Assembly: GCF_006345805.1 (NCBI RefSeq)
Contig: NC_043003.1
Span: 53,878,001 to 53,942,000, forward strand
Origin: Octopus sinensis
Taxonomy: Eukaryota
Direction: 5' to 3'
DNA: 64,000 bases
This document shows positions 1-64,000 of the stretch, in pieces. Under the pieces are notes generated by a model. That model had not been told where the DNA came from. It made no database searches and saw only the letters and a program-made list of their open reading frames with translations. Positions within the stretch are counted from its first letter, which is position 1. The number at the start of each line of letters is the position of its first letter. A program made the position numbers and the translations under genes.

Positions 1-154
1 GAACAGAATAGAAAGTGTTCAAATATACAGTATGGCAGCTGCATCTATGCCCAGTCAAGAATTTTAAGATCTAGTTCCTCGCCGTTGATTTGCTGATGTG
101 AAAAACGAAACTTTCTCTTATTTTCATGTAAATGAATACATAAATTAATCATAT

Positions 155-252
155 TAAGTATGTCTACCTGCTGGAAATAACACTCAAAATTCTTATTTAA
201 ATCAATTTAAATAAGAGTTTTGACTGTTATTTCCAGCAGGTAGACATACTTA
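155..252. repeat. Near-perfect ~98-bp hairpin (fold-back)
   Basis: taagtatgtctacctgctggaaataacactcaaaattcttatttaaat - ca - atttaaataagagttttgactgttatttccagcaggtagacatactta; 48-bp arms with 2 mismatches. Confidence 0.9.
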
Positions 253-739
253 GTATGTCCTTTGATTAATTTTTGATCAATCTTTCAGCTATGTAATGCC
301 TTTTTGGGGCCTGCAATCGCCTATGTTATTGATTCTGTTATTATCATTTTTAAATTGTTATACTAGATAATAATAGAGTCAATGATATCTTTGCAAATTA
401 TGTTTCCATAAATTATTTTTCTCGCGAATTATTAATTGCTCCGTAAATGAATAATAGAAAACTGTTCATTTGTCTTCTTTTTGAATTGCAAAAAGCTGAA
501 TCTACAGTCGCTACTTGGTGTGCTTAACTGTCGTTCTCTTTTTCTACAGACTTTGTCAATTGTGAATTACCACAGTCTGCGTGTGAATCATGCCACTGGT
601 GTCAACATATACCCTGTGAGATTCAGGTACAACTTTACATGAGGGACTTTCTTTTATTATATACATCAAATATTACCTTCCGAACAGATCAAAACATTGT
701 GAAATTCTGAGTTGCAGAAAGAGCAAAACATCAACTATT

Positions 740-741
740 TA

Positions 742-834
<93 letters not shown>

Positions 835-862
835 GTCTGTCTGTCATCTGTCTGTCTGTCTG
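740..862. repeat. (TATC)n/(TGTC)n microsatellite
   Basis: direct reading. Confidence 0.95.
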
Positions 863-956
863 ATTGCCTACCTGCCTTCCTACCTTCCTGCCTATTTGAC
901 TGCCTGTTTGTTTGTCTGTGTTATCTTTATTTAGAACCTCCTTCAATCATTATACT

Positions 957-1234
957 GCGGACCTGCTGTCGAACAGCCTTGAAGAATTTTAGTCGAACGA
1001 ATTAACCCCAGTATTTATTTATTTCTATTTTTCTAAAGCCTAGAGACAAATGCACTCACTCACACACATACGATGGGCTTCTTTCAGTTTCCGTCAACCA
1101 AATTCACTCACAAGGCTTTAGTCGGCCCGAGGCAAAAGTAGAGGATACTTACCCAAAGTGCCACGTTGTGGAACTGAACCTGGAAACATGTGGTTGGGAA
1201 GTAAACTTCTTACCACACAGCCACGCCTGCGCCT
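957..1234 (-). mobile_element. tRNA-derived SINE family A (CORE-like), internally deleted copy
   Basis: reverse complement of head AGGCGCAGGCGTGGCTGTGTGGTAAGAAG..GGTTCAGTTCCAC..; matches copies at 2826-3206 and 4977-5387. Confidence 0.85.
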
Positions 1235-1345
1235 ATCATGTATCTGTATGTATGTATGTATGTATGTATGTATGTATGTATGTATGTATGTATGTATGTA
1301 TGTATGTATGCATGTATGTATGTATATATATATATATGTATATAT

Positions 1346-1652
1346 ATCACGTGATCACGTGACCGACCAGACCATCAGATGTTGTTACACATCGCTGGTC
1401 ACAATGCGTTCGCATTGTTTTAACCTTCGAATGACGCCACCCCGCCGGCTAAGCGAGCAGGCCAACAGAAGAAAGAGTGGGAGAAAGAGTGGTGAAAGAG
1501 TACAGCAGGGATCACCTCCCCCCTGCCGGAGCCTCGTGGAGCTTTTAGGTGTTTTCGCTCAATAAACACACACAACGCCCGGTCTGAGAATCGAAACCGC
1601 GATCCTGCGACCGCGAGTCCGCTGCCCTAACCACTAGGCCATTGCGCCTCCA
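1346..1652 (-). mobile_element. tRNA(Arg-like)-derived SINE family B, full length
   Basis: minus strand TGGAGGCGCAATGGCCTAGTGGTTAGG (A box) .. GGTTTCGATTC (B box); ends in GTCACGTGATCACGTGAT; flanked by (TA)n; homologous to 16321 and 32647. Confidence 0.85.
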
Positions 1653-1761
1653 TATATATATATATATAGTGTAATAAATAAAATATATGCATACATACAA
1701 ACATATATGTACGTACCGACATCTACATGTATATATACATGCATATATAAATATATATATA

Positions 1762-2027
1762 CGTACAGGACATCACAGGAAGACGAAAAAATCAACAGAA
1801 CGAAAACGGAAAAGACATTTTGTTACAGCAGAAGGACAGAGACGTGGAACAAGACGAAACGAAAACGAAAACGGGAAAAACAATTATGTGCAACAGAAAA
1901 ACGAAGTACAGGACATGCTACACAAGGAAAAATCCCCTTCATCAGCTGTCGCTAGCAGACACGTGTTTCGAAGGCAGAGACAGAACACGTAAGGTCAAGC
2001 TAGGCCTTCCTACGAGAGAATTAAAAT

Positions 2028-2030
<3 letters not shown>
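1762..2030 (-). mobile_element. PLE-terminus-like non-coding element with permuted hammerhead half-motifs
   Basis: (TA)n-flanked; minus strand GCCTTC-GAAACACGTGTC-TGCTAGCGACAG-CTGATGA-AGGGG at 1934-1975. Confidence 0.5.
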
Positions 2031-2067
<37 letters not shown>

Positions 2068-2088
2068 TACACGCACATACATACATTT

Positions 2089-2131
<43 letters not shown>

Positions 2132-2260
2132 ACTGCTGTACTGTATATTTTAGTTTTATGCATACACATTAGCAATTCGCTAAATCATCCATAGATTTCT
2201 ATGATGGAAACATATACACAGACAGAGGAGTAAGTCCAAAATCTGCCGAAGTAGAGCCAG

Positions 2261-2311
2261 TTCTTACTGATGAAGCAGCGGAAATTGCCGAAACTGAATT
2301 CAGTATAAGGA
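2261..2311 (+). ncRNA. Type I hammerhead ribozyme motif
   Basis: stem I TTCTTA/TAAGGA; CTGATGA 2267-2273; stem II GCAG/TTGC after an A.C mismatch; GAAA 2290-2293; palindromic stem III ACTGAATTCAGT; cleavage triplet GUA (H=2305). Confidence 0.85.
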
Positions 2312-2669
2312 ATTCTCGAACGGCATTTTCGGACGATTATAGTTCCTGTCCGTATATATGTATACAATTTTGCGTTTTGACTACAGCATATAACATTTTA
2401 ACTCTTATTTCTAGCAGTATAGGTGTTTCTGACAGCCTAGGCGCGTTTAGTGACAATTATAGTTTTCGTTTTTGGTAAACATTGCAAACTACCGTATTTA
2501 TTAATTATATATGTGTGTGTGTATGTGTATATATATATATATAATATATATATATATATTATAATATATGCACATACATACATACATACACACATACATA
2601 CATACATACATACATACATACATACATACATACATACATAGAGACAGACAGACAAAGAGACGAGCACTC

Positions 2670-2794
2670 CCACATGACTCCGTGTTCAGTCCCACTGCGT
2701 GACATTTTGGATAAGTGTCTTCTGCTATAGACTCGAGCCGATCAAGGCCTTGTGAATGGAATGTGGTAGATGGAAACTGAAAGAAACCCTGTCG

Positions 2795-2796
<2 letters not shown>
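2670..2796 (+). mobile_element. SINE family A, 5' part
   Basis: CCACATG..GTTCAGTCCCACTGCGTG..GGAAACTGAAAGAA..GTCGTA. Confidence 0.8.
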
Positions 2797-2825
<29 letters not shown>

Positions 2826-2826
<1 letters not shown>

Positions 2827-3206
2827 ATTTTATTCTTCTGTTTGTTTCAGTCATTTGACTGCGGCCATGCTGGAGAACTGCCTTTAGTCGAACAAATTCA
2901 CCTCAGGACTTATTCTTTGTAAGTCTAGTACTTATTTATCGATATCTTTTGCCAAACTGCTATGTTACGGGGACGTAAACACATCAGCATCGGTTGTCAA
3001 GTGATGGTGGGGGACAAACACAGACAAACAAACACACATATACGACGGGCTTCTTTCAGTTTCCATCTACTAAATCCACTCACAAGGCTTTGGTCGGCCC
3101 AAGGCTAAAGTAGAAGACACTTGGCCAAGGTGCCACGCGGTGGGACTGAACCAGGAACCATGTAGTTGGTAAGCAAGCTACTTATCACACCGCCACTCCT
3201 GCGCCT
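2826..3206 (-). mobile_element. SINE family A, full length
   Basis: head AGGCGCAGGAGTGGCGGTGTG.., CORE-like CCTTGG.CAAGTGTCTT, tail CCAGCATGGCCGCAGTCAAATGACTGAAAC. Confidence 0.9.
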
Positions 3207-3229
3207 ATACTTTACCACACAGCCGATCA

Positions 3230-3460
3230 TGTGTGTGTTTGTGTGCGTGTGTGTCTGTGTTTGTCCCACACGACCGCTTGATAAGCGTTGTTGGGATGTT
3301 TACGTTCCCGTTTGGCAAAAAAGTGCCTGAAAGAATTATTATTAGGCTACAAAAACCCCCCAAAAAATAATAAAAACAAAAACATTACTGGCATCGATTC
3401 ACTCAACGAAAATTCTCCAAACCAAGGCCTCAGCATGGCCGCACTCTACTCGAGGAACCA
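3230..3460 (+). mobile_element. SINE family A, 3' half (diverged)
   Basis: GTGTTTGTCCC..GCTTGA..TTTACGT.CCCG..CAGCATGGCCGCA. Confidence 0.7.
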
Positions 3461-4202
3461 AATTTTATGTATACATATTAGTCCACTACCAATAAGATGA
3501 TGATGTGACTAAAAGAAAAAAAATCGACAGAAGATCTTTAGTAAAATAAAAAAAAAATATATATCGATTTTATCGGAAACAAATTTTGTTTATATAGACA
3601 TTTTAAGTGATTGTAGCTTCCTCTGTTGTTGACTTTATTTCTAACATAAACACATACGCGCATGCGCATGCACATACACATACACATGCATGCGCACACA
3701 CTCTCATGCACATAGAAATATGCTTGCAAACTCTTACATACAAGCATTCGTGTAGCATCAGATCATTAATGTTGTTTGATCCTTGAAGCTTCTTTTATTA
3801 CGCACATAAATATACATAAATACTCCCACACATATACGGACATAGAGCATCCCCCCTCTCTCTCTGTGTCTTTGTCTCTCTCTCTCTCTCTCATACATAC
3901 ACACACACACTTATTTACAAACACGCACAGCTACTTGGTAGTTGAAATTAAATATTTGCGATTAAAATTCCTTGAAGTTTACGGGAGTTTCTGTATGAGT
4001 GTACGAATTATTATGTGTATACAGAAGGCAAAATTTTCACCCAAATTGCTCATTGAAGATTTTCAAAAATTTCTCGACATATTGAATAAACATATTCCGA
4101 GGTCCATTTTGTTGACTAGAAAGTGAGCAAGAAATATGATGATCACGGCCAGAACGCCTTTGATCACATGTTTATTTAATCATGGTTGAATCTGGTGCTA
4201 GA

Positions 4203-4620
4203 TATCATCATCATCATCATCGTTGTCATCGTCATCGTCAATGTCGTCGTCATCATCATCACCTTTACCATCATCGTCATCCCGATCTTTATCATCGTCA
4301 TCATCACCGTCATCATCGTAGTTGTCCATTTCCTCCTCCTCCTTCACCTTCTCCTCCTCCTCCTCCTTTTCCTCGTCCTCGTCCTCCTCGTCCTCCTCGT
4401 CCTCCTCGTCCTCCTCGTCCTCCTCCTCCTCGTCCTCCTCGTCCTCCTCCTCGTCCTCCTCGTCCTCCTCCTCGTCCTCCTCGTCCTCCTCGTCCTCCTC
4501 CTCGTCCTCCTCCTTTTCCTCCTCCTCCTCCTCCTCCTTTCCCTCCCCTCCTTTCCCTCCTCCTCCTCCTCCTCACCACCCTCTTCTTCCGTCTCTTCCT
4601 CCCCCACCCTCTTCTCCATC
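4203..4620. repeat. (CAT)n then (CCT/CGT)n trinucleotide low-complexity tract
   Basis: direct reading; source of the poly-H, poly-P, poly-S and poly-R ORFs. Confidence 0.95.
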
Positions 4621-4621
4621 C

Positions 4622-4835
4622 CTGTGTGTGTATTTGTGTCTTTGTCCCCTACCACTGCTTGACAATCGGTGTTGGTATATTTACATCCCCGTAGCTAGCG
4701 GTTCAGCAAAATAGACGGACAAAATAAGTACCAGGCTTAAAAAAAGGACTGGGATCGAGTAATTCGACTGAAAATTCTTGAAAGCGATGCCCCAGCATGG
4801 CCGCAGTCTAGTGACTAAAACAAGTAGTAAATAAG
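4622..4835 (+). mobile_element. SINE family A, 3' half
   Basis: TTTGTCCCC..GCTTGACAATCGGTGTTGG..CCCCAGCATGGCCGCAGTCTAGTGACT. Confidence 0.8.
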
Positions 4836-4976
4836 TTTAAAATATAGAAGCTCTCTCCTTTTCTCGTGCCTTTCCACCGACTTTGAATTGGGTTTTGTAG
4901 AATTTATATATTCAAGTCACTTCTATTCGAGCAGACCCATGATCAGATCTTTTCCTATCGTAATTTTTAAAGAGAC

Positions 4977-5387
4977 CTTACTCTTTTACTCTTTTATTTG
5001 TTTCAGTCATTTGACTGCGGCCATGCTGGAGCACCGCCTTTAGTCAAGCAAATCGACCCCGGGACTTATTCTTTGTAAGCCCAGTACTTATTCTATCGGT
5101 CTCTTTTGCCGAGCCGCAAAGTGACGGGGACGTAAACACAGCAGCATCGGTTGTCAAGGCAATGCTAGGGGGACAAACACAGACACACAAACATATACAC
5201 ACACTTATATATATATATACATATATACGACGGCTTCTTTCAGTTTCCGTCCGTCTACCAAATCCACTCACAAGGCATTGGTCGGCCCGGGGCTATAGCA
5301 GAAGACACTTGCCCAAGATGCCACGCAGTGGGACTGAACCCGGAACCATGTGGTTGGTTAGCAAGCTACTTACCACACAACCACTCC
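4977..5387 (-). mobile_element. SINE family A, near full length, little diverged
   Basis: complete head, body and tail with (GAGTAAAA) tail repeats. Confidence 0.9.
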
Positions 5388-6064
5388 AGACATTGCTGTT
5401 ATTATTAACATAATAAGCGATCATATGTATGCTCTCTTTTTAGTTCCTAAATTTTTGGTTTAGAGAGAAAATTCAACGTAGCTTGGGAAATGACAGAAAT
5501 AAATAACTGTGAAGATAGTATCACCTTGATTCAATCATAGTTGAAATATATGTGGCAAAGTTTGAAGAGCAAAATCCTTTCAATGGAATTAGATGAGGAA
5601 ATTGATAGTTTTGCATAACGGTAGAACATATATAGAAATTTGTGTTTTCATCAGTAATTCATTTAATTAATTAATCAGACTGAAAATTCTTCCTTTGTTA
5701 TTTTATATGTAGTCTTCGACACTAGAATCCACTGAGGTTTGTTTTATATTTGGGTCTTTTGACCTTTTTGAAAGTCAATATTTTCTTATAAAGTCAATTT
5801 AATTGTTGACACTAATCAGAGAAAAACAAATCTGTGTTTGCTGGAGTAATTTATTACAATAATTGTCGAAAGATAGATAATCTTAAAGCTCTATTAAAAC
5901 CAAATCTACAAGAATTACATTGAAGTTAAGTAAATGATTTGCCTTACAAAGTTTAGATTTATTTATATTATTAGACTATCAGTGATCATTTGTTCAAATG
6001 TGAATGTCGAGTGTTATGAAAAATTTATCGTTAGAGCACTCATCTCTTGAGAATACGGTGATGG

Positions 6065-6260
6065 CTATGAAGCTAGCGAGTTGTTAGAGACTCGGTTTGA
6101 ATGTCTTGTATTTGTCCTGGCTTTCTGAGTTCAAATCCCACCGAAGTAAACTTTTCCTGTCATTCTTTGGAGGCGGTTAAATAAAATAGTATATAGTCAC
6201 ATATTGGATTCGTTTCTTTTCTTCTTTCCTCCCTACCCCACTCTCTCTTATAATTTGCTT
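6065..6260 (+). mobile_element. Old Nin-domain-like SINE (family D) copy
   Basis: CTGAGTTCAAATCCCACCGAAGTAAACTTT.CCT.TCATTCTTT..GG.. resembles the family D sequence. Confidence 0.5.
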
Positions 6261-7959
6261 ACACCGATAAGATGGTAGCTTGTAAATAGCAGTCAAGAAA
6301 AAACAACTGGCAACCATCGTTGTATTTTCCAATCAAAATTCCATAACTAACATATGTTGCTTGTCAAAGAAGTCACTAGGGTGGTTCTACAACCTAATGC
6401 CGCATCCTTTCCTTTACATGTTTGCTAGTAATAAATACATCAAACTGACTTGTTCTTTGTCAAGGATGTTCTTTAGTTCAAATTACGCATTCTTCGAAAT
6501 GCTTTTATCAAATTAGACGCTATCAAAATAATTATGCCTGATCACTTTAAGAAAAGAACTTTATATAAACGGTCACTTCAGTGATGATGCCATGTCATCC
6601 GAAAATGATATAAACAGTCTGCAAGTATTGCCTATCAAACCGCATACACTAATTCTCATTTTCAAAAATGAACTAAGGGAAATAACTGAGACTGATCAGT
6701 AGTAAGTCGATGAACAACATAGACAAATGCATGTATATCAAACACCATACAGAATAAATTCTTGATTTATTAAAATTATCTCTGACATTAGAGGTTGTGT
6801 CACAATTACCAAATGGCAATTAAAACCAAGACCATATGAACTGGGGCGATAATCTCAAGAATCAAGAATTCTCCGAAAGCTAACATGCTGTTAAGGAAAA
6901 GGAGTGACATTTTGTCTGGAGATAAGAGAATTGAGGACATGTGTTTAAATTATGCAAAATATCCTGGCAAAATAGCGTTCTTCTCTTCGTTTTGTACATG
7001 TCTATGTCCCTTGGCTACTGGAAATAAGTTCATTGCTCACATTCACACACACTCACGCACACACAAACACACCCAAACGCACATACTCACACCTACACGA
7101 CCACACAAATATGCACTAACAGCTCACTATATTTATTAGCGACTGCGGCAGCATTAACACCCAGAGGTAATATCTCCACTTAAACGTGGAGTTTCTGTTA
7201 GAACAAACCGTACTACGGAGTTATCACGAGAAAAAACTCTCATATTGGCTTTTGGTGCAAAATGCACTCTTGTTTATATTACTAGCGGGGAGATAAATCC
7301 CCCCACCTCCAGCTCCGAGAGCACCACATCACGTGCTTTCGGTCTTCCTTGGCCCTGTCAATGATGGACGCTCGATCATTTGAGATAGCTGAATCGCTGT
7401 CAGTCAGTAGTACTACGAAAACCTTCATGCATGAAGAAGGATACATCGAGACACACTTAGCTGTGAATTGCTATAGCTTAGTCTTTAATTTACCTTCATT
7501 TTCCGGATGAGGTTTGAATTAGGGGATACGCATCAACAATGATAAAAAAGAAAAACACTAAAAAACAATAACAAATACTCAAAAGATCCCTGAATATTTG
7601 ATCTAGCAAGAAATACATTGCACCGCTCCCCGTTAGCTTTTCAGATAAATTATATTCGATGGAGTTATTCTTACTTTTAATGTAATCAACTTATAAGAAA
7701 ACAACAAGTATAGAAACACACCCAAGTGCATTTGTCTGTTTAAGTTTTTCTTCGGTATAAATCAGAAGAAATCTGATTAGCAAGAAGTTAGCTTCTTCAG
7801 CACTAATCTAATGATGTCGGCACTTTGACATTTAGATTTCCACCTAGCAGCGTCTAAAGATCCGTTAGAAAAATCCAGTCCGTACGACCTTTTATTTCAT
7901 GTAATTCTAAGATCACAAACAATGTCATATTACTGTTATTTATCTTATTAGTGTCACTT

Positions 7960-7981
7960 CATACATATATATATTATATAT

Positions 7982-8033
<52 letters not shown>

Positions 8034-8102
8034 TAGGTATATATATATATATAGATATATATTATTATATATGTATATATACACACATATATATATATAT
8101 AC

Positions 8103-8152
<50 letters not shown>

Positions 8153-8209
8153 TATATATATATATATAAATTATATATACATATATATATATATATATGT
8201 ACGTATAGG

Positions 8210-8242
<33 letters not shown>

Positions 8243-8430
8243 CATTATATATATGTACGTATAGGTATAATATATATAATATATATTAACATCAGTATCT
8301 ACATATACATAAAATACAGCATATAATTATATATATTATATGTATGTATGATAGTATGTATGTATATATATATATACATACACCACACATATGTCTATAT
8401 CTATATATATATACTATATATATATATATA
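7960..8430. repeat. Compound (TA)n microsatellite
   Basis: direct reading. Confidence 0.95.
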
Positions 8431-8566
8431 TGCACCTACGTACAGCGTATGTGTGTCTGTATGTCTGTGTGTTGCGTATGTATGAATTTGTAAGTGTATT
8501 ACTTTTGCACAGGTTATTGTTTGCTTAACAGTTGTTCCGCCACAGTTTCCTTGTTTTCTTTTCTTC

Positions 8567-8665
8567 GTCATCATCATCATCTCAATCATCATCATCATCA
8601 CCACCATCATCACCATCACCATCACCCTCATCACCATTCATCATCATCTTCATCACCATCACCAC

Positions 8666-8733
<68 letters not shown>

Positions 8734-8765
8734 CCATCATCACCATCATCGCTATCATCATCAAG
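8567..8765. repeat. (CAT)n microsatellite
   Basis: direct reading. Confidence 0.95.
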
Positions 8766-8977
8766 ACAATCATTATAATGGAACACATTTCTATTCCGAT
8801 AAATATCATTATCAGCCTGTCGCTTTCTCTTTCAAATTCTACTTTCCTACACCTTTCATCTTTCGTCTTCTTTCACTTTGGACTTCTTGTCTTTATGATT
8901 TATGTTACACCAACTCATTATGTATATACATAGATATACATGAATGTGTGGTTGTATATAAAACGTATATAACGTGG

Positions 8978-9059
<82 letters not shown>

Positions 9060-9231
9060 AAATATATATATATATAATGATGTGAGATATATATTATATA
9101 TAAACAAATATACATGCATACATACACACATACTCACGTATGTGTATATGTTTGTAAATATATATTTTTTATTTGTAGTATTTGTCTCTTGTGTTTCTCT
9201 GTTGTGCTGCTTTGTTATTGATTTCATTCAC

Positions 9232-9510
9232 AATTCTTCTCTTCTTCTTCTTCTTCTTCTTCTTCTTCTTCTTCTTTCTCTCCATCGTCATCATCATCCT
9301 TGTTATTGTTGTCCTATATTATATTATCCATCCATGCATCTCTTTATCCATCCATCCATCCATCCATCCATCCATCCATCCATCCATCCATCCATCCACC
9401 CATCTATCCAGCCATCCATCCATCCACCCATCCATCCACCCATCCATCCATCCATCCACCCATCCATCCATCCATCCATCCATCCATCCATCCATCCATC
9501 CATCCATCCT
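9232..9510. repeat. (CTT)n and (CCAT)n microsatellites
   Basis: direct reading. Confidence 0.95.
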
Positions 9511-10141
9511 TCTTACGCTCACACACACACATACACACACACACATATTTAATGCACTTGACCCCACTGAATGGCACTGCTTAGGTGTCGAAACCTTAGT
9601 GATATCTGTTTGGCAGCTGATGACAGGAACACGTATTTGCTATGCTTGTGTGTGGATTTTTATGTCTTAGTCTTTTTTATACATATATTCATGTCGTGCA
9701 TCTTGAATAGTAAGGGGATTGCGATTCTCGTTGACGGGCCCTAATATATTACTTCAGTCACTTAATTCAGGACGAGTAAATTCCGTGGTCAAAAGTTGTG
9801 ATGTCCCTTAGGTGTAGTGGTTAGCACAACTATGTTTAATAGTAGCTTCGATGTAGTGGTTATCAAAGCTAAACTGTTTACAGTGGACGCAGTGTTCAAC
9901 TCTCGCAAGCGAAATAACGATAGAGGTGGTTGTGGCATTGGTGAAGTCTGTTGCAGTGCTTTGTGGTGACGTTGAAGAAAAATATAGTGAAAGCAATACT
10001 AGCAGAAGAAACAATATATATATACATACACACACACACGTATATATATACACTCAACCCAATGTATGTTCTAGTGTCTATGACTAAGTGTCTCGTTTGC
10101 CGGAGATTAAGCTATCGAATGCGTGTCTGTATATTTATATA

Positions 10142-10219
<78 letters not shown>

Positions 10220-10387
10220 AATGTACTGTTCCCTGAAGAAAGTTCTGCAAAAAAATCCCATTTGGTGAGAGATAAATATTTATTTAAAAGTCACATTAAA
10301 TATGAAACTATTAGTAGCGCTTTAATACAGGTATTGTACCATTTAAATAAATAAATAAATAAATAATATATATATATATATATATAT

Positions 10388-10670
10388 GAATACTGAGAGA
10401 GATACGACTCTATGCCCTGGAGCGAAGATGGGATAGGTATACAGTGATATATGTGTGGAAGATACCGGAGGGGCTTGCACCAAACTTTGGAATTGAGAAT
10501 TATGCCAGAGCTCGAATTGGACGTCACTGCACTGTTACAAAAGTCCCAGTTGTCTCATCTAAGGCGAGAACCATGTACTGCAGTAGCTTGTGATTCAGTG
10601 TTCCGCATCCATTTAAATTGAATAACTAGAGTTAAGAGGAAGGAATGCGTTTAGATAGCTCTTTAATAAA
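10388..10670 (+). pseudogene. CR1-group LINE ORF2 C-terminal relic
   Basis: translates RLYALERRWDRYTVIYVWKIPEGLAPNFGI..GRHC.V, similar to LYSLQRRRERYIICMMWKIF in the CR1-like element at 41.1 kb. Confidence 0.75.
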
Positions 10671-11223
10671 CACTACACATCATTCGATTCAACATAGACC
10701 CATCTATACACAGGATTTAAATTAAGCAACGGTTTACCTGTATAATGGGATCCAGTTGTATCTTCTCAGGTGATATATAATCTTTGTCACCGTTAGTAAA
10801 TCTTTGACTTTATCCAACTGGCTCTTTTGAATTTAGTAGACACTGGCAGTTCCATTCGGCTCGCTGTCAAAGGGCCTCTACACGCTCGACATGAGCGGAA
10901 TTATATACATTGGCTGTCCACTTTGTTTCGCATGTTAGGTTGCACATGCTAAATTTTATTATTTCTCAAATACACCCACACATACGCTCATACATATACA
11001 ATCACTGACACACATATACATACACTATATCTCTGGGCGTCCCCATACGCACATACACACACAAATACATACATACGTACGTATATACACACATGCACCC
11101 CACCACACGTTGCGATCAACAAACACATTCACACCCGTACATAGACGCACATACATATATCTACCCATATTCATGCACATAGGTATATCGTTGTGCACTC
11201 CATCATATATAAACGCACACCCT

Positions 11224-11262
<39 letters not shown>

Positions 11263-12089
11263 GTGAGACGGAAAGGATGGACGTTGTGAAATAGAATAGT
11301 AATTATTATAATTTTTATATATATAAACATAAATTTACATACACATATATATACACACACATTTATACAAATATACGAATAGTATGAAATGTTGATAAAG
11401 AGGAGCATGCGGCAATCACAGTAAGCCCCCACCCATTCAGAATCGGCTATCAGTATACCAAGCAATCAATTAAAATATAGTGTAAAGTAATGAGTCCGCG
11501 TATTTAAAACGTCGAGAGAAACCCAGAGATAAATTTTTCAATGAGTAATAAATAAAGCATGCAGTCAGAAGGTGTGAAAGGGGATGATAAATTTATTTGC
11601 CCTTACGCCTTCCATTTGATTACAGCCGTTCCGCAATGTTTTTCACGCAGTATTAACTTTTGTACGGTAAAATTAAATGTACATGTTTGCACAAAGTGTA
11701 TGACCCAACATTATACAATACAATTGAATATTTACAAATTATTGCAAATAAAGAAAGCTAACTCATCAGAAAAATGCAGCATCATAGCTGCATCTGCAAT
11801 TCAATTCTGAATGTGTTTATGTGCGTATGAAGACGTACATGCTAGAACATATGCACGCGTCTTTATATATATATATATTATACACATGTATGTATAGAAC
11901 ATGAATACATAGGCACAACCTGAAATAAGCATGAGGGCCGAGTTTAAAATAATTTTCATTTCGAAAAATTTTTTATTTGTATTGAGTAAATGTTTTCCGA
12001 TAACAAAACTAAACATTATCAGAATAAATACATTTATTATTATATATTTATATTCCGTTGAAAACCAACGCAGAAAACGATACCAAAAA

Positions 12090-12108
12090 ACAACACACAC
12101 CACGCAAT

Positions 12109-12139
<31 letters not shown>

Positions 12140-12140
12140 C

Positions 12141-12176
<36 letters not shown>

Positions 12177-12217
12177 CACACACACACAGACACACGTACA
12201 CACACAGACACACAAAG

Positions 12218-12258
<41 letters not shown>

Positions 12259-12476
12259 CACAGAGGAACACAATTGCGTACACACATACACAGAATGTTA
12301 AAAGGAAATGTGACAAAATCGCCATAAACTTTCTATCAAAAGTGCTATAATTTCAATTTTCGGGGAGAAATGGTAAAGCATTATATATATTTTATTAAAA
12401 AAAATCTATATGTAGTCTTCCATGTTTCTGCTTTTTATTATTATTATTATTATCATTATTATTATTATTATTATTA

Positions 12477-12507
<31 letters not shown>

Positions 12508-12565
12508 ATTATTATTATTATTATTATTATTGTTATTTTTATCGTTACTGTTATTGTTGTTATTA

Positions 12566-12632
<67 letters not shown>
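12090..12632. repeat. (CA)n and (ATT)n microsatellites
   Basis: direct reading. Confidence 0.95.
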
Positions 12633-12813
12633 TTAACGCATTATATTCTATTACGTCAAAGAGTATTATTATGAATTGAAACTTGATGCTTTATAACTAC
12701 TTGCGTTTCACTATGTTCCACAGCATTGTTTTACTGTGCAACGCCCGCGCGCGTGTTTTGTATACCTGAGTGTGTGTGTGTGTATGTGTGAATATGTATG
12801 TTCGCGCACACAC

Positions 12814-12852
<39 letters not shown>

Positions 12853-12903
12853 GTATGTGTGTCTGTGTGCATGTATTTCTGCATATTCACACACACACAC
12901 ACA

Positions 12904-12935
<32 letters not shown>

Positions 12936-13154
12936 TCGCCCGCGCACACATATGTGCACATACATACAAACATATTTAAATTAACCTGTTTATTTATTAA
13001 TGCCTACATACATATATTGATACACACGCACACACACACACATATATATGTATATATGTATGTATGTATCTATATATATATATACATATACATACGCATT
13101 CACTCTCAGATATTTTCATGCATAAAACCATATATGCATACATAAATACAAGCG

Positions 13155-13185
<31 letters not shown>

Positions 13186-13385
13186 TATATATGCACAAAT
13201 ACTACGCATACATATATACTTACATATTCAGACATACGTAGATAAAAAAACATCCTCAAATACATAAACACTCCTACGTGCTCATATACATATGAATATG
13301 TTGTATGAAAGTGGTTTTGTGTGAATTCGTTTTCGTACGGATGAATTTAAAGCAGGCTTAAATTATATATACGCACATACATACA

Positions 13386-13632
13386 GTGGAGGCGCGTGGC
13401 TTAGTGGTTAGGGTGTCAGCATCATGATCGTAAGATTGTGGTTTAGATCCTGAACCGGGCGACGCGTTGTGTTCTTGAGCAAAACACTTCATTTCGTGTT
13501 GCTCCAGTCCACTCAGCCGGCAAAAATGAGTAACGCTGCGATGGACTGGCGTCCCGTCCAGCTGGAGAACACATACGCCATGGAAACCGGGGAACCGCAC
13601 CCACGAGCCTGCTAGGCTTTAAAAGGGGGCAT
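13386..13632 (+). mobile_element. tRNA-derived SINE family C
   Basis: GTGGAGGCGCGTGGCTTAGTGGTTAGG head; body CTGCGATGGACTGGCGTCCCGTCCAG..GGAAACCGGG. Confidence 0.85.
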
Positions 13633-13663
13633 TTATTATTTAATTTACACACACACACACACA

Positions 13664-13729
<66 letters not shown>

Positions 13730-14459
13730 GCACATATGAAACCTTGACCAACAGGAAAATATAGGCATAGATGCATACACAGAATTGAGATTTATATCCA
13801 ATGTGTACGAGTGTGTGTATATACGTGTGTGTATATACGTGTGTGTATGTATGTATGCACGTGTGTGCGTGTATGCGTGCGTGTATGTGTGCGTGGTTAT
13901 AATGGTGCTTGTTTCCATCATTCTCTTCAGCGTGTCAGCGTGTTCTGATGCATAGAGTTACGTTCAAGGAAAGCTGTGATTACGATGTGGTCTCGATACT
14001 GTTGGCGTGTATTCGTTATTCTTTCATTCCTCTCGGTTTGAAGCATTTCTTGCATCTCAGACGAATTTGTATTTGCAGCAAATATCTCATGTTATTGTAT
14101 ACATGACGTGCCAATGACACGATCATAAATCCACAGACCTGCAGTTAGATTTCGTTGTCTGTCGAGTCTTTCCCTCGTTTGGCTGGGCCCAAAGTGACAA
14201 TCAGTTTCTTGGTCACGCAACTGATGTAACAGCCTGTTCGTCTTTTCAGACGCAATGATATCCACAGATACTTCTGCATAATCGCCTCTCGAACAGTTCA
14301 GTTAGTGAACATGCTAGGATCAACAGGCGTGCTTACGTCATCTCCTTTTGAACCAGTCAGATAGTACACCTATTTTGTGAAATGACGTGTTACGTTCAAT
14401 TAGTGATTTAGATATAATGCTTTAATAAAACGTTTTAATTCTCTCTTTCTCCTTTCTAA

Positions 14460-15247
14460 TACAGGACACAAGGCCTGATATTTTAAGGCAAAGGGTTTAA
14501 GGATTATATTGACACCACTGCTCAACGGGTGCTTATTTTTCCTTCTCCGGGATGATGAAAATCAAAGTCGAACTAGTTGCATTTGTACTCAGAACGTAAA
14601 GCCGGATGAAATATCGCTAAACATTTTGTCCGTGGTGATAATGATTCTTATTTCTTTACTGCCCACAAGGAGCTACACACAGAAGAGACAAACAAGGACA
14701 GACAAATGGATTAAGTTGATTATATCGACCCCAGTGCGTAACTGGTACTTATTTAATCGACCCCGAAAGGATGAAAGGCAAAGTCGACCTCGGCGAAATT
14801 TGAACTCAGAACGTAGCGGCAGACGAAATACCTATTTCTTTACTACCCACAAGGGGCTAAACACAGAGAGGACAAACAAGGACAGGCAAACGGATTAAGT
14901 CGATTCTATCGACCCCAGTGCGTAACTGGTACTTATTTAATCGACCCCGAAAGGATGAAAGGCAAAGTCGACCTCGGCGAAATTTGAACTCAGAACGTAG
15001 CGGCAGACTAAATACCTATTTCTTTACTACCCACAAGGGGCTAAACACAGAGAGGACAAACAAGGACAAGTAAACGGATTAAGTCGATTCTATCGACCCC
15101 AGTGCGTAATTGGTACTTGATTTATCGACCCCGAAAGGATGAAAGGCAAAATCGACCTCGGCGGAATTTGAACTCAGAACGTAACGGCAGACGAAATTCC
15201 GCTAAGCATTTCGCCCGGCGTGATAATGATTCTGCCTGCTTGCCGCT
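14460..15247 (-). mobile_element. Nin-domain-like SINE family D with three 184-bp internal tandem units
   Basis: CCCCGAAAGGATGAAAGGCAAA at 14761, 14945 and 15129 (period 184); minus strand GCCTTTCATCCTTTCGGGGTCGAT..AAGTACC is a Nin-type core; tRNA-like head at 15180-15247. Confidence 0.85.
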
Positions 15248-15798
15248 TTCAAAATGATTTAATAATGAGTGTTGCTAAGCCGTCAGGTGATGGAATTACA
15301 ACATGATATATATATGGCTGCAGCAGAAAGCAGGTGGGAATCACTATATGGTGGCAGTTTTGCTGATCGCAGCAGACATAGCTGTGGTGAAGAGCTGACA
15401 AGCTACGAAACAAATCTGAAACAACTTTTACATGACAATCCTGATTAGCCACAACAGAAAGTGCGATGAGCGCGCACCGAAATCAGTCTTATTCCAACAC
15501 AACATCTCTAGCTTCTCGACTATTCGTTTTAACAGAGATGTAGCTTAGCTTATATAAAACCTACTGCGAGCTCACCTGACTGCTTTTAACCAAAAGTTCG
15601 GATCACCTCTGACAACTCTTACATTATTAAGCACCAACAAAATTCTTTATCCATTTAGTTTCACATAAGATGCATGAAGCTGATTGGTTATTCGAAGCAA
15701 TAACACATTTTTGCTAATTACTGTAAACAGCCCTTTCTTCCCTACAAACGTCATACCCATACGTATGTATGCATATTAGTTCCAAGATACACCTCGCA

Positions 15799-16240
15799 GA
15801 TGCTCTGGAATGCATCACCAGTGGTACTCCCGTGTTCTTAGAGGGTTCCAGGTTTTTCAATATCAGACACCTCAGTGAATACAATCAGGATTGATGAAGT
15901 TCTGGCTTACATCCCAGATGTAACAAGCTACAGGTATTCTTTCTTTATCCAAAGCCATCTTTTGACTTTATCTGCGTCTCTTTGTTACGTCAATAATTTC
16001 AAACCCGGTCTGAGTCTTTTAGAAAAACCGTCCAACAAAACCGATTAGTCTACCTCTCTTGGCTCGCTGCGTGTTTGCAAGTTTTGGCTTCTGAAGTGCT
16101 CTGCTACCTCCTGACATTTAGGAAGTCTTTTCTTATGAGCCTCCTCAATGTGTTCTTCCTAGGACACAGTCAGTTACCGCATGAACATCTGTTAGATGGA
16201 TTATGAGAAGAGAATGCCTTGCTATTCTGCAAAAGCCTGT
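15799..16240 (-). pseudogene. HERO-like (REL-encoding) non-LTR retrotransposon 3' relic
   Basis: minus strand reads LTVS*EEHIEEAHKKRLPKCQEVAE..EV..GFVGR..RWLWIK, matching the ELTVPWEE..EAHERK..KY..EVGCRGF..RWLWIK C-terminus of HERO-type proteins. Confidence 0.7.
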
Positions 16241-16320
16241 ACATATAACTCTTCATTATAATTGTAACAGTGTGTTAAATATAATCTCGCCGTCGAATCT
16301 ATTTGTAACACGCTTTTTGC

Positions 16321-16572
16321 TGGAGGTGCAATGGCCCAGTAATTAGGGCAGCAGACTCGCGGTCGGAGGATCGCGGTTTCGATTCCCAGACCGGGCGTTG
16401 TGTGTGTTTATTGAGCGAAAACACCAAAAGCCCCACGAGGCTCCGGCAGGGGTTGGTGGCGACCCCTGTTGTACTCTTTCGCCCCAACTTTCTCTCGCTC
16501 TTTCTTCCTGTTTCTTGGGGGGAACACATACGCCACAGAGACTAGGAAACTGGGCCCATGAGCTTTAAAAGT
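16321..16572 (+). mobile_element. SINE family B 5' part fused to family C 3' part
   Basis: 16321-16511 matches family B; 16515-16572 GGGGAACACATACGCCA..GGAAACTGGGCCCATGAGC matches the 13562-13625 tail. Confidence 0.75.
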
Positions 16573-16590
16573 GTATAATATCTGTGTTAT

Positions 16591-16972
16591 AGGCCTAGTA
16601 TGGCCGAATGGTTAAGAAATTCTCTTTACAACCACAAGCTTCTGAGTAAATGTCCTTTTCTAAAGCGTGATATTTACTCATATCTTGTGAATGAAATTGG
16701 GTAGACGGAAACTGTGTTGAAGGCCGTCGGATAGATTCTATCCGTTATTGAAACGCTACAGTCTTGTCGCGCACTGTGTCCCGTTGAACCTGCTTAAGAA
16801 TTACGTGAGAAGTTCACGTGTCAATGGAATGATCACTCACTTACATATGAATTCATGAGCAGCTGTGATAAAGTTATATAGGAAATTACATTTTCTCAAG
16901 ATGCCTTGTAATGGGACCGAATCTGCGACTTCGTGATTGCAAAGCAAACTTAATTATTCGGCCATACTGTGC
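16591..16972. mobile_element. Degenerate SINE fragments (family A heads on + and -, family E-like body)
   Basis: CTTGTGAATGAAATTGGGTAGACGGAAACTG; ..AATGGGACCGAATCTGCGAC.. Confidence 0.5.
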
Positions 16973-17589
16973 TTACTACTTAGAGACTGTACAACTGAAT
17001 CCTCATCGACAAATGACGGAAATCCACCACCACTGTCCCTGTGTAATATTTACTTCATGTCGAAATTAAAATCCCATATCGATGTGCAATTAATAATTGA
17101 ATAATAGCCCGTTGTCGTTACATTTATTAAATGACCAGTGGAAAATGTAAATAAAACCAGTTGTGTTTGAGATAGAAGTGAATTTGTTAATTCCATACAC
17201 GTGTTTCTCAGCTTTCTGTATTTGAGTAAAGTGAAACCGAACACCCATATTAAGGGCATGAATCTGTGCCTAACTTCAAGATCTAGTTCCCTTCGTCTTT
17301 CTTTTTATCTCGCTTTCAATCTATGAATCAATAAATCCATACAACTATAAGGAACAGAGTCGGTAGAAATTGTAAAGAGCCAGACTAAATTGTACAACAA
17401 CAATTTGTCTTGTTCCTCTTGTTCCAAGTTTGAAATTCTCGCCGGAGTAGTCTTTCTTTATCTTACATGAATCCAAGAGCGGCTAAAATAAATATTAGCA
17501 ATACACAGCGTCAATTTAATCAATTGATTATAGCCCCGAAAGGAGAGTGGAGGTGTAGTTATGTAAGAAATCAGTATCACAAATCATGC

Positions 17590-18049
17590 TACCTACCTAC
17601 CTACCTACCTACCTGTCTATGTATGTATGCATGTATGTATGTATGTATGTATGTATGTATGTATGTATTTATGTATGTATGTATGTATGTATCTATCTAT
17701 CTATCTATTTAGCTATTGGCCAAGCTATATTGAATTGAGACTTTTCAAAATATAATAAATCTTCCAAAACATGGGGAACACAGAAAGAACACAAGAGAGA
17801 GATAATAGGAGGTCGTAGAGAGAAAGACAAAGGCAAAACGAAAACAAACAGAAAAGAAATGAACAGAGAGAGAGGGAGAGAGAGGGAGAGAGAGGGAGAG
17901 AGAGAGAGAGGGAGAGAGAAGGACAGCGAGAGAAGGAGGAAGAGGAGATAGATAGATATAGAAAATTAAGAAAGGAGAAGTGATATATATGTATGTATAT
18001 ATTATGTATATATACATGTATAGGTATATATGTATATAAATACATATGT

Positions 18050-18083
<34 letters not shown>

Positions 18084-18974
18084 ACATGCATACATACATG
18101 TATATGTATATATATACATATATATGTATATGTATGTGTATGTTTATGTGTATATATATATTATATATACCTATATATATATATGTATACATATGTATAT
18201 TTATACATGCACACACTCACACACATACATATAATATATATAGATACACTCATATAGATAAATATATATGTATATATATGTATATATATGTATATATATA
18301 TACACACATATCTACATATTATGTATGTATGTATGTAGTATATACATATATATATATACATGCACATATATACATGAATGCACAATTATATATACATATG
18401 TGCTTATATATATATATATGCTTTATTATATATATATATATATATTATATAATATATATATATATATACATGGTGGAAGAAGGGGAGAGAGAAAGGGCGG
18501 GAGTAGACAGAAGAAACTGGAAGCAAGGCTTGAATTGATTAATTCCAAACTTGATAAGAATGGCAAATAGTCAGTTTAGGGATTAAATATTTAGTTTTAA
18601 TATTGGATTTGGAATCATTTCTGATGTTCACATTTGTACATTTAAGTGTCCTTCACAGTGTGTATGCGTATGTGTATGTATTTGTGTATGTATGTATGTG
18701 TGTATATATGTATGCATGTATGTGTGCATGACTGTATGACTAAGTATGTGCATGCATGTATCATACATGTATATATACATACATGTGTATGTATTCTTAT
18801 ATATATATATATATATATATGGATATGTATGCATGTCTTTCTGCGTGCCTGTATGGATAAATGTTTCTCTGCATGTGTTTACGTACATGTGTATATATGT
18901 ATATATGTATATATGCATGTATGTGTGCATGAATGTATCATACATGTATATATATAGACATCTATATGTATTCT

Positions 18975-19006
<32 letters not shown>

Positions 19007-19280
19007 GGTATGTATGTATGTCTTTCAGCGTGCCTGTATGGATATATGTTTGTATGCATGTATGTACGTACATGTTTATGTGTGTATGTATGTATGTATG
19101 TATGTATGTACGTACGTACGTATGTATGTATGTATGTATGTATGTATGTATGTATGTATTATGTATGTATGTATGTATGTATGTATGTATTGCATGTATA
19201 GATGGATGGATGAATGGATGGATGGATGGCTGGATCGATGTACGTATGTATGTATGTATGTATGTGGGTGTGTATGTAAT
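17590..19280. repeat. Compound (TACC), (TATG), (GA), (TA) and (GGAT) microsatellite field
   Basis: direct reading. Confidence 0.9.
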
Positions 19281-19859
19281 GTTCTTCAGGTTTTAATCTT
19301 CCGAATTTCTCACCAATGTATATAGAATCAGTTTCCAACCTTGAAATAAGGATATTTTATCTGAATTCCGACAACACCAACAAGGCATGTATTGTATGCC
19401 TGTGTAGCCGTATTTATTCACGCATGCGCGTATACATGCATATATGGACGCATTGAAGCGTTTATGTTATGTATGCATGTGTGTACGAATTTGGATGTCA
19501 TTGTATGTACAAATTCGCCTGTCTCTACCTATGAATGCGCGCGCAAATGTATGTTTGTACGAGTACCAATGCACTTAATTCCAGCTAAACTTTTCGATTG
19601 TCTTACTCATTTTTATAGCGCCTTTAATGATATGTACATTTAATTTCCTAATTATTTGTGCTCTTTCAGCCTTTGTGAGGCTCTGTTTCTCAATATTGGT
19701 GTTGAAGCAGTTAGTTTTGTAACATCTCATCGACTTGTGAAGATAAAATTGGCTTCAAAACTCAAGAACGGAATCGACCTATGTTTTTGTAATCAAAGTA
19801 AACTGTGACCAAATTCCACCTATGGAGCTGCACGTCTTGCTAATTAAAAGATGTTGAAT

Positions 19860-20027
19860 AGGCGCAGGTATAGTTGTATGTTAAGAAGCTCGCTTTGCAA
19901 TCACGAAGTTTTCGGTTCCGTCCCACTGCGCGGCAACTTGGGTACGTGTCCTCTGCTATAGCCCCCAGAGCGATCTATATCTTGTGAGTGAATTTGGTAG
20001 ACGGAAATTGCGTGGAAGTCCGTCGTA
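19860..20027 (+). mobile_element. SINE family A, 5' half
   Basis: AGGCGCAGG..GGTTCCGTCCCACTGCG..CTTGTGAGTGAATTTGGTAGACGGAAA. Confidence 0.8.
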
Positions 20028-20079
20028 TACATACGTACAAACATACATACACGTATACATACATGCACGCACACACACT

Positions 20080-20130
<51 letters not shown>

Positions 20131-20150
20131 CCGCGCGCGCGCGTGCGCAG

Positions 20151-20537
20151 AGTAAAAACAATTGATATGGAAGATAGAATGTACTAGAAACTTTATTTGT
20201 CACAAAGATCGTTTCGACACATCCTGCACTGCACTGCTCCGTCGTAGGTAGGAGACTATAAAATGAATTCCAATGGCTTCTCGTTACATAATTTGCGTTT
20301 CATTATTAAGCTTACCTAGAGCATGTTGATAGAAGTCGCATCTAAAATACATTGAGGAGGAATGTAACGAGAACCCAAGTTGTATCATCTGAAGAGATGC
20401 TTCTGCACTGCGGGGTACACTGGAATTCATTTTATAGCTTTTCACCCACGAAGGAGCAGTGCAGGATGTGTCAAAACGATAGTTGTGATAAATAACGTTT
20501 CCAGTAGTTTCTCTCTTCTGTATTAATTGTTTCTACT
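20151..20537. mobile_element. Fold-back element (~120-bp diverged inverted arms) carrying decayed hammerhead motifs, PLE-terminus-like
   Basis: arms 20151-20272 and 20421-20537; arm consensus TCAC-CYACGA..GAAACGATCGTT-GTGA; inner hairpin TTCTCGTTACAT/ATGTAACGAGAA. Confidence 0.7.
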
Positions 20538-20724
20538 ATACTCAATCTGAACTGTGAAATTCCTAACGTAGATCCAGCAACGAGTGTGCAATTACCGTGG
20601 TGTAACGTCAGGCAGTCATAAGCAGTGAATGTGCTTTACCGACATACTACCAGGGAATACTCAAAACACAGTTTGAATTTTAAATTTAAATCCAAACTTT
20701 AATTATATATACATATGTGTGTAT

Positions 20725-20950
20725 GTGTGTGTGTGCATGGGTCTGAATTTTTGTTTGTTCCCCATCACAGCTTCCCAACCGGTGTTGGCTGTTTACATCG
20801 CCGTAGCAATGGTTTGCATAAAATGATGATAGCACAGGTACCGAACTTAAAAATAAGTACTGGGTTCGATTTATTCGATTAAACCCCTCGAAGTGGATCC
20901 CTAATGTGACCACAGTCCAATGACAGAATTCAGCAAAAACTAAAAGGTAA
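20725..20950 (+). mobile_element. SINE family A, 3' half (diverged)
   Basis: CAACCGGTGTTGG..GTTTACATC..AAGTACTGGG.TCGATTT. Confidence 0.7.
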
Positions 20951-21534
20951 AAGCACATCATTAAATACTTGTCTTCTCAGCTGTTTGTTCAACTTTGATG
21001 AGATTGTTACTATTACCGTGATCCCGAGGGTACATTTTGACATAGAGTATATGTTTTACATTAGAGTTTGGCATCCAAATTGGCAGGTGTTTTTGCCATT
21101 GTAGTGCCATTGTCTTCGAACATCAATTATATTTCTGCTCTTGTCATCTTGTTTGCTATGTTACATCACTGCTGAAAGCAGGCTTGTAAAGTTCTTTATA
21201 TTTCGATAGACATACAATTTTTTTAGGTACGTATGTATGTCTATGTATGTATGTATGTATGCATGTATGTATGTATGTATGCATGTATGTATGTATGTAT
21301 GTATGTATGTATATATGTATGTATGTATTTATGTATGTATGCATGTATGTATGTATGTACATATATGATTGCGTGCATATATGAATGGTTGTATCTATGT
21401 ATCTATGTATGCATGTATGTATACATATAGGTATGCGTGTATCCTTACATGTCATTGTATATTTCTGAATCACTATGTTTTGACAAATGTCTATGAAAAT
21501 ATGGCTTCTCTTGTGTATATATATATATATTTTA

Positions 21535-22170
21535 CATATTTTCAGAATTTCACTTTGAGATTGCAATATCCTAATTAACTGCGTTCTTTTTAGTTTTATG
21601 GACGCCAACTCCTCAACATTAGTGCTGAGATACTTAGTTACATGTCCAAGTGTCTTAATAGTCAGTAGTATAATTCTAACGTTAAAGGCTCTTTCCCTTT
21701 TGACTTTAACATTGTGCTGTATCGGACAGTTGATTTCTACTACTGCTCACTCTTTTTTTCCTCTATACTAGATCACTACTCGGTCTTTTATGTCGACATA
21801 TGAAAAGGATTTTGACGGGAACATTCCTCAAGTATTCCTTAATAATTTTGGTGAGTATGCTTACCACATCATTAATTTCTTATATCTATTTTATCTCCCC
21901 AACTATCCTTTTCTATACATTGCATTGCGAGTATACGCTTTTGTCTGGTGTTTCGCCCGCGTCTCTATCCACATTATGCATAAGATATTTTGCTATTTCC
22001 TTTTCCTGGATTTCAAAATCATACAGTTCAACTTGAGAGCTACTATATCCGTTGTTCCAAGACAGAGCAGTGTGGTAATGTTACTGTTTACTCTGAAGTT
22101 TTTGACAACATATCTTCTGCTCGATCTTCTGCTGATACGTGACAAAGGTGGTGATCTGATATTTTGTTGA
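21535..22170 (-). pseudogene. R4/Dong-like REL non-LTR retrotransposon C-terminal relic
   Basis: minus strand SWNNGY..SSQVE..FEIQEKEIA, then NVPVKI..CRHKRP(D)..VVEINCP..HNV (a PD..E-type REL motif), heavily frameshifted. Confidence 0.6.
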
Positions 22171-22189
22171 GGTAGAGCTGTGTGAATTG

Positions 22190-22450
22190 TATGCAAGTAT
22201 TTCTTTCTTAGAGAATAATCTAAGTTCTTCGCAGAATTCAAACTGGTTGCAAACAAAACTATCCGCGTTCAATAAGACCATATTACATAACGCCTTTGCA
22301 GTTCCAGTGCTAGAACCAAAATTTGGGATTCTAAAATTAGACATCAAAATTAAGAATATTCTGGCCCTCATTGATAGTTTTCTATCTACAGTAACACTGA
22401 AAATATCAATGTCTAAAAGAAAGATAGAAGGAGAAGCAAGAAGTCGGTTC
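22190..22450 (+). pseudogene. R4/Dong-like RT thumb relic, inverted relative to the adjacent C-terminal piece
   Basis: QTKLSAFNKTILHNAFAVPVLEPKFGIL resembles the NK..AIN.FAVPV..Y.FGI thumb motif of R4-clade RTs. Confidence 0.55.
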
Positions 22451-22949
22451 AGAGAATCTTTAGGTGCCGTTCGGTACCACACTTAGGGAATTATAAAGAG
22501 AGAAATGAGTATATATACTCCTATTCAATAGTGATAATAATTTTTCAGAAGAGGTGAAGAACTGAATAGTTACTCCAAGCAATTCTATTTCACCTGATTT
22601 AAGACTGGATGGATTAATCAACTTAAACAGAAACTTGGTGGAGAAAATCTCACCATAACAGTATGAAGTTACACATGGATACAAATGTCACAAATGAGAG
22701 GATACCAACAATCTTGACTAAGAAAGCAGCTTCTCCTCAAACTGTGATATCAAATTCCACCTAGAAGGATACGCATGTTGCTATTCTGGAATAGAAAATA
22801 ACTATTGCGTATCGCATCACTAAGATACAGAAAGATACTTCCAAACATCCATGTTATGTCAGAAATTGCGAATTGTGCTATATTACGGTATCTTGTGTAA
22901 CACAAATAGAATAAGCATGAAAAGTGTATGTACGGTGGAATCATGTAGT

Positions 22950-23345
22950 AGGGCTGTTCAGAAAAGGCAAATGACAAAAAATCAAATATTTTAACAGTCA
23001 ATTTTTAAATTTCAAAACATGGAGTTATTTGCATGCTAAAAATGACTTTATTTATAATTCATTTATTAATTTTATAGTCATTTGAATATGGTTATTTATG
23101 GCTTTGTCTCTATGAGCAGTACTGAAGTCTGTAGTAAGGCAGTTCAGAAAAGGCAAATGCTATTTGTAATTATATTCTATTCAATAGTAATTTAATTTAT
23201 TTAAAATAGTCATTTTATTAAATTTATATCCTCGTTTTTTTTTTCATTATTTTTTAAAATTCTTTAAATATATCCATTTGTAACCTTGTCTCTGTATACT
23301 ACCGAAATTACAGTGCGTACATTATGTCCAGAAAAGGCAAAGTTG
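22950..23345. repeat. Degenerate ~185-bp tandem repeat (3 units)
   Basis: CAGAAAAGGCAAA at 22959, 23145 and 23329. Confidence 0.5.
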
Positions 23346-23520
23346 CCACGATTATCATTCATTTTTAATTTAATTTTTAAATGAGTATTAGTCAAATGAA
23401 AAAAAAACCAAAATTTTGTTTGAATTTTCTTGGAAATTTTTGAATTCCAAATGACTGCAAAAAATGGTAATTTTATATACTTTTAATTAAAATTTAACTA
23501 TTACTGCAATGACTGTAAAA

Positions 23521-23884
23521 ACACTGGACCAACCAATGAAAAATGCGAACGCATACTAGCAATATTCATAACAATTAAATCTGGAAAAGTAGAGGACACG
23601 AAAAAGCTCATTAAAATTAGAGCTTAAAATATTGTTGCAAAAATTAAAATTTTAGATTTTTATTAATTGATTTCGTACAAAAAAATAAAATTAAATTAAA
23701 AAAGGAAAAGTGAAATTAATTGAATTAAAAAAATATGAAAAGTTCCCAAGAGGTACTTTTTAATTTTGATTTTAGCAGCAATTTTTAAGCTAATTTTAAT
23801 GAGTTTTTCTTGTCCTCTAATTTTCCAGATTTAATTGTTAAGAATATTGTTAGTATGCGTCTGCATTTTTCATTGGCTAGTGTA
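23521..23884. mobile_element. Tc1/mariner-type MITE with ~125-bp terminal inverted repeats
   Basis: ACACT..CCAATGAAAAATGC..GCATACTA..AACAATTAAATCTGGAAAA versus ..TTTTCCAGATTTAATTGTT..TAGTATGCG..GCATTTTTCATTGGCTAGTGTA; ends at TA. Confidence 0.8.
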
Positions 23885-24151
23885 TATATATATATATATA
23901 TTTACAACATGCACACGCAAACACACTCACATACACACATGCGATATATATAACCTACTGTATCGAATCAAATACTTGCTGGTGAGCAGAACACGAGCAA
24001 ATGACCAGTAACATCTCCCAGAGTTGAATCCTTTATTATTAACCTCAGACATCATAATTATCGGCAAACACACCGCGTATCCTAAAATGTATCTACGTGT
24101 TTGGATATATTCTAATCTGAAATGTAATTCAAACCGCGAGAAAAATTTCCT

Positions 24152-24192
<41 letters not shown>

Positions 24193-24984
24193 GCACGCAC
24201 GCACGCACGTACACACACACACACGTACACACACACACGCACGCACGCACGTACACACACACACACACACAACACACACACAAAGCCACAAAAAGATCCC
24301 AATTTGTGGTGCTCATTCAGATCTGCTTAAGTAATCATATTTTTTCGTAGGAAGCTGTTCTTCAAACGAACCTGTAAATGTGGGACTAAAATAATGTCAA
24401 TCGCATTTCTTTCTAACCTTGGTCGCTATCCTGAACGAGTAGTGTAACTCTCCAGTGCTTTGGTGTCATGGGACCTATCGGTTTTTGACATCAGAGGTTT
24501 TTTCAGCCAGTGTTAAGTAATTTTTATATTTTTCGTTTCATTCAATCGACGCTTTTTGTTTTATATGTTTTAAATTTTTCGGTTTATATGTTTTATACAC
24601 TTTTCATTTTATGTTGAGTTCAAGTTCTATTTAAGCATTCCTAAGTAGTGTTAACATTATTTTTTAATACTGATATTGCCGTCAGATCGAGCGATTCTGT
24701 CCTATGTGTTGAACTTTGAAAATGGCCGATCGGGAACTGAAGTGGAGAAGTTCTTTTATATATAATATCTGTTTTCATTATTTGATTGTCTACTGTCTTC
24801 ATAGGCTTCCAAATATTTCTGATAACTCTAATTGAATTTTTAATAATTTTATTGATTTTTGAATAGGGAGTGTGATTTATAAAGGACTTTATTTGTAGTG
24901 CGTGTTATTTTTCTATGAAAATGTAGTTTAGTTCGTAGCTTGATGTTGATCAATAATGCTATATATATATAGTTTTATATATAT

Positions 24985-25377
24985 GACTTGTAGCATTGTC
25001 AATGGTAGTAGAATGGTCAAGTGTCCACAGCGGGTCACTTGACCATTCTACAACGATCCACAGCGAGCAGTTGTCCATTTAACATACTACTGTCATGGCA
25101 CTCCCACATTCTTCTTCTTCTTCTTCTTCTTCTTCCCTACCAAGAATTCACAACGACTACGAACCCACAACAGTACACAAGAGAGACAGAGACAGGCAGA
25201 AACAAGAAAAATGCCACTTGTATTTGAACTCTATGCAAATATTCTTATAAAAAATACTTATTTTAATTTTTCCAAAATTTAATTGTTTTCCATACTTACA
25301 GTTGAAAAAGTCTCAATGACTGAAACCGGTACTGAAATGTTTTTTATAAAATTATTTTCGCATTTTGACTCTCCCTT
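24985..25377 (+). mobile_element. Non-coding PLE-derived element between (TA)n tracts
   Basis: 16-bp perfect hairpin at 25008-25051, HHR at 25299-25334, and a 3' end CTCTCCC followed by a TA-rich tract, like the PLE end at 53803. Confidence 0.6.
25299..25334 (+). ncRNA. Minimal type I hammerhead motif, U3-A8 core variant
   Basis: CAG-TTGAAAA-AGTC(TCAAT)GACT-GAAA-CCGG-TA-CTG; stem II perfect, stem III palindrome ACCGGT, stem I only 3 contiguous bp. Confidence 0.65.
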
Positions 25378-25462
25378 ATATTATATATATATATCTATAT
25401 AATATATATATATAAATATATGAAAGAATGGAGTTGAACGACGAATTAACAAAATTCCTTTA

Positions 25463-25544
25463 TTTTCGACATATGTTTCGAAGGCTGCATATTCCTAATT
25501 GCGAAGGAATAAGGAGTTATTATGCCGCTTTCTCATCAGGAAAA
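25463..25544 (-). ncRNA. Type I hammerhead ribozyme motif with long stem II
   Basis: minus strand TTTTC-CTGATGA-GAAAGCGGCATA..TATGCAGCCTTC-GAAA-CATATG-TC-GAAAA; palindrome ACATATGT; GUC site (H=25468). Confidence 0.88.
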
Positions 25545-25620
25545 GCAAGAAATTTATGTCAACATCAAGATGCACAAAAAAACTTTTAGATGACTGCTTA
25601 CACGGAGCCCATAGTGAATT

Positions 25621-25797
25621 ATATATATATAATTTTTTTTATTAAATATATAACTTATAACTAGATCTCAAAAAGTATGAAATGAATGATAAATATATAA
25701 TATATGTAAAAACATATTATATATTTATCATTCATTTTATACTTTTCGAGATCTAGTTATAAGTTATATATTTATATAAAAAAATTATATATATATT
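25621..25797. repeat. AT-rich ~175-bp palindrome
   Basis: TAACTTATAACTAGATCTC.AAAAGTAT.AAATGAATGATAAATATATAATAT and its reverse complement around a centre at ~25709. Confidence 0.85.
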
Positions 25798-25864
25798 TGT
25801 TATTTATGTATTGGTTTAGGTCTATCTCTGTTTGAGTTGCATAATAACGGTTTTATCTCTAATT

Positions 25865-25902
<38 letters not shown>

Positions 25903-26282
25903 TTCATTTGGGTTTTAACACTGGAATTTATTCTATTAAGCTCATCCACAGACCCATACTATCATACAGATGGTAATCCGGAGATTGCTTGTTATATCAA
26001 ACGCATGGCTGCATGCCTGAAATTCCACAAATAACAGCATTCATGAAGTGTGTATGTATCATGAGTGCTCGCTCATTTTCTTTGAAGCACGCGTAGGAAC
26101 TATAATATAAACTTGCATTTATCCTTATTTTTCCTTCTTTTGCATTCTAGTTCATAACTAGTAGCATTACTTTGTATAAGAGTCACTTAACAACTATAAG
26201 CGAAGTAGAATGGAATACGATAATCTTCGTGAAACTCTAAATATAACAGTAGCATTCGTACATCTATTTGTACACTCATTTT

Positions 26283-26317
<35 letters not shown>

Positions 26318-26792
26318 CAACAATTGAGGGTAAAATTAATTAATTAATCAATTTCACCAAGTATTCAGTATGCAAAGGGACCAATTAAGGCGAATTAAAA
26401 TAAATTAGTAAAATAAATTACTTTGCCGCATACTGAACTCATTAGAAATAATTTATTTTACTAAGCCCTTTTATATAATGTAATAATTTGAATCGCCTTA
26501 ATTGGTCCCTTTGCATACTGAATACTTGGTGAAATTGATTAATTAATTAATTTTACCCTCAATTGTTGAAATTATAATTCATCTCTCTCTATATAATGCC
26601 TCGGATTTTACCGAAAAAAGCATAGTGTTTACTGATTTTAACCCCGCTGGTGGAAAGGGGAGAGCAGAAATTCTTCGCTTGCATTTTTGAGTTTGCTGGC
26701 ACTGTTAGTTTCGAGCAGATCTTCAGAAGCGATAAGAAGCCGAAAGGGTATGCTCCCACTTTCAGTGTTTTCAAATCCAAACCAGGGAGTTC

Positions 26793-26845
26793 TGAGCTGA
26801 TGATAGAAATGTCGAGTTTGACTAATCTTGAAACGTACGTTCTCA
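26793..26845 (+). ncRNA. Type I hammerhead ribozyme motif (unit 1)
   Basis: TGAG-CTGATGA-T-AGA..GTC(GAGTTT)GAC..TCT-T-GAAA-CGTACG-TT-CTCA; palindrome ACGTACGT; GUU site (H=26841). Confidence 0.85.
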
Positions 26846-27352
26846 AATAACCTTTGCATTTGATTTTTTAATGTCTCTACCCCCATACTTTCGTGAGTTG
26901 AATTGAGCAAACACTATATGAGAGAGGTTTTCTTTAAGTATTAGAAATAGCTTTAAAAAAGTTTTTTTAGCTGCTATTTCTAATGAGTTCAGTATGCGGC
27001 AAAGTAATTATTTTACTAAGCCCTTTTATATAATGTAATAATTTGAATTCGCCTTAATTGGTCCCTTTGCATACTGAATACTTGGTGAAATTGATTAATT
27101 AATTAATTTTACCCTCAATTGTTGTTGAAATTATAATTCATCTCTCTCTATATAATGCCTCGGATTTTACCGAAAAAAGCATAGTGTTTACTGATTTTAA
27201 CCCACGCTGGTGGAAAGGGGAGAGCAGAAATTCTTCGCTTGCATTTTTGAGTTTGCTGGCACTGTTAGTTTCGAGCAGATCTTCAGAAGCGATAAGAAGC
27301 CGAAAGGGTATGCTCCCACTTTCAGTGTTTTCAAATCCAAACCAGGGAGTTC

Positions 27353-27405
27353 TGAGCTGATGATAGAAATGTCGAGTTTGACTAATCTTGAAACGTACGT
27401 TCTCA
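27353..27405 (+). ncRNA. Type I hammerhead ribozyme motif (unit 2)
   Basis: identical to 26793-26845, 560 nt downstream (H=27401). Confidence 0.85.
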
Positions 27406-27586
27406 AATAACCTTTGCATTTGATTTTTTAATGTCTCTACCCCCATACTTTCGTGAGTTGAATTGAGCAAACACTATATGAGAGAGGTTTTCTTTAAGTA
27501 TTAGAAATAGCTTTAAAAAAGTTTTTTTAGCTGCTATTTCTAATGAGTTCAGTATGCGGCAAAGTATTTATTTTACTAAGCCCTTT

Positions 27587-27623
<37 letters not shown>

Positions 27624-27665
27624 TATTATACATATATATATATATATATTTACATAAATAAGCAA

Positions 27666-27905
27666 TAAATTGAGAGATTCAATTGACAATCTAATAATAT
27701 ATTCATATTATAAGATAACATAAAAAATTATCTAAAAACCCCCAAAAGTCAACTATTTGTTTCGTCTTAAGATATATAAGGCGAAACAAATTGTTAGCAT
27801 TCTTGGTTCTTTAATAATTTTTTATGTTATATTATATTCATAGTATATTATGTTGTATTATAATGTAAATAAATTATTAGATTGTCAATTGAATCTCTCG
27901 ATTTA
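27666..27905. mobile_element. Fold-back of a PLE-like 3' terminus
   Basis: outer arms GAGAGATTCAATTGACAATCTAATAAT / ATTATTAGATTGTCAATTGAATCTCTC; central ATTTGTTTCGTCTTA / TAAGGCGAAACAAAT retains only the CGAAAC half of an HHR. Confidence 0.7.
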
Positions 27906-28116
27906 ATTTATTGTTTGTAATTTGCATTATTTCCTTATTTCTGTGCTATTGTACTGAAGTACCAGTGAGTTCGATGTTTTACACACCCCTAAGAAGGAAT
28001 TTCGTTCCTTAGTTTGTTACTTTAATACATACATACACATATACACACATACATACATACATACATACATACATACATACAACATACATACATACATACA
28101 TACATACATATGTATA

Positions 28117-28157
<41 letters not shown>

Positions 28158-28360
28158 AATATATATATATGTAAAAGTAAATAAATGGTACAACGAGGCA
28201 CCGATATTTACTGGAAAATAGCAATCGTAATAAATACGACGCTATTGTATAGCTTCACTGTGTATATACAAGCAAAGACGCGTGTGTGCAATAAACATGA
28301 AGAAAATGTGTCTTACCTCTAGAAAGAACATCTGATAAATGGAAAACCTAGAATCGGATA

Positions 28361-28431
28361 ATGCAGGACCGGTTTCTGACTCTTCAAATACGTTTGACAA
28401 CGTAGATTTGGTTTGTCTTCATCAGCTGCAT
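28361..28431 (-). ncRNA. Type I hammerhead ribozyme motif with extended stem II
   Basis: minus strand ATGCAG-CTGATGA-A-GAC..CAAAT.TACGTT(GTCA)AACGTA.TTTG..GTC-A-GAAA-CCGG-TC-CTGCAT; 6-bp stem I, palindrome ACCGGT, GUC site (H=28367); host element ~28170-28455 between (TA)n tracts. Confidence 0.9.
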
Positions 28432-28519
28432 ATACTTAGACAAAATTTAAAATATATGTAAATATATATATATATATACTTTATCTTTTAGTTGTTTCAC
28501 ACAATCAAACACATTTTTC

Positions 28520-28562
28520 CCAAGTTTCAGCTCAGAGCTGCGGCCATGCTGATGTACCGCCG
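28520..28562 (-). mobile_element. Solo LINE/SINE 3' tail
   Basis: GGCGGTACATCAGCATGGCCGCAGCTCTGAGCTGAAAC; same motif as 56875-56912 and the SINE A tail. Confidence 0.6.
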
Positions 28563-29403
28563 TTATGTATGAATATAAGTATGTATCTATTTATAAGTAC
28601 ATACATACATATATACACACATGCATGCATTCACACATACATGCATAATATGTGTGTATATTCTTGTGTCTGTGACAGCGTGTGTGTATATGTTTATACT
28701 GACGAAAAACCGGCGTTAATAGCTGTGTTTTTTTAATTTAATGTTTCTAAAAGTAAAGATCGATAAAATAAGAACCAGATTGAAAGAAATACTACGGTAA
28801 ATATGATGAAGTAAACCATTAAAGGCTGTGTTCCAGAATGGCTACCGCTCAGTATGTTGATCCAATGAAAGAACATACACAAACACACACTAGCACACAC
28901 ACACACACATACACACACACACACATACACACACACACACACACATACGCACACGCACAGACACACGCATTCACAAACATATCCGTGTGTGCCTGTGTGT
29001 GTGTTTGTACGCACTTCTGCATGTGTCTCAGAATGTTTGAAATTAACGATGTTAATTTAACGATAGTGATGTTAAAGTGAAAACAAAGTGCAGTTATTAG
29101 TTTGACGCTCAATGAGAGAATAAGAAAGTGTGCTTCTCATGTTTTGAGATTATCCCATCCTCAAAAAGTTAGAGATAATTAGGAGAATGAAACGTGTAGA
29201 GGAAAGAAAGTAAATGAGAGTAACGAAGAAAAGTGGTTTGGTCTGTGCGACGTTATGTTCTCAAGAGCTGAGGTCGAATAACTAGCAGTGAAACAGAAGG
29301 AATGCTGTTTCATGCGTACAAGGTGAACAAGGGAAGTAACTGAGCGTAAATTATGTAAGGATGTGATACTCGTGTATCGGGATCTTTACCTTTTGCCATA
29401 CAG

Positions 29404-29836
29404 ATTTAAAGAATAATTTTTTGTAACTAAACACTTTCAAACTTCGTATACTGGTAGAATGTGTCATATAAAACACCTTTTACTCTTAGTGTTTTTGAGA
29501 AAAGTTTATGTTTATAAAGTTATTTTGTATTGAAGTTCTTGTATTTTGGTAATTTCAACCAATCAATGACGTGTATTGAGCTGAATAAAATTACTGCCGC
29601 TGTTTGTCAACAAGAACTTCCGGCGGTGTATATTTCGTTTGTCACTGCTATTTATTACAACCCTAACTCTAAAACCCTAACCCTAACCTTAAAACCTTAA
29701 CCCTAACCCTAAAACCCTAAGGCTAACACTAACACCCTAAGCCTAACCCTAACACCCTAACCCTAAACCTAACACTAACCCTAAAACCTTAAAGCTAAAA
29801 CCAGTACAAACGCACGAACAATGTCATAAATAACAG
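29404..29836. mobile_element. Truncated putative non-autonomous DNA transposon carrying a telomere-like tract
   Basis: begins TTAAAG (TTAA followed by RR, Kolobok-like; weak evidence); inverted motif CTGCTATTTATTACA / TGTCATAAATAACAG brackets the CCCTAA tract; right side cut by a SINE. Confidence 0.4.
29659..29802 (+). repeat. Degenerate interstitial telomeric repeat (CCCTAA)n
   Basis: aaccctaactctaaaaccctaaccctaa.. about 20 variant units. Confidence 0.9.
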
Positions 29837-30047
29837 AGACACACAAACACACGCACACACACACATATGTATATACATATATACGACGGGCTTCTTTCAG
29901 TTTCCGTCTACCAAATCCACTCACATGGCATTGGTCGGCCTGAGGCTATAGTAAAAGACACTTGCCCAAGGTGCTACGCAGTGGGACTGAACCCGGAATC
30001 ATGTGGTTGGTAAGCAAGCTACATACCACACAGCCACTCTTACGCCT
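29835..30047 (-). mobile_element. SINE family A, 5' half
   Basis: same head and body as 5228-5387. Confidence 0.88.
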
Positions 30048-30329
30048 ATATAGTGGTTACAATGTATGTATATATTTTGTAAAAAATGCGCAAAAAAAGC
30101 GTCTGCGTGCATGAATTTGCATATACTTATACTTAGTATGTGGACGTAGATATAGATATTTATTAATATAGGAATACACACGTACACACATGTGTGTATA
30201 TACACATATACATACACCATACATTCACATAGACTGAAATTGAAAGTTTGGTAAAGACAAGCATTCATACATATACGCGTACATAGAAACAAGGTTTGTT
30301 ATGCCGAGAGAACTCAATAGCTTACGCAG

Positions 30330-30449
30330 CGTATGTGTGTGCATGTGTGTATGCACGTGTGTGTGCGTGCGTGTGTATTTGTACGTGAATTATTTATTTG
30401 AAATATTTATCCCTGAAGTATCTTCAGCTTCATAAAATACACACTCATG

Positions 30450-30492
<43 letters not shown>

Positions 30493-30510
30493 TATATGTA
30501 TATATAAATG

Positions 30511-30579
<69 letters not shown>

Positions 30580-30611
30580 GAATATATATCTCTCTCTCTC
30601 TCTCTCCTCTC

Positions 30612-30642
<31 letters not shown>

Positions 30643-30651
30643 AATATATAT

Positions 30652-30687
<36 letters not shown>

Positions 30688-31309
30688 TATATATATCTAT
30701 ATCTATGTCTATATATATGTATATAAATAAATAAATAAATAAATAAAAAAAATATATATATATATACATACATACATACATACACAAACACATTCCTACT
30801 CTCAACTCTCATACACACACACACATACACATGTTTATAGAAATAAGCATACATATAAATAAACATATACACAGAAGTGAAAGTATACTTCTGATGTCAA
30901 AATTTCACCTTGTAGATAATTCATAAATTCCCAGCGCCATCCCGGCATCAGACATGGACACGCGCGCATACAAACACACACACTTTCACACACATACTTA
31001 CACACACACACACACATACACAACCTCACACACACACACACACACTAAGCTACCACTACCGAGACTACCCCAGGCATCATGTCACCATCTCAACATCCTC
31101 TCTGCCCCAAATTATGGCATCACTTACTCAAATTGCATTATCACCCCATGTGTTAAGATGTTTCGTTGTTGATCCATCTCCCTGTTATTTTGTTATTTAT
31201 TATGGTTCTTCTTCTTCTTCTTCTTCTTCTTTCTTCTTCTTCTTCTTCTTCTTCTTCTTCTTCTTCTTCCTCGATGTCGTCGTCGTCGTCATTAACGTAT
31301 CAAAACAGT

Positions 31310-31345
<36 letters not shown>

Positions 31346-31453
31346 TACATACATACACACTTATATATACGTGTGTTTACGTATTTACGTAAATATGTTT
31401 GTTTAGTTGTATAAACATAATAGGCACTCTCACAGAGAGACAGACGCACATAC

Positions 31454-31485
<32 letters not shown>

Positions 31486-31568
31486 TAATATATATACACA
31501 CACACATATACATATATAAATAATTAAAAAATATATATTTATGTGTGTATGTATGAATATAAGTATGG

Positions 31569-31606
<38 letters not shown>

Positions 31607-31734
31607 GTATGTACGTATGTATATATATATATATATGTGAGTGTATATATATATATACGCATATATACATATACGTATATATATATATATATATGTGAGT
31701 GTATATATATATATATACGCATATATACATATAC

Positions 31735-31780
<46 letters not shown>

Positions 31781-31860
31781 TATATATCTTTGTACGAATA
31801 CACACTCATACACACACACACAAACTCACATATCTCTATGTATATATATATGTGTGTGTG
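30330..31860. repeat. Compound (TA), (CA) and (CTT) microsatellite field with short unique spacers
   Basis: direct reading. Confidence 0.85.
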
Positions 31861-32646
31861 CGTTTGTGTACTTGTACTAAAGCCGCATTGTACTGTATTG
31901 TTCTTTAATTCTATTGTTTTGCTTGCCAACGCTTCTCTTGTCACTTTTTACCCTTCTCGTGAAAGAACTACTATTTATTCTACCAAATCGTATTATATAA
32001 AATAATAAATTAAATCATTGTTGTTGTTTTCACAATACTTTCTACTTTCTCTTTGCCTCTCCGCTCCTCCATCCCACCATATTTTTTTCATAATATATTT
32101 TTCAATTAATGTTTTCTTTTCTTTTCTTTTCTTTTCTTTTTCTTTCAAAATCATTAACATACAACCAAAGTGTAGTTGTAATTATAGAAACGGCACTTAA
32201 ATATTTTATGATTTTATTGTGTAGTTAGGCGAAGAAGATCACTGCCCCTGACCTTTTGCTGGGCCTTCTAGACAGGTAGGGGAGAGCAAAGAAAGAAACC
32301 ACGACTCTAAACTTATCCTTAGACCACAGAGCTGTAGTTTTATGTTGTACTTTTATGTTATACTGTTATGCTATGCAGTTTTGTGCAGGAGAAGTAAATA
32401 GGGAAAAAATTCCTATTTTGATATTTTTTATTGGCGTGTCGATTTTTCTGCTCGACATGTAGCCTAAACCTCCCTCAAAGCAAACAACAGCCTTAATAAT
32501 AATTAAAAAAAAACCTTAAAAAGGAAAAAAAAAAAACGCAGCAACATACTTCAGACTTCCAAAAAATAAGGAGCATTCATGGTTTTATTGTTTTGATCAT
32601 AGGTAAACTCTATCAGAATTGACCTGGTAGACAACAACAAAAATAG

Positions 32647-32842
32647 TGGAGGCGCAATGGCCTAGTGGTTAGGACAGCGGACTCGCGTTCTTACGACAGC
32701 AGTTTCGATTCCAAGACCGGGCATTGTGAGTGTTTTTTGAGCAAAAACACCTAAGCTCCACGAGGCTCCGGCGGGGGAGTGTGGTGAACCCCGCTGTACT
32801 CTTTCACCACAACTTTCTCTCACTATTTCTTCATACTTCTTC
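32647..32842 (+). mobile_element. SINE family B, 5' part
   Basis: GTGGAGGCGCAATGGCCTAGTGGTTAGG..AAGCTCCACGAGGCTCCGGC. Confidence 0.85.
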
Positions 32843-33699
32843 CACAAAGCAGAGGAACCATGGTGTAACCACACTATGGTGTGGTAAACTTTCAGACACT
32901 AGTCTAGATGGCGAATCCTCTGTACCCCAGGATGGTTCAGCTCTCCACCCGTTAAAAAACCACCGTTTACAGAATGAAGATAACAACATAACTTTCGCGC
33001 CCGTGCAACCACCAGTCTATCGTGTGTGGTGGGTAGATCTTGAAGTTGCCGCACGCATTCTTAGTATCTTAGAGTAGGCTCGAATTAGAGATTATTCTTT
33101 GTGACTAATGGCGTGAGTCTGATTGGAAGAAGAAGAAGAAGACAACAACAATAGCATGAAAAACACCTATAAAGACAACATCATCACCGATAATCAGCCA
33201 ATGAGGAAATCTTGTATTTCGAGCTGAGTCGTCTCTATTCCACTCGATCCGAAAGAAATAATAGCTAGTTTTCCCTCAAATTACTTCTGTCATCTTAAAA
33301 ATATGACGGCATATAATATAATGCCACAAAAGCAAAAACAATCACGGTATTGGACGTGCCAAAAAGAGAGCCTCGACGTAGTCATTCAACTAGCAAGAAG
33401 TAGCGGCCAAATCTCTCTCAAAGTAAACTCCATCGTCTTAAGTAAAGAAGGACATATTGGTTAATGTTGTTCTAGATACTATTAAAAGAAAAGAAAAACA
33501 GCAGTCAGGGCTTGAATACATTCGATCACAGGTCTGCATAATAAAGGAAGATCTGGGACTAGAAATCATAATCCTCATCTTCAACAAGAAAGGTGTAGGA
33601 GCAGCTAATTTCTAAACAGAGCAAAAAAGCGAAATGATTTCTAACGTAGACAAATAGCTAAACATTTGCTCAGGTGCGGCAGTCGGAGTACTTTATTTT

Positions 33700-34580
33700 A
33701 TCGATTCTGAATTCAAATGTCGCTAAGTTAAACTTTGTCTTCCAACCTTCCAGAATTGGTAAAATAAAGTACGAGTCAAATACTTGGATAGATACGATTG
33801 ATTATTCTCTCCCGTCAAATTTATAACCTTTTGCCTGTTTTAGAAATTGATAGCTACCCCAGAATGATGAAAGATGAGGTTGACATCGGTAGGGTTAGAA
33901 CTTAAAACGTAAAGAGAAATTATTTGACGTAGTACGAATTGTTTTTTTTTTTTATATCTGATGCGCTACTGATTCCGCTCGTCTATCGCTCTCAAAGCAG
34001 CACAGAAAAAAAAGTGGTTGCATATGTTGGCACAAACACGGCAATTTAGAAGTTAGGAGTGAATCAGTTACATCGATCCTAGCACTTAGCAGTTACTTTA
34101 TTTCATCGACCCCGGAAAGAGGAGTAGCAATGTTGAGCCGGTCGAGATCTAATCTCAGAAAGTAAACAAGCGGACAAATACCGCAAGACATTTTTACCCA
34201 ATGCTCTAACGCTGCTAATTCGCCATTTTATAAGCAACATATTTTAAGCATAAGGCCTGCAATTTTTGAGCGTGGGAGATTGTATTTTACAGAACCCAGT
34301 ACATGACTGATACTTTATTTTATTGACACACACAAAAATAAATAAATAAATAAATAAATAAATAAAAGTAAAGTTGATCTCGGCGGGATTTGAACTCAAA
34401 ACGTAAAGAGTCGGAATAAGCAATATAAATGTTTTCTAATTTAGTCGCAAGTCCAGAAATTTTGAAGGGAGGTGATTATTCTATTATATCGACCCCAGTA
34501 GTTGACTAACACTTCATTTTATCGATTCCGTAAGTTAACCTCGGTGGGATTTGAACTCAGAACGTAAAGGTCCAGAATAA
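33700..34580. mobile_element. Cluster of ~5 old family D (Nin-like) SINE copies, mostly on the minus strand
   Basis: repeated ATCGACCCC..G.TGA.CTCGG.GGGATTTGAACTCAGAACGTAAAG variants. Confidence 0.7.
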
Positions 34581-35591
34581 ACAACAGAATCAATAACAGT
34601 TAGGTATACCATTGCACATGGGCATATCTTTACTCTTCGTATGAATTTTCATGTGACGAGAACCAAGTGCGAATCGTACCAAAGAGCGGTGTCTAGAGAC
34701 TATCTCTTCTAAAATTTTCAGAATCTTTAATAGAAGAGATACATGTTGATACCAATCACTTTTTTAACGTACACTTGGAGTTTATTTTTGCATATAAATA
34801 ATGAACTTCTAATTGCAAAAGTGAAAACTTTCTCAGCTGGTAGCAATACACGTTAAAAAATATTGATTGGCCATTGAAAGAGCAAATATACCACTGGCCA
34901 CTTTTTTTGAATCGCACACACAAATTATAATAAAAGTAAAGCAACAGAGCTGTAGTTATTATTATTATCATTACAGTATTTCAAGAACTTTGTGAAAGAT
35001 ACACACTTTACAAGTTAAGTCTGATTTAACCCAGTGGCACCCGATTTTTTTTTATACAAACGGGACACTAGAGAAAATACGAAAAAGAAAAAAAACGGCG
35101 CACTTTGTGTGCATAACATCAAATAAATCTATTTACAAAAATCCTATTTATATATATATTTGTAGGCTAAAATACATATTTTTTTTAGCTTACAAATATG
35201 TATAATTTGAACTACAGGACATTATAAAGTAATTATTCTTTATTCAAGGAATGTATCATAGCTATGGAGACTATATATGCATTATTTTATATTGTATTTT
35301 TCACGTTTAAAAAAAATATAGCTGCAATATTTTCTCAACAAATCTCGCTTGCTACTGCGCGTAATACACATGTGTATAACGTCGCTGTACTTGAGAATTG
35401 GTGATTTAATGAAGTTGCTTACTGAGTCACTTTAGTGCGAATGGTAAAAGCAAATACACCAATTCTAAGTGCGCAATATCTCTTCTGTTGATAAAATTTC
35501 TAAATGTCCTGAACGAGTTAAGAATATAATTTTTCGAACTGCTAATCTTATCTTAAGACATAAAAAATCGTTCCAATATTTAGATATATTA

Positions 35592-35980
35592 AGCTGGTAG
35601 AATCGGTTGCATACCAGAAAAAATCGCTTAGCGGTATTTCGTCTGCGTTACGTTGTGAGTTCAAATTCCGCCGAGGTCGACTTTGCCTTTCATCCTTTCG
35701 GGGTCGATAAATTAAGCACCAGTTACGCACTGGGGTCGATGTAATCGACTTAATACCTATGTCTGTCCTTGTTTGTCCCCGCTGTGTTTAGCCCCTTGTG
35801 GGTAATAAAGAAAAAGGTATTTCGTCCGTCCTTACATTCTGAGTTCAAACTCCACCGACATCAATTTTGCTTTTCTTCCTTTCGAAGTCGATAAAATAAA
35901 TACTAGTTTAACACTGGGGTCGATCTAATAGACTTAACCCCACCCCGTCATTGCTAGCCTTGTGCCAAAATTTGAAACCA
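35592..35980 (+). mobile_element. Family D (Nin-like) SINE, ~1.7 internal units
   Basis: GAGTTCAAATTCCGCCGAGGTCGACTTTGCCTTTCATCCTTTCGGGGTCGATAAATTAAG. Confidence 0.88.
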
Positions 35981-36206
35981 AAATTCAGAAATATTGTTAA
36001 GAAATAATTCTCATTTCGAATTTGGTTCGGTGTAATGTAAATATCTATGAATTAGACAACCGATGACTATCAAATCGATCGAAAAGCAGTGTAGATGTAA
36101 ATATTGTTTTTAGTGCTTTTCTTGAAATAAGGGCGGGGAGGGCCTTAAACTTGGGTGTGGGTATTATTAGTTTAAATCGGTCCAATACTCGAAAGTCACT
36201 TATTTT

Positions 36207-36653
36207 CATTATTTACACAGGACGGACACGTGCCCTCATTCTGTTTCGGCTGATTTAACGTTTCGGCTGATTTACTCTCCAGCCTTCATCAGGTGTTCTG
36301 GTAGGGTTTTGAACCCAAACCTGGGTTCTCAGTCCTAAGGTATTTTCTTGCTGATATCATTATTAGTATTATTATTTGTTCAAGGCACTGCCTGAAATTG
36401 AACTCGTAAACTTGGAGTTTGTAGCCCGCGCTCTTAACCATTGAATAAATAATGATACTAATAATAATAACATCAGTAAAAAATACCTTAGGAATGAGAA
36501 CTCAGGGTTGGGTTCAAAATTCTATCTGGACACCTGAAGGCTGGAGAGTAATTCAGCCGCAACGTTGTGGTAACAGCAAACAAGATGAGGACACATATCC
36601 ATCCAATGTAAATAATGTATAGAATTCCTCATCTCTAAAATATAGAACAGTGA
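36207..36653. mobile_element. Fold-back SINE with tRNA-like head and hammerhead-bearing PLE-like tail, inserted in a family D SINE
   Basis: inverted arms ~36207-36381 and 36442-36617; central tRNA-like segment 36382-36440 (minus strand TGGTTAAGAGCGCGGGCT..GAGTTCAATT); minus strand ACAC-CTGATGA-A-GGCTG..CAGCC-GAAACGTT at 36257-36296; CACTTATTTT duplicated at 36197 and 36654. Confidence 0.75.
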
Positions 36654-36663
36654 CACTTATTTT

Positions 36664-37435
36664 GTTGAACCATAATGGATGAAAGACAATGTTGGCTTCG
36701 GAAATTTTTAATCAGGATGTACAGAGCTGGAAGAAATGTCACAAGGCATTTTCGTCAGTCGCTCTATCTATCTTCCTATCAACTATTGAAAAGTAATTCC
36801 CATATAGACATAAGACCTGAAATTTTGGGGATGGAGATGGTTAAATCATCCGAAGCAATATTTGACAGGCACTTTGTTTTATCGATCTTGAAAGGATGAA
36901 AGGTAAAATTGACTTCGGCAAGATTTGAACTCAGATCGTATCGGAACAAAAACCGTAAGTATTTTCCGAACCTCTCACGATCCAGCCAATTCATCGTGTT
37001 TGTAGATGCAAAAATTAAAACATCTTCCGTTTCTAAAGACGAGGTTAATACTTCTGAAAACCTCTTCACAACTCAAGCAAGTCAAGACAGAAACCCCCAT
37101 AAATAGCTCTTGCAAGTACAAGTTCAAGCAATGTTTTTTCTTTGCTCTAGAACACCGTCTTATCGCTTTTTCTCTATACCCGAGATATGGTTCTTATGAA
37201 GAAAGCATGTGGTCAATCATATCATTAAGATTAACAATTTTTTCTACTATAGGCACATGGCACAAAATTTTTTGGGAAGCGGCTTTTGATTACTTCGATC
37301 TCAGAGATCAACTGGTACTTATTTCATTGACTCCGAAAGGATGAAAGGCAATGTCGATCGTGGTAGAACTTAAAAACGGATAAAACGCTGCTAAGCCTTT
37401 CGTCTGGTGTGCTAACGATTCCGCCAGTTCGCTGC
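36664..37435 (-). mobile_element. Old family D SINE copies (3 pieces)
   Basis: GAAAGGATGAAAGG variants at ~36677, 36891 and 37336. Confidence 0.65.
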
Positions 37436-38428
37436 TTTCCATTTCATTAGGAACCCTAACTCCTCCTAACCACAAATGGTTTGTAGTTAGTTCGGTACTC
37501 ATCACCTTCCATAACAAAAGATAACTGAGCCCAGAGTTAACAGCATACTAGTGTTTGTTATTGTGAAGTTTTTTTTTATGTCATCTCATATATTATGACA
37601 TTAGCCTATAGACAGGTGTGTACCACACCAGCTTTGTTTTCTTGTTCCATCATCAGTTTCCAAACCCATTTATACATCCCGTACATACTCCCCGACTGAT
37701 GAAAACTACAACTTTCCGCACGGTTGCGAGGGCTTCCTTTAAATATTGCTTTGTGGGCATATTCAGAAGTGTCACTTTATTTTTCTTTACCGTTTTTTCG
37801 ATAAAGTCGTCGGGTAAGGAAGCTGAACTTTTTGTCAAACACCTAGCCAGAGTCTATATATTTTTCAGAGACAGCACTCTGTTGAAAACAACCTTTTGGT
37901 TTGTGATAATCGCAAAGTTTATGGTGGCATTGCGCAAAATATGAAAATTTCCACTCTCGCCAACGTTTGTGTTTACAAAATGTATCTCAGCCGAATTTTC
38001 TTTTGCTTTTTTTTTTTTTTTTACTGAATATTTTGTTGAAAGTACAAATGTTTGTGTTGGCTTGTTTAGATATCGATTTGATATACATTAAACTTTTGGA
38101 TGCGTATCTCATCACCAAATCAGAGGATATCACATTTACAAAATTTTAAAACACAATAAAATGTTTTTATTTCTTTCCTAAGCATAGAAACACACAAAGT
38201 AAATTAAAAAATCTCTCTATGCAACAAATCCACAAGTCACGGCACAATAAAAATCCAATTCTGAAAGTAATCTATGAATTTTTTAAAAGCTCACGCAGAT
38301 TGTAAATGGCACATCTATTGCAGACAAATCCAATATTCCAAGAATAGTAGGAAGAAAAAGAAGAACGACAACAGTAACAACAACAACCACCACCACCACA
38401 AAAACCAAAAACAACAACAACAACAACA

Positions 38429-38473
<45 letters not shown>

Positions 38474-39114
38474 TCCTTTCTATCGGATTTAACGGCCGCT
38501 AGAAACATTTAGAATTATACAAAGACAAAAGACAGTGGAAATGTGCATAGAACGTGTAAACAATTGAAAAAAAACTATATAACAATTAGCAAAAAATGTT
38601 AACAAACAAAAGCCCCAATAGGGGAAACGCCAGCCAGGGGAAACCAAAGAAATCCTCCCACCCCGAGCGACCCTATTCATCTGAAATACCACGGCAAATG
38701 CTCTTCATTCCTTCTTACTCCTCAGCCTACAGGCACTAGCTTATAAGCAGGCCCGTTCACACGAGCCATCCTCACCACATTCCTTTACCTTTCAGCAAAT
38801 TTAGTGACGGCACTAACTGCCCTTCCTTTTCAAACGGAACTTGGCCAAAAAGGAAAATGTGTCTATCGTCATTCCTTTTAGTCTTATCCACCACACAACC
38901 GCTTTTGCGATAACCACTTGGCAGGGGAAAAACTGCCTACTCTTCTTTTAAACAAAAGAGGGGCAACGAGCGGTTTTCACTGTGGAGTCAGTCGGTGGCC
39001 AGATACGTTGTACACGCATCAACAAATTGCTGTTCGACATAACTCCACAAGTTAGCGATGCTCGGACACTACGACTGTTTCGTCGCTCTGTGCGCGTCTC
39101 TGTACTACTATGCT

Positions 39115-40181
39115 AGTGGTGATGTTGTTGTTGTTGTTGTTGGGGGTGAGGTGCTGGCAATGATGATGATGATGATGATGATGATGGTAGTGGTGGGTGG
39201 GTGGTGAGGCTAGTGAAGTTGATCGCAATGGTTATGTCGATTACCTTGGTGATGACTCGGGGCAGATTGCGTGTCAGAGGTGATAGCTGTAATTAGAAGC
39301 GGCGGCTCTGGTTCAGTGGTGGTGGTGGTGGTGGTAGCTCTTTTGTAGTGTCAGTAGTGGTGAGTAATGTTGATGGTGTAGACAGTGGTATGCTGGAGGT
39401 GGTGTACTGACAAGTGGCGATGGTGGTGCTCAGTAATGGTTATGGTTGTGGTGGCAGCGGTGTTGGCGGGCTGTGGTAGCGGTAGAAGCGGTGATGGCAA
39501 TGGTAGGGGTTTCGGCGGTGACAACAGTGGTGGCGGTAGCAGCGGTGGTGTTGGTGGCAGCGGTGGTGGCGGTGGCAACGGTGGTGGTGGTGGCAGCAGC
39601 GGTGGTGGTGATGGCGGTGGCGGCGGTGGCGGCGGTGACAGCGGTGGTAGCAGTGGCAGCGGTGGAAGCGGTAGAAGCGGTGGTGGGCGATGGCAGTAGT
39701 GGCGACGGTGGCAGAGGTGACGGTGGTAGCAACAGTGGTGGTGGTGGCGGAGGTAGTGGTGGGGGAATCGGTGGCACGGTGGCAGTGGTGGTGGTGATTG
39801 CGGTGCAGAAAGTGGCGACGGTGGCAGCGATGGTTGGGGTGGTAGCGGTGGTGATGATGGCAGAGGTGGTCGCAGTGGCAGCGGCGACGGTGGTGGCAGC
39901 AGAGGTGGCGATGGCAGCGGTGTTGAAGTCCTAGTAATTGCATCGTTGGCGGAACCGGTGATAGCAGAGAAGCTTCCGATAGTAGTGTTGGCGCTGTTGA
40001 TGTTGATGCTAGTGGTGGTGATGCCGACGAAGTATTGTCGTTGCTAATGGTGGTGCTGGTTGCGAAAGGGATTCTGATTGGTGATGTAGGTGGTAGTTGT
40101 AGTGGAGATTGCGAAATAAAGTGATGGCGTAAGTAGTGCCGGCGGCAAAGCTGGTTGAGGGTGTGGTTTTGGTGGTGATGG

Positions 40182-40213
<32 letters not shown>

Positions 40214-40360
40214 ATGATGATGATGATGATGATGACGATGCTGTTGTTGGTAGTGACCCAAGTGAAGGTAGTGGTTCTGGTGTTAGTGGTGCATCGTGTG
40301 GGTGAGGTAGTTCCTGCTGGTGGATCTTAAGTGATGATGTTGGCAGCGGTGGTGGGAGAC
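39115..40360. repeat. GC-rich (GGT/GGC/GAT)n trinucleotide low-complexity region
   Basis: direct reading; open in several frames on both strands. Confidence 0.85.
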
Positions 40361-40706
40361 GTCATGGGTAACCAAAAGGAACCAAAAAGAAACCAAAGAA
40401 AAAACAAACAAACAAATTTAAAAAACATCAACAACAAAGTATGAGATGAAAAGGTGGGGCATAAAAATTTGAGACAAGCAAAGGGTTACTGGCAGTAAGG
40501 ATTAAGACAGAGGGGTGGCTTGTTTATGTATGTATGTATGTATGTATGTATGTATGTATGTATGTATGTACGTACGTACGTACGTATGTATGTACGTATG
40601 TATGTATGTATGTTTGTGTTTATATATATATACATACACACACACTCATTTAAATGCGTAAATATATACATATATATGTATATATATATATATGTATAAC
40701 TATATC

Positions 40707-40739
<33 letters not shown>

Positions 40740-40740
<1 letters not shown>

Positions 40741-42125
40741 CTTTGATACTTTGATACTTTGATAGGTTTCGGCCATTATTGGCCCAGGCCATGTCTAACT
40801 TAATAGCACCACCTGGTGAAGTCTTTCAAGTCAGAATTTGGGCACTATGGCCCACTCAAGTAGAGAGTTATTGTTTACAGAGACATATCCGGGTGTAGGG
40901 GTTTATCCGGGATTTCTTGAAGGAATCTGTCCAAGACTTCTTGAACCCTATAGGGTCAGTTTCTGTTTTAATGTGTTTTGGTGTAATGTTAAAGAGAGCG
41001 GGCCATTGAGGTGAAATAATTGTGCCGTATTGTTGTTATGAGATGAGAGTGCGATTTTTGTTTTGGGCGGATGGCACGGGGCCCAAGCCTTGTGTACCTT
41101 AAAGGTGATGCCAACATCATTTGGGCAATGCGATGGAATATTTCCACATCATGCAGATGATGTAGCGCTCACGACGACGTTGGAGAGAATAGAGTTTTAG
41201 CTTTTCTAGTCGACCCCCAATAGTCGAGGCCTGTCATGCCATCTATCTTTTTTGTGATTCCCTTTGAGGTGCTTCGACTTTTATGATACCTTGTATTGTG
41301 TGGGGAGACCACAGTGGACAACAGTATTCAAGGTGGGGTCGGGCAAAAGTGGAGAAGAGAAGGATAATGGTGTGGATATCTCTCGACTGGAAAGTTCTGA
41401 GAATCCAGGAACACATTCTGCGGGCCATGTCAACTTTGGTGTTTATATGAGTGGCCCAGCTTACGTTGTTGTCCACAATTACTCCCAAGTCTCTGATGTT
41501 GTTGGACGCCGTGAGAGTTTCACCTGAAGGAAGGGAGTATGGGTTTTTCAGGGCATCCTCTTTTCCAAAGTGGATTAGCTCAAATTATCCTCGTTCAGCA
41601 GCATATTGTTTTTTTCTGCCCATTGGATAACAGCCAGTAGATCTGACTGAAGGCATGTCCGGTCACTCGCCTCATTTATGACCTCTGTAGCTTGGAGTCA
41701 TCTGCAAAGATTTTTATGTTGCTGTGCTTGATGATGTCATTAATGTCATTAATGTAATGATGAAAAGAAGTGGGCCCAGCACAGTGCCTTGCGGAACGCC
41801 CTACTGACTTTGGCTGGGCTTGATTTTACCCCTTCAACTACAACATGTTGAATCTGTCTGTCAGGAAACACTTAATCCATTTCAGTAACTTTCCAGAGAC
41901 CCAATGTTGGATAGTTTTTTCAATAGGATCTTGTGATCGACCCTGTCGAAGGCCTTACTGAAATCAAGGTAGATACATCGGTGTTGGAGCCCTCTCCAAA
42001 AGCTCTCAAAATGTCCTCAAAGTGATGCAGGAGCTGCGTTAGGCAGTCCCTTCCATTACGGAACCCATGTTGGTTGGAGATCAGCCGTCTGTTGCTTTCC
42101 AGGTGTAAGCCGTCTGTTGCTTCCA
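40740..42125 (-). mobile_element. 5'-truncated CR1-group LINE (RT to 3' end), frameshifted
   Basis: [67 protein letters not shown]; 3' tail (TATCAAAG)3 at 40741-40764. Confidence 0.92.
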
Positions 42126-42297
42126 TATTATATAATATAATATATATATATATATGCTTGTGCGTGTGTATATGTATGCATATATATGTATATCTATATA
42201 TATATATATATGCATATCTATATGTATACATATGTATATATGTATATATATATATATATAATGTCTCTCTCTCTATATATATGCTTGTCTGTGTGTG

Positions 42298-42344
<47 letters not shown>

Positions 42345-42533
42345 TATATCTATATATACACATATGCACATATATGGTACATAGGAATGTATGTGTGTAT
42401 ATGTATATGTGCGCATGAATGTGTTTATGTATGTGAGTACGTAACACATGTACATAGTTGCAAGCGCTTCGAAGTAAACATGTATGTGTAATTTTATGTG
42501 TATATGTGTAAATGCATGCGTATGTGTGCATGT

Positions 42534-42571
<38 letters not shown>

Positions 42572-43119
42572 TTCCATGTGGGATGGGATGCAGGAAGTGT
42601 AACTGCACTTCCCTCACTCAACACCCATAGTAACTTTTTCCAACTTAATTTCCCTAACCGACGTTCGAATTTCACTCGTAAGCGCCAGTCATCCTGGGAA
42701 GCCATCGAGCGGAAAATCTCAGTACCTACCCACCGACTCACTTCTCCTAAAGGCAGATATTTTTTTTCTGTTTTTCCTTCTCCATACATCTCAGTCCGAT
42801 TAATATGGTCTCCCTCACTCTCCATTCTCTTTCTATCTTGTATCCTCCAAACTCTTCTTAGCTTTATCCTTTAAAACTAATACTCTTTCTCACTCTCCCC
42901 CTCTCTCTTTCTCACTTTTATTTTCTCATTACTTCTCACATTCATTTGCTGCATTTTCAAGATATTCCTTCAATTTTGTGTGTCTGTCTGCCTGCCTATC
43001 TCTTCTCTCTCTCTGCACCCCCCTCTCTCTCTCTATCTATCTATCTACTTACACAGACATCATCTTATTACTCCTCTAAATTCTATATAAATATATTGCT
43101 ATCTCACTCTTCTCTGCCA

Positions 43120-43737
43120 TTACATGTATGTATGTATGTATGTATGTATATATATACATGTATACACATACATACATATATGCATACATATATATACATA
43201 CATATATACATACATATATATATACATACATATATACACACACACATATACATACATACATATATATATACACATGTATACATACATATATAGATATATA
43301 TATTTATACATACATATATATATACACACAGACACACAGACATATATATATATATATACATATGTCCCTAAATGTACATATATATTTAATATATTTACCT
43401 ATATTTACGCGCACACACATATATAAAAATACATGCATATATATATATGTTTATATATATATATGTAGATATATATACATACATATACATATATACAAAC
43501 ATATATACATATATATATACATACATACACACACACATATATATGCATACATACATACATATATACATGCACATATATACCACATATATACATACATATG
43601 TATAATATGCTTATCTATATATGTCTATAAATGTACATATCTATTTAATATATTTATCTATCATATATGAGCACACACACATACTCACACGCATTAATAA
43701 AATACATGCATATATATATATGTATATGTATATATAT

Positions 43738-43771
<34 letters not shown>

Positions 43772-43779
43772 ATTATATA

Positions 43780-43848
<69 letters not shown>

Positions 43849-44139
43849 ATCCACACAATGCAAATGATATATACATACGTGTTATCTTCTTAATATTATC
43901 TCGTATTCAGCTTACTGCAATCCTTATTCTGCGCTATTTCTTCCAATGTCTAATATAAAATATTTTAATTTTCGTTTTTGTTTTTATTTATTATTATTAT
44001 CGTGAATGGATGTATCATTATATAAAGGGTATATTATGTCCGAACCAATTGCAAGCTACATACTTGAGGCACAGCGTGAAGCATTGGAAATGCAGAGCAC
44101 GCAGATACTCACAATAATGTATGTATGTATGCATGCTTG

Positions 44140-44173
<34 letters not shown>

Positions 44174-44489
44174 TGTATGTATGTATGTACGTACGTATGT
44201 GTGTCTGTTTGTATGTATACGTGTGTGTATACGTTGGAATACTTTTACAAATGATATATACACACATGTATATGCACATACTCTTTATTGCCTAAATATA
44301 TGTATGTCCATATATGAGCGTTTCTGCGTTTGTGCTCACTTATACGCACACACACACACCTATTGCCGTACAAATATATATTACAAAATATATTACACAT
44401 ATAATTGTCTCATGTACAGACATACATATATGCATACATAATACACACATGCATAATACATATATATATATGCATACATAATACACACA

Positions 44490-44550
<61 letters not shown>

Positions 44551-44670
44551 TATACATATGCATATGTATAAATATGTGTGCATATGTAATACACATATGC
44601 ACATATAGCTAGATGCATACATACATGTATATACGTACATCAATGTACATAATATATTTATATGCATGTG
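43120..44670. repeat. Compound (TA), (TATG) and (CA) microsatellite field
   Basis: direct reading. Confidence 0.9.
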
Positions 44671-44978
44671 TGGGGTCCTATTACATATTCTCTTATAAAT
44701 ACATCTTTGTATACATTAATACAGATATAGGTACACAGATTTAAGTATAAGTATATTCACGTATAGCGAGAGATAATGGCAACATGTTTCTTAATCCAAC
44801 ATGTTTCTTAATCATGTGTAAGAATGCTGCCTTAACTCTTGTTTTTTTTTTCTATTACACGTCCATTCAGACGTATAGATATAGCTTCACTTATCCGTAT
44901 CTCTATATTATACTTTGATACATACATACATACATATATACATAAATACCTATCTATCTATCTATCTATCTATCTATC

Positions 44979-45044
44979 GTAGCTCAGTGGTAGAGCGTTC
45001 GCTTTGCATGCGAAAGGCCCTGGGTTCGATACCCAGTATCTCCA
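44979..45044 (+). tRNA. tRNA-Ala(TGC) sequence lacking its first ~6 nt (pseudogene/retrocopy)
   Basis: GTAGCTCAGTGGTAGAGC D arm; TTCGC-TT-TGC-AT-GCGAA anticodon arm; CTGGG-TTCGATA-CCCAG T arm; 3' acceptor strand TATCTCC-A; 5' acceptor strand replaced by (TATC)n. Confidence 0.85.
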
Positions 45045-45058
45045 GAATTGCTTATTAA

Positions 45059-45378
45059 TCCCTATTGATAGTTTTTTTCTTCCCTATTGATCGTTTTTTT
45101 CTTTTCCTTTTTTTTTTCCTTTCTACGATCTCTTTTGATCGAAAACCTACCCCCCTTTTTTTCTTTTTCTCCCCCAAAAGAAAAGCTCTACTTCGTAATT
45201 TGTCCCGTCTTGGTCCAGTCCTGTGTGGCTAATAAAGAAACATATCTATATTAATATATTGATATGTGTGTTTGCATGTGTGTGCATATGTATATTATAT
45301 GTACATATATATATATATGTATTCATATTATATGTACATATATATATGTATGCATATATATATGTACATATATATGTA

Positions 45379-45418
<40 letters not shown>

Positions 45419-45419
45419 G

Positions 45420-45474
<55 letters not shown>

Positions 45475-45917
45475 TGTGTGTGTGTGTGTATATATATATA
45501 CATACATACACATACATGTCGATTATCAAATACATAGATACATGGTAGTGGTATAAATAAACGTCAAATGCAAGAATGGATATTACTCATACTAGAAAAT
45601 GTATGATCATGTGTGCTTGTATGTGTACGTTCATGCGCCCGTCCGCCGGTCGGTCGCTCGGTCGGTCGGTCAGTCGGTCGGACTGTCGATCGGACTGTCA
45701 GTTCGTCGTCGGTCTGTCTGTCTGTCTCTATGTCTGTCTATCCCATGTACGTGTGAATGTGTGTGCGCGTCTTGTTTTCTTTTTCTGTTTTTTCTTTTTT
45801 CCTCACGACCCCTTTTGATCGGAATTTTACCACTTTTCTCTTTTTTTTTCGGAAAGAAAAGCTCTACATTGTATTTTGTCCCCTCTGTGTTCGGCCCTGT
45901 GTAGCTAATAAAGAAAC

Positions 45918-45997
<80 letters not shown>

Positions 45998-46256
45998 TTA
46001 TCTATCTATCTATCTGGGTAAACCTCACCTGTCCGCCCCATTACACTTCATATTGACATTTCTGTGATAACGATCCCTATTGATCAATTTTTTTTCCTTT
46101 CCCTTTTTTTCCTCACCTCCCTTTTTTGTCCTCTTTCTTTCCATTTACGATCCCTTTTGATCGAAAACCAAACCCCCTTCTTTTACCCCCAAAAGAAAAG
46201 CTCTACCTTGTAATTTTATCCTGTCTGTGTGCAGCCCTGTGTGGCTAATAAAGAAA
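45059..46256 (+). mobile_element. Three 3'-UTR fragments of a (TATC)n-associated non-LTR retrotransposon (45059-45240, ~45790-45916, ~46015-46256)
   Basis: shared ACGA.C.CTTTTGATCG.AA..GAAAAGCTCTAC..GTA.TTT..CCTGTGT.GCTAATAAAGAAAC, each followed by TATCTAT. Confidence 0.75.
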
Positions 46257-46258
46257 CA

Positions 46259-46337
<79 letters not shown>

Positions 46338-46486
46338 ATCTTGATACTCAAACACCTCCCCAACACACAAATTTAATTTCAGTTTGATTCAGATCTACGA
46401 AAGTTTGGAGTCAAAGTGTTGAGTGCTCCTTTTGTTTGCACGTTTGTTCACTCGTATGCTCATCTATATAGTACAGTACAATATAT

Positions 46487-46544
<58 letters not shown>

Positions 46545-46586
46545 CGCACACACATAAACACACACACGTGTATTTATATATATAAA

Positions 46587-47219
46587 CAGGGTGCAATGGG
46601 TTTAATTGCTGCCATTTCATACTTTTAATTTCTCGCATGCACATTGCTTGTTTTATCTTTATTTTGACGACTACACAGTATAGTAGGATAAGTTAGGCAC
46701 CGTCTGTGAGAAAAACAGCACCATGGTGCAATTTCCTCTGCTAGAAATTTGGAAACGACATACCGTACTGCTTGGCATTCGCGCCGGAAGTTCCTATAGG
46801 AACAGATGGTGAACACACAGAACAATCATTGGCTTGCCATGTCCAAAACGTACCGAGAGTGATAAAAATCAAACATCCAGTCAACATCATGGTGTTTCGA
46901 GTGAACCCCCTTGATTATTATGTGTGGGGCGCAGTTGAGTGAGAGACCAACAAAACTCCTTGTAGCACCAAAGATGAACTGAAGGCAAGGATTATGGCAG
47001 CGTTCACCTACTTAAACGAGATCATCCAGAATAGTTGCAGGAGATTCCGAAGTCATCTGGAAGCGATGGTTGAAGCCAATGGCGATTTTATTGAATAAGA
47101 TTTACTCTTTAGTATTTCAAGATATTTTAAGGGTAATTTTAGTAAATATATCTGCTAAAATGAGATATCAGTGTTATTTTCATTTTTGTGTAATTTAGAC
47201 GACAATTTATTCATTGCAC
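46587..47219 (+). mobile_element. Internally deleted DD37D/maT (Tc1-mariner superfamily) transposon
   Basis: left TIR CAGGGTGCAATGG..AATTG, right ..CAATTTATTCATTGCAC; 46904-47098 reads NPLDYYVWGAVE*ETNKTPCSTKDELKARIMAAF..CRRFRSHLEAMVEANGDFIE*. Confidence 0.85.
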
Positions 47220-47625
47220 AAATACAAAAATGGGACAAGAACGCAAAACACCCAGACAGTTAGTTGATACAAAGAAGGGACAGCAACACATCCAGACAGA
47301 CGATACAAAGAAAAAAGGACGGGTCATTCGGAGTTTTCTTTCCGCAGTCGAGTTCCAGATTATCTTTGCAATTTCGGCTGGTTATACTCGAGATTGCTTC
47401 AATCTGGCCAGCCCCAAGGAAAAACTAAGCTAAGAGTACTAGATTCCTTGGGAGAAAACAGCGAATGTATACGAAAACAAGGTCAAAAAAAAAAACGGAG
47501 AAATGGTACACAAATACAAATAACAGGACATTAACAACGAGTGTATTTCCAATAAGGACGAATTAAATTAAGCTGGCGTGTGTAGAAGTAAAGCCTTACG
47601 GCAAGGACAAAAGTTATGATGACGA
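47220..47625 (-). mobile_element. PLE-terminus-like non-coding element interrupting the right TIR
   Basis: minus strand GGCTGG..CCAGCC-GAAA-TTGCAA..CTGCGGA; overall layout like 1762-2030. Confidence 0.45.
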
Positions 47626-47629
47626 GAGT

Positions 47630-47850
47630 TCTAGTTGATCCGATCAACAGAACAGCCTGATAAGAGGACCCTGCTCGTGAAATTCACGTGAAAGTGGCTG
47701 AGCACTCCACAGATACGCGTACCCTTCACGTAGTTCTCAGGGAGATTCAGCGTCACACAGAATGTGACGAGGCTGACCCTTTGAATTTCAGGTACAACTC
47801 GTTTTTGCCAACTGAGTGGATTTGAGCGACGCGAAATAAAGTGTTGTGAG
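47630..47850 (-). mobile_element. SINE family E (5' body related to family C, different 3' part)
   Basis: minus strand CACTTTATTTCGCGTCGCTC..TCCACTCAGTTGGCAAAAACGAGT matches 13485-13531. Confidence 0.65.
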
Positions 47851-47902
47851 CCGAATAAGCTAATCACCATGTCACGCCCCTTCATATATATATGTACGTA
47901 CA

Positions 47903-48164
47903 TACGAGGGGTGTATGAAAAGTCTTGAGCCTCAAAAAAACAAAACATGGTACAAGACTTCTGATGAAGGTACAAGACTTCAAGGCTCAAAACTTTTCAT
48001 ACACCCCCTCGTATAGACTTCTGATGAAGGTACAAGACTTCAAGGCTCAAAACTTTTCATACCACCCTCGTCTATATATATATATATATATATTATATAT
48101 ACGAGGGGGTGTATGAAAAGTTTGAGCCTTGAAGTCTTGTACCTTCATCAGAAGTCTTGTACCA
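47903..48164. mobile_element. ~110-bp mariner-type MITE (47903-48013) plus partial direct (48014-48072) and inverted (48100-48164) duplications
   Basis: TIRs TA-CGAGGGGTGTATGAAAAG / CTTTTCATACACCCCCTCG-TA. Confidence 0.85.
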
Positions 48165-49309
48165 TCACACTCATACCTCAACTACTCTTCCTCCCACCCA
48201 GAACACACACCAAGCTTTCCATCCCCTATTCCCAATCCTCCGTCTACGTAGGCTCTGTAGTGACGACCATGCTTTGAGACTCAGTCTCAACGTATGGCTC
48301 ACCACTTCACCCTACGTGATACCCCCTCACCACTATCCACACCGCCCTTGCCAGAGCATGGTCCGTGGACCGTGTATCTGCTCTCTCTCCCCGAACCCGC
48401 CCTGTAGTCTCCCGCCTCCCTTTTCCCCTCACTTACCACCCCACGACCTACCTCTCCAACGCACCATTCTTCGAGCTTTCCGTCATCTTCCAGTCCGACC
48501 GTCCACTTCACACCCCTCTTCCCTAACCGACCCCTCCCCTCTTTCAAACGAGCCCACAACCTTCGAGACCTTTTGGTCCATAGCTCCTCCCTGACCATAC
48601 CTCCCAACCCGGCTCGTTCCCCTGCTCCCGCCACACGTTGCTGCACTTGCCCTTACCTCTCTAACACCACCCTCCTCACTAGCACCCATCATCGACCCAT
48701 CCCATCATCCACTCCTTCACCTGCACCTCCAGAATATTATCTATTGCGTCTCTTGCTCTCTCTGCCATTCCTTGTACATCGGACAAACGGGACGCCGCTT
48801 GGCTGACCGGTTCGCGGAACACCTTCGTGACATCCACCTTGCGAACGACACACCGGTCTCTCGCCATTTCCGCTCCACCGGTCACTCCTTGCAACACCTA
48901 TCTGTGTTCGGTTTGTCCTTACACAGAGGCCATCCGGATTCCCGTTTGCGCCGTGAACAGGAATTAATCTTCTCTCTCGCTCTTATACGCCATTTGGTCT
49001 CAACTCCCCCCCACCCCCCCCCCTCCCTCATCTAACTCCCCTCCTCCCTCCTCCTCCACCTACCTTTCCCCCCGACCCCTACTTCTTCAGTCCTTCATCC
49101 TTTCACCCCTACCCCCTTCCCTTCTCCCCCTTCCCTCTTCCCCTTCCCTCTGCTCCCTCACTCCCCTTCTCTCTGTCCCCTCTCCCCCTCCCCCTTACTT
49201 CTCCCCCCTCCCCCTTACTTCTCCCCCCTCCCCCCCTCCCCTCCCCTCCCCCTTTCTCCTCTCTCCACACTACCCACACGACTTTACACTTCACATCATA
49301 TATGATGTG

Positions 49310-49546
49310 CCATACTAATACATACACCAACTAATACATACTAATACATACTAATACATACTAATACATACACCAACCCTATACATACACACGTCCAGAC
49401 CTCTCATACGCACTAATACTCTCTCATACACACACACACACCCTTATACATACTAATACGTACTAATACATACTAATACATACTAATACATACACCAACC
49501 CTATACATACACACGTCCAGACCTCTCATACGCACTAATACTCTCT

Positions 49547-49585
<39 letters not shown>

Positions 49586-49692
49586 ATACATACTAATACA
49601 TACTAATACATACACCAACCCTATACATACACACGTCCAGACCTCTCATACGCACTAATACTCTCTAATACACACACACACACACACCCTTA
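49310..49692 (+). repeat. ~121-bp tandem repeat (x3) with (CATACTAATA)n in the PLE 3' UTR
   Basis: CACCAACCCTATACATACACACGTCCAGACC at 49371, 49493 and 49613. Confidence 0.9.
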
Positions 49693-49854
49693 TGTTGGAG
49701 CTGGTCATTCAACCCTATTATCTCCCCTAATTTCGCTCTCGCGTCTCATGTTTGATCTTTGACTTCTGACCGAAATCAGATCGCCATGTTGGTTCGTTAG
49801 TTACTGCACGCATTTTTTTTCTCTCCTTCTTTCTGTGTTTTTTCTCTCTGTGTA

Positions 49855-49892
49855 TCTTTCTGTTGAAGAGCGTAGGCTCGAAACGTTAAAGA
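49855..49892 (+). ncRNA. Minimal type I hammerhead motif, A6U core variant
   Basis: TCTTT-CTGTTGA-A-GAGC(GTAG)GCTC-GAAA-CG-TT-AAAGA. Confidence 0.75.
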
Positions 49893-50008
49893 CTTGTTTT
49901 ATTTATATTTCCTGAGCGCCATACTAATACAATTGTTTGTTCGTTTTCCACCTGCCTTCTTCTTTTGTCTATTTTCATAAAGCTTCCCGTTATATATATA
50001 TATATATA

Positions 50009-50141
50009 TATGAGGGGCATATGAAAAGGCTTGAGCCTAAAAAAAAACAATAAAACAATAAAACAAAGACTTCTGATGAAGGTACAAAACTGCAAGGTTC
50101 AAAGGCCTTGAAGGCTCAAAACGTTTCATACATCCCTCGTA
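50009..50141. mobile_element. Second, more diverged copy of the mariner-type MITE
   Basis: TGAGGGGCATATGAAAAGG..CGTTTCATACATCCCTCGTA. Confidence 0.8.
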
Positions 50142-50149
50142 TATATGTA

Positions 50150-50692
50150 AGATTTTCGAACCCCTCCTCGTTCTTGGCCACCGGCTCGGTATTGGTGTTG
50201 CAGGCAGAGCGGCTGTTGTCATTCTCAACAGCGCCTCACACAGAGTAATCCATGGGTTCAACCGAGAGAATTAGGAGGCCGGATATTGGTGTTGGTGAAT
50301 TCTTAGAAATCCCCCGACAACTACTTCTGGCACTTTCCGGGGATATATCAACGAACCGAATCCTACTGTCAGAAATACGGCCCTGAAGCAGCAACCCTCT
50401 CCAGTCAGATTTTGATCACAGTCACCAGCAGTTTCACATAGTCGTCTGAACTGATCCTAAAGATGTGAGGAATTCTGGCTTGCTGACACAGTCAGAACAC
50501 CTACTGTGTCCCTCTCTGCAGGCCACGATTTTGTAGCCTCTGTTGCAGCTGTCCTTATCAGATCTTATAGCCTTCACATTGTTCATAGAGCATTGAGCAG
50601 CAGTCATAATATGGCCATTTTGATACACGGCGTGCATCATTATGATACAGGTAATTCTTTTCCAATATTCAAATGACTTCCTGTCCGGCATG
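50150..50692 (-). pseudogene. DD37D/maT transposase relic, internally deleted
   Basis: minus strand YVKLLVTVIKI*LERVAASGPYF*Q*DS..PPNSL.LNPMDYSV*GAVE..CNT, compared with QQDSAP..WPPNSPDLNP.DY. Confidence 0.8.
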
Positions 50693-51258
50693 TCAGCTAT
50701 CAACAGACTGCGTAGGAGAACAATATACCCCCACTATTGTTGAAATAAATTATAGATAAAAAAAAGAGAGGCTGTTGTTAACATGATACCGGCAACTTAA
50801 TAGACGTTTTATGTTAAAACTACACCACTTTAACGATACAGAGACCATGTCTACTGATGCGTGTGTAAGTAATTATCCCGCCAACAGGAAAAAATTATAT
50901 ATGTATTAACGAATACTTAAAGACTTGTCCTGTGCGTGCGTGTATGCGTACGTACATGTATGTGTGTGTGTGTGTATGTGTGTGTGTGTATGTGTGTGTG
51001 TGTGTATGTGTATGACCACACACATAATGAACTTATAGTAGTTCATACAGTATCAGTATCCTTCTATTATAAGAGGGAAAATATACATTTGACTGGAAAC
51101 ATTAAATAAATAAATCTTCAGCTTATTTCCAGCAACCAGTGTGCGCCCCCAACCATCCACACATACATACATGCACTCACACACACGCGCGCGCACACAA
51201 ACACAGCAACACACACACTAATATATACTTACAACACAGACGCTGTCATATATGTCTG

Positions 51259-51292
<34 letters not shown>

Positions 51293-51306
51293 ATCTATCT
51301 ATACAG

Positions 51307-51353
<47 letters not shown>

Positions 51354-51366
51354 TATATATATATGC

Positions 51367-51406
<40 letters not shown>

Positions 51407-52133
51407 TATATATGTATATGTGTTTGTATACACACACACATATATAGAGATAGATATAGGTTATGTATACACATATACATGTAATAACATGATAATATAC
51501 TGAGATCTGCAGACATCTTGGTGCTTTAGGCTGGCGTTTTGTGTGAACTTTGGTGAACCTCTTCCACTCTCGAAGACTATGAGACTATATATCAGTTCAC
51601 GCTCCGATTTAATCGTATTAGAATTATGGACTTAGTGCGTGTGTATACAAGCACTTTCGCGTGGCTAAAGGGATAGGGTGGAGGACAGTAAATAGACGGA
51701 TAGGCGATTCTTATCCATCAGCATTGCAAAGTGTACAATAAAATGAAACTGAATACAATATTTTAGTGTTCTTGTTTTTTTTTTTTTTAGCCCAAGGCCA
51801 ACTTTCATTGAGCTATTATATGGTGAAAGTCGTCCGAGGCATGGATGGCCTTCATGTCTATGTCTGTCTATATAGGCTTCCACCATCCAATGGGCCATTG
51901 GTTTTTTTTTTTAAACTGTAGGGTTATGTTCTGAGGGAATTTGGTCCCTGTTTTTAGCAAATTCGGCGATATTGTAGATGCTTCCTGTAGGCTCGTAGAC
52001 TATTGGAATTAAAAGTAGAGTAAAGTAATTGGTAAGATATTAGATTCGAACACATTAGTCGTGGTATTAACTTTAATGTAGGTGTTTCAATTTTCTTTCT
52101 TTTCGTTTCTTAGAAGAGTCCTTTATTCTAAAT

Positions 52134-52512
52134 TCCATCCATCCATCCATCCATACACCCATACATCCATCCATCCATCCATCTATCCATCCATCCATCC
52201 ATACACCCATCCCTTCCTCTCTCCTTCTCTCCATCCATCCATTCATTCATTCATTCATCCATCTATCCATCCCTTCGTCTCTCCGTCTCACCATCCATCC
52301 ATCCATCCATCCACCCATCTCCCCCCTCTCTCTCTCTCCATCCATCCATTCATCCATCCATTTATCCATCCATCAATCCATCCACCCACCCCTTCCTCCA
52401 TCCATCCATCCATCCATCCATCCATCCATCCATCCATCCATCCATCCATCCAGCCAGCCAGCCAGCCAGCCAGTCAGCCAGCCAGCCAGCTAGCAAGCCA
52501 ACTAGCAGGCCA
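52134..52512. repeat. (CCAT)n/(CCAG)n microsatellite
   Basis: direct reading. Confidence 0.95.
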
Positions 52513-52617
52513 GTCGTGAATATCTGTTACACATCATAAATCCAGATTTTTGCACCAGTCCTTAAAATCTCGACCGTCCGTTCGTGAATAAGTCTCAGGC
52601 ATATATGTGAATACCGT

Positions 52618-52915
52618 GGTGAGCAGACAGAATCGTTGGCACATTGGACAAACTGTTTAAGGATATTTCTTCCGGCTCCTTACGGCTTGAGTTCGAATCC
52701 CGCTGAGACCAACTTTTCTTTTCATTCTTCCAGGGTCGATAAAACAAAGTAAAAAGTCAAGTTATGGGGTCGATATGGTTGACTTGTTCACTTCCCTCAA
52801 AAATTGCTAGGCTTGAACCCTGCAACGGACCGGCACCCCGTTTAGGGGGAATATTGTGATCTCGGTTACATATACGCCATGCAAGCCAGGTAACTAGCTT
52901 CATAGGTCCTAGGGC
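52618..52915 (+). mobile_element. Family D SINE followed by a family C-like tail
   Basis: GAGTTCGAATCCCGCTGAG..CAGGGTCGATAAA, then CCTGCAACGGACCGGCACCCCG..CATATACGCCATG. Confidence 0.65.
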
Positions 52916-53279
52916 TTATATAAATATATAACAATATATCTGTAAATGACAAATGCAATAGACTGACATCCTATTCAATGGAATAAATGTTTCTCATCAG
53001 TTTCTCATGATGTATCTGGATTTAATTGATATTTAGAATATTAGTGAACGACAGGTAAACATAGAGAGTAGTTTGTTTTGCATGGATGCAGTTCTGCAGA
53101 GGAAAGATTGCTTCGTGCAATTCCTTCCCTACGAAATTGTAGTTCTAGCGAATGAAATGTATCTACGTTGTTTTACTAGTTAATACTTCACCAATACTTG
53201 AGGGTTATAAGGCAAAGTCAGTTTCAAAGATACGAGAAGATAGTACCGAGCTGCTATTACTCAATTTGAACGATACCCT

Positions 53280-53803
53280 ACCCACAAACCGCAACTCTAC
53301 CGACTCAACCGAACCCACACCCCACCCGTGCTTTCCCCACTCTCGCATCCCCCACCTCCCAACAACATCACACTACACCATACAACATTACACATCACAT
53401 CACAACACACCACCCACACACCCATCCCCACATTTTCACACCTACACATACATACACGCACACGTGCAGACCACCAGCCCTCTTTCACACGCACGTACAT
53501 ACTCTCTTATACACACATGCACCTTCGTGTTGGGGGTCATCTTCACTTTGTTATCTCCCCTACTTCTTCCCTCTCGCGTGTGACCCTTCTGTCCGAAGTC
53601 AGTCGCCATGATAGATCGTTAGCCACTACACACATTTTATTCTCTCCTTGTTTCTCTCCTTGATTTTTCTGTGTCCCTTTCTGTAGAAGAGCGTAGGCTC
53701 GAAACGTAAAAGACTTTTTCTATTCCTGAGCGTTATACTAATACATCTGTTTGTTTTGTACCACCACCTGTCTTCGTCTTTTCTTTTTTTCGTAAACTCT
53801 CCC
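53280..53803 (+). mobile_element. 3' UTR fragment of a related Penelope-like element
   Basis: homologous to 49690-49990; ends AAACTCTCCC-(TA)n. Confidence 0.8.
53677..53712 (+). ncRNA. Minimal type I hammerhead motif, A6U core variant
   Basis: CTTT-CTGTAGA-A-GAGC(GTAG)GCTC-GAAA-CG-TA-AAAG. Confidence 0.75.
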
Positions 53804-54431
53804 TATATATATATATAACTGCCTTTCTGTCTGTCTATCTATATTAATCTTTGTTTTTATGTTCAGTTATAATAAAAACAATTTTACATTGATCTGATGG
53901 TTTGCTCTATGCTGTTTTGGAGTAGAAATTTATTATTCTCACACTACATTCTTGTATAAGAATATAATAGATATATCTATCTACCCATCCATCTATAAAG
54001 TCAAACGCTGAGTATTTCTGCTCCTAACTTAAACCTCAGAATTTTGTACTCCTAACTTAATCTTCAGATTGAATCACTGCAACGCAAAAATGATCCATTG
54101 AATTAAATAGTACAGAGCACATGTTATACTTCCACGCAGCTTCTGCCGATCTAACTCAGTATTGACAAAACTTAGTGAATCAGTGGGCTTGCTTCCTAGG
54201 CGGCGTGAATTTGAAGCAGACTTATTGAATATTCGTCCATACCTCCCTGCTATTGATGATATGAAATAGTAAACTCATAACATGGTGGGGCCATCACTGT
54301 CGAGACCTCGGTGATCTACGGGCATCTGGAATAGTGGACCTACATTCAACCTAAAGTTGAAGCTGTTTCACAGCATCTGCGTCCTTGATACATTTGGGAA
54401 AGGTATGAGTGCCTCCCAACTTCATTACTTC

Positions 54432-54490
<59 letters not shown>

Positions 54491-54501
54491 TATATATATA
54501 G

Positions 54502-54537
<36 letters not shown>

Positions 54538-55909
54538 TGTATGTATGTATGTATGTATGTATATGAAATGAAAAATAAATGGCAGTTAAGTGTGTTATGG
54601 TGTTATGACAGTCACGCCTGTTAATTTTGCAGCAGTAGGGTGTATGAGGAAACAATAGAAAGTTTATATGTACATATATACATGCACTCACATACACACA
54701 CACAGATATATACACACACATATACATATATGAATACAATATATGAACATATAGATATATAGAAATGAAGAGAGAGAGAGGGAAGAAAGGAAAGGAGAGA
54801 AAGTGAGAGAGAGGAAGTGTGTGTGTGTGAGAGAGAGAGAGAGAGCGAGAGGAGGAGAGAAAGGCACCACAGCCGCCCTAAATATATGTGTATATGAAAC
54901 CAAAACTGCATTAGAAGTCAGCCGATCAGAACAATGTCACCAGTGAGGCGCGCAGTTTTAATCTACGACTTTGCCAAAATATCTTCTGAAATGTTAAACG
55001 ATATGATTAAACGATTACATTGAACAAAGTTTCCGAATATCAAATACTGCTATCATCTAACCGTATATCAGATGAAGATTCGCGCTTGCAAAAGTTGGCA
55101 AAGGAATTGATATTGGAAGTTTTCCCATTATTATTATCTTGAAAATATTAATCATTGTTTATAAAGGCATTATGCTATTTGTATCGCTTTTTTTGTATAA
55201 TTTACCTAAGGCTACACAAAGCAAATCAGAAAAAAAAAATCTTTTGCTTTATCAATAAAACCTCAAGACAAATTAGATTGTTATCGAAAATATTCAATTC
55301 CATTATTCAAAGTCGCTGCCAAGAAATTTAATTGAAAACAATAAAATTAATTCCAATTTCTAGACTCTAAACAAACAAGCACCGAACTAATTTAATTTCA
55401 ATGGCAAAATCGTGACATTGGCGGGAAATACGACATATGACGTTTTGTCATTTTCAAAATTTGTTTCCTTTTATTTCATAAATAACTGAGTATAGAAACA
55501 TTTGTCTGAGTTTTTAATGTCACAAATGTTTGCCTTAATACTTTGAGAAATTTCCTTTATATTCTGAAGCCTTTTTATTTATTTGTTACAATCAGAGCTT
55601 TTGTTTTGTTTTCATCGTTGGATTTAATCTTCTATTTATTCATCTCAAGGCTTAATATTTTTGACGATGTTTTAGTGTATTTTTGTATTGTAAAACTACT
55701 AGCATGGAAATTACCTGAGGTTTGTGGGAGGGAACTGCCATAGTCCAAAACAGAGAATTCAGTTCCGTACTCCTACAAATATCTTTTGTTCAGTCAGAAA
55801 TCTCTGTGTTTAAATTAAAGTAAAATAAAGGATTTTCTTTATGAATCGAGAAGGAATAATTACAATTCCTGACTTTAAAAGTGAGAGAATTTCTTCAAAC
55901 AGTGTATGT

Positions 55910-55977
<68 letters not shown>

Positions 55978-55996
55978 GCACACTCACACTCACACT

Positions 55997-56043
<47 letters not shown>

Positions 56044-56199
56044 TCACACACACGCACAAACACGCACACATACGTAAACGTCGAACAACGAGAATGAGTG
56101 CTCAACACCGCATTGGTGGAGAAAGTTTATTTGTGTATTAAGGCTACCATTAGTTTCAGGTTCAGAAAAATATATTAATTTTTCAAGCTGATCACATGG

Positions 56200-56790
56200 A
56201 GAAATAGTGTTCGTCTCCATTTTGAATGAAAATACAAAATGTCTGGTGAAATGTTTCGGAAGTTCACAAAAACCGTCTTAAAGGGAACAATAAATCAAGG
56301 GGCACTACTCTTGGATAACACCTTTTAAGTGATTATTTCTCTTGGGTTTGACGTTTGGGAAAAAAAGCCGAGTTGAACTGTGAATTTGTTTGCATTATAT
56401 TATATTCTGGGTATATATGATGTTCGATTGTTTGAGGAAGTTTATCGGGTTGGAGGGCATGTTGTTTCAATGTATGGAGTTCACGTGTTCTAAATATTCA
56501 GTGTTCACATTCAGGGTAAGAAACTATCCTTGTGGGGTTGGTGGCGCGGGTGGTGAGCCCCTCTTGAAATGTCGGAGTGTGAAATATTTGTGTATGCAGA
56601 GAGAGAAGGTTTCATCCCTAATATTTAGAATTTTATCTGTTGACTGTCTGATATTTAGCTTTCCAGTGATACAGAGCTCGCATTTTGGTGCCCTGTCATC
56701 TGTTATTTCTGGCTTTAGCAATGATGCTCCATGTTATGTGGTGGTTGTTTACGCTTCCTTCTTTCATTGTCCATATCATATAGGATAGGG
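56200..56790 (-). pseudogene. Naiad/Chlamys-type PLE endonuclease C-terminal relic with decayed HHR
   Basis: IWTMKEGSVNNHHITWSIIAKAR / KCELCITGKLNI..ILNIRDETFSLCIHK fits IW.LK..I.W.I..KA..C.LC..EK..LN.R.E....C.H; downstream CTTTAAGA.GG..CC-GAAAC at 56250-56283. Confidence 0.7.
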
Positions 56791-56872
56791 ATGTTGCATG
56801 TCTTTTATTTTATCCCTGTATGACGCCATATACGCGAGCATATATATACCTGCGGGCGTAAGGTAATTTTTA

Positions 56873-56935
56873 ATGGCGGTGCCCCAGCATGGCCACAGCT
56901 CAAGAGCTGAAACTGGAAAACATAAAACATAAAAC

Positions 56936-56940
<5 letters not shown>
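56873..56940 (+). mobile_element. Solo LINE/SINE 3' tail with (AAAACAT)n
   Basis: GGCGGTGCCCCAGCATGGCCACAGCTCAAGAGCTGAAAC. Confidence 0.65.
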
Positions 56941-56978
<38 letters not shown>

Positions 56979-58249
56979 CATATACTCACACACAAAAATA
57001 TATCTATACGCATACATATATATACATACATACATATACTCACACACAAAAATATATCTATACGCATACATATATATACATGCATACACACACACATATA
57101 TATATATACACATACACATGGACTATTCTATCTTATCTTATATATACCAAGATACATATATAGGTATGTGATTTTAAATATGTGCTCACTTGATGCTCAC
57201 AAAGTGAAGAAAATTCAACTGAGCCCTCACCTTCTCAGACATCGAGTCTTTAACAGCAGTATACTAGTCATTATTAGTTAGCACTTCCTTTATACGGTTT
57301 AGCAAACATGACTCACTATACAGCAGCTCATGACTTCCTGAAAACACTTTGAATTAAGGCAAATAGTTTCAAACTAAGAACCGATACTGGTCAGCTTAGC
57401 AAGCGACACGGTTTCATTATAATGTTTCAGGAAACATTACATCTCTGTTAAAACCGCTGAGTCTTTTTCAAAACGCCTTTGGACTTGATGTGATTGTACT
57501 TTTCTTTTGTAAAATAATAAATAGAATGAGACGCAAAGCTGGTTGAAATGGCAAAGCGACTGCTGTATTTACTAACGACCTTTTTGTTTTCTTAGTTTTC
57601 TTATTTGAGATTGTGTCTCTTTATTCTCTTCGTTGATTCTTATCTTCCATCCTTACGCAGCTCTCAAAATAATAGCAAGGAACATACATCTTCCTTTATA
57701 AAGTTGTGGTCTTCGTTCATTGTTTAGAAACTATCGTCATCACTATGTTGTTGTTGTTATTGGTTAGCATCAGATCATCTTTGCTAGAGAAGAACTATGA
57801 TCAAAGGCAGTCCAGTCGTGACTATTCTGTCTTATTGGACATCAAGGATGACACTGCTGAATGCATTATTTCTCATTATTTTGTAAGGCTGAAGGGCGGG
57901 ATTTGAGGGATATTTGGTTGTTATGTTCGCAGCCTCGATTGAACAGATATATGATCAAAGGAGAAATCTGTGGACAACTGCTTCGAAAGTCGCTACTCCT
58001 CTACCCTGATTATAAATTTACATTCATATCAATAATCGTTGGTGCATTCAGGTACATTAGTAAATGCCTAAGCCACAATCTGGAGCGGATACGACTTTCA
58101 AGTAAAGAAAGAGCTCGGCCAACACAAATTTTACAAAAATATGCTAGATATTTGCGGTGATATGTAACAATTATCGTTGGTGCTATCTAAACTTCAATGA
58201 TGGAACTTTTATGTCTTTGGTACCAATTAACACTCTTTATTTGGAAATG

Positions 58250-58410
58250 CTAATAAATAAAAACACGTCCATAAAGTCAAAGACAACTATTACATAACAC
58301 AGAAATAACAAAGTAAATCGAATACGGCATAAGCTTAAAGTGACTACGTCAACGTTTCGGAGATTAGCCAGTCTTCAAAAAGAAGACCTAACATTAATTT
58401 TCTCCGATTG
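58250..58410 (-). mobile_element. PLE-terminus-like fragment retaining the 3' half of an HHR
   Basis: minus strand GGAGA..(hairpin GTCTTC/GAAGAC)..TCTCC-GAAACGTT-GACG; no CTGANGA upstream. Confidence 0.45.
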
Positions 58411-58444
58411 ATTTATAAATTAAGGGTATGTATGCATGAACATA

Positions 58445-58597
58445 TACGACGGGCCGTCATCACATTTCATACAAATGATAATGGTCAGGCCGAGACTAAT
58501 TTAGAAAACAGTGGTTCAAAGAATCGCACAGTAAAACCGAACTTGGAAATACATGGTTCTAGAATGAAATTCTCAACCACGTAACAATGCCTGCGTT
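58445..58597 (-). mobile_element. Old SINE family A head
   Basis: TACGACGGGC..ACATGGTT..CAACCAC..GCCTGCG. Confidence 0.55.
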
Positions 58598-59249
58598 CAA
58601 TACAATTTAAACTTTAAACCTGTTCATGGGAACAACAAAACAAGATGATCACAACTGCAGGGTATTTAATCATAGATTGCTCAGTCAGAGTTTGACCTGT
58701 ATTTAAACAAAACCTGCAATAACAAAAGAACAATAACAGCAAACACAACAAAAAATTGTGCCCTTGTGCCAATGCTAGAAAACTATTATTAGTTTATGTA
58801 TTTGCTCTGTATATATATTTATTCACACGCATACGCTCACACATGAACGTGTGTGCATGTGTATGCACGTTTGTGTTTGTGCGTGTGTATGTGCGTCTGT
58901 GCGTCTGTGTGTGTATGTCTGTGTGTGCTTGGACGGCATAATTGACATTGTGTTTGCTGGAATTGATTTAAAGTTAAGCCATAAAATCTTGATTCTATTT
59001 TAACAAGCAATAAATAAACACAACGGGAATTAATTTAGAAATATCGATAAAATATTTAATTGAACGGTTTCTAATATGAGATTAATGATTTCATTATTAA
59101 GACAAAAAGCAAAGCAAAATGAAAAAACAAAACAAAAACCAACAAATATCATAAAAACTCCAAAATGAACGGTTATGATACATGGCAACATTTTCGTTTT
59201 GTTTATCCGCTGTCAAAGGTGATAATCTATCTGTCTGTCTGCCTGACTG

Positions 59250-59325
<76 letters not shown>

Positions 59326-59476
59326 CCTATTTATCTGCCTGTCTGTCTGTATGCATGAGTGTATACATCTGAATAATTATATATACATATACAAATACAT
59401 GCATATATATGTATATATATATGCATTTACATGTATATATGTGTATATCTTTCAATGGGAGAATGTAAATATATAT

Positions 59477-59509
<33 letters not shown>

Positions 59510-60019
59510 CTGTAAGTAAATTCCTCTATGTACATAGTATCGAGATATTCTTCTTTTGTTGTCTTACCGTTTTTATCAATATATATATATATATACATAT
59601 ATATGTATACATACACATATAATTACATAATGCATATATATGTGTGTGTGTGTGTATACTTTACATAATTACGTTTATATATACACGTATAAACATACTC
59701 ATATACAGAAACATATAGACGTGAACATATATCGCAACACACACTCACACACATATGCGGTGAGTGAGTTTACATGAGTTCGCGCGCGCGTATGTGCATA
59801 TGTAGATCTTCATACACACTCGTACAACTATATGAATTCATGTACCAATAACCCGTTGCACATTCGAACGTAGATATACGCACACGAAAATATGATAATC
59901 TATACAAATGGTGTAAGAAGACGATTACATAATGAATTACTCAATACAAAAAGTGAAACTCTTTTTCAGTTGAATACAGGCTTTACGTATATATACGTAT
60001 ATATATATATATATATATA

Positions 60020-60062
<43 letters not shown>

Positions 60063-60081
60063 TCATATATATATATGTACG

Positions 60082-60140
<59 letters not shown>

Positions 60141-60143
<3 letters not shown>

Positions 60144-60201
60144 CGTAGGAGTGGCTGTGTGGTAAGTAGCTTGCTTACCGACTGCACAGTTCCGGGTTCA
60201 G
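60141..60201 (+). mobile_element. SINE family A head fragment
   Basis: AGGCGTAGGAGTGGCTGTGTGGTAAGTAGCTTGCTTACC..CCGGGTTCAG. Confidence 0.85.
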
Positions 60202-60365
60202 GTATTTGAAGTTGGTAGAAACTCTCTTGAGAATGCTATTACGAAAAATATATGACGCCATATTGTATTTAAACAACATTCTGATACTAACAAAAGACAG
60301 CGTACTTACGTAAATATTTTAATATTCTAATATTACGTCGTATATATATATATATATTATATATA

Positions 60366-60410
<45 letters not shown>

Positions 60411-60415
<5 letters not shown>

Positions 60416-60811
60416 GAGGGTAAAATTAATTAATTATTAATCAATTTCACCAAGTATTCAGTATGTAAGGGGACCATTTAAGGCGAATTCAAATTATTAC
60501 ATTATATAAAAGGGCTTAGTAAAATAAATTACTTTGCCACATACTGAACTCATTAGAAATAGTAGCTAAAGGAGTTCTGAGCTGATGATAGAAATGTCGA
60601 GTTGACTAATCTTGAAACGTACGTTCTCAAATAACCTTTGCATTTGATTTTTTAATGTCTTTACCCCCATACTTTCGTGAGTTGAATTGAGCAAACACTA
60701 TATGAGAGAGATTTTCTTTAAGTATTAGAAATAGTTTTAAAAAAGTTTTTTTAGCTACTATTTCTAATGAGTTCAGTATGTGGCAAAGTAATTTATTTTA
60801 CTAAGCCCTTT

Positions 60812-60819
<8 letters not shown>
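60411..60819 (+). mobile_element. Second locus of the 560-bp retrozyme-like family (inverted piece 60411-60570 plus forward piece 60571-60819)
   Basis: highly similar to 26311-27594; same 3' end CCCTTTTATATAAT-(TA)n. Confidence 0.9.
60578..60629 (+). ncRNA. Type I hammerhead ribozyme motif
   Basis: TGAG-CTGATGA..GAAA-CGTACG-TT-CTCA; loop II is 1 nt shorter than in the 26793 copy. Confidence 0.85.
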
Positions 60820-60844
<25 letters not shown>

Positions 60845-61018
60845 CGTATATTTTATATATATATATAGATATATATATATATATATATATATCGTATATA
60901 TATATATTATATATATATATGTAATATATATATATATATATGTATATATACGTATATATATATATATATATATATATACGTATATATATATATACATACG
61001 TATATATATAAATGTATG

Positions 61019-61049
<31 letters not shown>

Positions 61050-61227
61050 CGTATATATACGTAATATATAATATATATACATACGTATATATATAATGTA
61101 TGTACGTATTTATATATATATACGTATATATATATATATACGTATATATATATACAATATATATGTACGTATTATATATATATACATATATATATGTATG
61201 TATATATATATACATATATATGTATGC

Positions 61228-61260
<33 letters not shown>

Positions 61261-61464
61261 CATATATATGTATGTATATATATATGTATATATATTGTAT
61301 GTATATATATATATATGTATGTATATATATATATAATATGTATATATATATGTATGTATATATATATATATGTATGTATATATATATATATATTTATATA
61401 TGTATATATATATATATGTATGTATATATATATATATATTATATATATATATATTATATGTATG

Positions 61465-61499
<35 letters not shown>

Positions 61500-61552
61500 T
61501 ATATGTATGTATATATATATATATATATATGTATGTATATATATATATATAG

Positions 61553-61615
<63 letters not shown>

Positions 61616-61624
61616 ATATATATA

Positions 61625-61655
<31 letters not shown>
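60820..61655. repeat. Long interrupted (TA)n tract
   Basis: direct reading. Confidence 0.95.
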
Positions 61656-61656
<1 letters not shown>

Positions 61657-61870
61657 TTATATGTTTGTGTGTTTGTTTGGCCCCCCAACATCGCTTGATA
61701 ACCGATGCTAGTGTGTTTACGACCCCGTAACCAGCGGTTCGGCGAAAGAGACCGATAGAACAAGTACTAGGCTTACAAAGAAAAAGTCCTGGGGTCGATT
61801 TGCTCGACTAAAAGGCGGTGCTCCAGCATGGCCACAGTCAAATGACTGAAACAAGTAAAAGAGTAAAAGT
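61655..61870 (+). mobile_element. SINE family A, 3' half
   Basis: GGCGGTGCTCCAGCATGGCCACAGTCAAATGACTGAAACAAGTAAAAGAGTAAAA. Confidence 0.88.
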
Positions 61871-61889
61871 GAGTAATGAGATATATAAG

Positions 61890-62035
61890 ACGGTGAGCTG
61901 GCAGAATCGTTAACACTCCAGCAAAATGCTTAGCGGCATTTTGTCCATCTTTTCGCTCTGAGTTCAAATTCCACTGGGGTCGATGTAATCGACTTACCCC
62001 CGAGTTTGCTGACCTTGTGACAAAATTTGAAACCA
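61890..62035 (+). mobile_element. Family D SINE, internally deleted
   Basis: ACGGTGAGCTGGCAGAATCG..CTGAGTTCAAATTCC/ACTGGGGTCGATGTAATCGACTTA. Confidence 0.8.
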
Positions 62036-64000
62036 ATATTATGTCGCATATATACTGAAGTGTAGGTCAGACAATTTAGATAGATATTATGCAGAAGTTA
62101 CATTTGAAGCTTACATTTTTGTTTTCTTATTTGAAATGCGGACATGAAAAGAAATGAAAGTGTTATATAAAACATTCTGTAACAGAAAATGAAACAAAAT
62201 AGACACTACATGAGGAGATTTTAGAAAACACCCAATTTTTTTTTATATAGAAAAACACATTTAAGCCTGTATGTTCTTTGAATAAATAAACCGTATTAAA
62301 TATAGGAAAAAATATAATCTAGTCTAGCTAGTGTTCTAGTATTCAATGCCGAAAAGCTGAACTTAGAAAAAAAAATCCAATATATACTAGATAATGGGAG
62401 ATAATGAAAACAAACAACCGGCCATACAACTTAGGATAAATCAAATTAATCCTAAAAAAGAAAAAAGTACAAACAGTTACTTAATTTGTTTTACGGTATA
62501 TCATAAATACATCATATATATCAAATAATTACAGATCGAAAGAGATGTCATTATGCATCGAAATATATTCGCTCTACGTGACATTAGTTAATCAGTTAGA
62601 TATACAGACGTCAGTTCAAAACAATTTAATTTTCCATCAATCAAGTCACACTAGAATAACCTATACATTACAATCTCAGTATATAAGAAACAGATAATTA
62701 ATTACTGTTAAATACCAATTAATACTGACAATAACAAACCTTATTTAATAAAGCTACGAATCAACTTCGTTAGAAAATTTCTCGCTGTCTTTCCATATTA
62801 TTATGTTAACTTGTCGTTGGTACTTTTATTGTTTTCATTATTCCATAGTAAATAGTGAGTGCATTGTTAGTGCACTAAACTGATTTGATTTCCGAGGTAA
62901 AAACGGCAAATAAGTCCTAATAATAGTATTCTTAGAACATCAAAATAAATTCATCATTAATCTATCTTTAATTATTTGTATATGTAACTCACATTCCACA
63001 CAAACTTGTCTGATAAATATTTTATATTACCGAAAAATAATAGTTAATGATTTATATTCAAATACCATTAGTTATTATTAATTTCATTCAACTGAAGAAG
63101 TAAACTACTAATCAGTAAGTAAATAGTAAGTTTTATGAATAGAACAAATACGCATTCTTTTAGAAAAAATACGACGTGATTAAGAGCGTTGTAGTTCGCT
63201 TGAAGCATTGCAGTACAGAAGTAGAAAACGAAAGCAAATGGAAATAAAGAGAGCTTCAAATTTCAGGCGCAAAGCATATCTTCTATTCCTTTATTTTCTA
63301 CTACGTGATTACTTGGCTAGTTGTTTAGCTGACGGCACTAATATCTATTATGATTTAGAATAGATCATACTGGATAAGGAAAAAATCTTACACCAGAAAT
63401 AAAGCTATACTATATCTGTATTGTTATAGTAATGGATTCTCTACTTTATAAGAATACAGGGAAAATTGTTTCATGAAAGAATAGAATATATAATATATGA
63501 TATATATATATATATATATATGTATATCTGTATTGTCATCCACTCCTGGATCCTGGTAGTAAATACTCTTTTTTTCTATTGAATATTACATGTTTCAATT
63601 TGTAATTAATCGTGTATATTATAAAAAGAAGTTCTTTTTTAGCGTTCTAACGATATGAACTTACACCTACATAGTTGATTTCACGGTTGATTTTATTTGG
63701 TACTAGTTTAAAAGCCGTACTCTGTGCAAACTTTTAAACTAGCTCCTGTGGGGGATAATTGAGCTTGCAGCTCAAAATTAAAGAGAGCTAAATAGCATGA
63801 CTATAACACGTGGATAAAGATTATATGCCCCAGTGGTGTTTAATCAGGGGTTAAGGACGGTTGAGAATTAATTCTGTAATGCAATCATTCTATTGTTCCA
63901 GTCCTAAGTTGAATCTCAGCTGTTGGCCAATTTGTCCCAAAGTTCTTATCTCGATGTAAAATGTTATTTATCTATTTATGTAAAATGTTATTGATCTCTG

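What the first reader, a model, noticed from the sequence alone, without database searches (positions are those of the whole stretch)
2261..60629. Dense set of microsatellite-targeted hammerhead elements with family-specific palindromic stem III
Seen: 8 complete type I folds (2261+, 25299+, 25463-, 26793+, 27353+, 28361-, 49855+, 53677+), a ninth copy at 60578+, and broken ones at 20.2-20.5, 27.8, 36.3-36.6, 56.3 and 58.4 kb. They fall in about 6 families with unrelated flanks. Each stem III is self-complementary (ACTGAATTCAGT, ACCGGT, ACATATGT, ACGTACGT, ACGT), and most hosts are non-coding and end in (TA)n. Established: PLEs and metazoan non-LTR retrozymes carry minimal type I HHRs that cleave as dimers via palindromic stem III. 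Inference: a large cephalopod radiation of PLE-mobilised ribozyme elements in which the palindrome restricts dimer partners. The unrelated 25.3 kb and 28.4 kb families share ACCGGT and could cross-activate. If the window is intronic, these motifs could cut host pre-mRNA. I cannot check whether these families are already catalogued.
Basis: partly seen in the sequence, partly recalled or inferred. Interest (0 to 1): 0.8.

Follow-up and report, generated by a model that had tools for sequence, protein, structure and literature searches.

The report
Penelope retroelement hammerhead ribozyme remnants
The self-cutting-RNA (hammerhead) motifs are really in the DNA and are likely the leftover ends of Penelope-like jumping genes, an already described kind; their self-complementary stems are shared between some families, so they are not a family code by themselves, and cutting is untested.

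Summary
Real but known. All nine type I hammerhead motifs are present. A strict descriptor finds 6 sites, all 6 with a palindromic helix III although it was not asked for; 200 shuffles average 0.47 sites and 0.035 palindromic ones. 'Complete' is overstated: two copies carry A6→U, five have a faulty base of stem II, and only the 25.3 and 25.5 kb motifs lack a flaw. They sit in high-copy repeats with Penelope-like (PLE) marks: a broken RT-thumb/zinc-finger/GIY-YIG frame 0.8 kb upstream of the 49855 motif, inverted truncated partners, and (TA)n flanks (8 of 9 insertions). Cervera and de la Peña 2014 already describe many families per genome, palindromes up to 10 nt and the U3-A8 core. The palindrome is not family-specific (two pairs of families share one); partner choice also needs stem I, and incompatibility between unrelated helices is the default. 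Intronic cleavage could not be tested. Extras: a retrozyme-like 560-nt tandem, the A6U family, and a candidate scrambled (type-SGC) hammerhead at 1.9 kb, outside the finding. The scan noted these kinds before, in this genome and others.

The parts
2261..2311 (+). Family A type I hammerhead: canonical core 2267-2273, 12-nt palindromic helix III, GUA site (H17 2305), 6-bp stem I, mismatch or bulge at base of stem II; (TA)n on both sides
25299..25334 (+). Family B: U3-A8 core 25302-25308, 4-bp stem II, 6-nt palindrome, GUA site (H17 25331), 3-bp stem I; high-copy repeat
25463..25544 (-). Family C: canonical core 25539-25533, 53-nt stem II region, 8-nt palindrome, GUC site (H17 25468), 5-bp stem I; tail to tail with B across one (TA)n tract
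26313..27592 (+). Family D insertion: inverted 5' segment (26318-26450) plus two 560-nt tandem units (98.8% identical), in (TA)n; non-coding, retrozyme-like
26793..26845 (+). Family D hammerhead, unit 1: canonical core, U·U at base of stem II, 8-nt palindrome, GUU site (H17 26841)
27353..27405 (+). Family D hammerhead, unit 2, identical to unit 1; the natural cis-dimer partner
28361..28431 (-). Family E: canonical core 28425-28419, A·A at base of a 42-nt stem II region, same 6-nt palindrome as B, GUC site (H17 28367), 6-bp stem I; (TA)n on both sides
48145..49035 (+). 5'-truncated, frameshifted PLE frame: RT thumb, Cys-rich linker, GIY-YIG with CxxC and HF motif
   Evidence: tblastn E 1.6e-20 whole window; 2.6e-23 on the sub-region
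49855..49892 (+). Family F minimal hammerhead: A6→U core, extra A before a G-C 4-bp stem II, loop-less 4-nt palindrome, 5-bp stem I; 0.8 kb downstream of the GIY-YIG frame
53677..53712 (+). Family F second copy, also A6→U, differing at N7 and H17; 84% identical to the first over 409 nt
60412..60817 (+). Family D second insertion: inverted segment plus 5'-truncated unit with hammerhead 60578-60629, in (TA)n
36207..36617 (.). Family G inverted pair: minus copy has intact core (36292) and stem II but has lost the 3' strand of stem I; plus copy (about 36531-36569) has a core deletion; 4-nt palindrome as in F, different stem I; no (TA)n nearby
20151..20537 (.). Decayed inverted pair; plus copy keeps a core at 20389 and a long worn stem II
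27650..27920 (.). Fold-back of two truncated arms, each with only the GAAA/helix III half
58315..58370 (-). 3' half of a hammerhead, 83% like family D over 48 nt; core absent
1916..1990 (-). Outside the finding: candidate type-SGC hammerhead (site 1990-1979, GAAA 1969, core 1945-1939; stems I 5 bp, II 4 bp with 2 G·U, III 6-7 bp; 5-bp extra helix 1957-1953 with 1916-1920)

Best explanation
These are real type I hammerhead motifs in several high-copy repeat families, likely the 3' pseudo-LTR ends of truncated Penelope-like elements and of non-coding passengers that likely use the same enzymes. In an active tandem element two copies on one transcript would swap strands: the palindrome pairs with its twin to build helix III, each 5' stem I strand pairs with the other copy's 3' strand, and cleavage after the NUH site would release a unit-length RNA for ligation and reverse transcription. 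The element's GIY-YIG nuclease likely nicks (TA)n tracts, and early termination with template switching likely leaves the short, inverted 3' stubs seen here. Most single copies are predicted to be silent because they lack a same-strand partner or carry core or stem II flaws. Only the 26.8/27.4 kb tandem is a plausible cis-dimer substrate. Palindromy follows from homodimerisation; differences between families likely reflect separate descent rather than a selected code.
For: Shown: motif enrichment and 6 of 6 unprompted palindromes. RT-thumb/linker/GIY-YIG remnant upstream of family F, whose best relative is a 932-aa RT + GIY-YIG protein. Inverted truncated partners at five loci. (TA)n bias. Summed contig depth in run X1 of about 2e5-1e6 over most of families B, C and D against about 1e2-7e2 in the gap at 25.9-26.3 kb, same contrast in the other three runs (the tool warns that depth is no copy number). 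None of the 40 substitutions listed there falls in a core or helix III; the one inside a stem I keeps a U·G pair. Homodimer helices give -12.6 to -33 kcal/mol. Monomer helix III is unfavourable or impossible in 6 of 7 motifs tested. Literature: PMC4209133; 10.1101/2021.04.23.441226 for inverted copies and (TA)n bias.
Against: A PLE protein remnant was found for one family only; two query proteins hit nothing near A-E or G. No cleavage, RNA ends or circles were observed: all runs laid were contigs and none is on record as RNA. 72 further substitutions were not shown, so conservation of cores and palindromes is only weakly tested. A-E have 6-12-nt helix III and B-E lack the unpaired nucleotide before a G10.1-C11.1 pair, so they fit the strict minimal consensus less well than F and G. 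No target-site duplications were found at three loci tested.
Confidence: 0.82

Rival explanations
1. Families with 8-12-nt helix III (A, C, D) are non-LTR retrozymes: short non-coding tandem repeats that cleave as monomers or dimers and circularise, with PLEs only as mobilisers. This is compatible with the best explanation for family D.
For: D is a non-coding tandem, 35% GC, with circular MFE -150 kcal/mol, z -6.9 against 40 shuffles. Invertebrate retrozyme hammerheads with short helix III cleave as monomers (PMC7229834). U10.1·U11.1 is a known tolerated mismatch (PMC3088659; axolotl).
Against: The 560-nt unit exceeds the reported 150-450 bp. The z-score is partly due to internal inverted repeats. 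A and C are single copies here. Monomer MFE folds of A, C and D are not hammerhead-shaped.
Confidence: 0.4
2. The palindrome, together with stem I, is a selected address code that stops co-existing families from cross-activating, with B and E as a real cross-talking pair.
For: Between-family duplex totals are -6.3 to +1.3 kcal/mol for all pairs except B x E (-20.8). B and E share 12 of 13 nt across helix III and the base of stem I.
Against: Unrelated helices are incompatible by default. Palindromes are shared within the window and across animals. Tandem transcription already supplies the partner in cis. B and E are on opposite strands.
Confidence: 0.1
3. The motifs matter to the host by cutting pre-mRNA of a gene that spans the window.
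For: Nine motifs in 64 kb on both strands; family C has a clean core and a GUC site; family A could form a 4-bp monomer helix III.
Against: No host exon identified. Published rates for PLE hammerheads are low even as dimers. The lowest-energy monomer fold of A pairs the palindrome with its own core.
Confidence: 0.05
4. Chance matches in AT-rich repetitive DNA.
For: Relaxed descriptors are not enriched in total (13 vs 8.3; 24 vs 19.2). Rfam finds none. Monomer folding z-scores are -1.2 to +0.8.
Against: Strict sites 6 vs 0.47 and palindromic 6 vs 0.035; GAA plus palindrome of 6 nt or more 12 vs mean 1.8, max 6 in 400 shuffles.
Confidence: 0.02

Closest known systems
Minimal and palindromic-helix-III type I hammerheads in pLTRs of metazoan PLEs (Cervera and de la Peña 2014, PMC4209133; read: main text parts 1-2 of 4, supplement file 2 part 2 of 3; file 1 not searchable)
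   Same: Type I; palindromic helix III of 4-10 nt; several consensus families per genome; mostly single dispersed motifs; opposite-strand pairs 100-700 bp apart; U3-A8 core; extra nucleotide before G10.1-C11.1 (families F, G).
   Different: A 12-nt palindrome (A) is longer than any in the rows read; long branched stem II in C and E; A6→U in F; no octopus rows found in the supplement file searched.
Lünse, Weinberg and Breaker 2017, PLE hammerheads that cleave as dimers (PMC5785218; not held, title seen in reference lists, summary seen in passages of PMC6765202)
   Same: Dimer cleavage through a short palindromic stem III.
   Different: Could not check whether it lists these families or tests heterodimers.
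Canonical C-terminal-endonuclease PLEs with a linker zinc finger, Neptune/Nematis type (Craig et al. 2021, 10.1101/2021.04.23.441226; passages)
   Same: RT thumb, Cys-rich linker, GIY-YIG with CxxC, then a hammerhead; inverted 5'-truncated copies; microsatellite bias.
   Different: Only a broken 3' third is present and for one family; clade not placed on a tree.
Metazoan non-LTR retrozymes (Cervera and de la Peña 2020, PMC7229834; section 14 and passages)
   Same: Family D: non-coding head-to-tail repeats, one type I hammerhead per unit, low GC, self-paired.
   Different: 560-nt unit; PLE-style inverted 5' segment; expression not shown.
Type-SGC hammerheads (Eckert et al. 2023, PMC10085705; passages)
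   Same: Site at 1916-1990: S-G-C order, 5-bp stem I, short linker from stem I to the stem II strand, extra helix joining the free sides of stems I and II.
   Different: Published ones come from metatranscriptomes; this is one genomic animal copy with a weak 4-bp stem II and no covariation tested.

Membership tests
PLE-type type I hammerhead | Core CUGANGA or U3-A8 variant, GAAA, NUH in type I order | tested here: met
   7 of 9 motifs; the two family F copies fail at A6
PLE-type type I hammerhead | Palindromic helix III | tested here: met
   9 of 9
PLE-type type I hammerhead | Unpaired nucleotide after A9 and G10.1-C11.1 pair | tested here: inconclusive
   Met in F and G; C has G-C without the extra base; B has A-U; D U·U; E A·A; A bulged
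PLE-type type I hammerhead | Self-cleavage as a dimer | not testable with these tools
   Only duplex energies computed; no raw RNA reads listed
Endonuclease-bearing PLE | RT followed by C-terminal GIY-YIG upstream of the hammerhead | tested here: met
   Family F only, 48145-49005
Endonuclease-bearing PLE | Same frame attached to families A-E and G | tested here: inconclusive
   No tblastn hit with two query proteins; truncation or another clade would give the same blank
Endonuclease-bearing PLE | Tandem pLTRs or inverted 5'-truncated partner | tested here: met
   D (both insertions), G, 20.2/20.4 kb, 27.7/27.9 kb; not seen for A, B, C, E, F
Endonuclease-bearing PLE | Insertion bias for microsatellites | tested here: met
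   8 of 9 insertions within 261 nt of (TA)5+ vs 27% random
Endonuclease-bearing PLE | Placement in the PLE RT phylogeny; retained intron | not tested
   RT core absent from the window
Non-LTR retrozyme (family D) | Head-to-tail non-coding repeats with one type I hammerhead per unit, GC under 45% | tested here: met
Non-LTR retrozyme (family D) | Unit of 150-450 bp | tested here: not met
   560 nt
Non-LTR retrozyme (family D) | Abundant linear and circular RNA | not testable with these tools
   Contigs only
Type-SGC hammerhead (1.9 kb site) | Blocks in S-G-C order with stems I-III, short I-II linker and interaction helix | tested here: met
   stem II is weak and the lowest-energy fold is different
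Type-SGC hammerhead (1.9 kb site) | Covariation across copies and cleavage at the predicted site | not tested
   One copy in the window; no relatives obtained (empty)

The most novel reading that the evidence does not exclude
This genome holds a radiation in which the ribozyme architecture itself diversified and stayed active: canonical and U3-A8 type I motifs, a family with a fixed A6U core, and a non-circularly permuted type-SGC hammerhead so far published only from metatranscriptomes, each keyed to its own partners by a joint stem I plus helix III address under selection against cross-talk.
Probability: 0.15. Interest if true: 0.7.

Novelty: new member of a known kind. Interest (0 to 1): 0.3.

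Why it matters
The in vivo role of PLE hammerheads is still open. A genome with many co-existing high-copy families is a ready test bed: homo- versus heterodimer assays and cleavage-end mapping could show whether the motifs cut, and whether partner choice is selected. The class itself is published, so the value lies in the catalogue and in two side leads, the A6U family and the SGC-order candidate. Searches for hammerhead ribozyme with octopus, hammerhead with cephalopod, hammerhead with A6U and non-circular permutation with retrotransposon listed no paper on these in cephalopods; the library lacks most subscription papers, and Repbase/Dfam could not be searched.

Tried and rejected
Rfam: no hammerhead at gathering thresholds; none among the 150 best of 523 E-value matches, which were microsatellite noise. 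No whole genome is held. Core-like heptamers at 47961, 48021, 48151 and 50073 lie in a small element with terminal inverted repeats (Tc1/mariner-like, label recalled) and fail the descriptor: rejected. 37696+, 26726- and 27286-, 17207-, 44790/44807- and 63596- have a core or a palindrome but not both with stems: rejected. A type II reading of the 1.9 kb site fails at stem I; the S-G-C reading fits. Its significance is mixed: pre-set loose thresholds give 0.57 hits per shuffled window over all six orders (0.09 for SGC, 100 shuffles); thresholds matched to the site afterwards give 1 hit of any order in 400. No RNA holder listed among sequencing runs. Exact-pattern scans for family F in metagenome and viral contigs: 0 hits. 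Family-wide variation for F and for the 1.9 kb site was not obtained, so whether A6U is fixed rests here on 2 of 2 copies. Host gene: the 108-aa frame at 22160 has no PDB or protein-database relative, only Atlas look-alikes at 0.93-0.94 with low recognition. A glutathione S-transferase-like stretch in family D is not significant (Pfam none, PDB E 1.5). No target-site duplications of 8 nt at three loci. PMC5785218 and PMC5850863 are not held.
Full report
Setting. The window is 35% GC animal DNA with 167 tandem-repeat rows, mostly microsatellites. No whole genome is held. I take it to be octopus-like from recall of its SINE-type repeats; no call names the organism.

Observation. All nine cited motifs exist. 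A descriptor asking for the core, GAAA, NUH, stem I of 4 bp or more and stem II of 3 bp or more, but not for palindromy, returns six sites (2267+, 25539-, 26797+, 27357+, 28425-, 60582+). All six have an exactly palindromic helix III. Two hundred block dinucleotide shuffles give 0.47 sites on average (max 3) and 0.035 palindromic ones (max 1); the reversed window gives none. Three of the six belong to one family, so four are independent. GAA followed by a palindrome of 6 nt or more occurs 12 times against 1.8 in shuffles (max 6 in 400). Rfam misses all of them.

Quality of the folds. 'Eight complete folds' is too generous. The 25.3 kb motif has the U3-A8 core and a 3-bp stem I; U3-A8 is a known active covariation (PMC3088659 section 8), and the same core is printed for a Schistosoma PLE. 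The 49855 and 53677 motifs both carry A6→U while differing at N7 and H17. The three family D copies have U·U at the base of stem II, a known tolerated mismatch; a related contig reads an A-opened, G-rich stem there (table 5c). The 28.4 kb motif has A·A and the 2261 motif a mismatch or bulge. Of six motifs folded alone, none gives the full three-way fold as its lowest-energy structure; B and E form stems I and II with the core open, and in A the palindrome pairs with its own core. With one core change allowed, total hits are not enriched (13 vs 8.3), so the broken copies are supported by context only.

What carries them. A frameshifted frame at 48145-49035 encodes an RT thumb, a Cys-rich linker and a GIY-YIG domain. 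It matches a 932-aa RT plus GIY-YIG protein at E 1.6e-20 and over residues 636-922 at E 2.6e-23 on the sub-region; Pfam GIY-YIG scores E 0.007, below its cut-off. The family F motif lies 0.8 kb downstream, and the second F copy shares the last 409 nt at 84%. The two query proteins hit no other part of the window at a meaningful E-value. Both family D insertions begin with an inverted piece of the element, and inverted partners of 85-87% identity occur at 20.2/20.4, 27.7/27.9 and 36.3/36.5 kb, the arrangement described for PLE insertions. A (TA)5+ tract lies within 261 nt downstream of 8 of 9 insertions, against 27% of random positions; A, C, E and both D insertions have tracts on both sides, which favours insertion into (TA)n over a synthesised tail. 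Family G is the exception. Contigs of four public runs (4 of 21 listed) laid on 25140-27580 give, in run X1, summed depths of about 2e5-1e6 over most of B, C and D and about 1e2-7e2 in the gap at 25.9-26.3 kb, with the same contrast in the other three. The tool warns this is no copy number, but it fits families of thousands of copies. None of the 40 substitutions shown falls in a core or helix III, and the one in a stem I keeps a U·G pair; 72 rows were not shown.

Mechanism. In a double hammerhead the two palindromes pair to form helix III, and each 5' stem I strand pairs with the partner's 3' strand (established; Fig. 1 legend and text of PMC4209133). Monomer helix III is unfavourable or impossible in six of seven motifs and favourable only in A (-1.8 kcal/mol), whereas homodimer helices total -12.6 to -33.0. 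Inferred: in an active tandem element two same-strand copies dimerise in cis and release a unit. In this window only the D tandem offers that. Its 560-nt unit (26842-27401) is 35% GC and folds as a circle at z -6.9, partly through internal inverted repeats, like a large non-LTR retrozyme. The two F copies are on the same strand but 3.8 kb apart with an altered core. Published activity of PLE hammerheads is low even as dimers. No cleavage was observed here.

The family-code idea. Cross-family totals are -6.3 to +1.3 kcal/mol for every pair except B x E, which reaches -20.8 because they share helix III and three stem I pairs. F and G share a 4-nt palindrome yet differ in stem I. In the 44 rows of the published alignment that I read, 24 carry that same palindrome, and 8-10-nt palindromes that differ between families appear in Aedes, Drosophila willistoni and Saccoglossus. 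Palindromy is required by homodimerisation and incompatibility of unrelated helices is the null, so nothing here shows selection for a code. A paper search with 'heterodimer' listed one review with no occurrence of the word.

Host effect. No exon was identified. The one non-repetitive 108-aa frame at 22160 has no confirmed relative. The intronic-cleavage idea is neither supported nor excluded.

Outside the finding. At 1916-1990 on the minus strand the hammerhead blocks lie in S-G-C order, with stems of 5, 4 (two G·U) and 6-7 bp, a 3-5-nt linker from stem I to the stem II strand, and a 5-bp helix joining the free sides of stems I and II. These match the type-SGC description (PMC10085705 passages). 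It is the only hit of a six-order scan. Loose thresholds give 0.57 chance hits per window; matched thresholds, set after seeing the site, give 1 in 400. The lowest-energy fold differs, and a split-core wiring noted by other agents in this genome (unchecked) is an alternative. I put it at about 0.6 to be a real scrambled hammerhead copy.

Prior record. The scan has noted dense palindromic PLE hammerheads in other genomes, and the A6U family and scrambled hammerheads in this genome. These are unchecked notes, used as leads only. A 2026 O. vulgaris repeat annotation lists 31 recently active Penelope-like families and does not mention hammerheads in its main text (PMC13282606, part 1 of 3 and term search). 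Other papers seen as passages only: PMC7151607, PMC6765202, PMC7761336.

Verdict. Real, likely ordinary PLE-type hammerheads: new members of a known kind, interest 0.3. The A6U family and the SGC candidate deserve bench tests.

Noticed in passing
window 1916-1990, minus strand: Candidate non-circularly permuted (type-SGC) hammerhead with short I-II linker and an extra 5-bp helix; an upstream 6-bp alternative for stem II suggests a possible split-core wiring.
   Followed up: partly
window 49855-49892 and 53677-53712: A6→U in both family F copies while N7 and H17 differ; the family is linked to a GIY-YIG frame.
   Followed up: partly
window 26640-26730 and the second unit near 27200-27290: Across one frameshift the family D unit reads like a glutathione S-transferase N-terminus over about 28 residues; not significant (PDB E 1.5, no Pfam hit).
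   Followed up: partly
window 2261-2311: The 12-nt palindrome repeats the start of the core, so in the lowest-energy monomer fold its 3' half pairs with the core: a possible built-in off state.
   Followed up: no
window 47878-48165 and 49986-50149: Small elements with terminal inverted repeats (Tc1/mariner-like, label recalled) containing a core-like heptamer without hammerhead stems; one abuts each end of the PLE remnant; a transposase-like frame (recalled) lies at 50434-50733 minus.
   Followed up: no
window 22160-22486, plus strand: 108-aa non-repetitive frame with Atlas look-alikes among mollusc and cnidarian hypothetical proteins (0.93-0.94) but no sequence relative; possible exon or old element.
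   Followed up: partly
window 14649-15197 and 35646-35940: 184-bp unit in three tandem copies (94%) with an inverted relative 20 kb away; SINE-like (label recalled).
   Followed up: no
window 44980-45036: Truncated tRNA-like sequence (Rfam 47 bits, model positions 8-63) directly after a (CTAT)n tract.
   Followed up: no
window 41243-41584 and 41920-42110, minus strand: Fragments that read like a LINE reverse transcriptase (recalled; Pfam gave no hit for the first).
   Followed up: no
window 29659-29799: Degenerate AACCCT telomere-like array inside the window.
   Followed up: no

Follow-up and report, generated by a model that had tools for sequence, protein, structure and literature searches.

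The window (the whole 64,000-nt stretch of DNA that was analysed) carries two insertions of a repeat with a hammerhead motif, the larger of which lies between two (TA)n runs. The features are given below in window coordinates, with the outer ends of the arms assigned to two putative priming sites, A and B.

26287..26313, no strand: left (TA)n target run, read directly
26311..26450, minus strand: inverted arm of 140 bp whose outer end lies at priming site B, with 18 nt lost across site A
26453..27594, plus strand: direct arm comprising about 2.04 units, with its outer end at priming site A
26789..26851, plus strand: type I hammerhead motif 1, with core 26797-26803, A6 at 26800, GAAA at 26830-26833, palindromic stem III and a predicted cut after 26841
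26842..27401, plus strand: cut-to-cut monomer, 560 nt against 555-559 nt for most units in the genome, strongly structured as RNA (predicted fold)
26940..27135, plus strand: priming module with a hairpin, a stem enclosing site A (27034) and site B (about 27135)
27349..27411, plus strand: type I hammerhead motif 2, with core at 27357, A6 at 27360 and a predicted cut after 27401
27595..27660, no strand: right (TA)n target run, read directly
60412..60570, minus strand: inverted arm of the second insertion, ending near site B
60571..60819, plus strand: direct arm of the second insertion, with one hammerhead (core at 60582, predicted cut after 60625), ending at site A

The two units of the direct arm are identical at 581 of 587 columns (99%), with a period of 555-560, and have their cores at 26797 and 27357. 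This confirms the original prediction of two near-identical head-to-tail units with hammerheads, and the 140-bp inverted piece, the (TA)n flanks and the further copy at 60.4 kb are likewise as predicted. Mis-assembly of the tandem, which would have undone the prediction, is ruled out by the same tandem form at dozens of loci. Within the inverted arm, a short duplication (26396-26420) takes the place of about 18 nt that span site A precisely, which would fit slippage of a B-primed copy at that point. Other parts of the window contain a decayed piece resembling a Penelope-like element (PLE) endonuclease region (48730-48972; 31% identity, E 4e-6), a partial tRNA match (44980-45036; Rfam RF00005, 47 bits) that is possibly the head of a tRNA-derived repeat, three tandem copies of a 184-bp repeat (14649-15197), and a telomere-like hexamer run internal to the contig (29659-29799).

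The unit is non-coding, as had been claimed. Its longest stop-to-stop frame is 111 aa, no Pfam match over the cut-off was obtained in the six frames scanned, and the ORF with reverse transcriptase (RT) and GIY-YIG endonuclease that defines an autonomous EN+ PLE is absent from it. Judged by eye, one frame (26547-26690) resembles a glutathione S-transferase N-terminus; we rejected this reading, since Pfam returned nothing and the frame arises only because the first unit has lost one base. We likewise set aside a TATA-like word near 26591, which is not conserved among the other subfamilies and around which arm ends do not cluster.

An exact 22-mer from the hammerhead has 2,804 matches in the 2.72-Gb genome, against none for the control, so that the motif is not a chance occurrence. 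The first 100 of these matches occupy 47 loci, from which we estimate roughly 1,300 insertions. Copies lie dispersed as arrays of 1-14 units. Measured from cut to cut, most units are 555-560 nt long (99 full units from 37 of 60 loci), and the GC content is 35%. Subfamilies are 85-99% alike, and units differ by a median of 6 within loci versus 13 between loci. Loci L031-L050 and L213-L217 were picked as long arrays, whereas L051-L090 are the first 40 loci of the 22-mer listing; pieces below 78% identity or under 50-60 nt were left out. Counts of arm ends, cut crossings and core integrity exclude L072, a duplicate of L071, and figures for within-array variation and GC exclude L041, L049, L051, L072 and L084. 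L071 and L072 are one insertion with identical flanks, present twice in inverted orientation 0.86 Mb apart, and represent a segmental or assembly duplicate. The family is also covered by contigs of runs coded as three different organisms (A, B and C). Over window positions 26200-27700, A>G and T>C changes exceed C>T and G>A in contigs of runs X2 and X9, which we guess to be RNA, and one loose end carries a run of T>C relative to a genomic subfamily. Such changes, seen without matched DNA and under a differing organism code, would fit A-to-I editing of the inverted-arm hairpin.

Structure and conservation of the hammerhead

The hammerhead has a stem I of 4 bp that continues beyond an internal loop, an interrupted stem II followed by GAAA, an 8-nt palindrome providing a two-pair stem III, and a GUU cleavage triplet. 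The base of stem II is U.U rather than G-C in the main subfamilies and A.A in another. The G10.1-C11.1 pair of canonical type I motifs is thus lacking in the 560-nt family, while a G-C is present in a second, related family (family 2, described below). This base pair is normally G-C in type I hammerheads (PMC4209133). An Rfam search of the window did not call the hammerhead, either at the gathering score or at E up to 10. The earlier description of an intact type I ribozyme therefore holds for the core motif and not for a fully canonical structure, given the U.U base, the GUU triplet and the missing Rfam call. Of 223 copies, 210 have an intact core; the subfamilies differ from one another at the free position 7.

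Relative to shuffled sequences, the predicted RNA fold of the monomer has a z of -6.7 when linear and -7.1 when circular (25 shuffles), and the active hammerhead fold is predicted to lie 4 kcal/mol above the minimum. Across eight units, 8 pairs of the fold show two-sided and 25 show one-sided compatible changes, and 16 are broken in at least one unit. By analogy with axolotl and mussel retrozymes, cleavage might proceed in a dimer through the palindromic stem III, with ligation by a host ligase. The axolotl motif HHR_Amex2, which has the same U.U and two-pair stem III, cleaves weakly alone and better as a dimer (PMC7229834). Counting against the explanation preferred below are the missing G10.1-C11.1 pair and the GUU site; of nine predicted Xenopus retrozymes, eight failed to cleave in vitro (10.64898/2026.07.22.740005).

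Insertion ends and the candidate Penelope-like partner

On the 3' side of the RNA, arm ends cluster at two sites, A at about +191 to +209 after the predicted cut and B at about +283 to +294, with typical outer ends at +193 and +290, respectively. Among 62 two-armed insertions, 57 combine A with B, one has A+A, one has B+B and three have one aberrant end (A+B pairing 57/59, p 6e-15). Each site is rich in A and U and grades into the TA flank, and 72 of 73 A ends adjoin TA repeats. By contrast with these fixed positions, inner arm ends are scattered over the whole unit, and arm lengths are continuous rather than unit multiples. LINE-1-type twin priming is ruled out because the inner arm ends are random. 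An inverted 5'-truncated arm, a tail at one end only and a bias towards (TA)n targets are all found here and characterize PLE mobilisation, in support of the earlier claim of a young, high-copy family with PLE-type insertion marks. The A+B pairing is the Penelope 'tail' signature, but spans about 95 nt, versus the 30-40 bp described for PLE tails (PMC8557442). In an anole PLE, two adjacent RT starts define the tail, and both target strands are cut and extended (PMC11167929).

The same ends bear on whether the arrays were born at insertion. Local array growth has been discussed as a model (10.64898/2026.07.22.740005), according to which single units insert and arrays later expand by unequal crossing-over, as satellites do. 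Variants common to non-adjacent units and the periodic patterns of long arrays (lag 4, see below) agree with this model. However, a locally amplified satellite would consist of whole units without fixed retroposition ends, whereas here both arms are multimeric, inner ends are random, outer ends are fixed and arm lengths are continuous; moreover, L033, with 11 pieces on two arms, has zero shared-minor sites and 2 singletons. Local exchange may alter old arrays but leaves their birth unexplained, and we regard it as a very improbable origin of the family.

We consider it likely that the family is a non-coding 558-nt hammerhead repeat forming tandem insertions with fixed ends in (TA)n, copied in trans by a PLE from ribozyme-uncut RNA, most probably circles. 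The copying enzyme would be a Penelope-like RT-endonuclease, probably of the Neptune clade, that introduces a nick into each strand of a (TA)n run. Of the two resulting target 3' ends, one would prime synthesis at site A and its partner at site B, aided by 4-6 nt of AU-rich matching to the target, and each cDNA would proceed round or along the template for a randomly varying distance, averaging about 0.7 kb and reaching up to 7.5 kb. Head-to-head joining of the two cDNA ends would produce the inversion. The template RNA would be uncut at the ribozyme and is most likely a circle.

The genome contains several young Neptune-like families that have RT and GIY-YIG domains, uninterrupted frames of about 780 aa and pLTR hammerheads of their own. 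They too end in (TA)n, but the tails read are about 25-35 nt long rather than 95. Their pLTR hammerheads (L051, L125, L146, L147, L164, L169) show the U3-A8 core swap known from PMC4209133, and every one of them has a separate palindromic stem III. Two of these families (L125:1105-4706; L169, L173, L181) have an upstream ORF of 410-480 aa without a Pfam match over the cut-off, which overlaps the RT-EN frame at a conserved T-run slippery word and fits a -1 frameshift; an optional frameshifted ORF1 is described in PLEs (PMC8557442).

An autonomous partner with the priming module was not found in 92 PLE loci (best 150 of 11,741 and 5,029 candidates scored). At these loci the module occurs only in separate insertions (L105, L148, L155, with L168 being the same place, and L177), so that we infer a PLE partner rather than identify one. 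Likewise, the unit abuts a PLE ORF, as the original prediction had asked, in none of the 60 unit loci or 92 PLE loci that sample either set. Two apparent exceptions were dismissed. L051, which resembles a PLE ORF between pLTR arrays, is a Neptune-like element that has a pLTR of its own and is flanked by two insertions that arose independently and differ in haplotype, and the supposed partner pLTR at L155 is actually an insertion of family 2 into the TA run that follows a PLE.

Family 2 (L155:2590-2870, L183-L212) is ORF-less, about 575 nt long and represented by 1,922 first-look candidates. It is about 65% alike over the priming module, has the same two priming sites and ends, and shows a compensatory change in the stem enclosing site A. 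Its hammerhead is canonical, with a G-C stem II base and a long stem II, and lies at about the same distance upstream. A piece at L177:8043-8250 is maybe a third, more distant relative. These data help to assess whether the unit is instead the pLTR of an unsampled autonomous PLE, with arrays derived from its ORF-less deletion form. The PLE-type ends would be expected in that case, the scored PLEs are the best 150 of the two candidate sets, and in Xenopus retrozymes match PLE termini, with 24 of 57 families matching Repbase entries, nearly all of them PLEs (10.64898/2026.07.22.740005). Nevertheless, unit joins unit without an ORF in 99 full units from 37 loci, and at L051, L105, L148 and L155 the nearby PLE ORF is set apart by a TA run or unrelated DNA. 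Furthermore, the common module and geometry of ORF-less family 2 suggest that the lineage diverged as a non-coding unit. A pLTR origin thus appears highly unlikely.

Template form and the A6 hot spot

The cut site is crossed 272 times by 145 arms, while four of the 147 arm ends come within 6 nt of it, versus 3.2 expected. Cut linear monomers are therefore not the usual template. The arms read through the cut site, which does not support the copying of a released linear monomer, one of the RNA forms in the original prediction. One arm at L148 begins exactly at the cut, with a short stutter, whereas a similar end at L088 is an alignment artefact. Among mapped arm ends there is no fixed 5' end that would mark a transcript start.

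Locus-specific variants are common to all units and both arms of an insertion, suggesting that each array derives from one template lineage at insertion. In L033 (11 pieces, both arms), L038, L042 and L044, no variant is confined to a subset of units, as a monomer circle predicts. The patterns of four other loci are not predicted by a pure monomer circle: L036 has four variants repeated in register on both arms, L032 and L214 have variants with periods of 4 and 2, respectively, and L031 is a mosaic. Over nine long arms, lag 4 is in excess (16 observed versus 7.4 expected, p 0.007 uncorrected). Periodic or in-register variants can arise from multimeric templates, from gene conversion at a later stage or from polishing errors. 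The in-register test on all two-armed loci gave 0.71%, against 0.99% off register, a comparison confounded by position in the unit; in-register sharing is clear only in L036 and L053. On balance, we lean slightly towards a circle, monomeric or a small multimer, as the template, and regard an uncut linear multimer as a realistic possibility of less than even probability.

Whether the ribozyme cuts at all is a related matter, since the hammerhead could be a non-cutting relic, with uncut read-through transcripts as the sole template. Four insertions have A6 changed in most or all cores seen, indicating that an intact core is not required in every template, and the insertions with A6 changed in all cores seen (L218) agree with a relic. 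So do the non-canonical stem II base, the GUU site, the lack of an end pile-up at the cut and the in-register sharing in L036. In the anole PLE, uncut RNA is the main substrate and hammerhead cleavage is unneeded for insertion in vitro (PMC11167929). Yet subfamilies that are 85-97% alike keep the core while position 7 and loop II change, family 2 retains a hammerhead despite a different stem II, and HHR_Amex2 cleaves with the same U.U and two-pair stem III (PMC7229834). In addition, without a rolling step arrays would be expected to shrink each generation. We therefore find a relic unlikely.

The core position A6 is an apparent mutation hot spot. In the fetched arrays, units depart from the majority of their own insertion at 0.44% of sites, and A6 departs in 7 of 186 (6 loci), the highest rate once two positions bordering a homopolymer are set aside. 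In these arrays, no changes occur at C3, U4, U7, G8, A9, G12, A13 or A14, and one occurs at G5. Genome-wide, A6 is changed in 48 copies from 35 loci (to G at 17 loci, T at 14 and C at 4), compared with 2,120 exact 19-mers. The corresponding figures are 10 copies at 7 loci for A9, 5 at 5 for the stem I A and 8 at 6 for free position 7; the excess of A6 over these three neighbouring positions (35 loci versus 5-7) has a p of 4e-10 by loci. The variants occur on several haplotype backgrounds, suggesting recurrent changes, and often affect one unit per array, but sometimes all cores seen (4/4 in L218, 2/2 in L050).

A single A that changes variously to G, T and C is reminiscent of a modified base being misread by RT. 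For m1A followed by U, high T and low G are reported (PMC4787781), and m1A thus fits the A6 changes only in part; A-to-I editing could supply the G changes. Selection for cleavage-dead templates should raise other core positions too, which is not so. Of the loci with A6 changes on one strand, 24 of 34 are on the reverse assembly strand (p 0.04), a bias that leaves room for an assembly artefact. The host might chemically modify A6 and so keep the ribozyme off in the circle, with the PLE RT misreading the base about 2% of the time and leaving a genomic record, although we consider this distinctly unlikely. If true, it would explain how animal retrozyme circles avoid self-cutting, and the family would serve as a natural record of rolling reverse transcription that starts from either strand of the target. 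We found no description of hammerhead modification in retrozymes in the open-licence literature. Provided that the hot spot is real in raw reads, it hints at ribozyme silencing in vivo, a question left open in PMC7229834.

Relationship to known retrozymes and Penelope-like elements

The family has a hammerhead in at least two consecutive units, no coding capacity, a size within the published range and GC below 45%, and by these sequence features belongs to the known class of non-LTR retrozymes. Members of this class consist of type I hammerhead repeats in tandem, and PLEs have been proposed to copy them from circular RNA (Cervera and de la Pena 2020, PMC7229834). The original prediction took 560 nt as unusually long and the system as undescribed. 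Neither view is supported: the published range is 51-972 bp, with a fish mean of 650 bp (10.64898/2026.07.22.740005), and retrozymes as non-autonomous PLE partners are already in print. The preprint of Li et al. (10.64898/2026.07.22.740005) ties retrozymes to Xenopus PLE pLTRs and found cleavage in 1 of 9 elements tested; its sampling included no mollusc. We found no description of the 560-nt family, or of comparable end mapping, in the open-licence literature. In the retrozyme papers (PMC7229834, 10.64898/2026.07.22.740005), PLE mobilisation from circular RNA is proposed rather than demonstrated. The 560-nt family adds direct genomic evidence in the form of paired PLE-type starts, arrays that existed from the moment of insertion, and reverse transcription that ran straight across the ribozyme site. 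The family also offers a defined 558-nt RNA, two mapped starts and young candidate enzymes for in vitro work. Its value lies in a clean record of retrozyme insertion and one unexplained hot spot.

The family shares with metazoan non-LTR retrozymes non-coding tandem units of low GC with one type I hammerhead each, thousands of copies and the presence of PLEs in the same genome, and with axolotl HHR_Amex2 specifically stem III and the U.U stem II base. It differs in that its insertion ends are mapped and point to PLE double priming, its arrays are born multimeric and often inverted, and it has no match to a sampled pLTR; its cleavage and its circular RNAs are predicted features. Similarities to EN+ PLEs of the Neptune clade and to the anole Poseidon PAc (PMC8557442, PMC11167929) include the inverted 5'-truncated arm, the one-end tail, two RT starts, (TA)n targets and a hammerhead upstream of the starts. 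Unlike these elements, the unit is without an ORF and has a tail of about 95 nt versus 30-40. The Poseidon PAc start, as described, is not homologous to its target, whereas both starts of the 560-nt family match the TA target over 4-6 nt. Non-autonomous Chlamys PLEs such as MRC1 (PMC8557442) are also non-coding, multicopy, arranged head to tail and located in microsatellites. According to the same source, however, the Chlamys elements resemble their autonomous partner at the 3' end and are mostly without hammerheads, whereas the 560-nt family carries a hammerhead in its repeating unit and no partner match was found for it.
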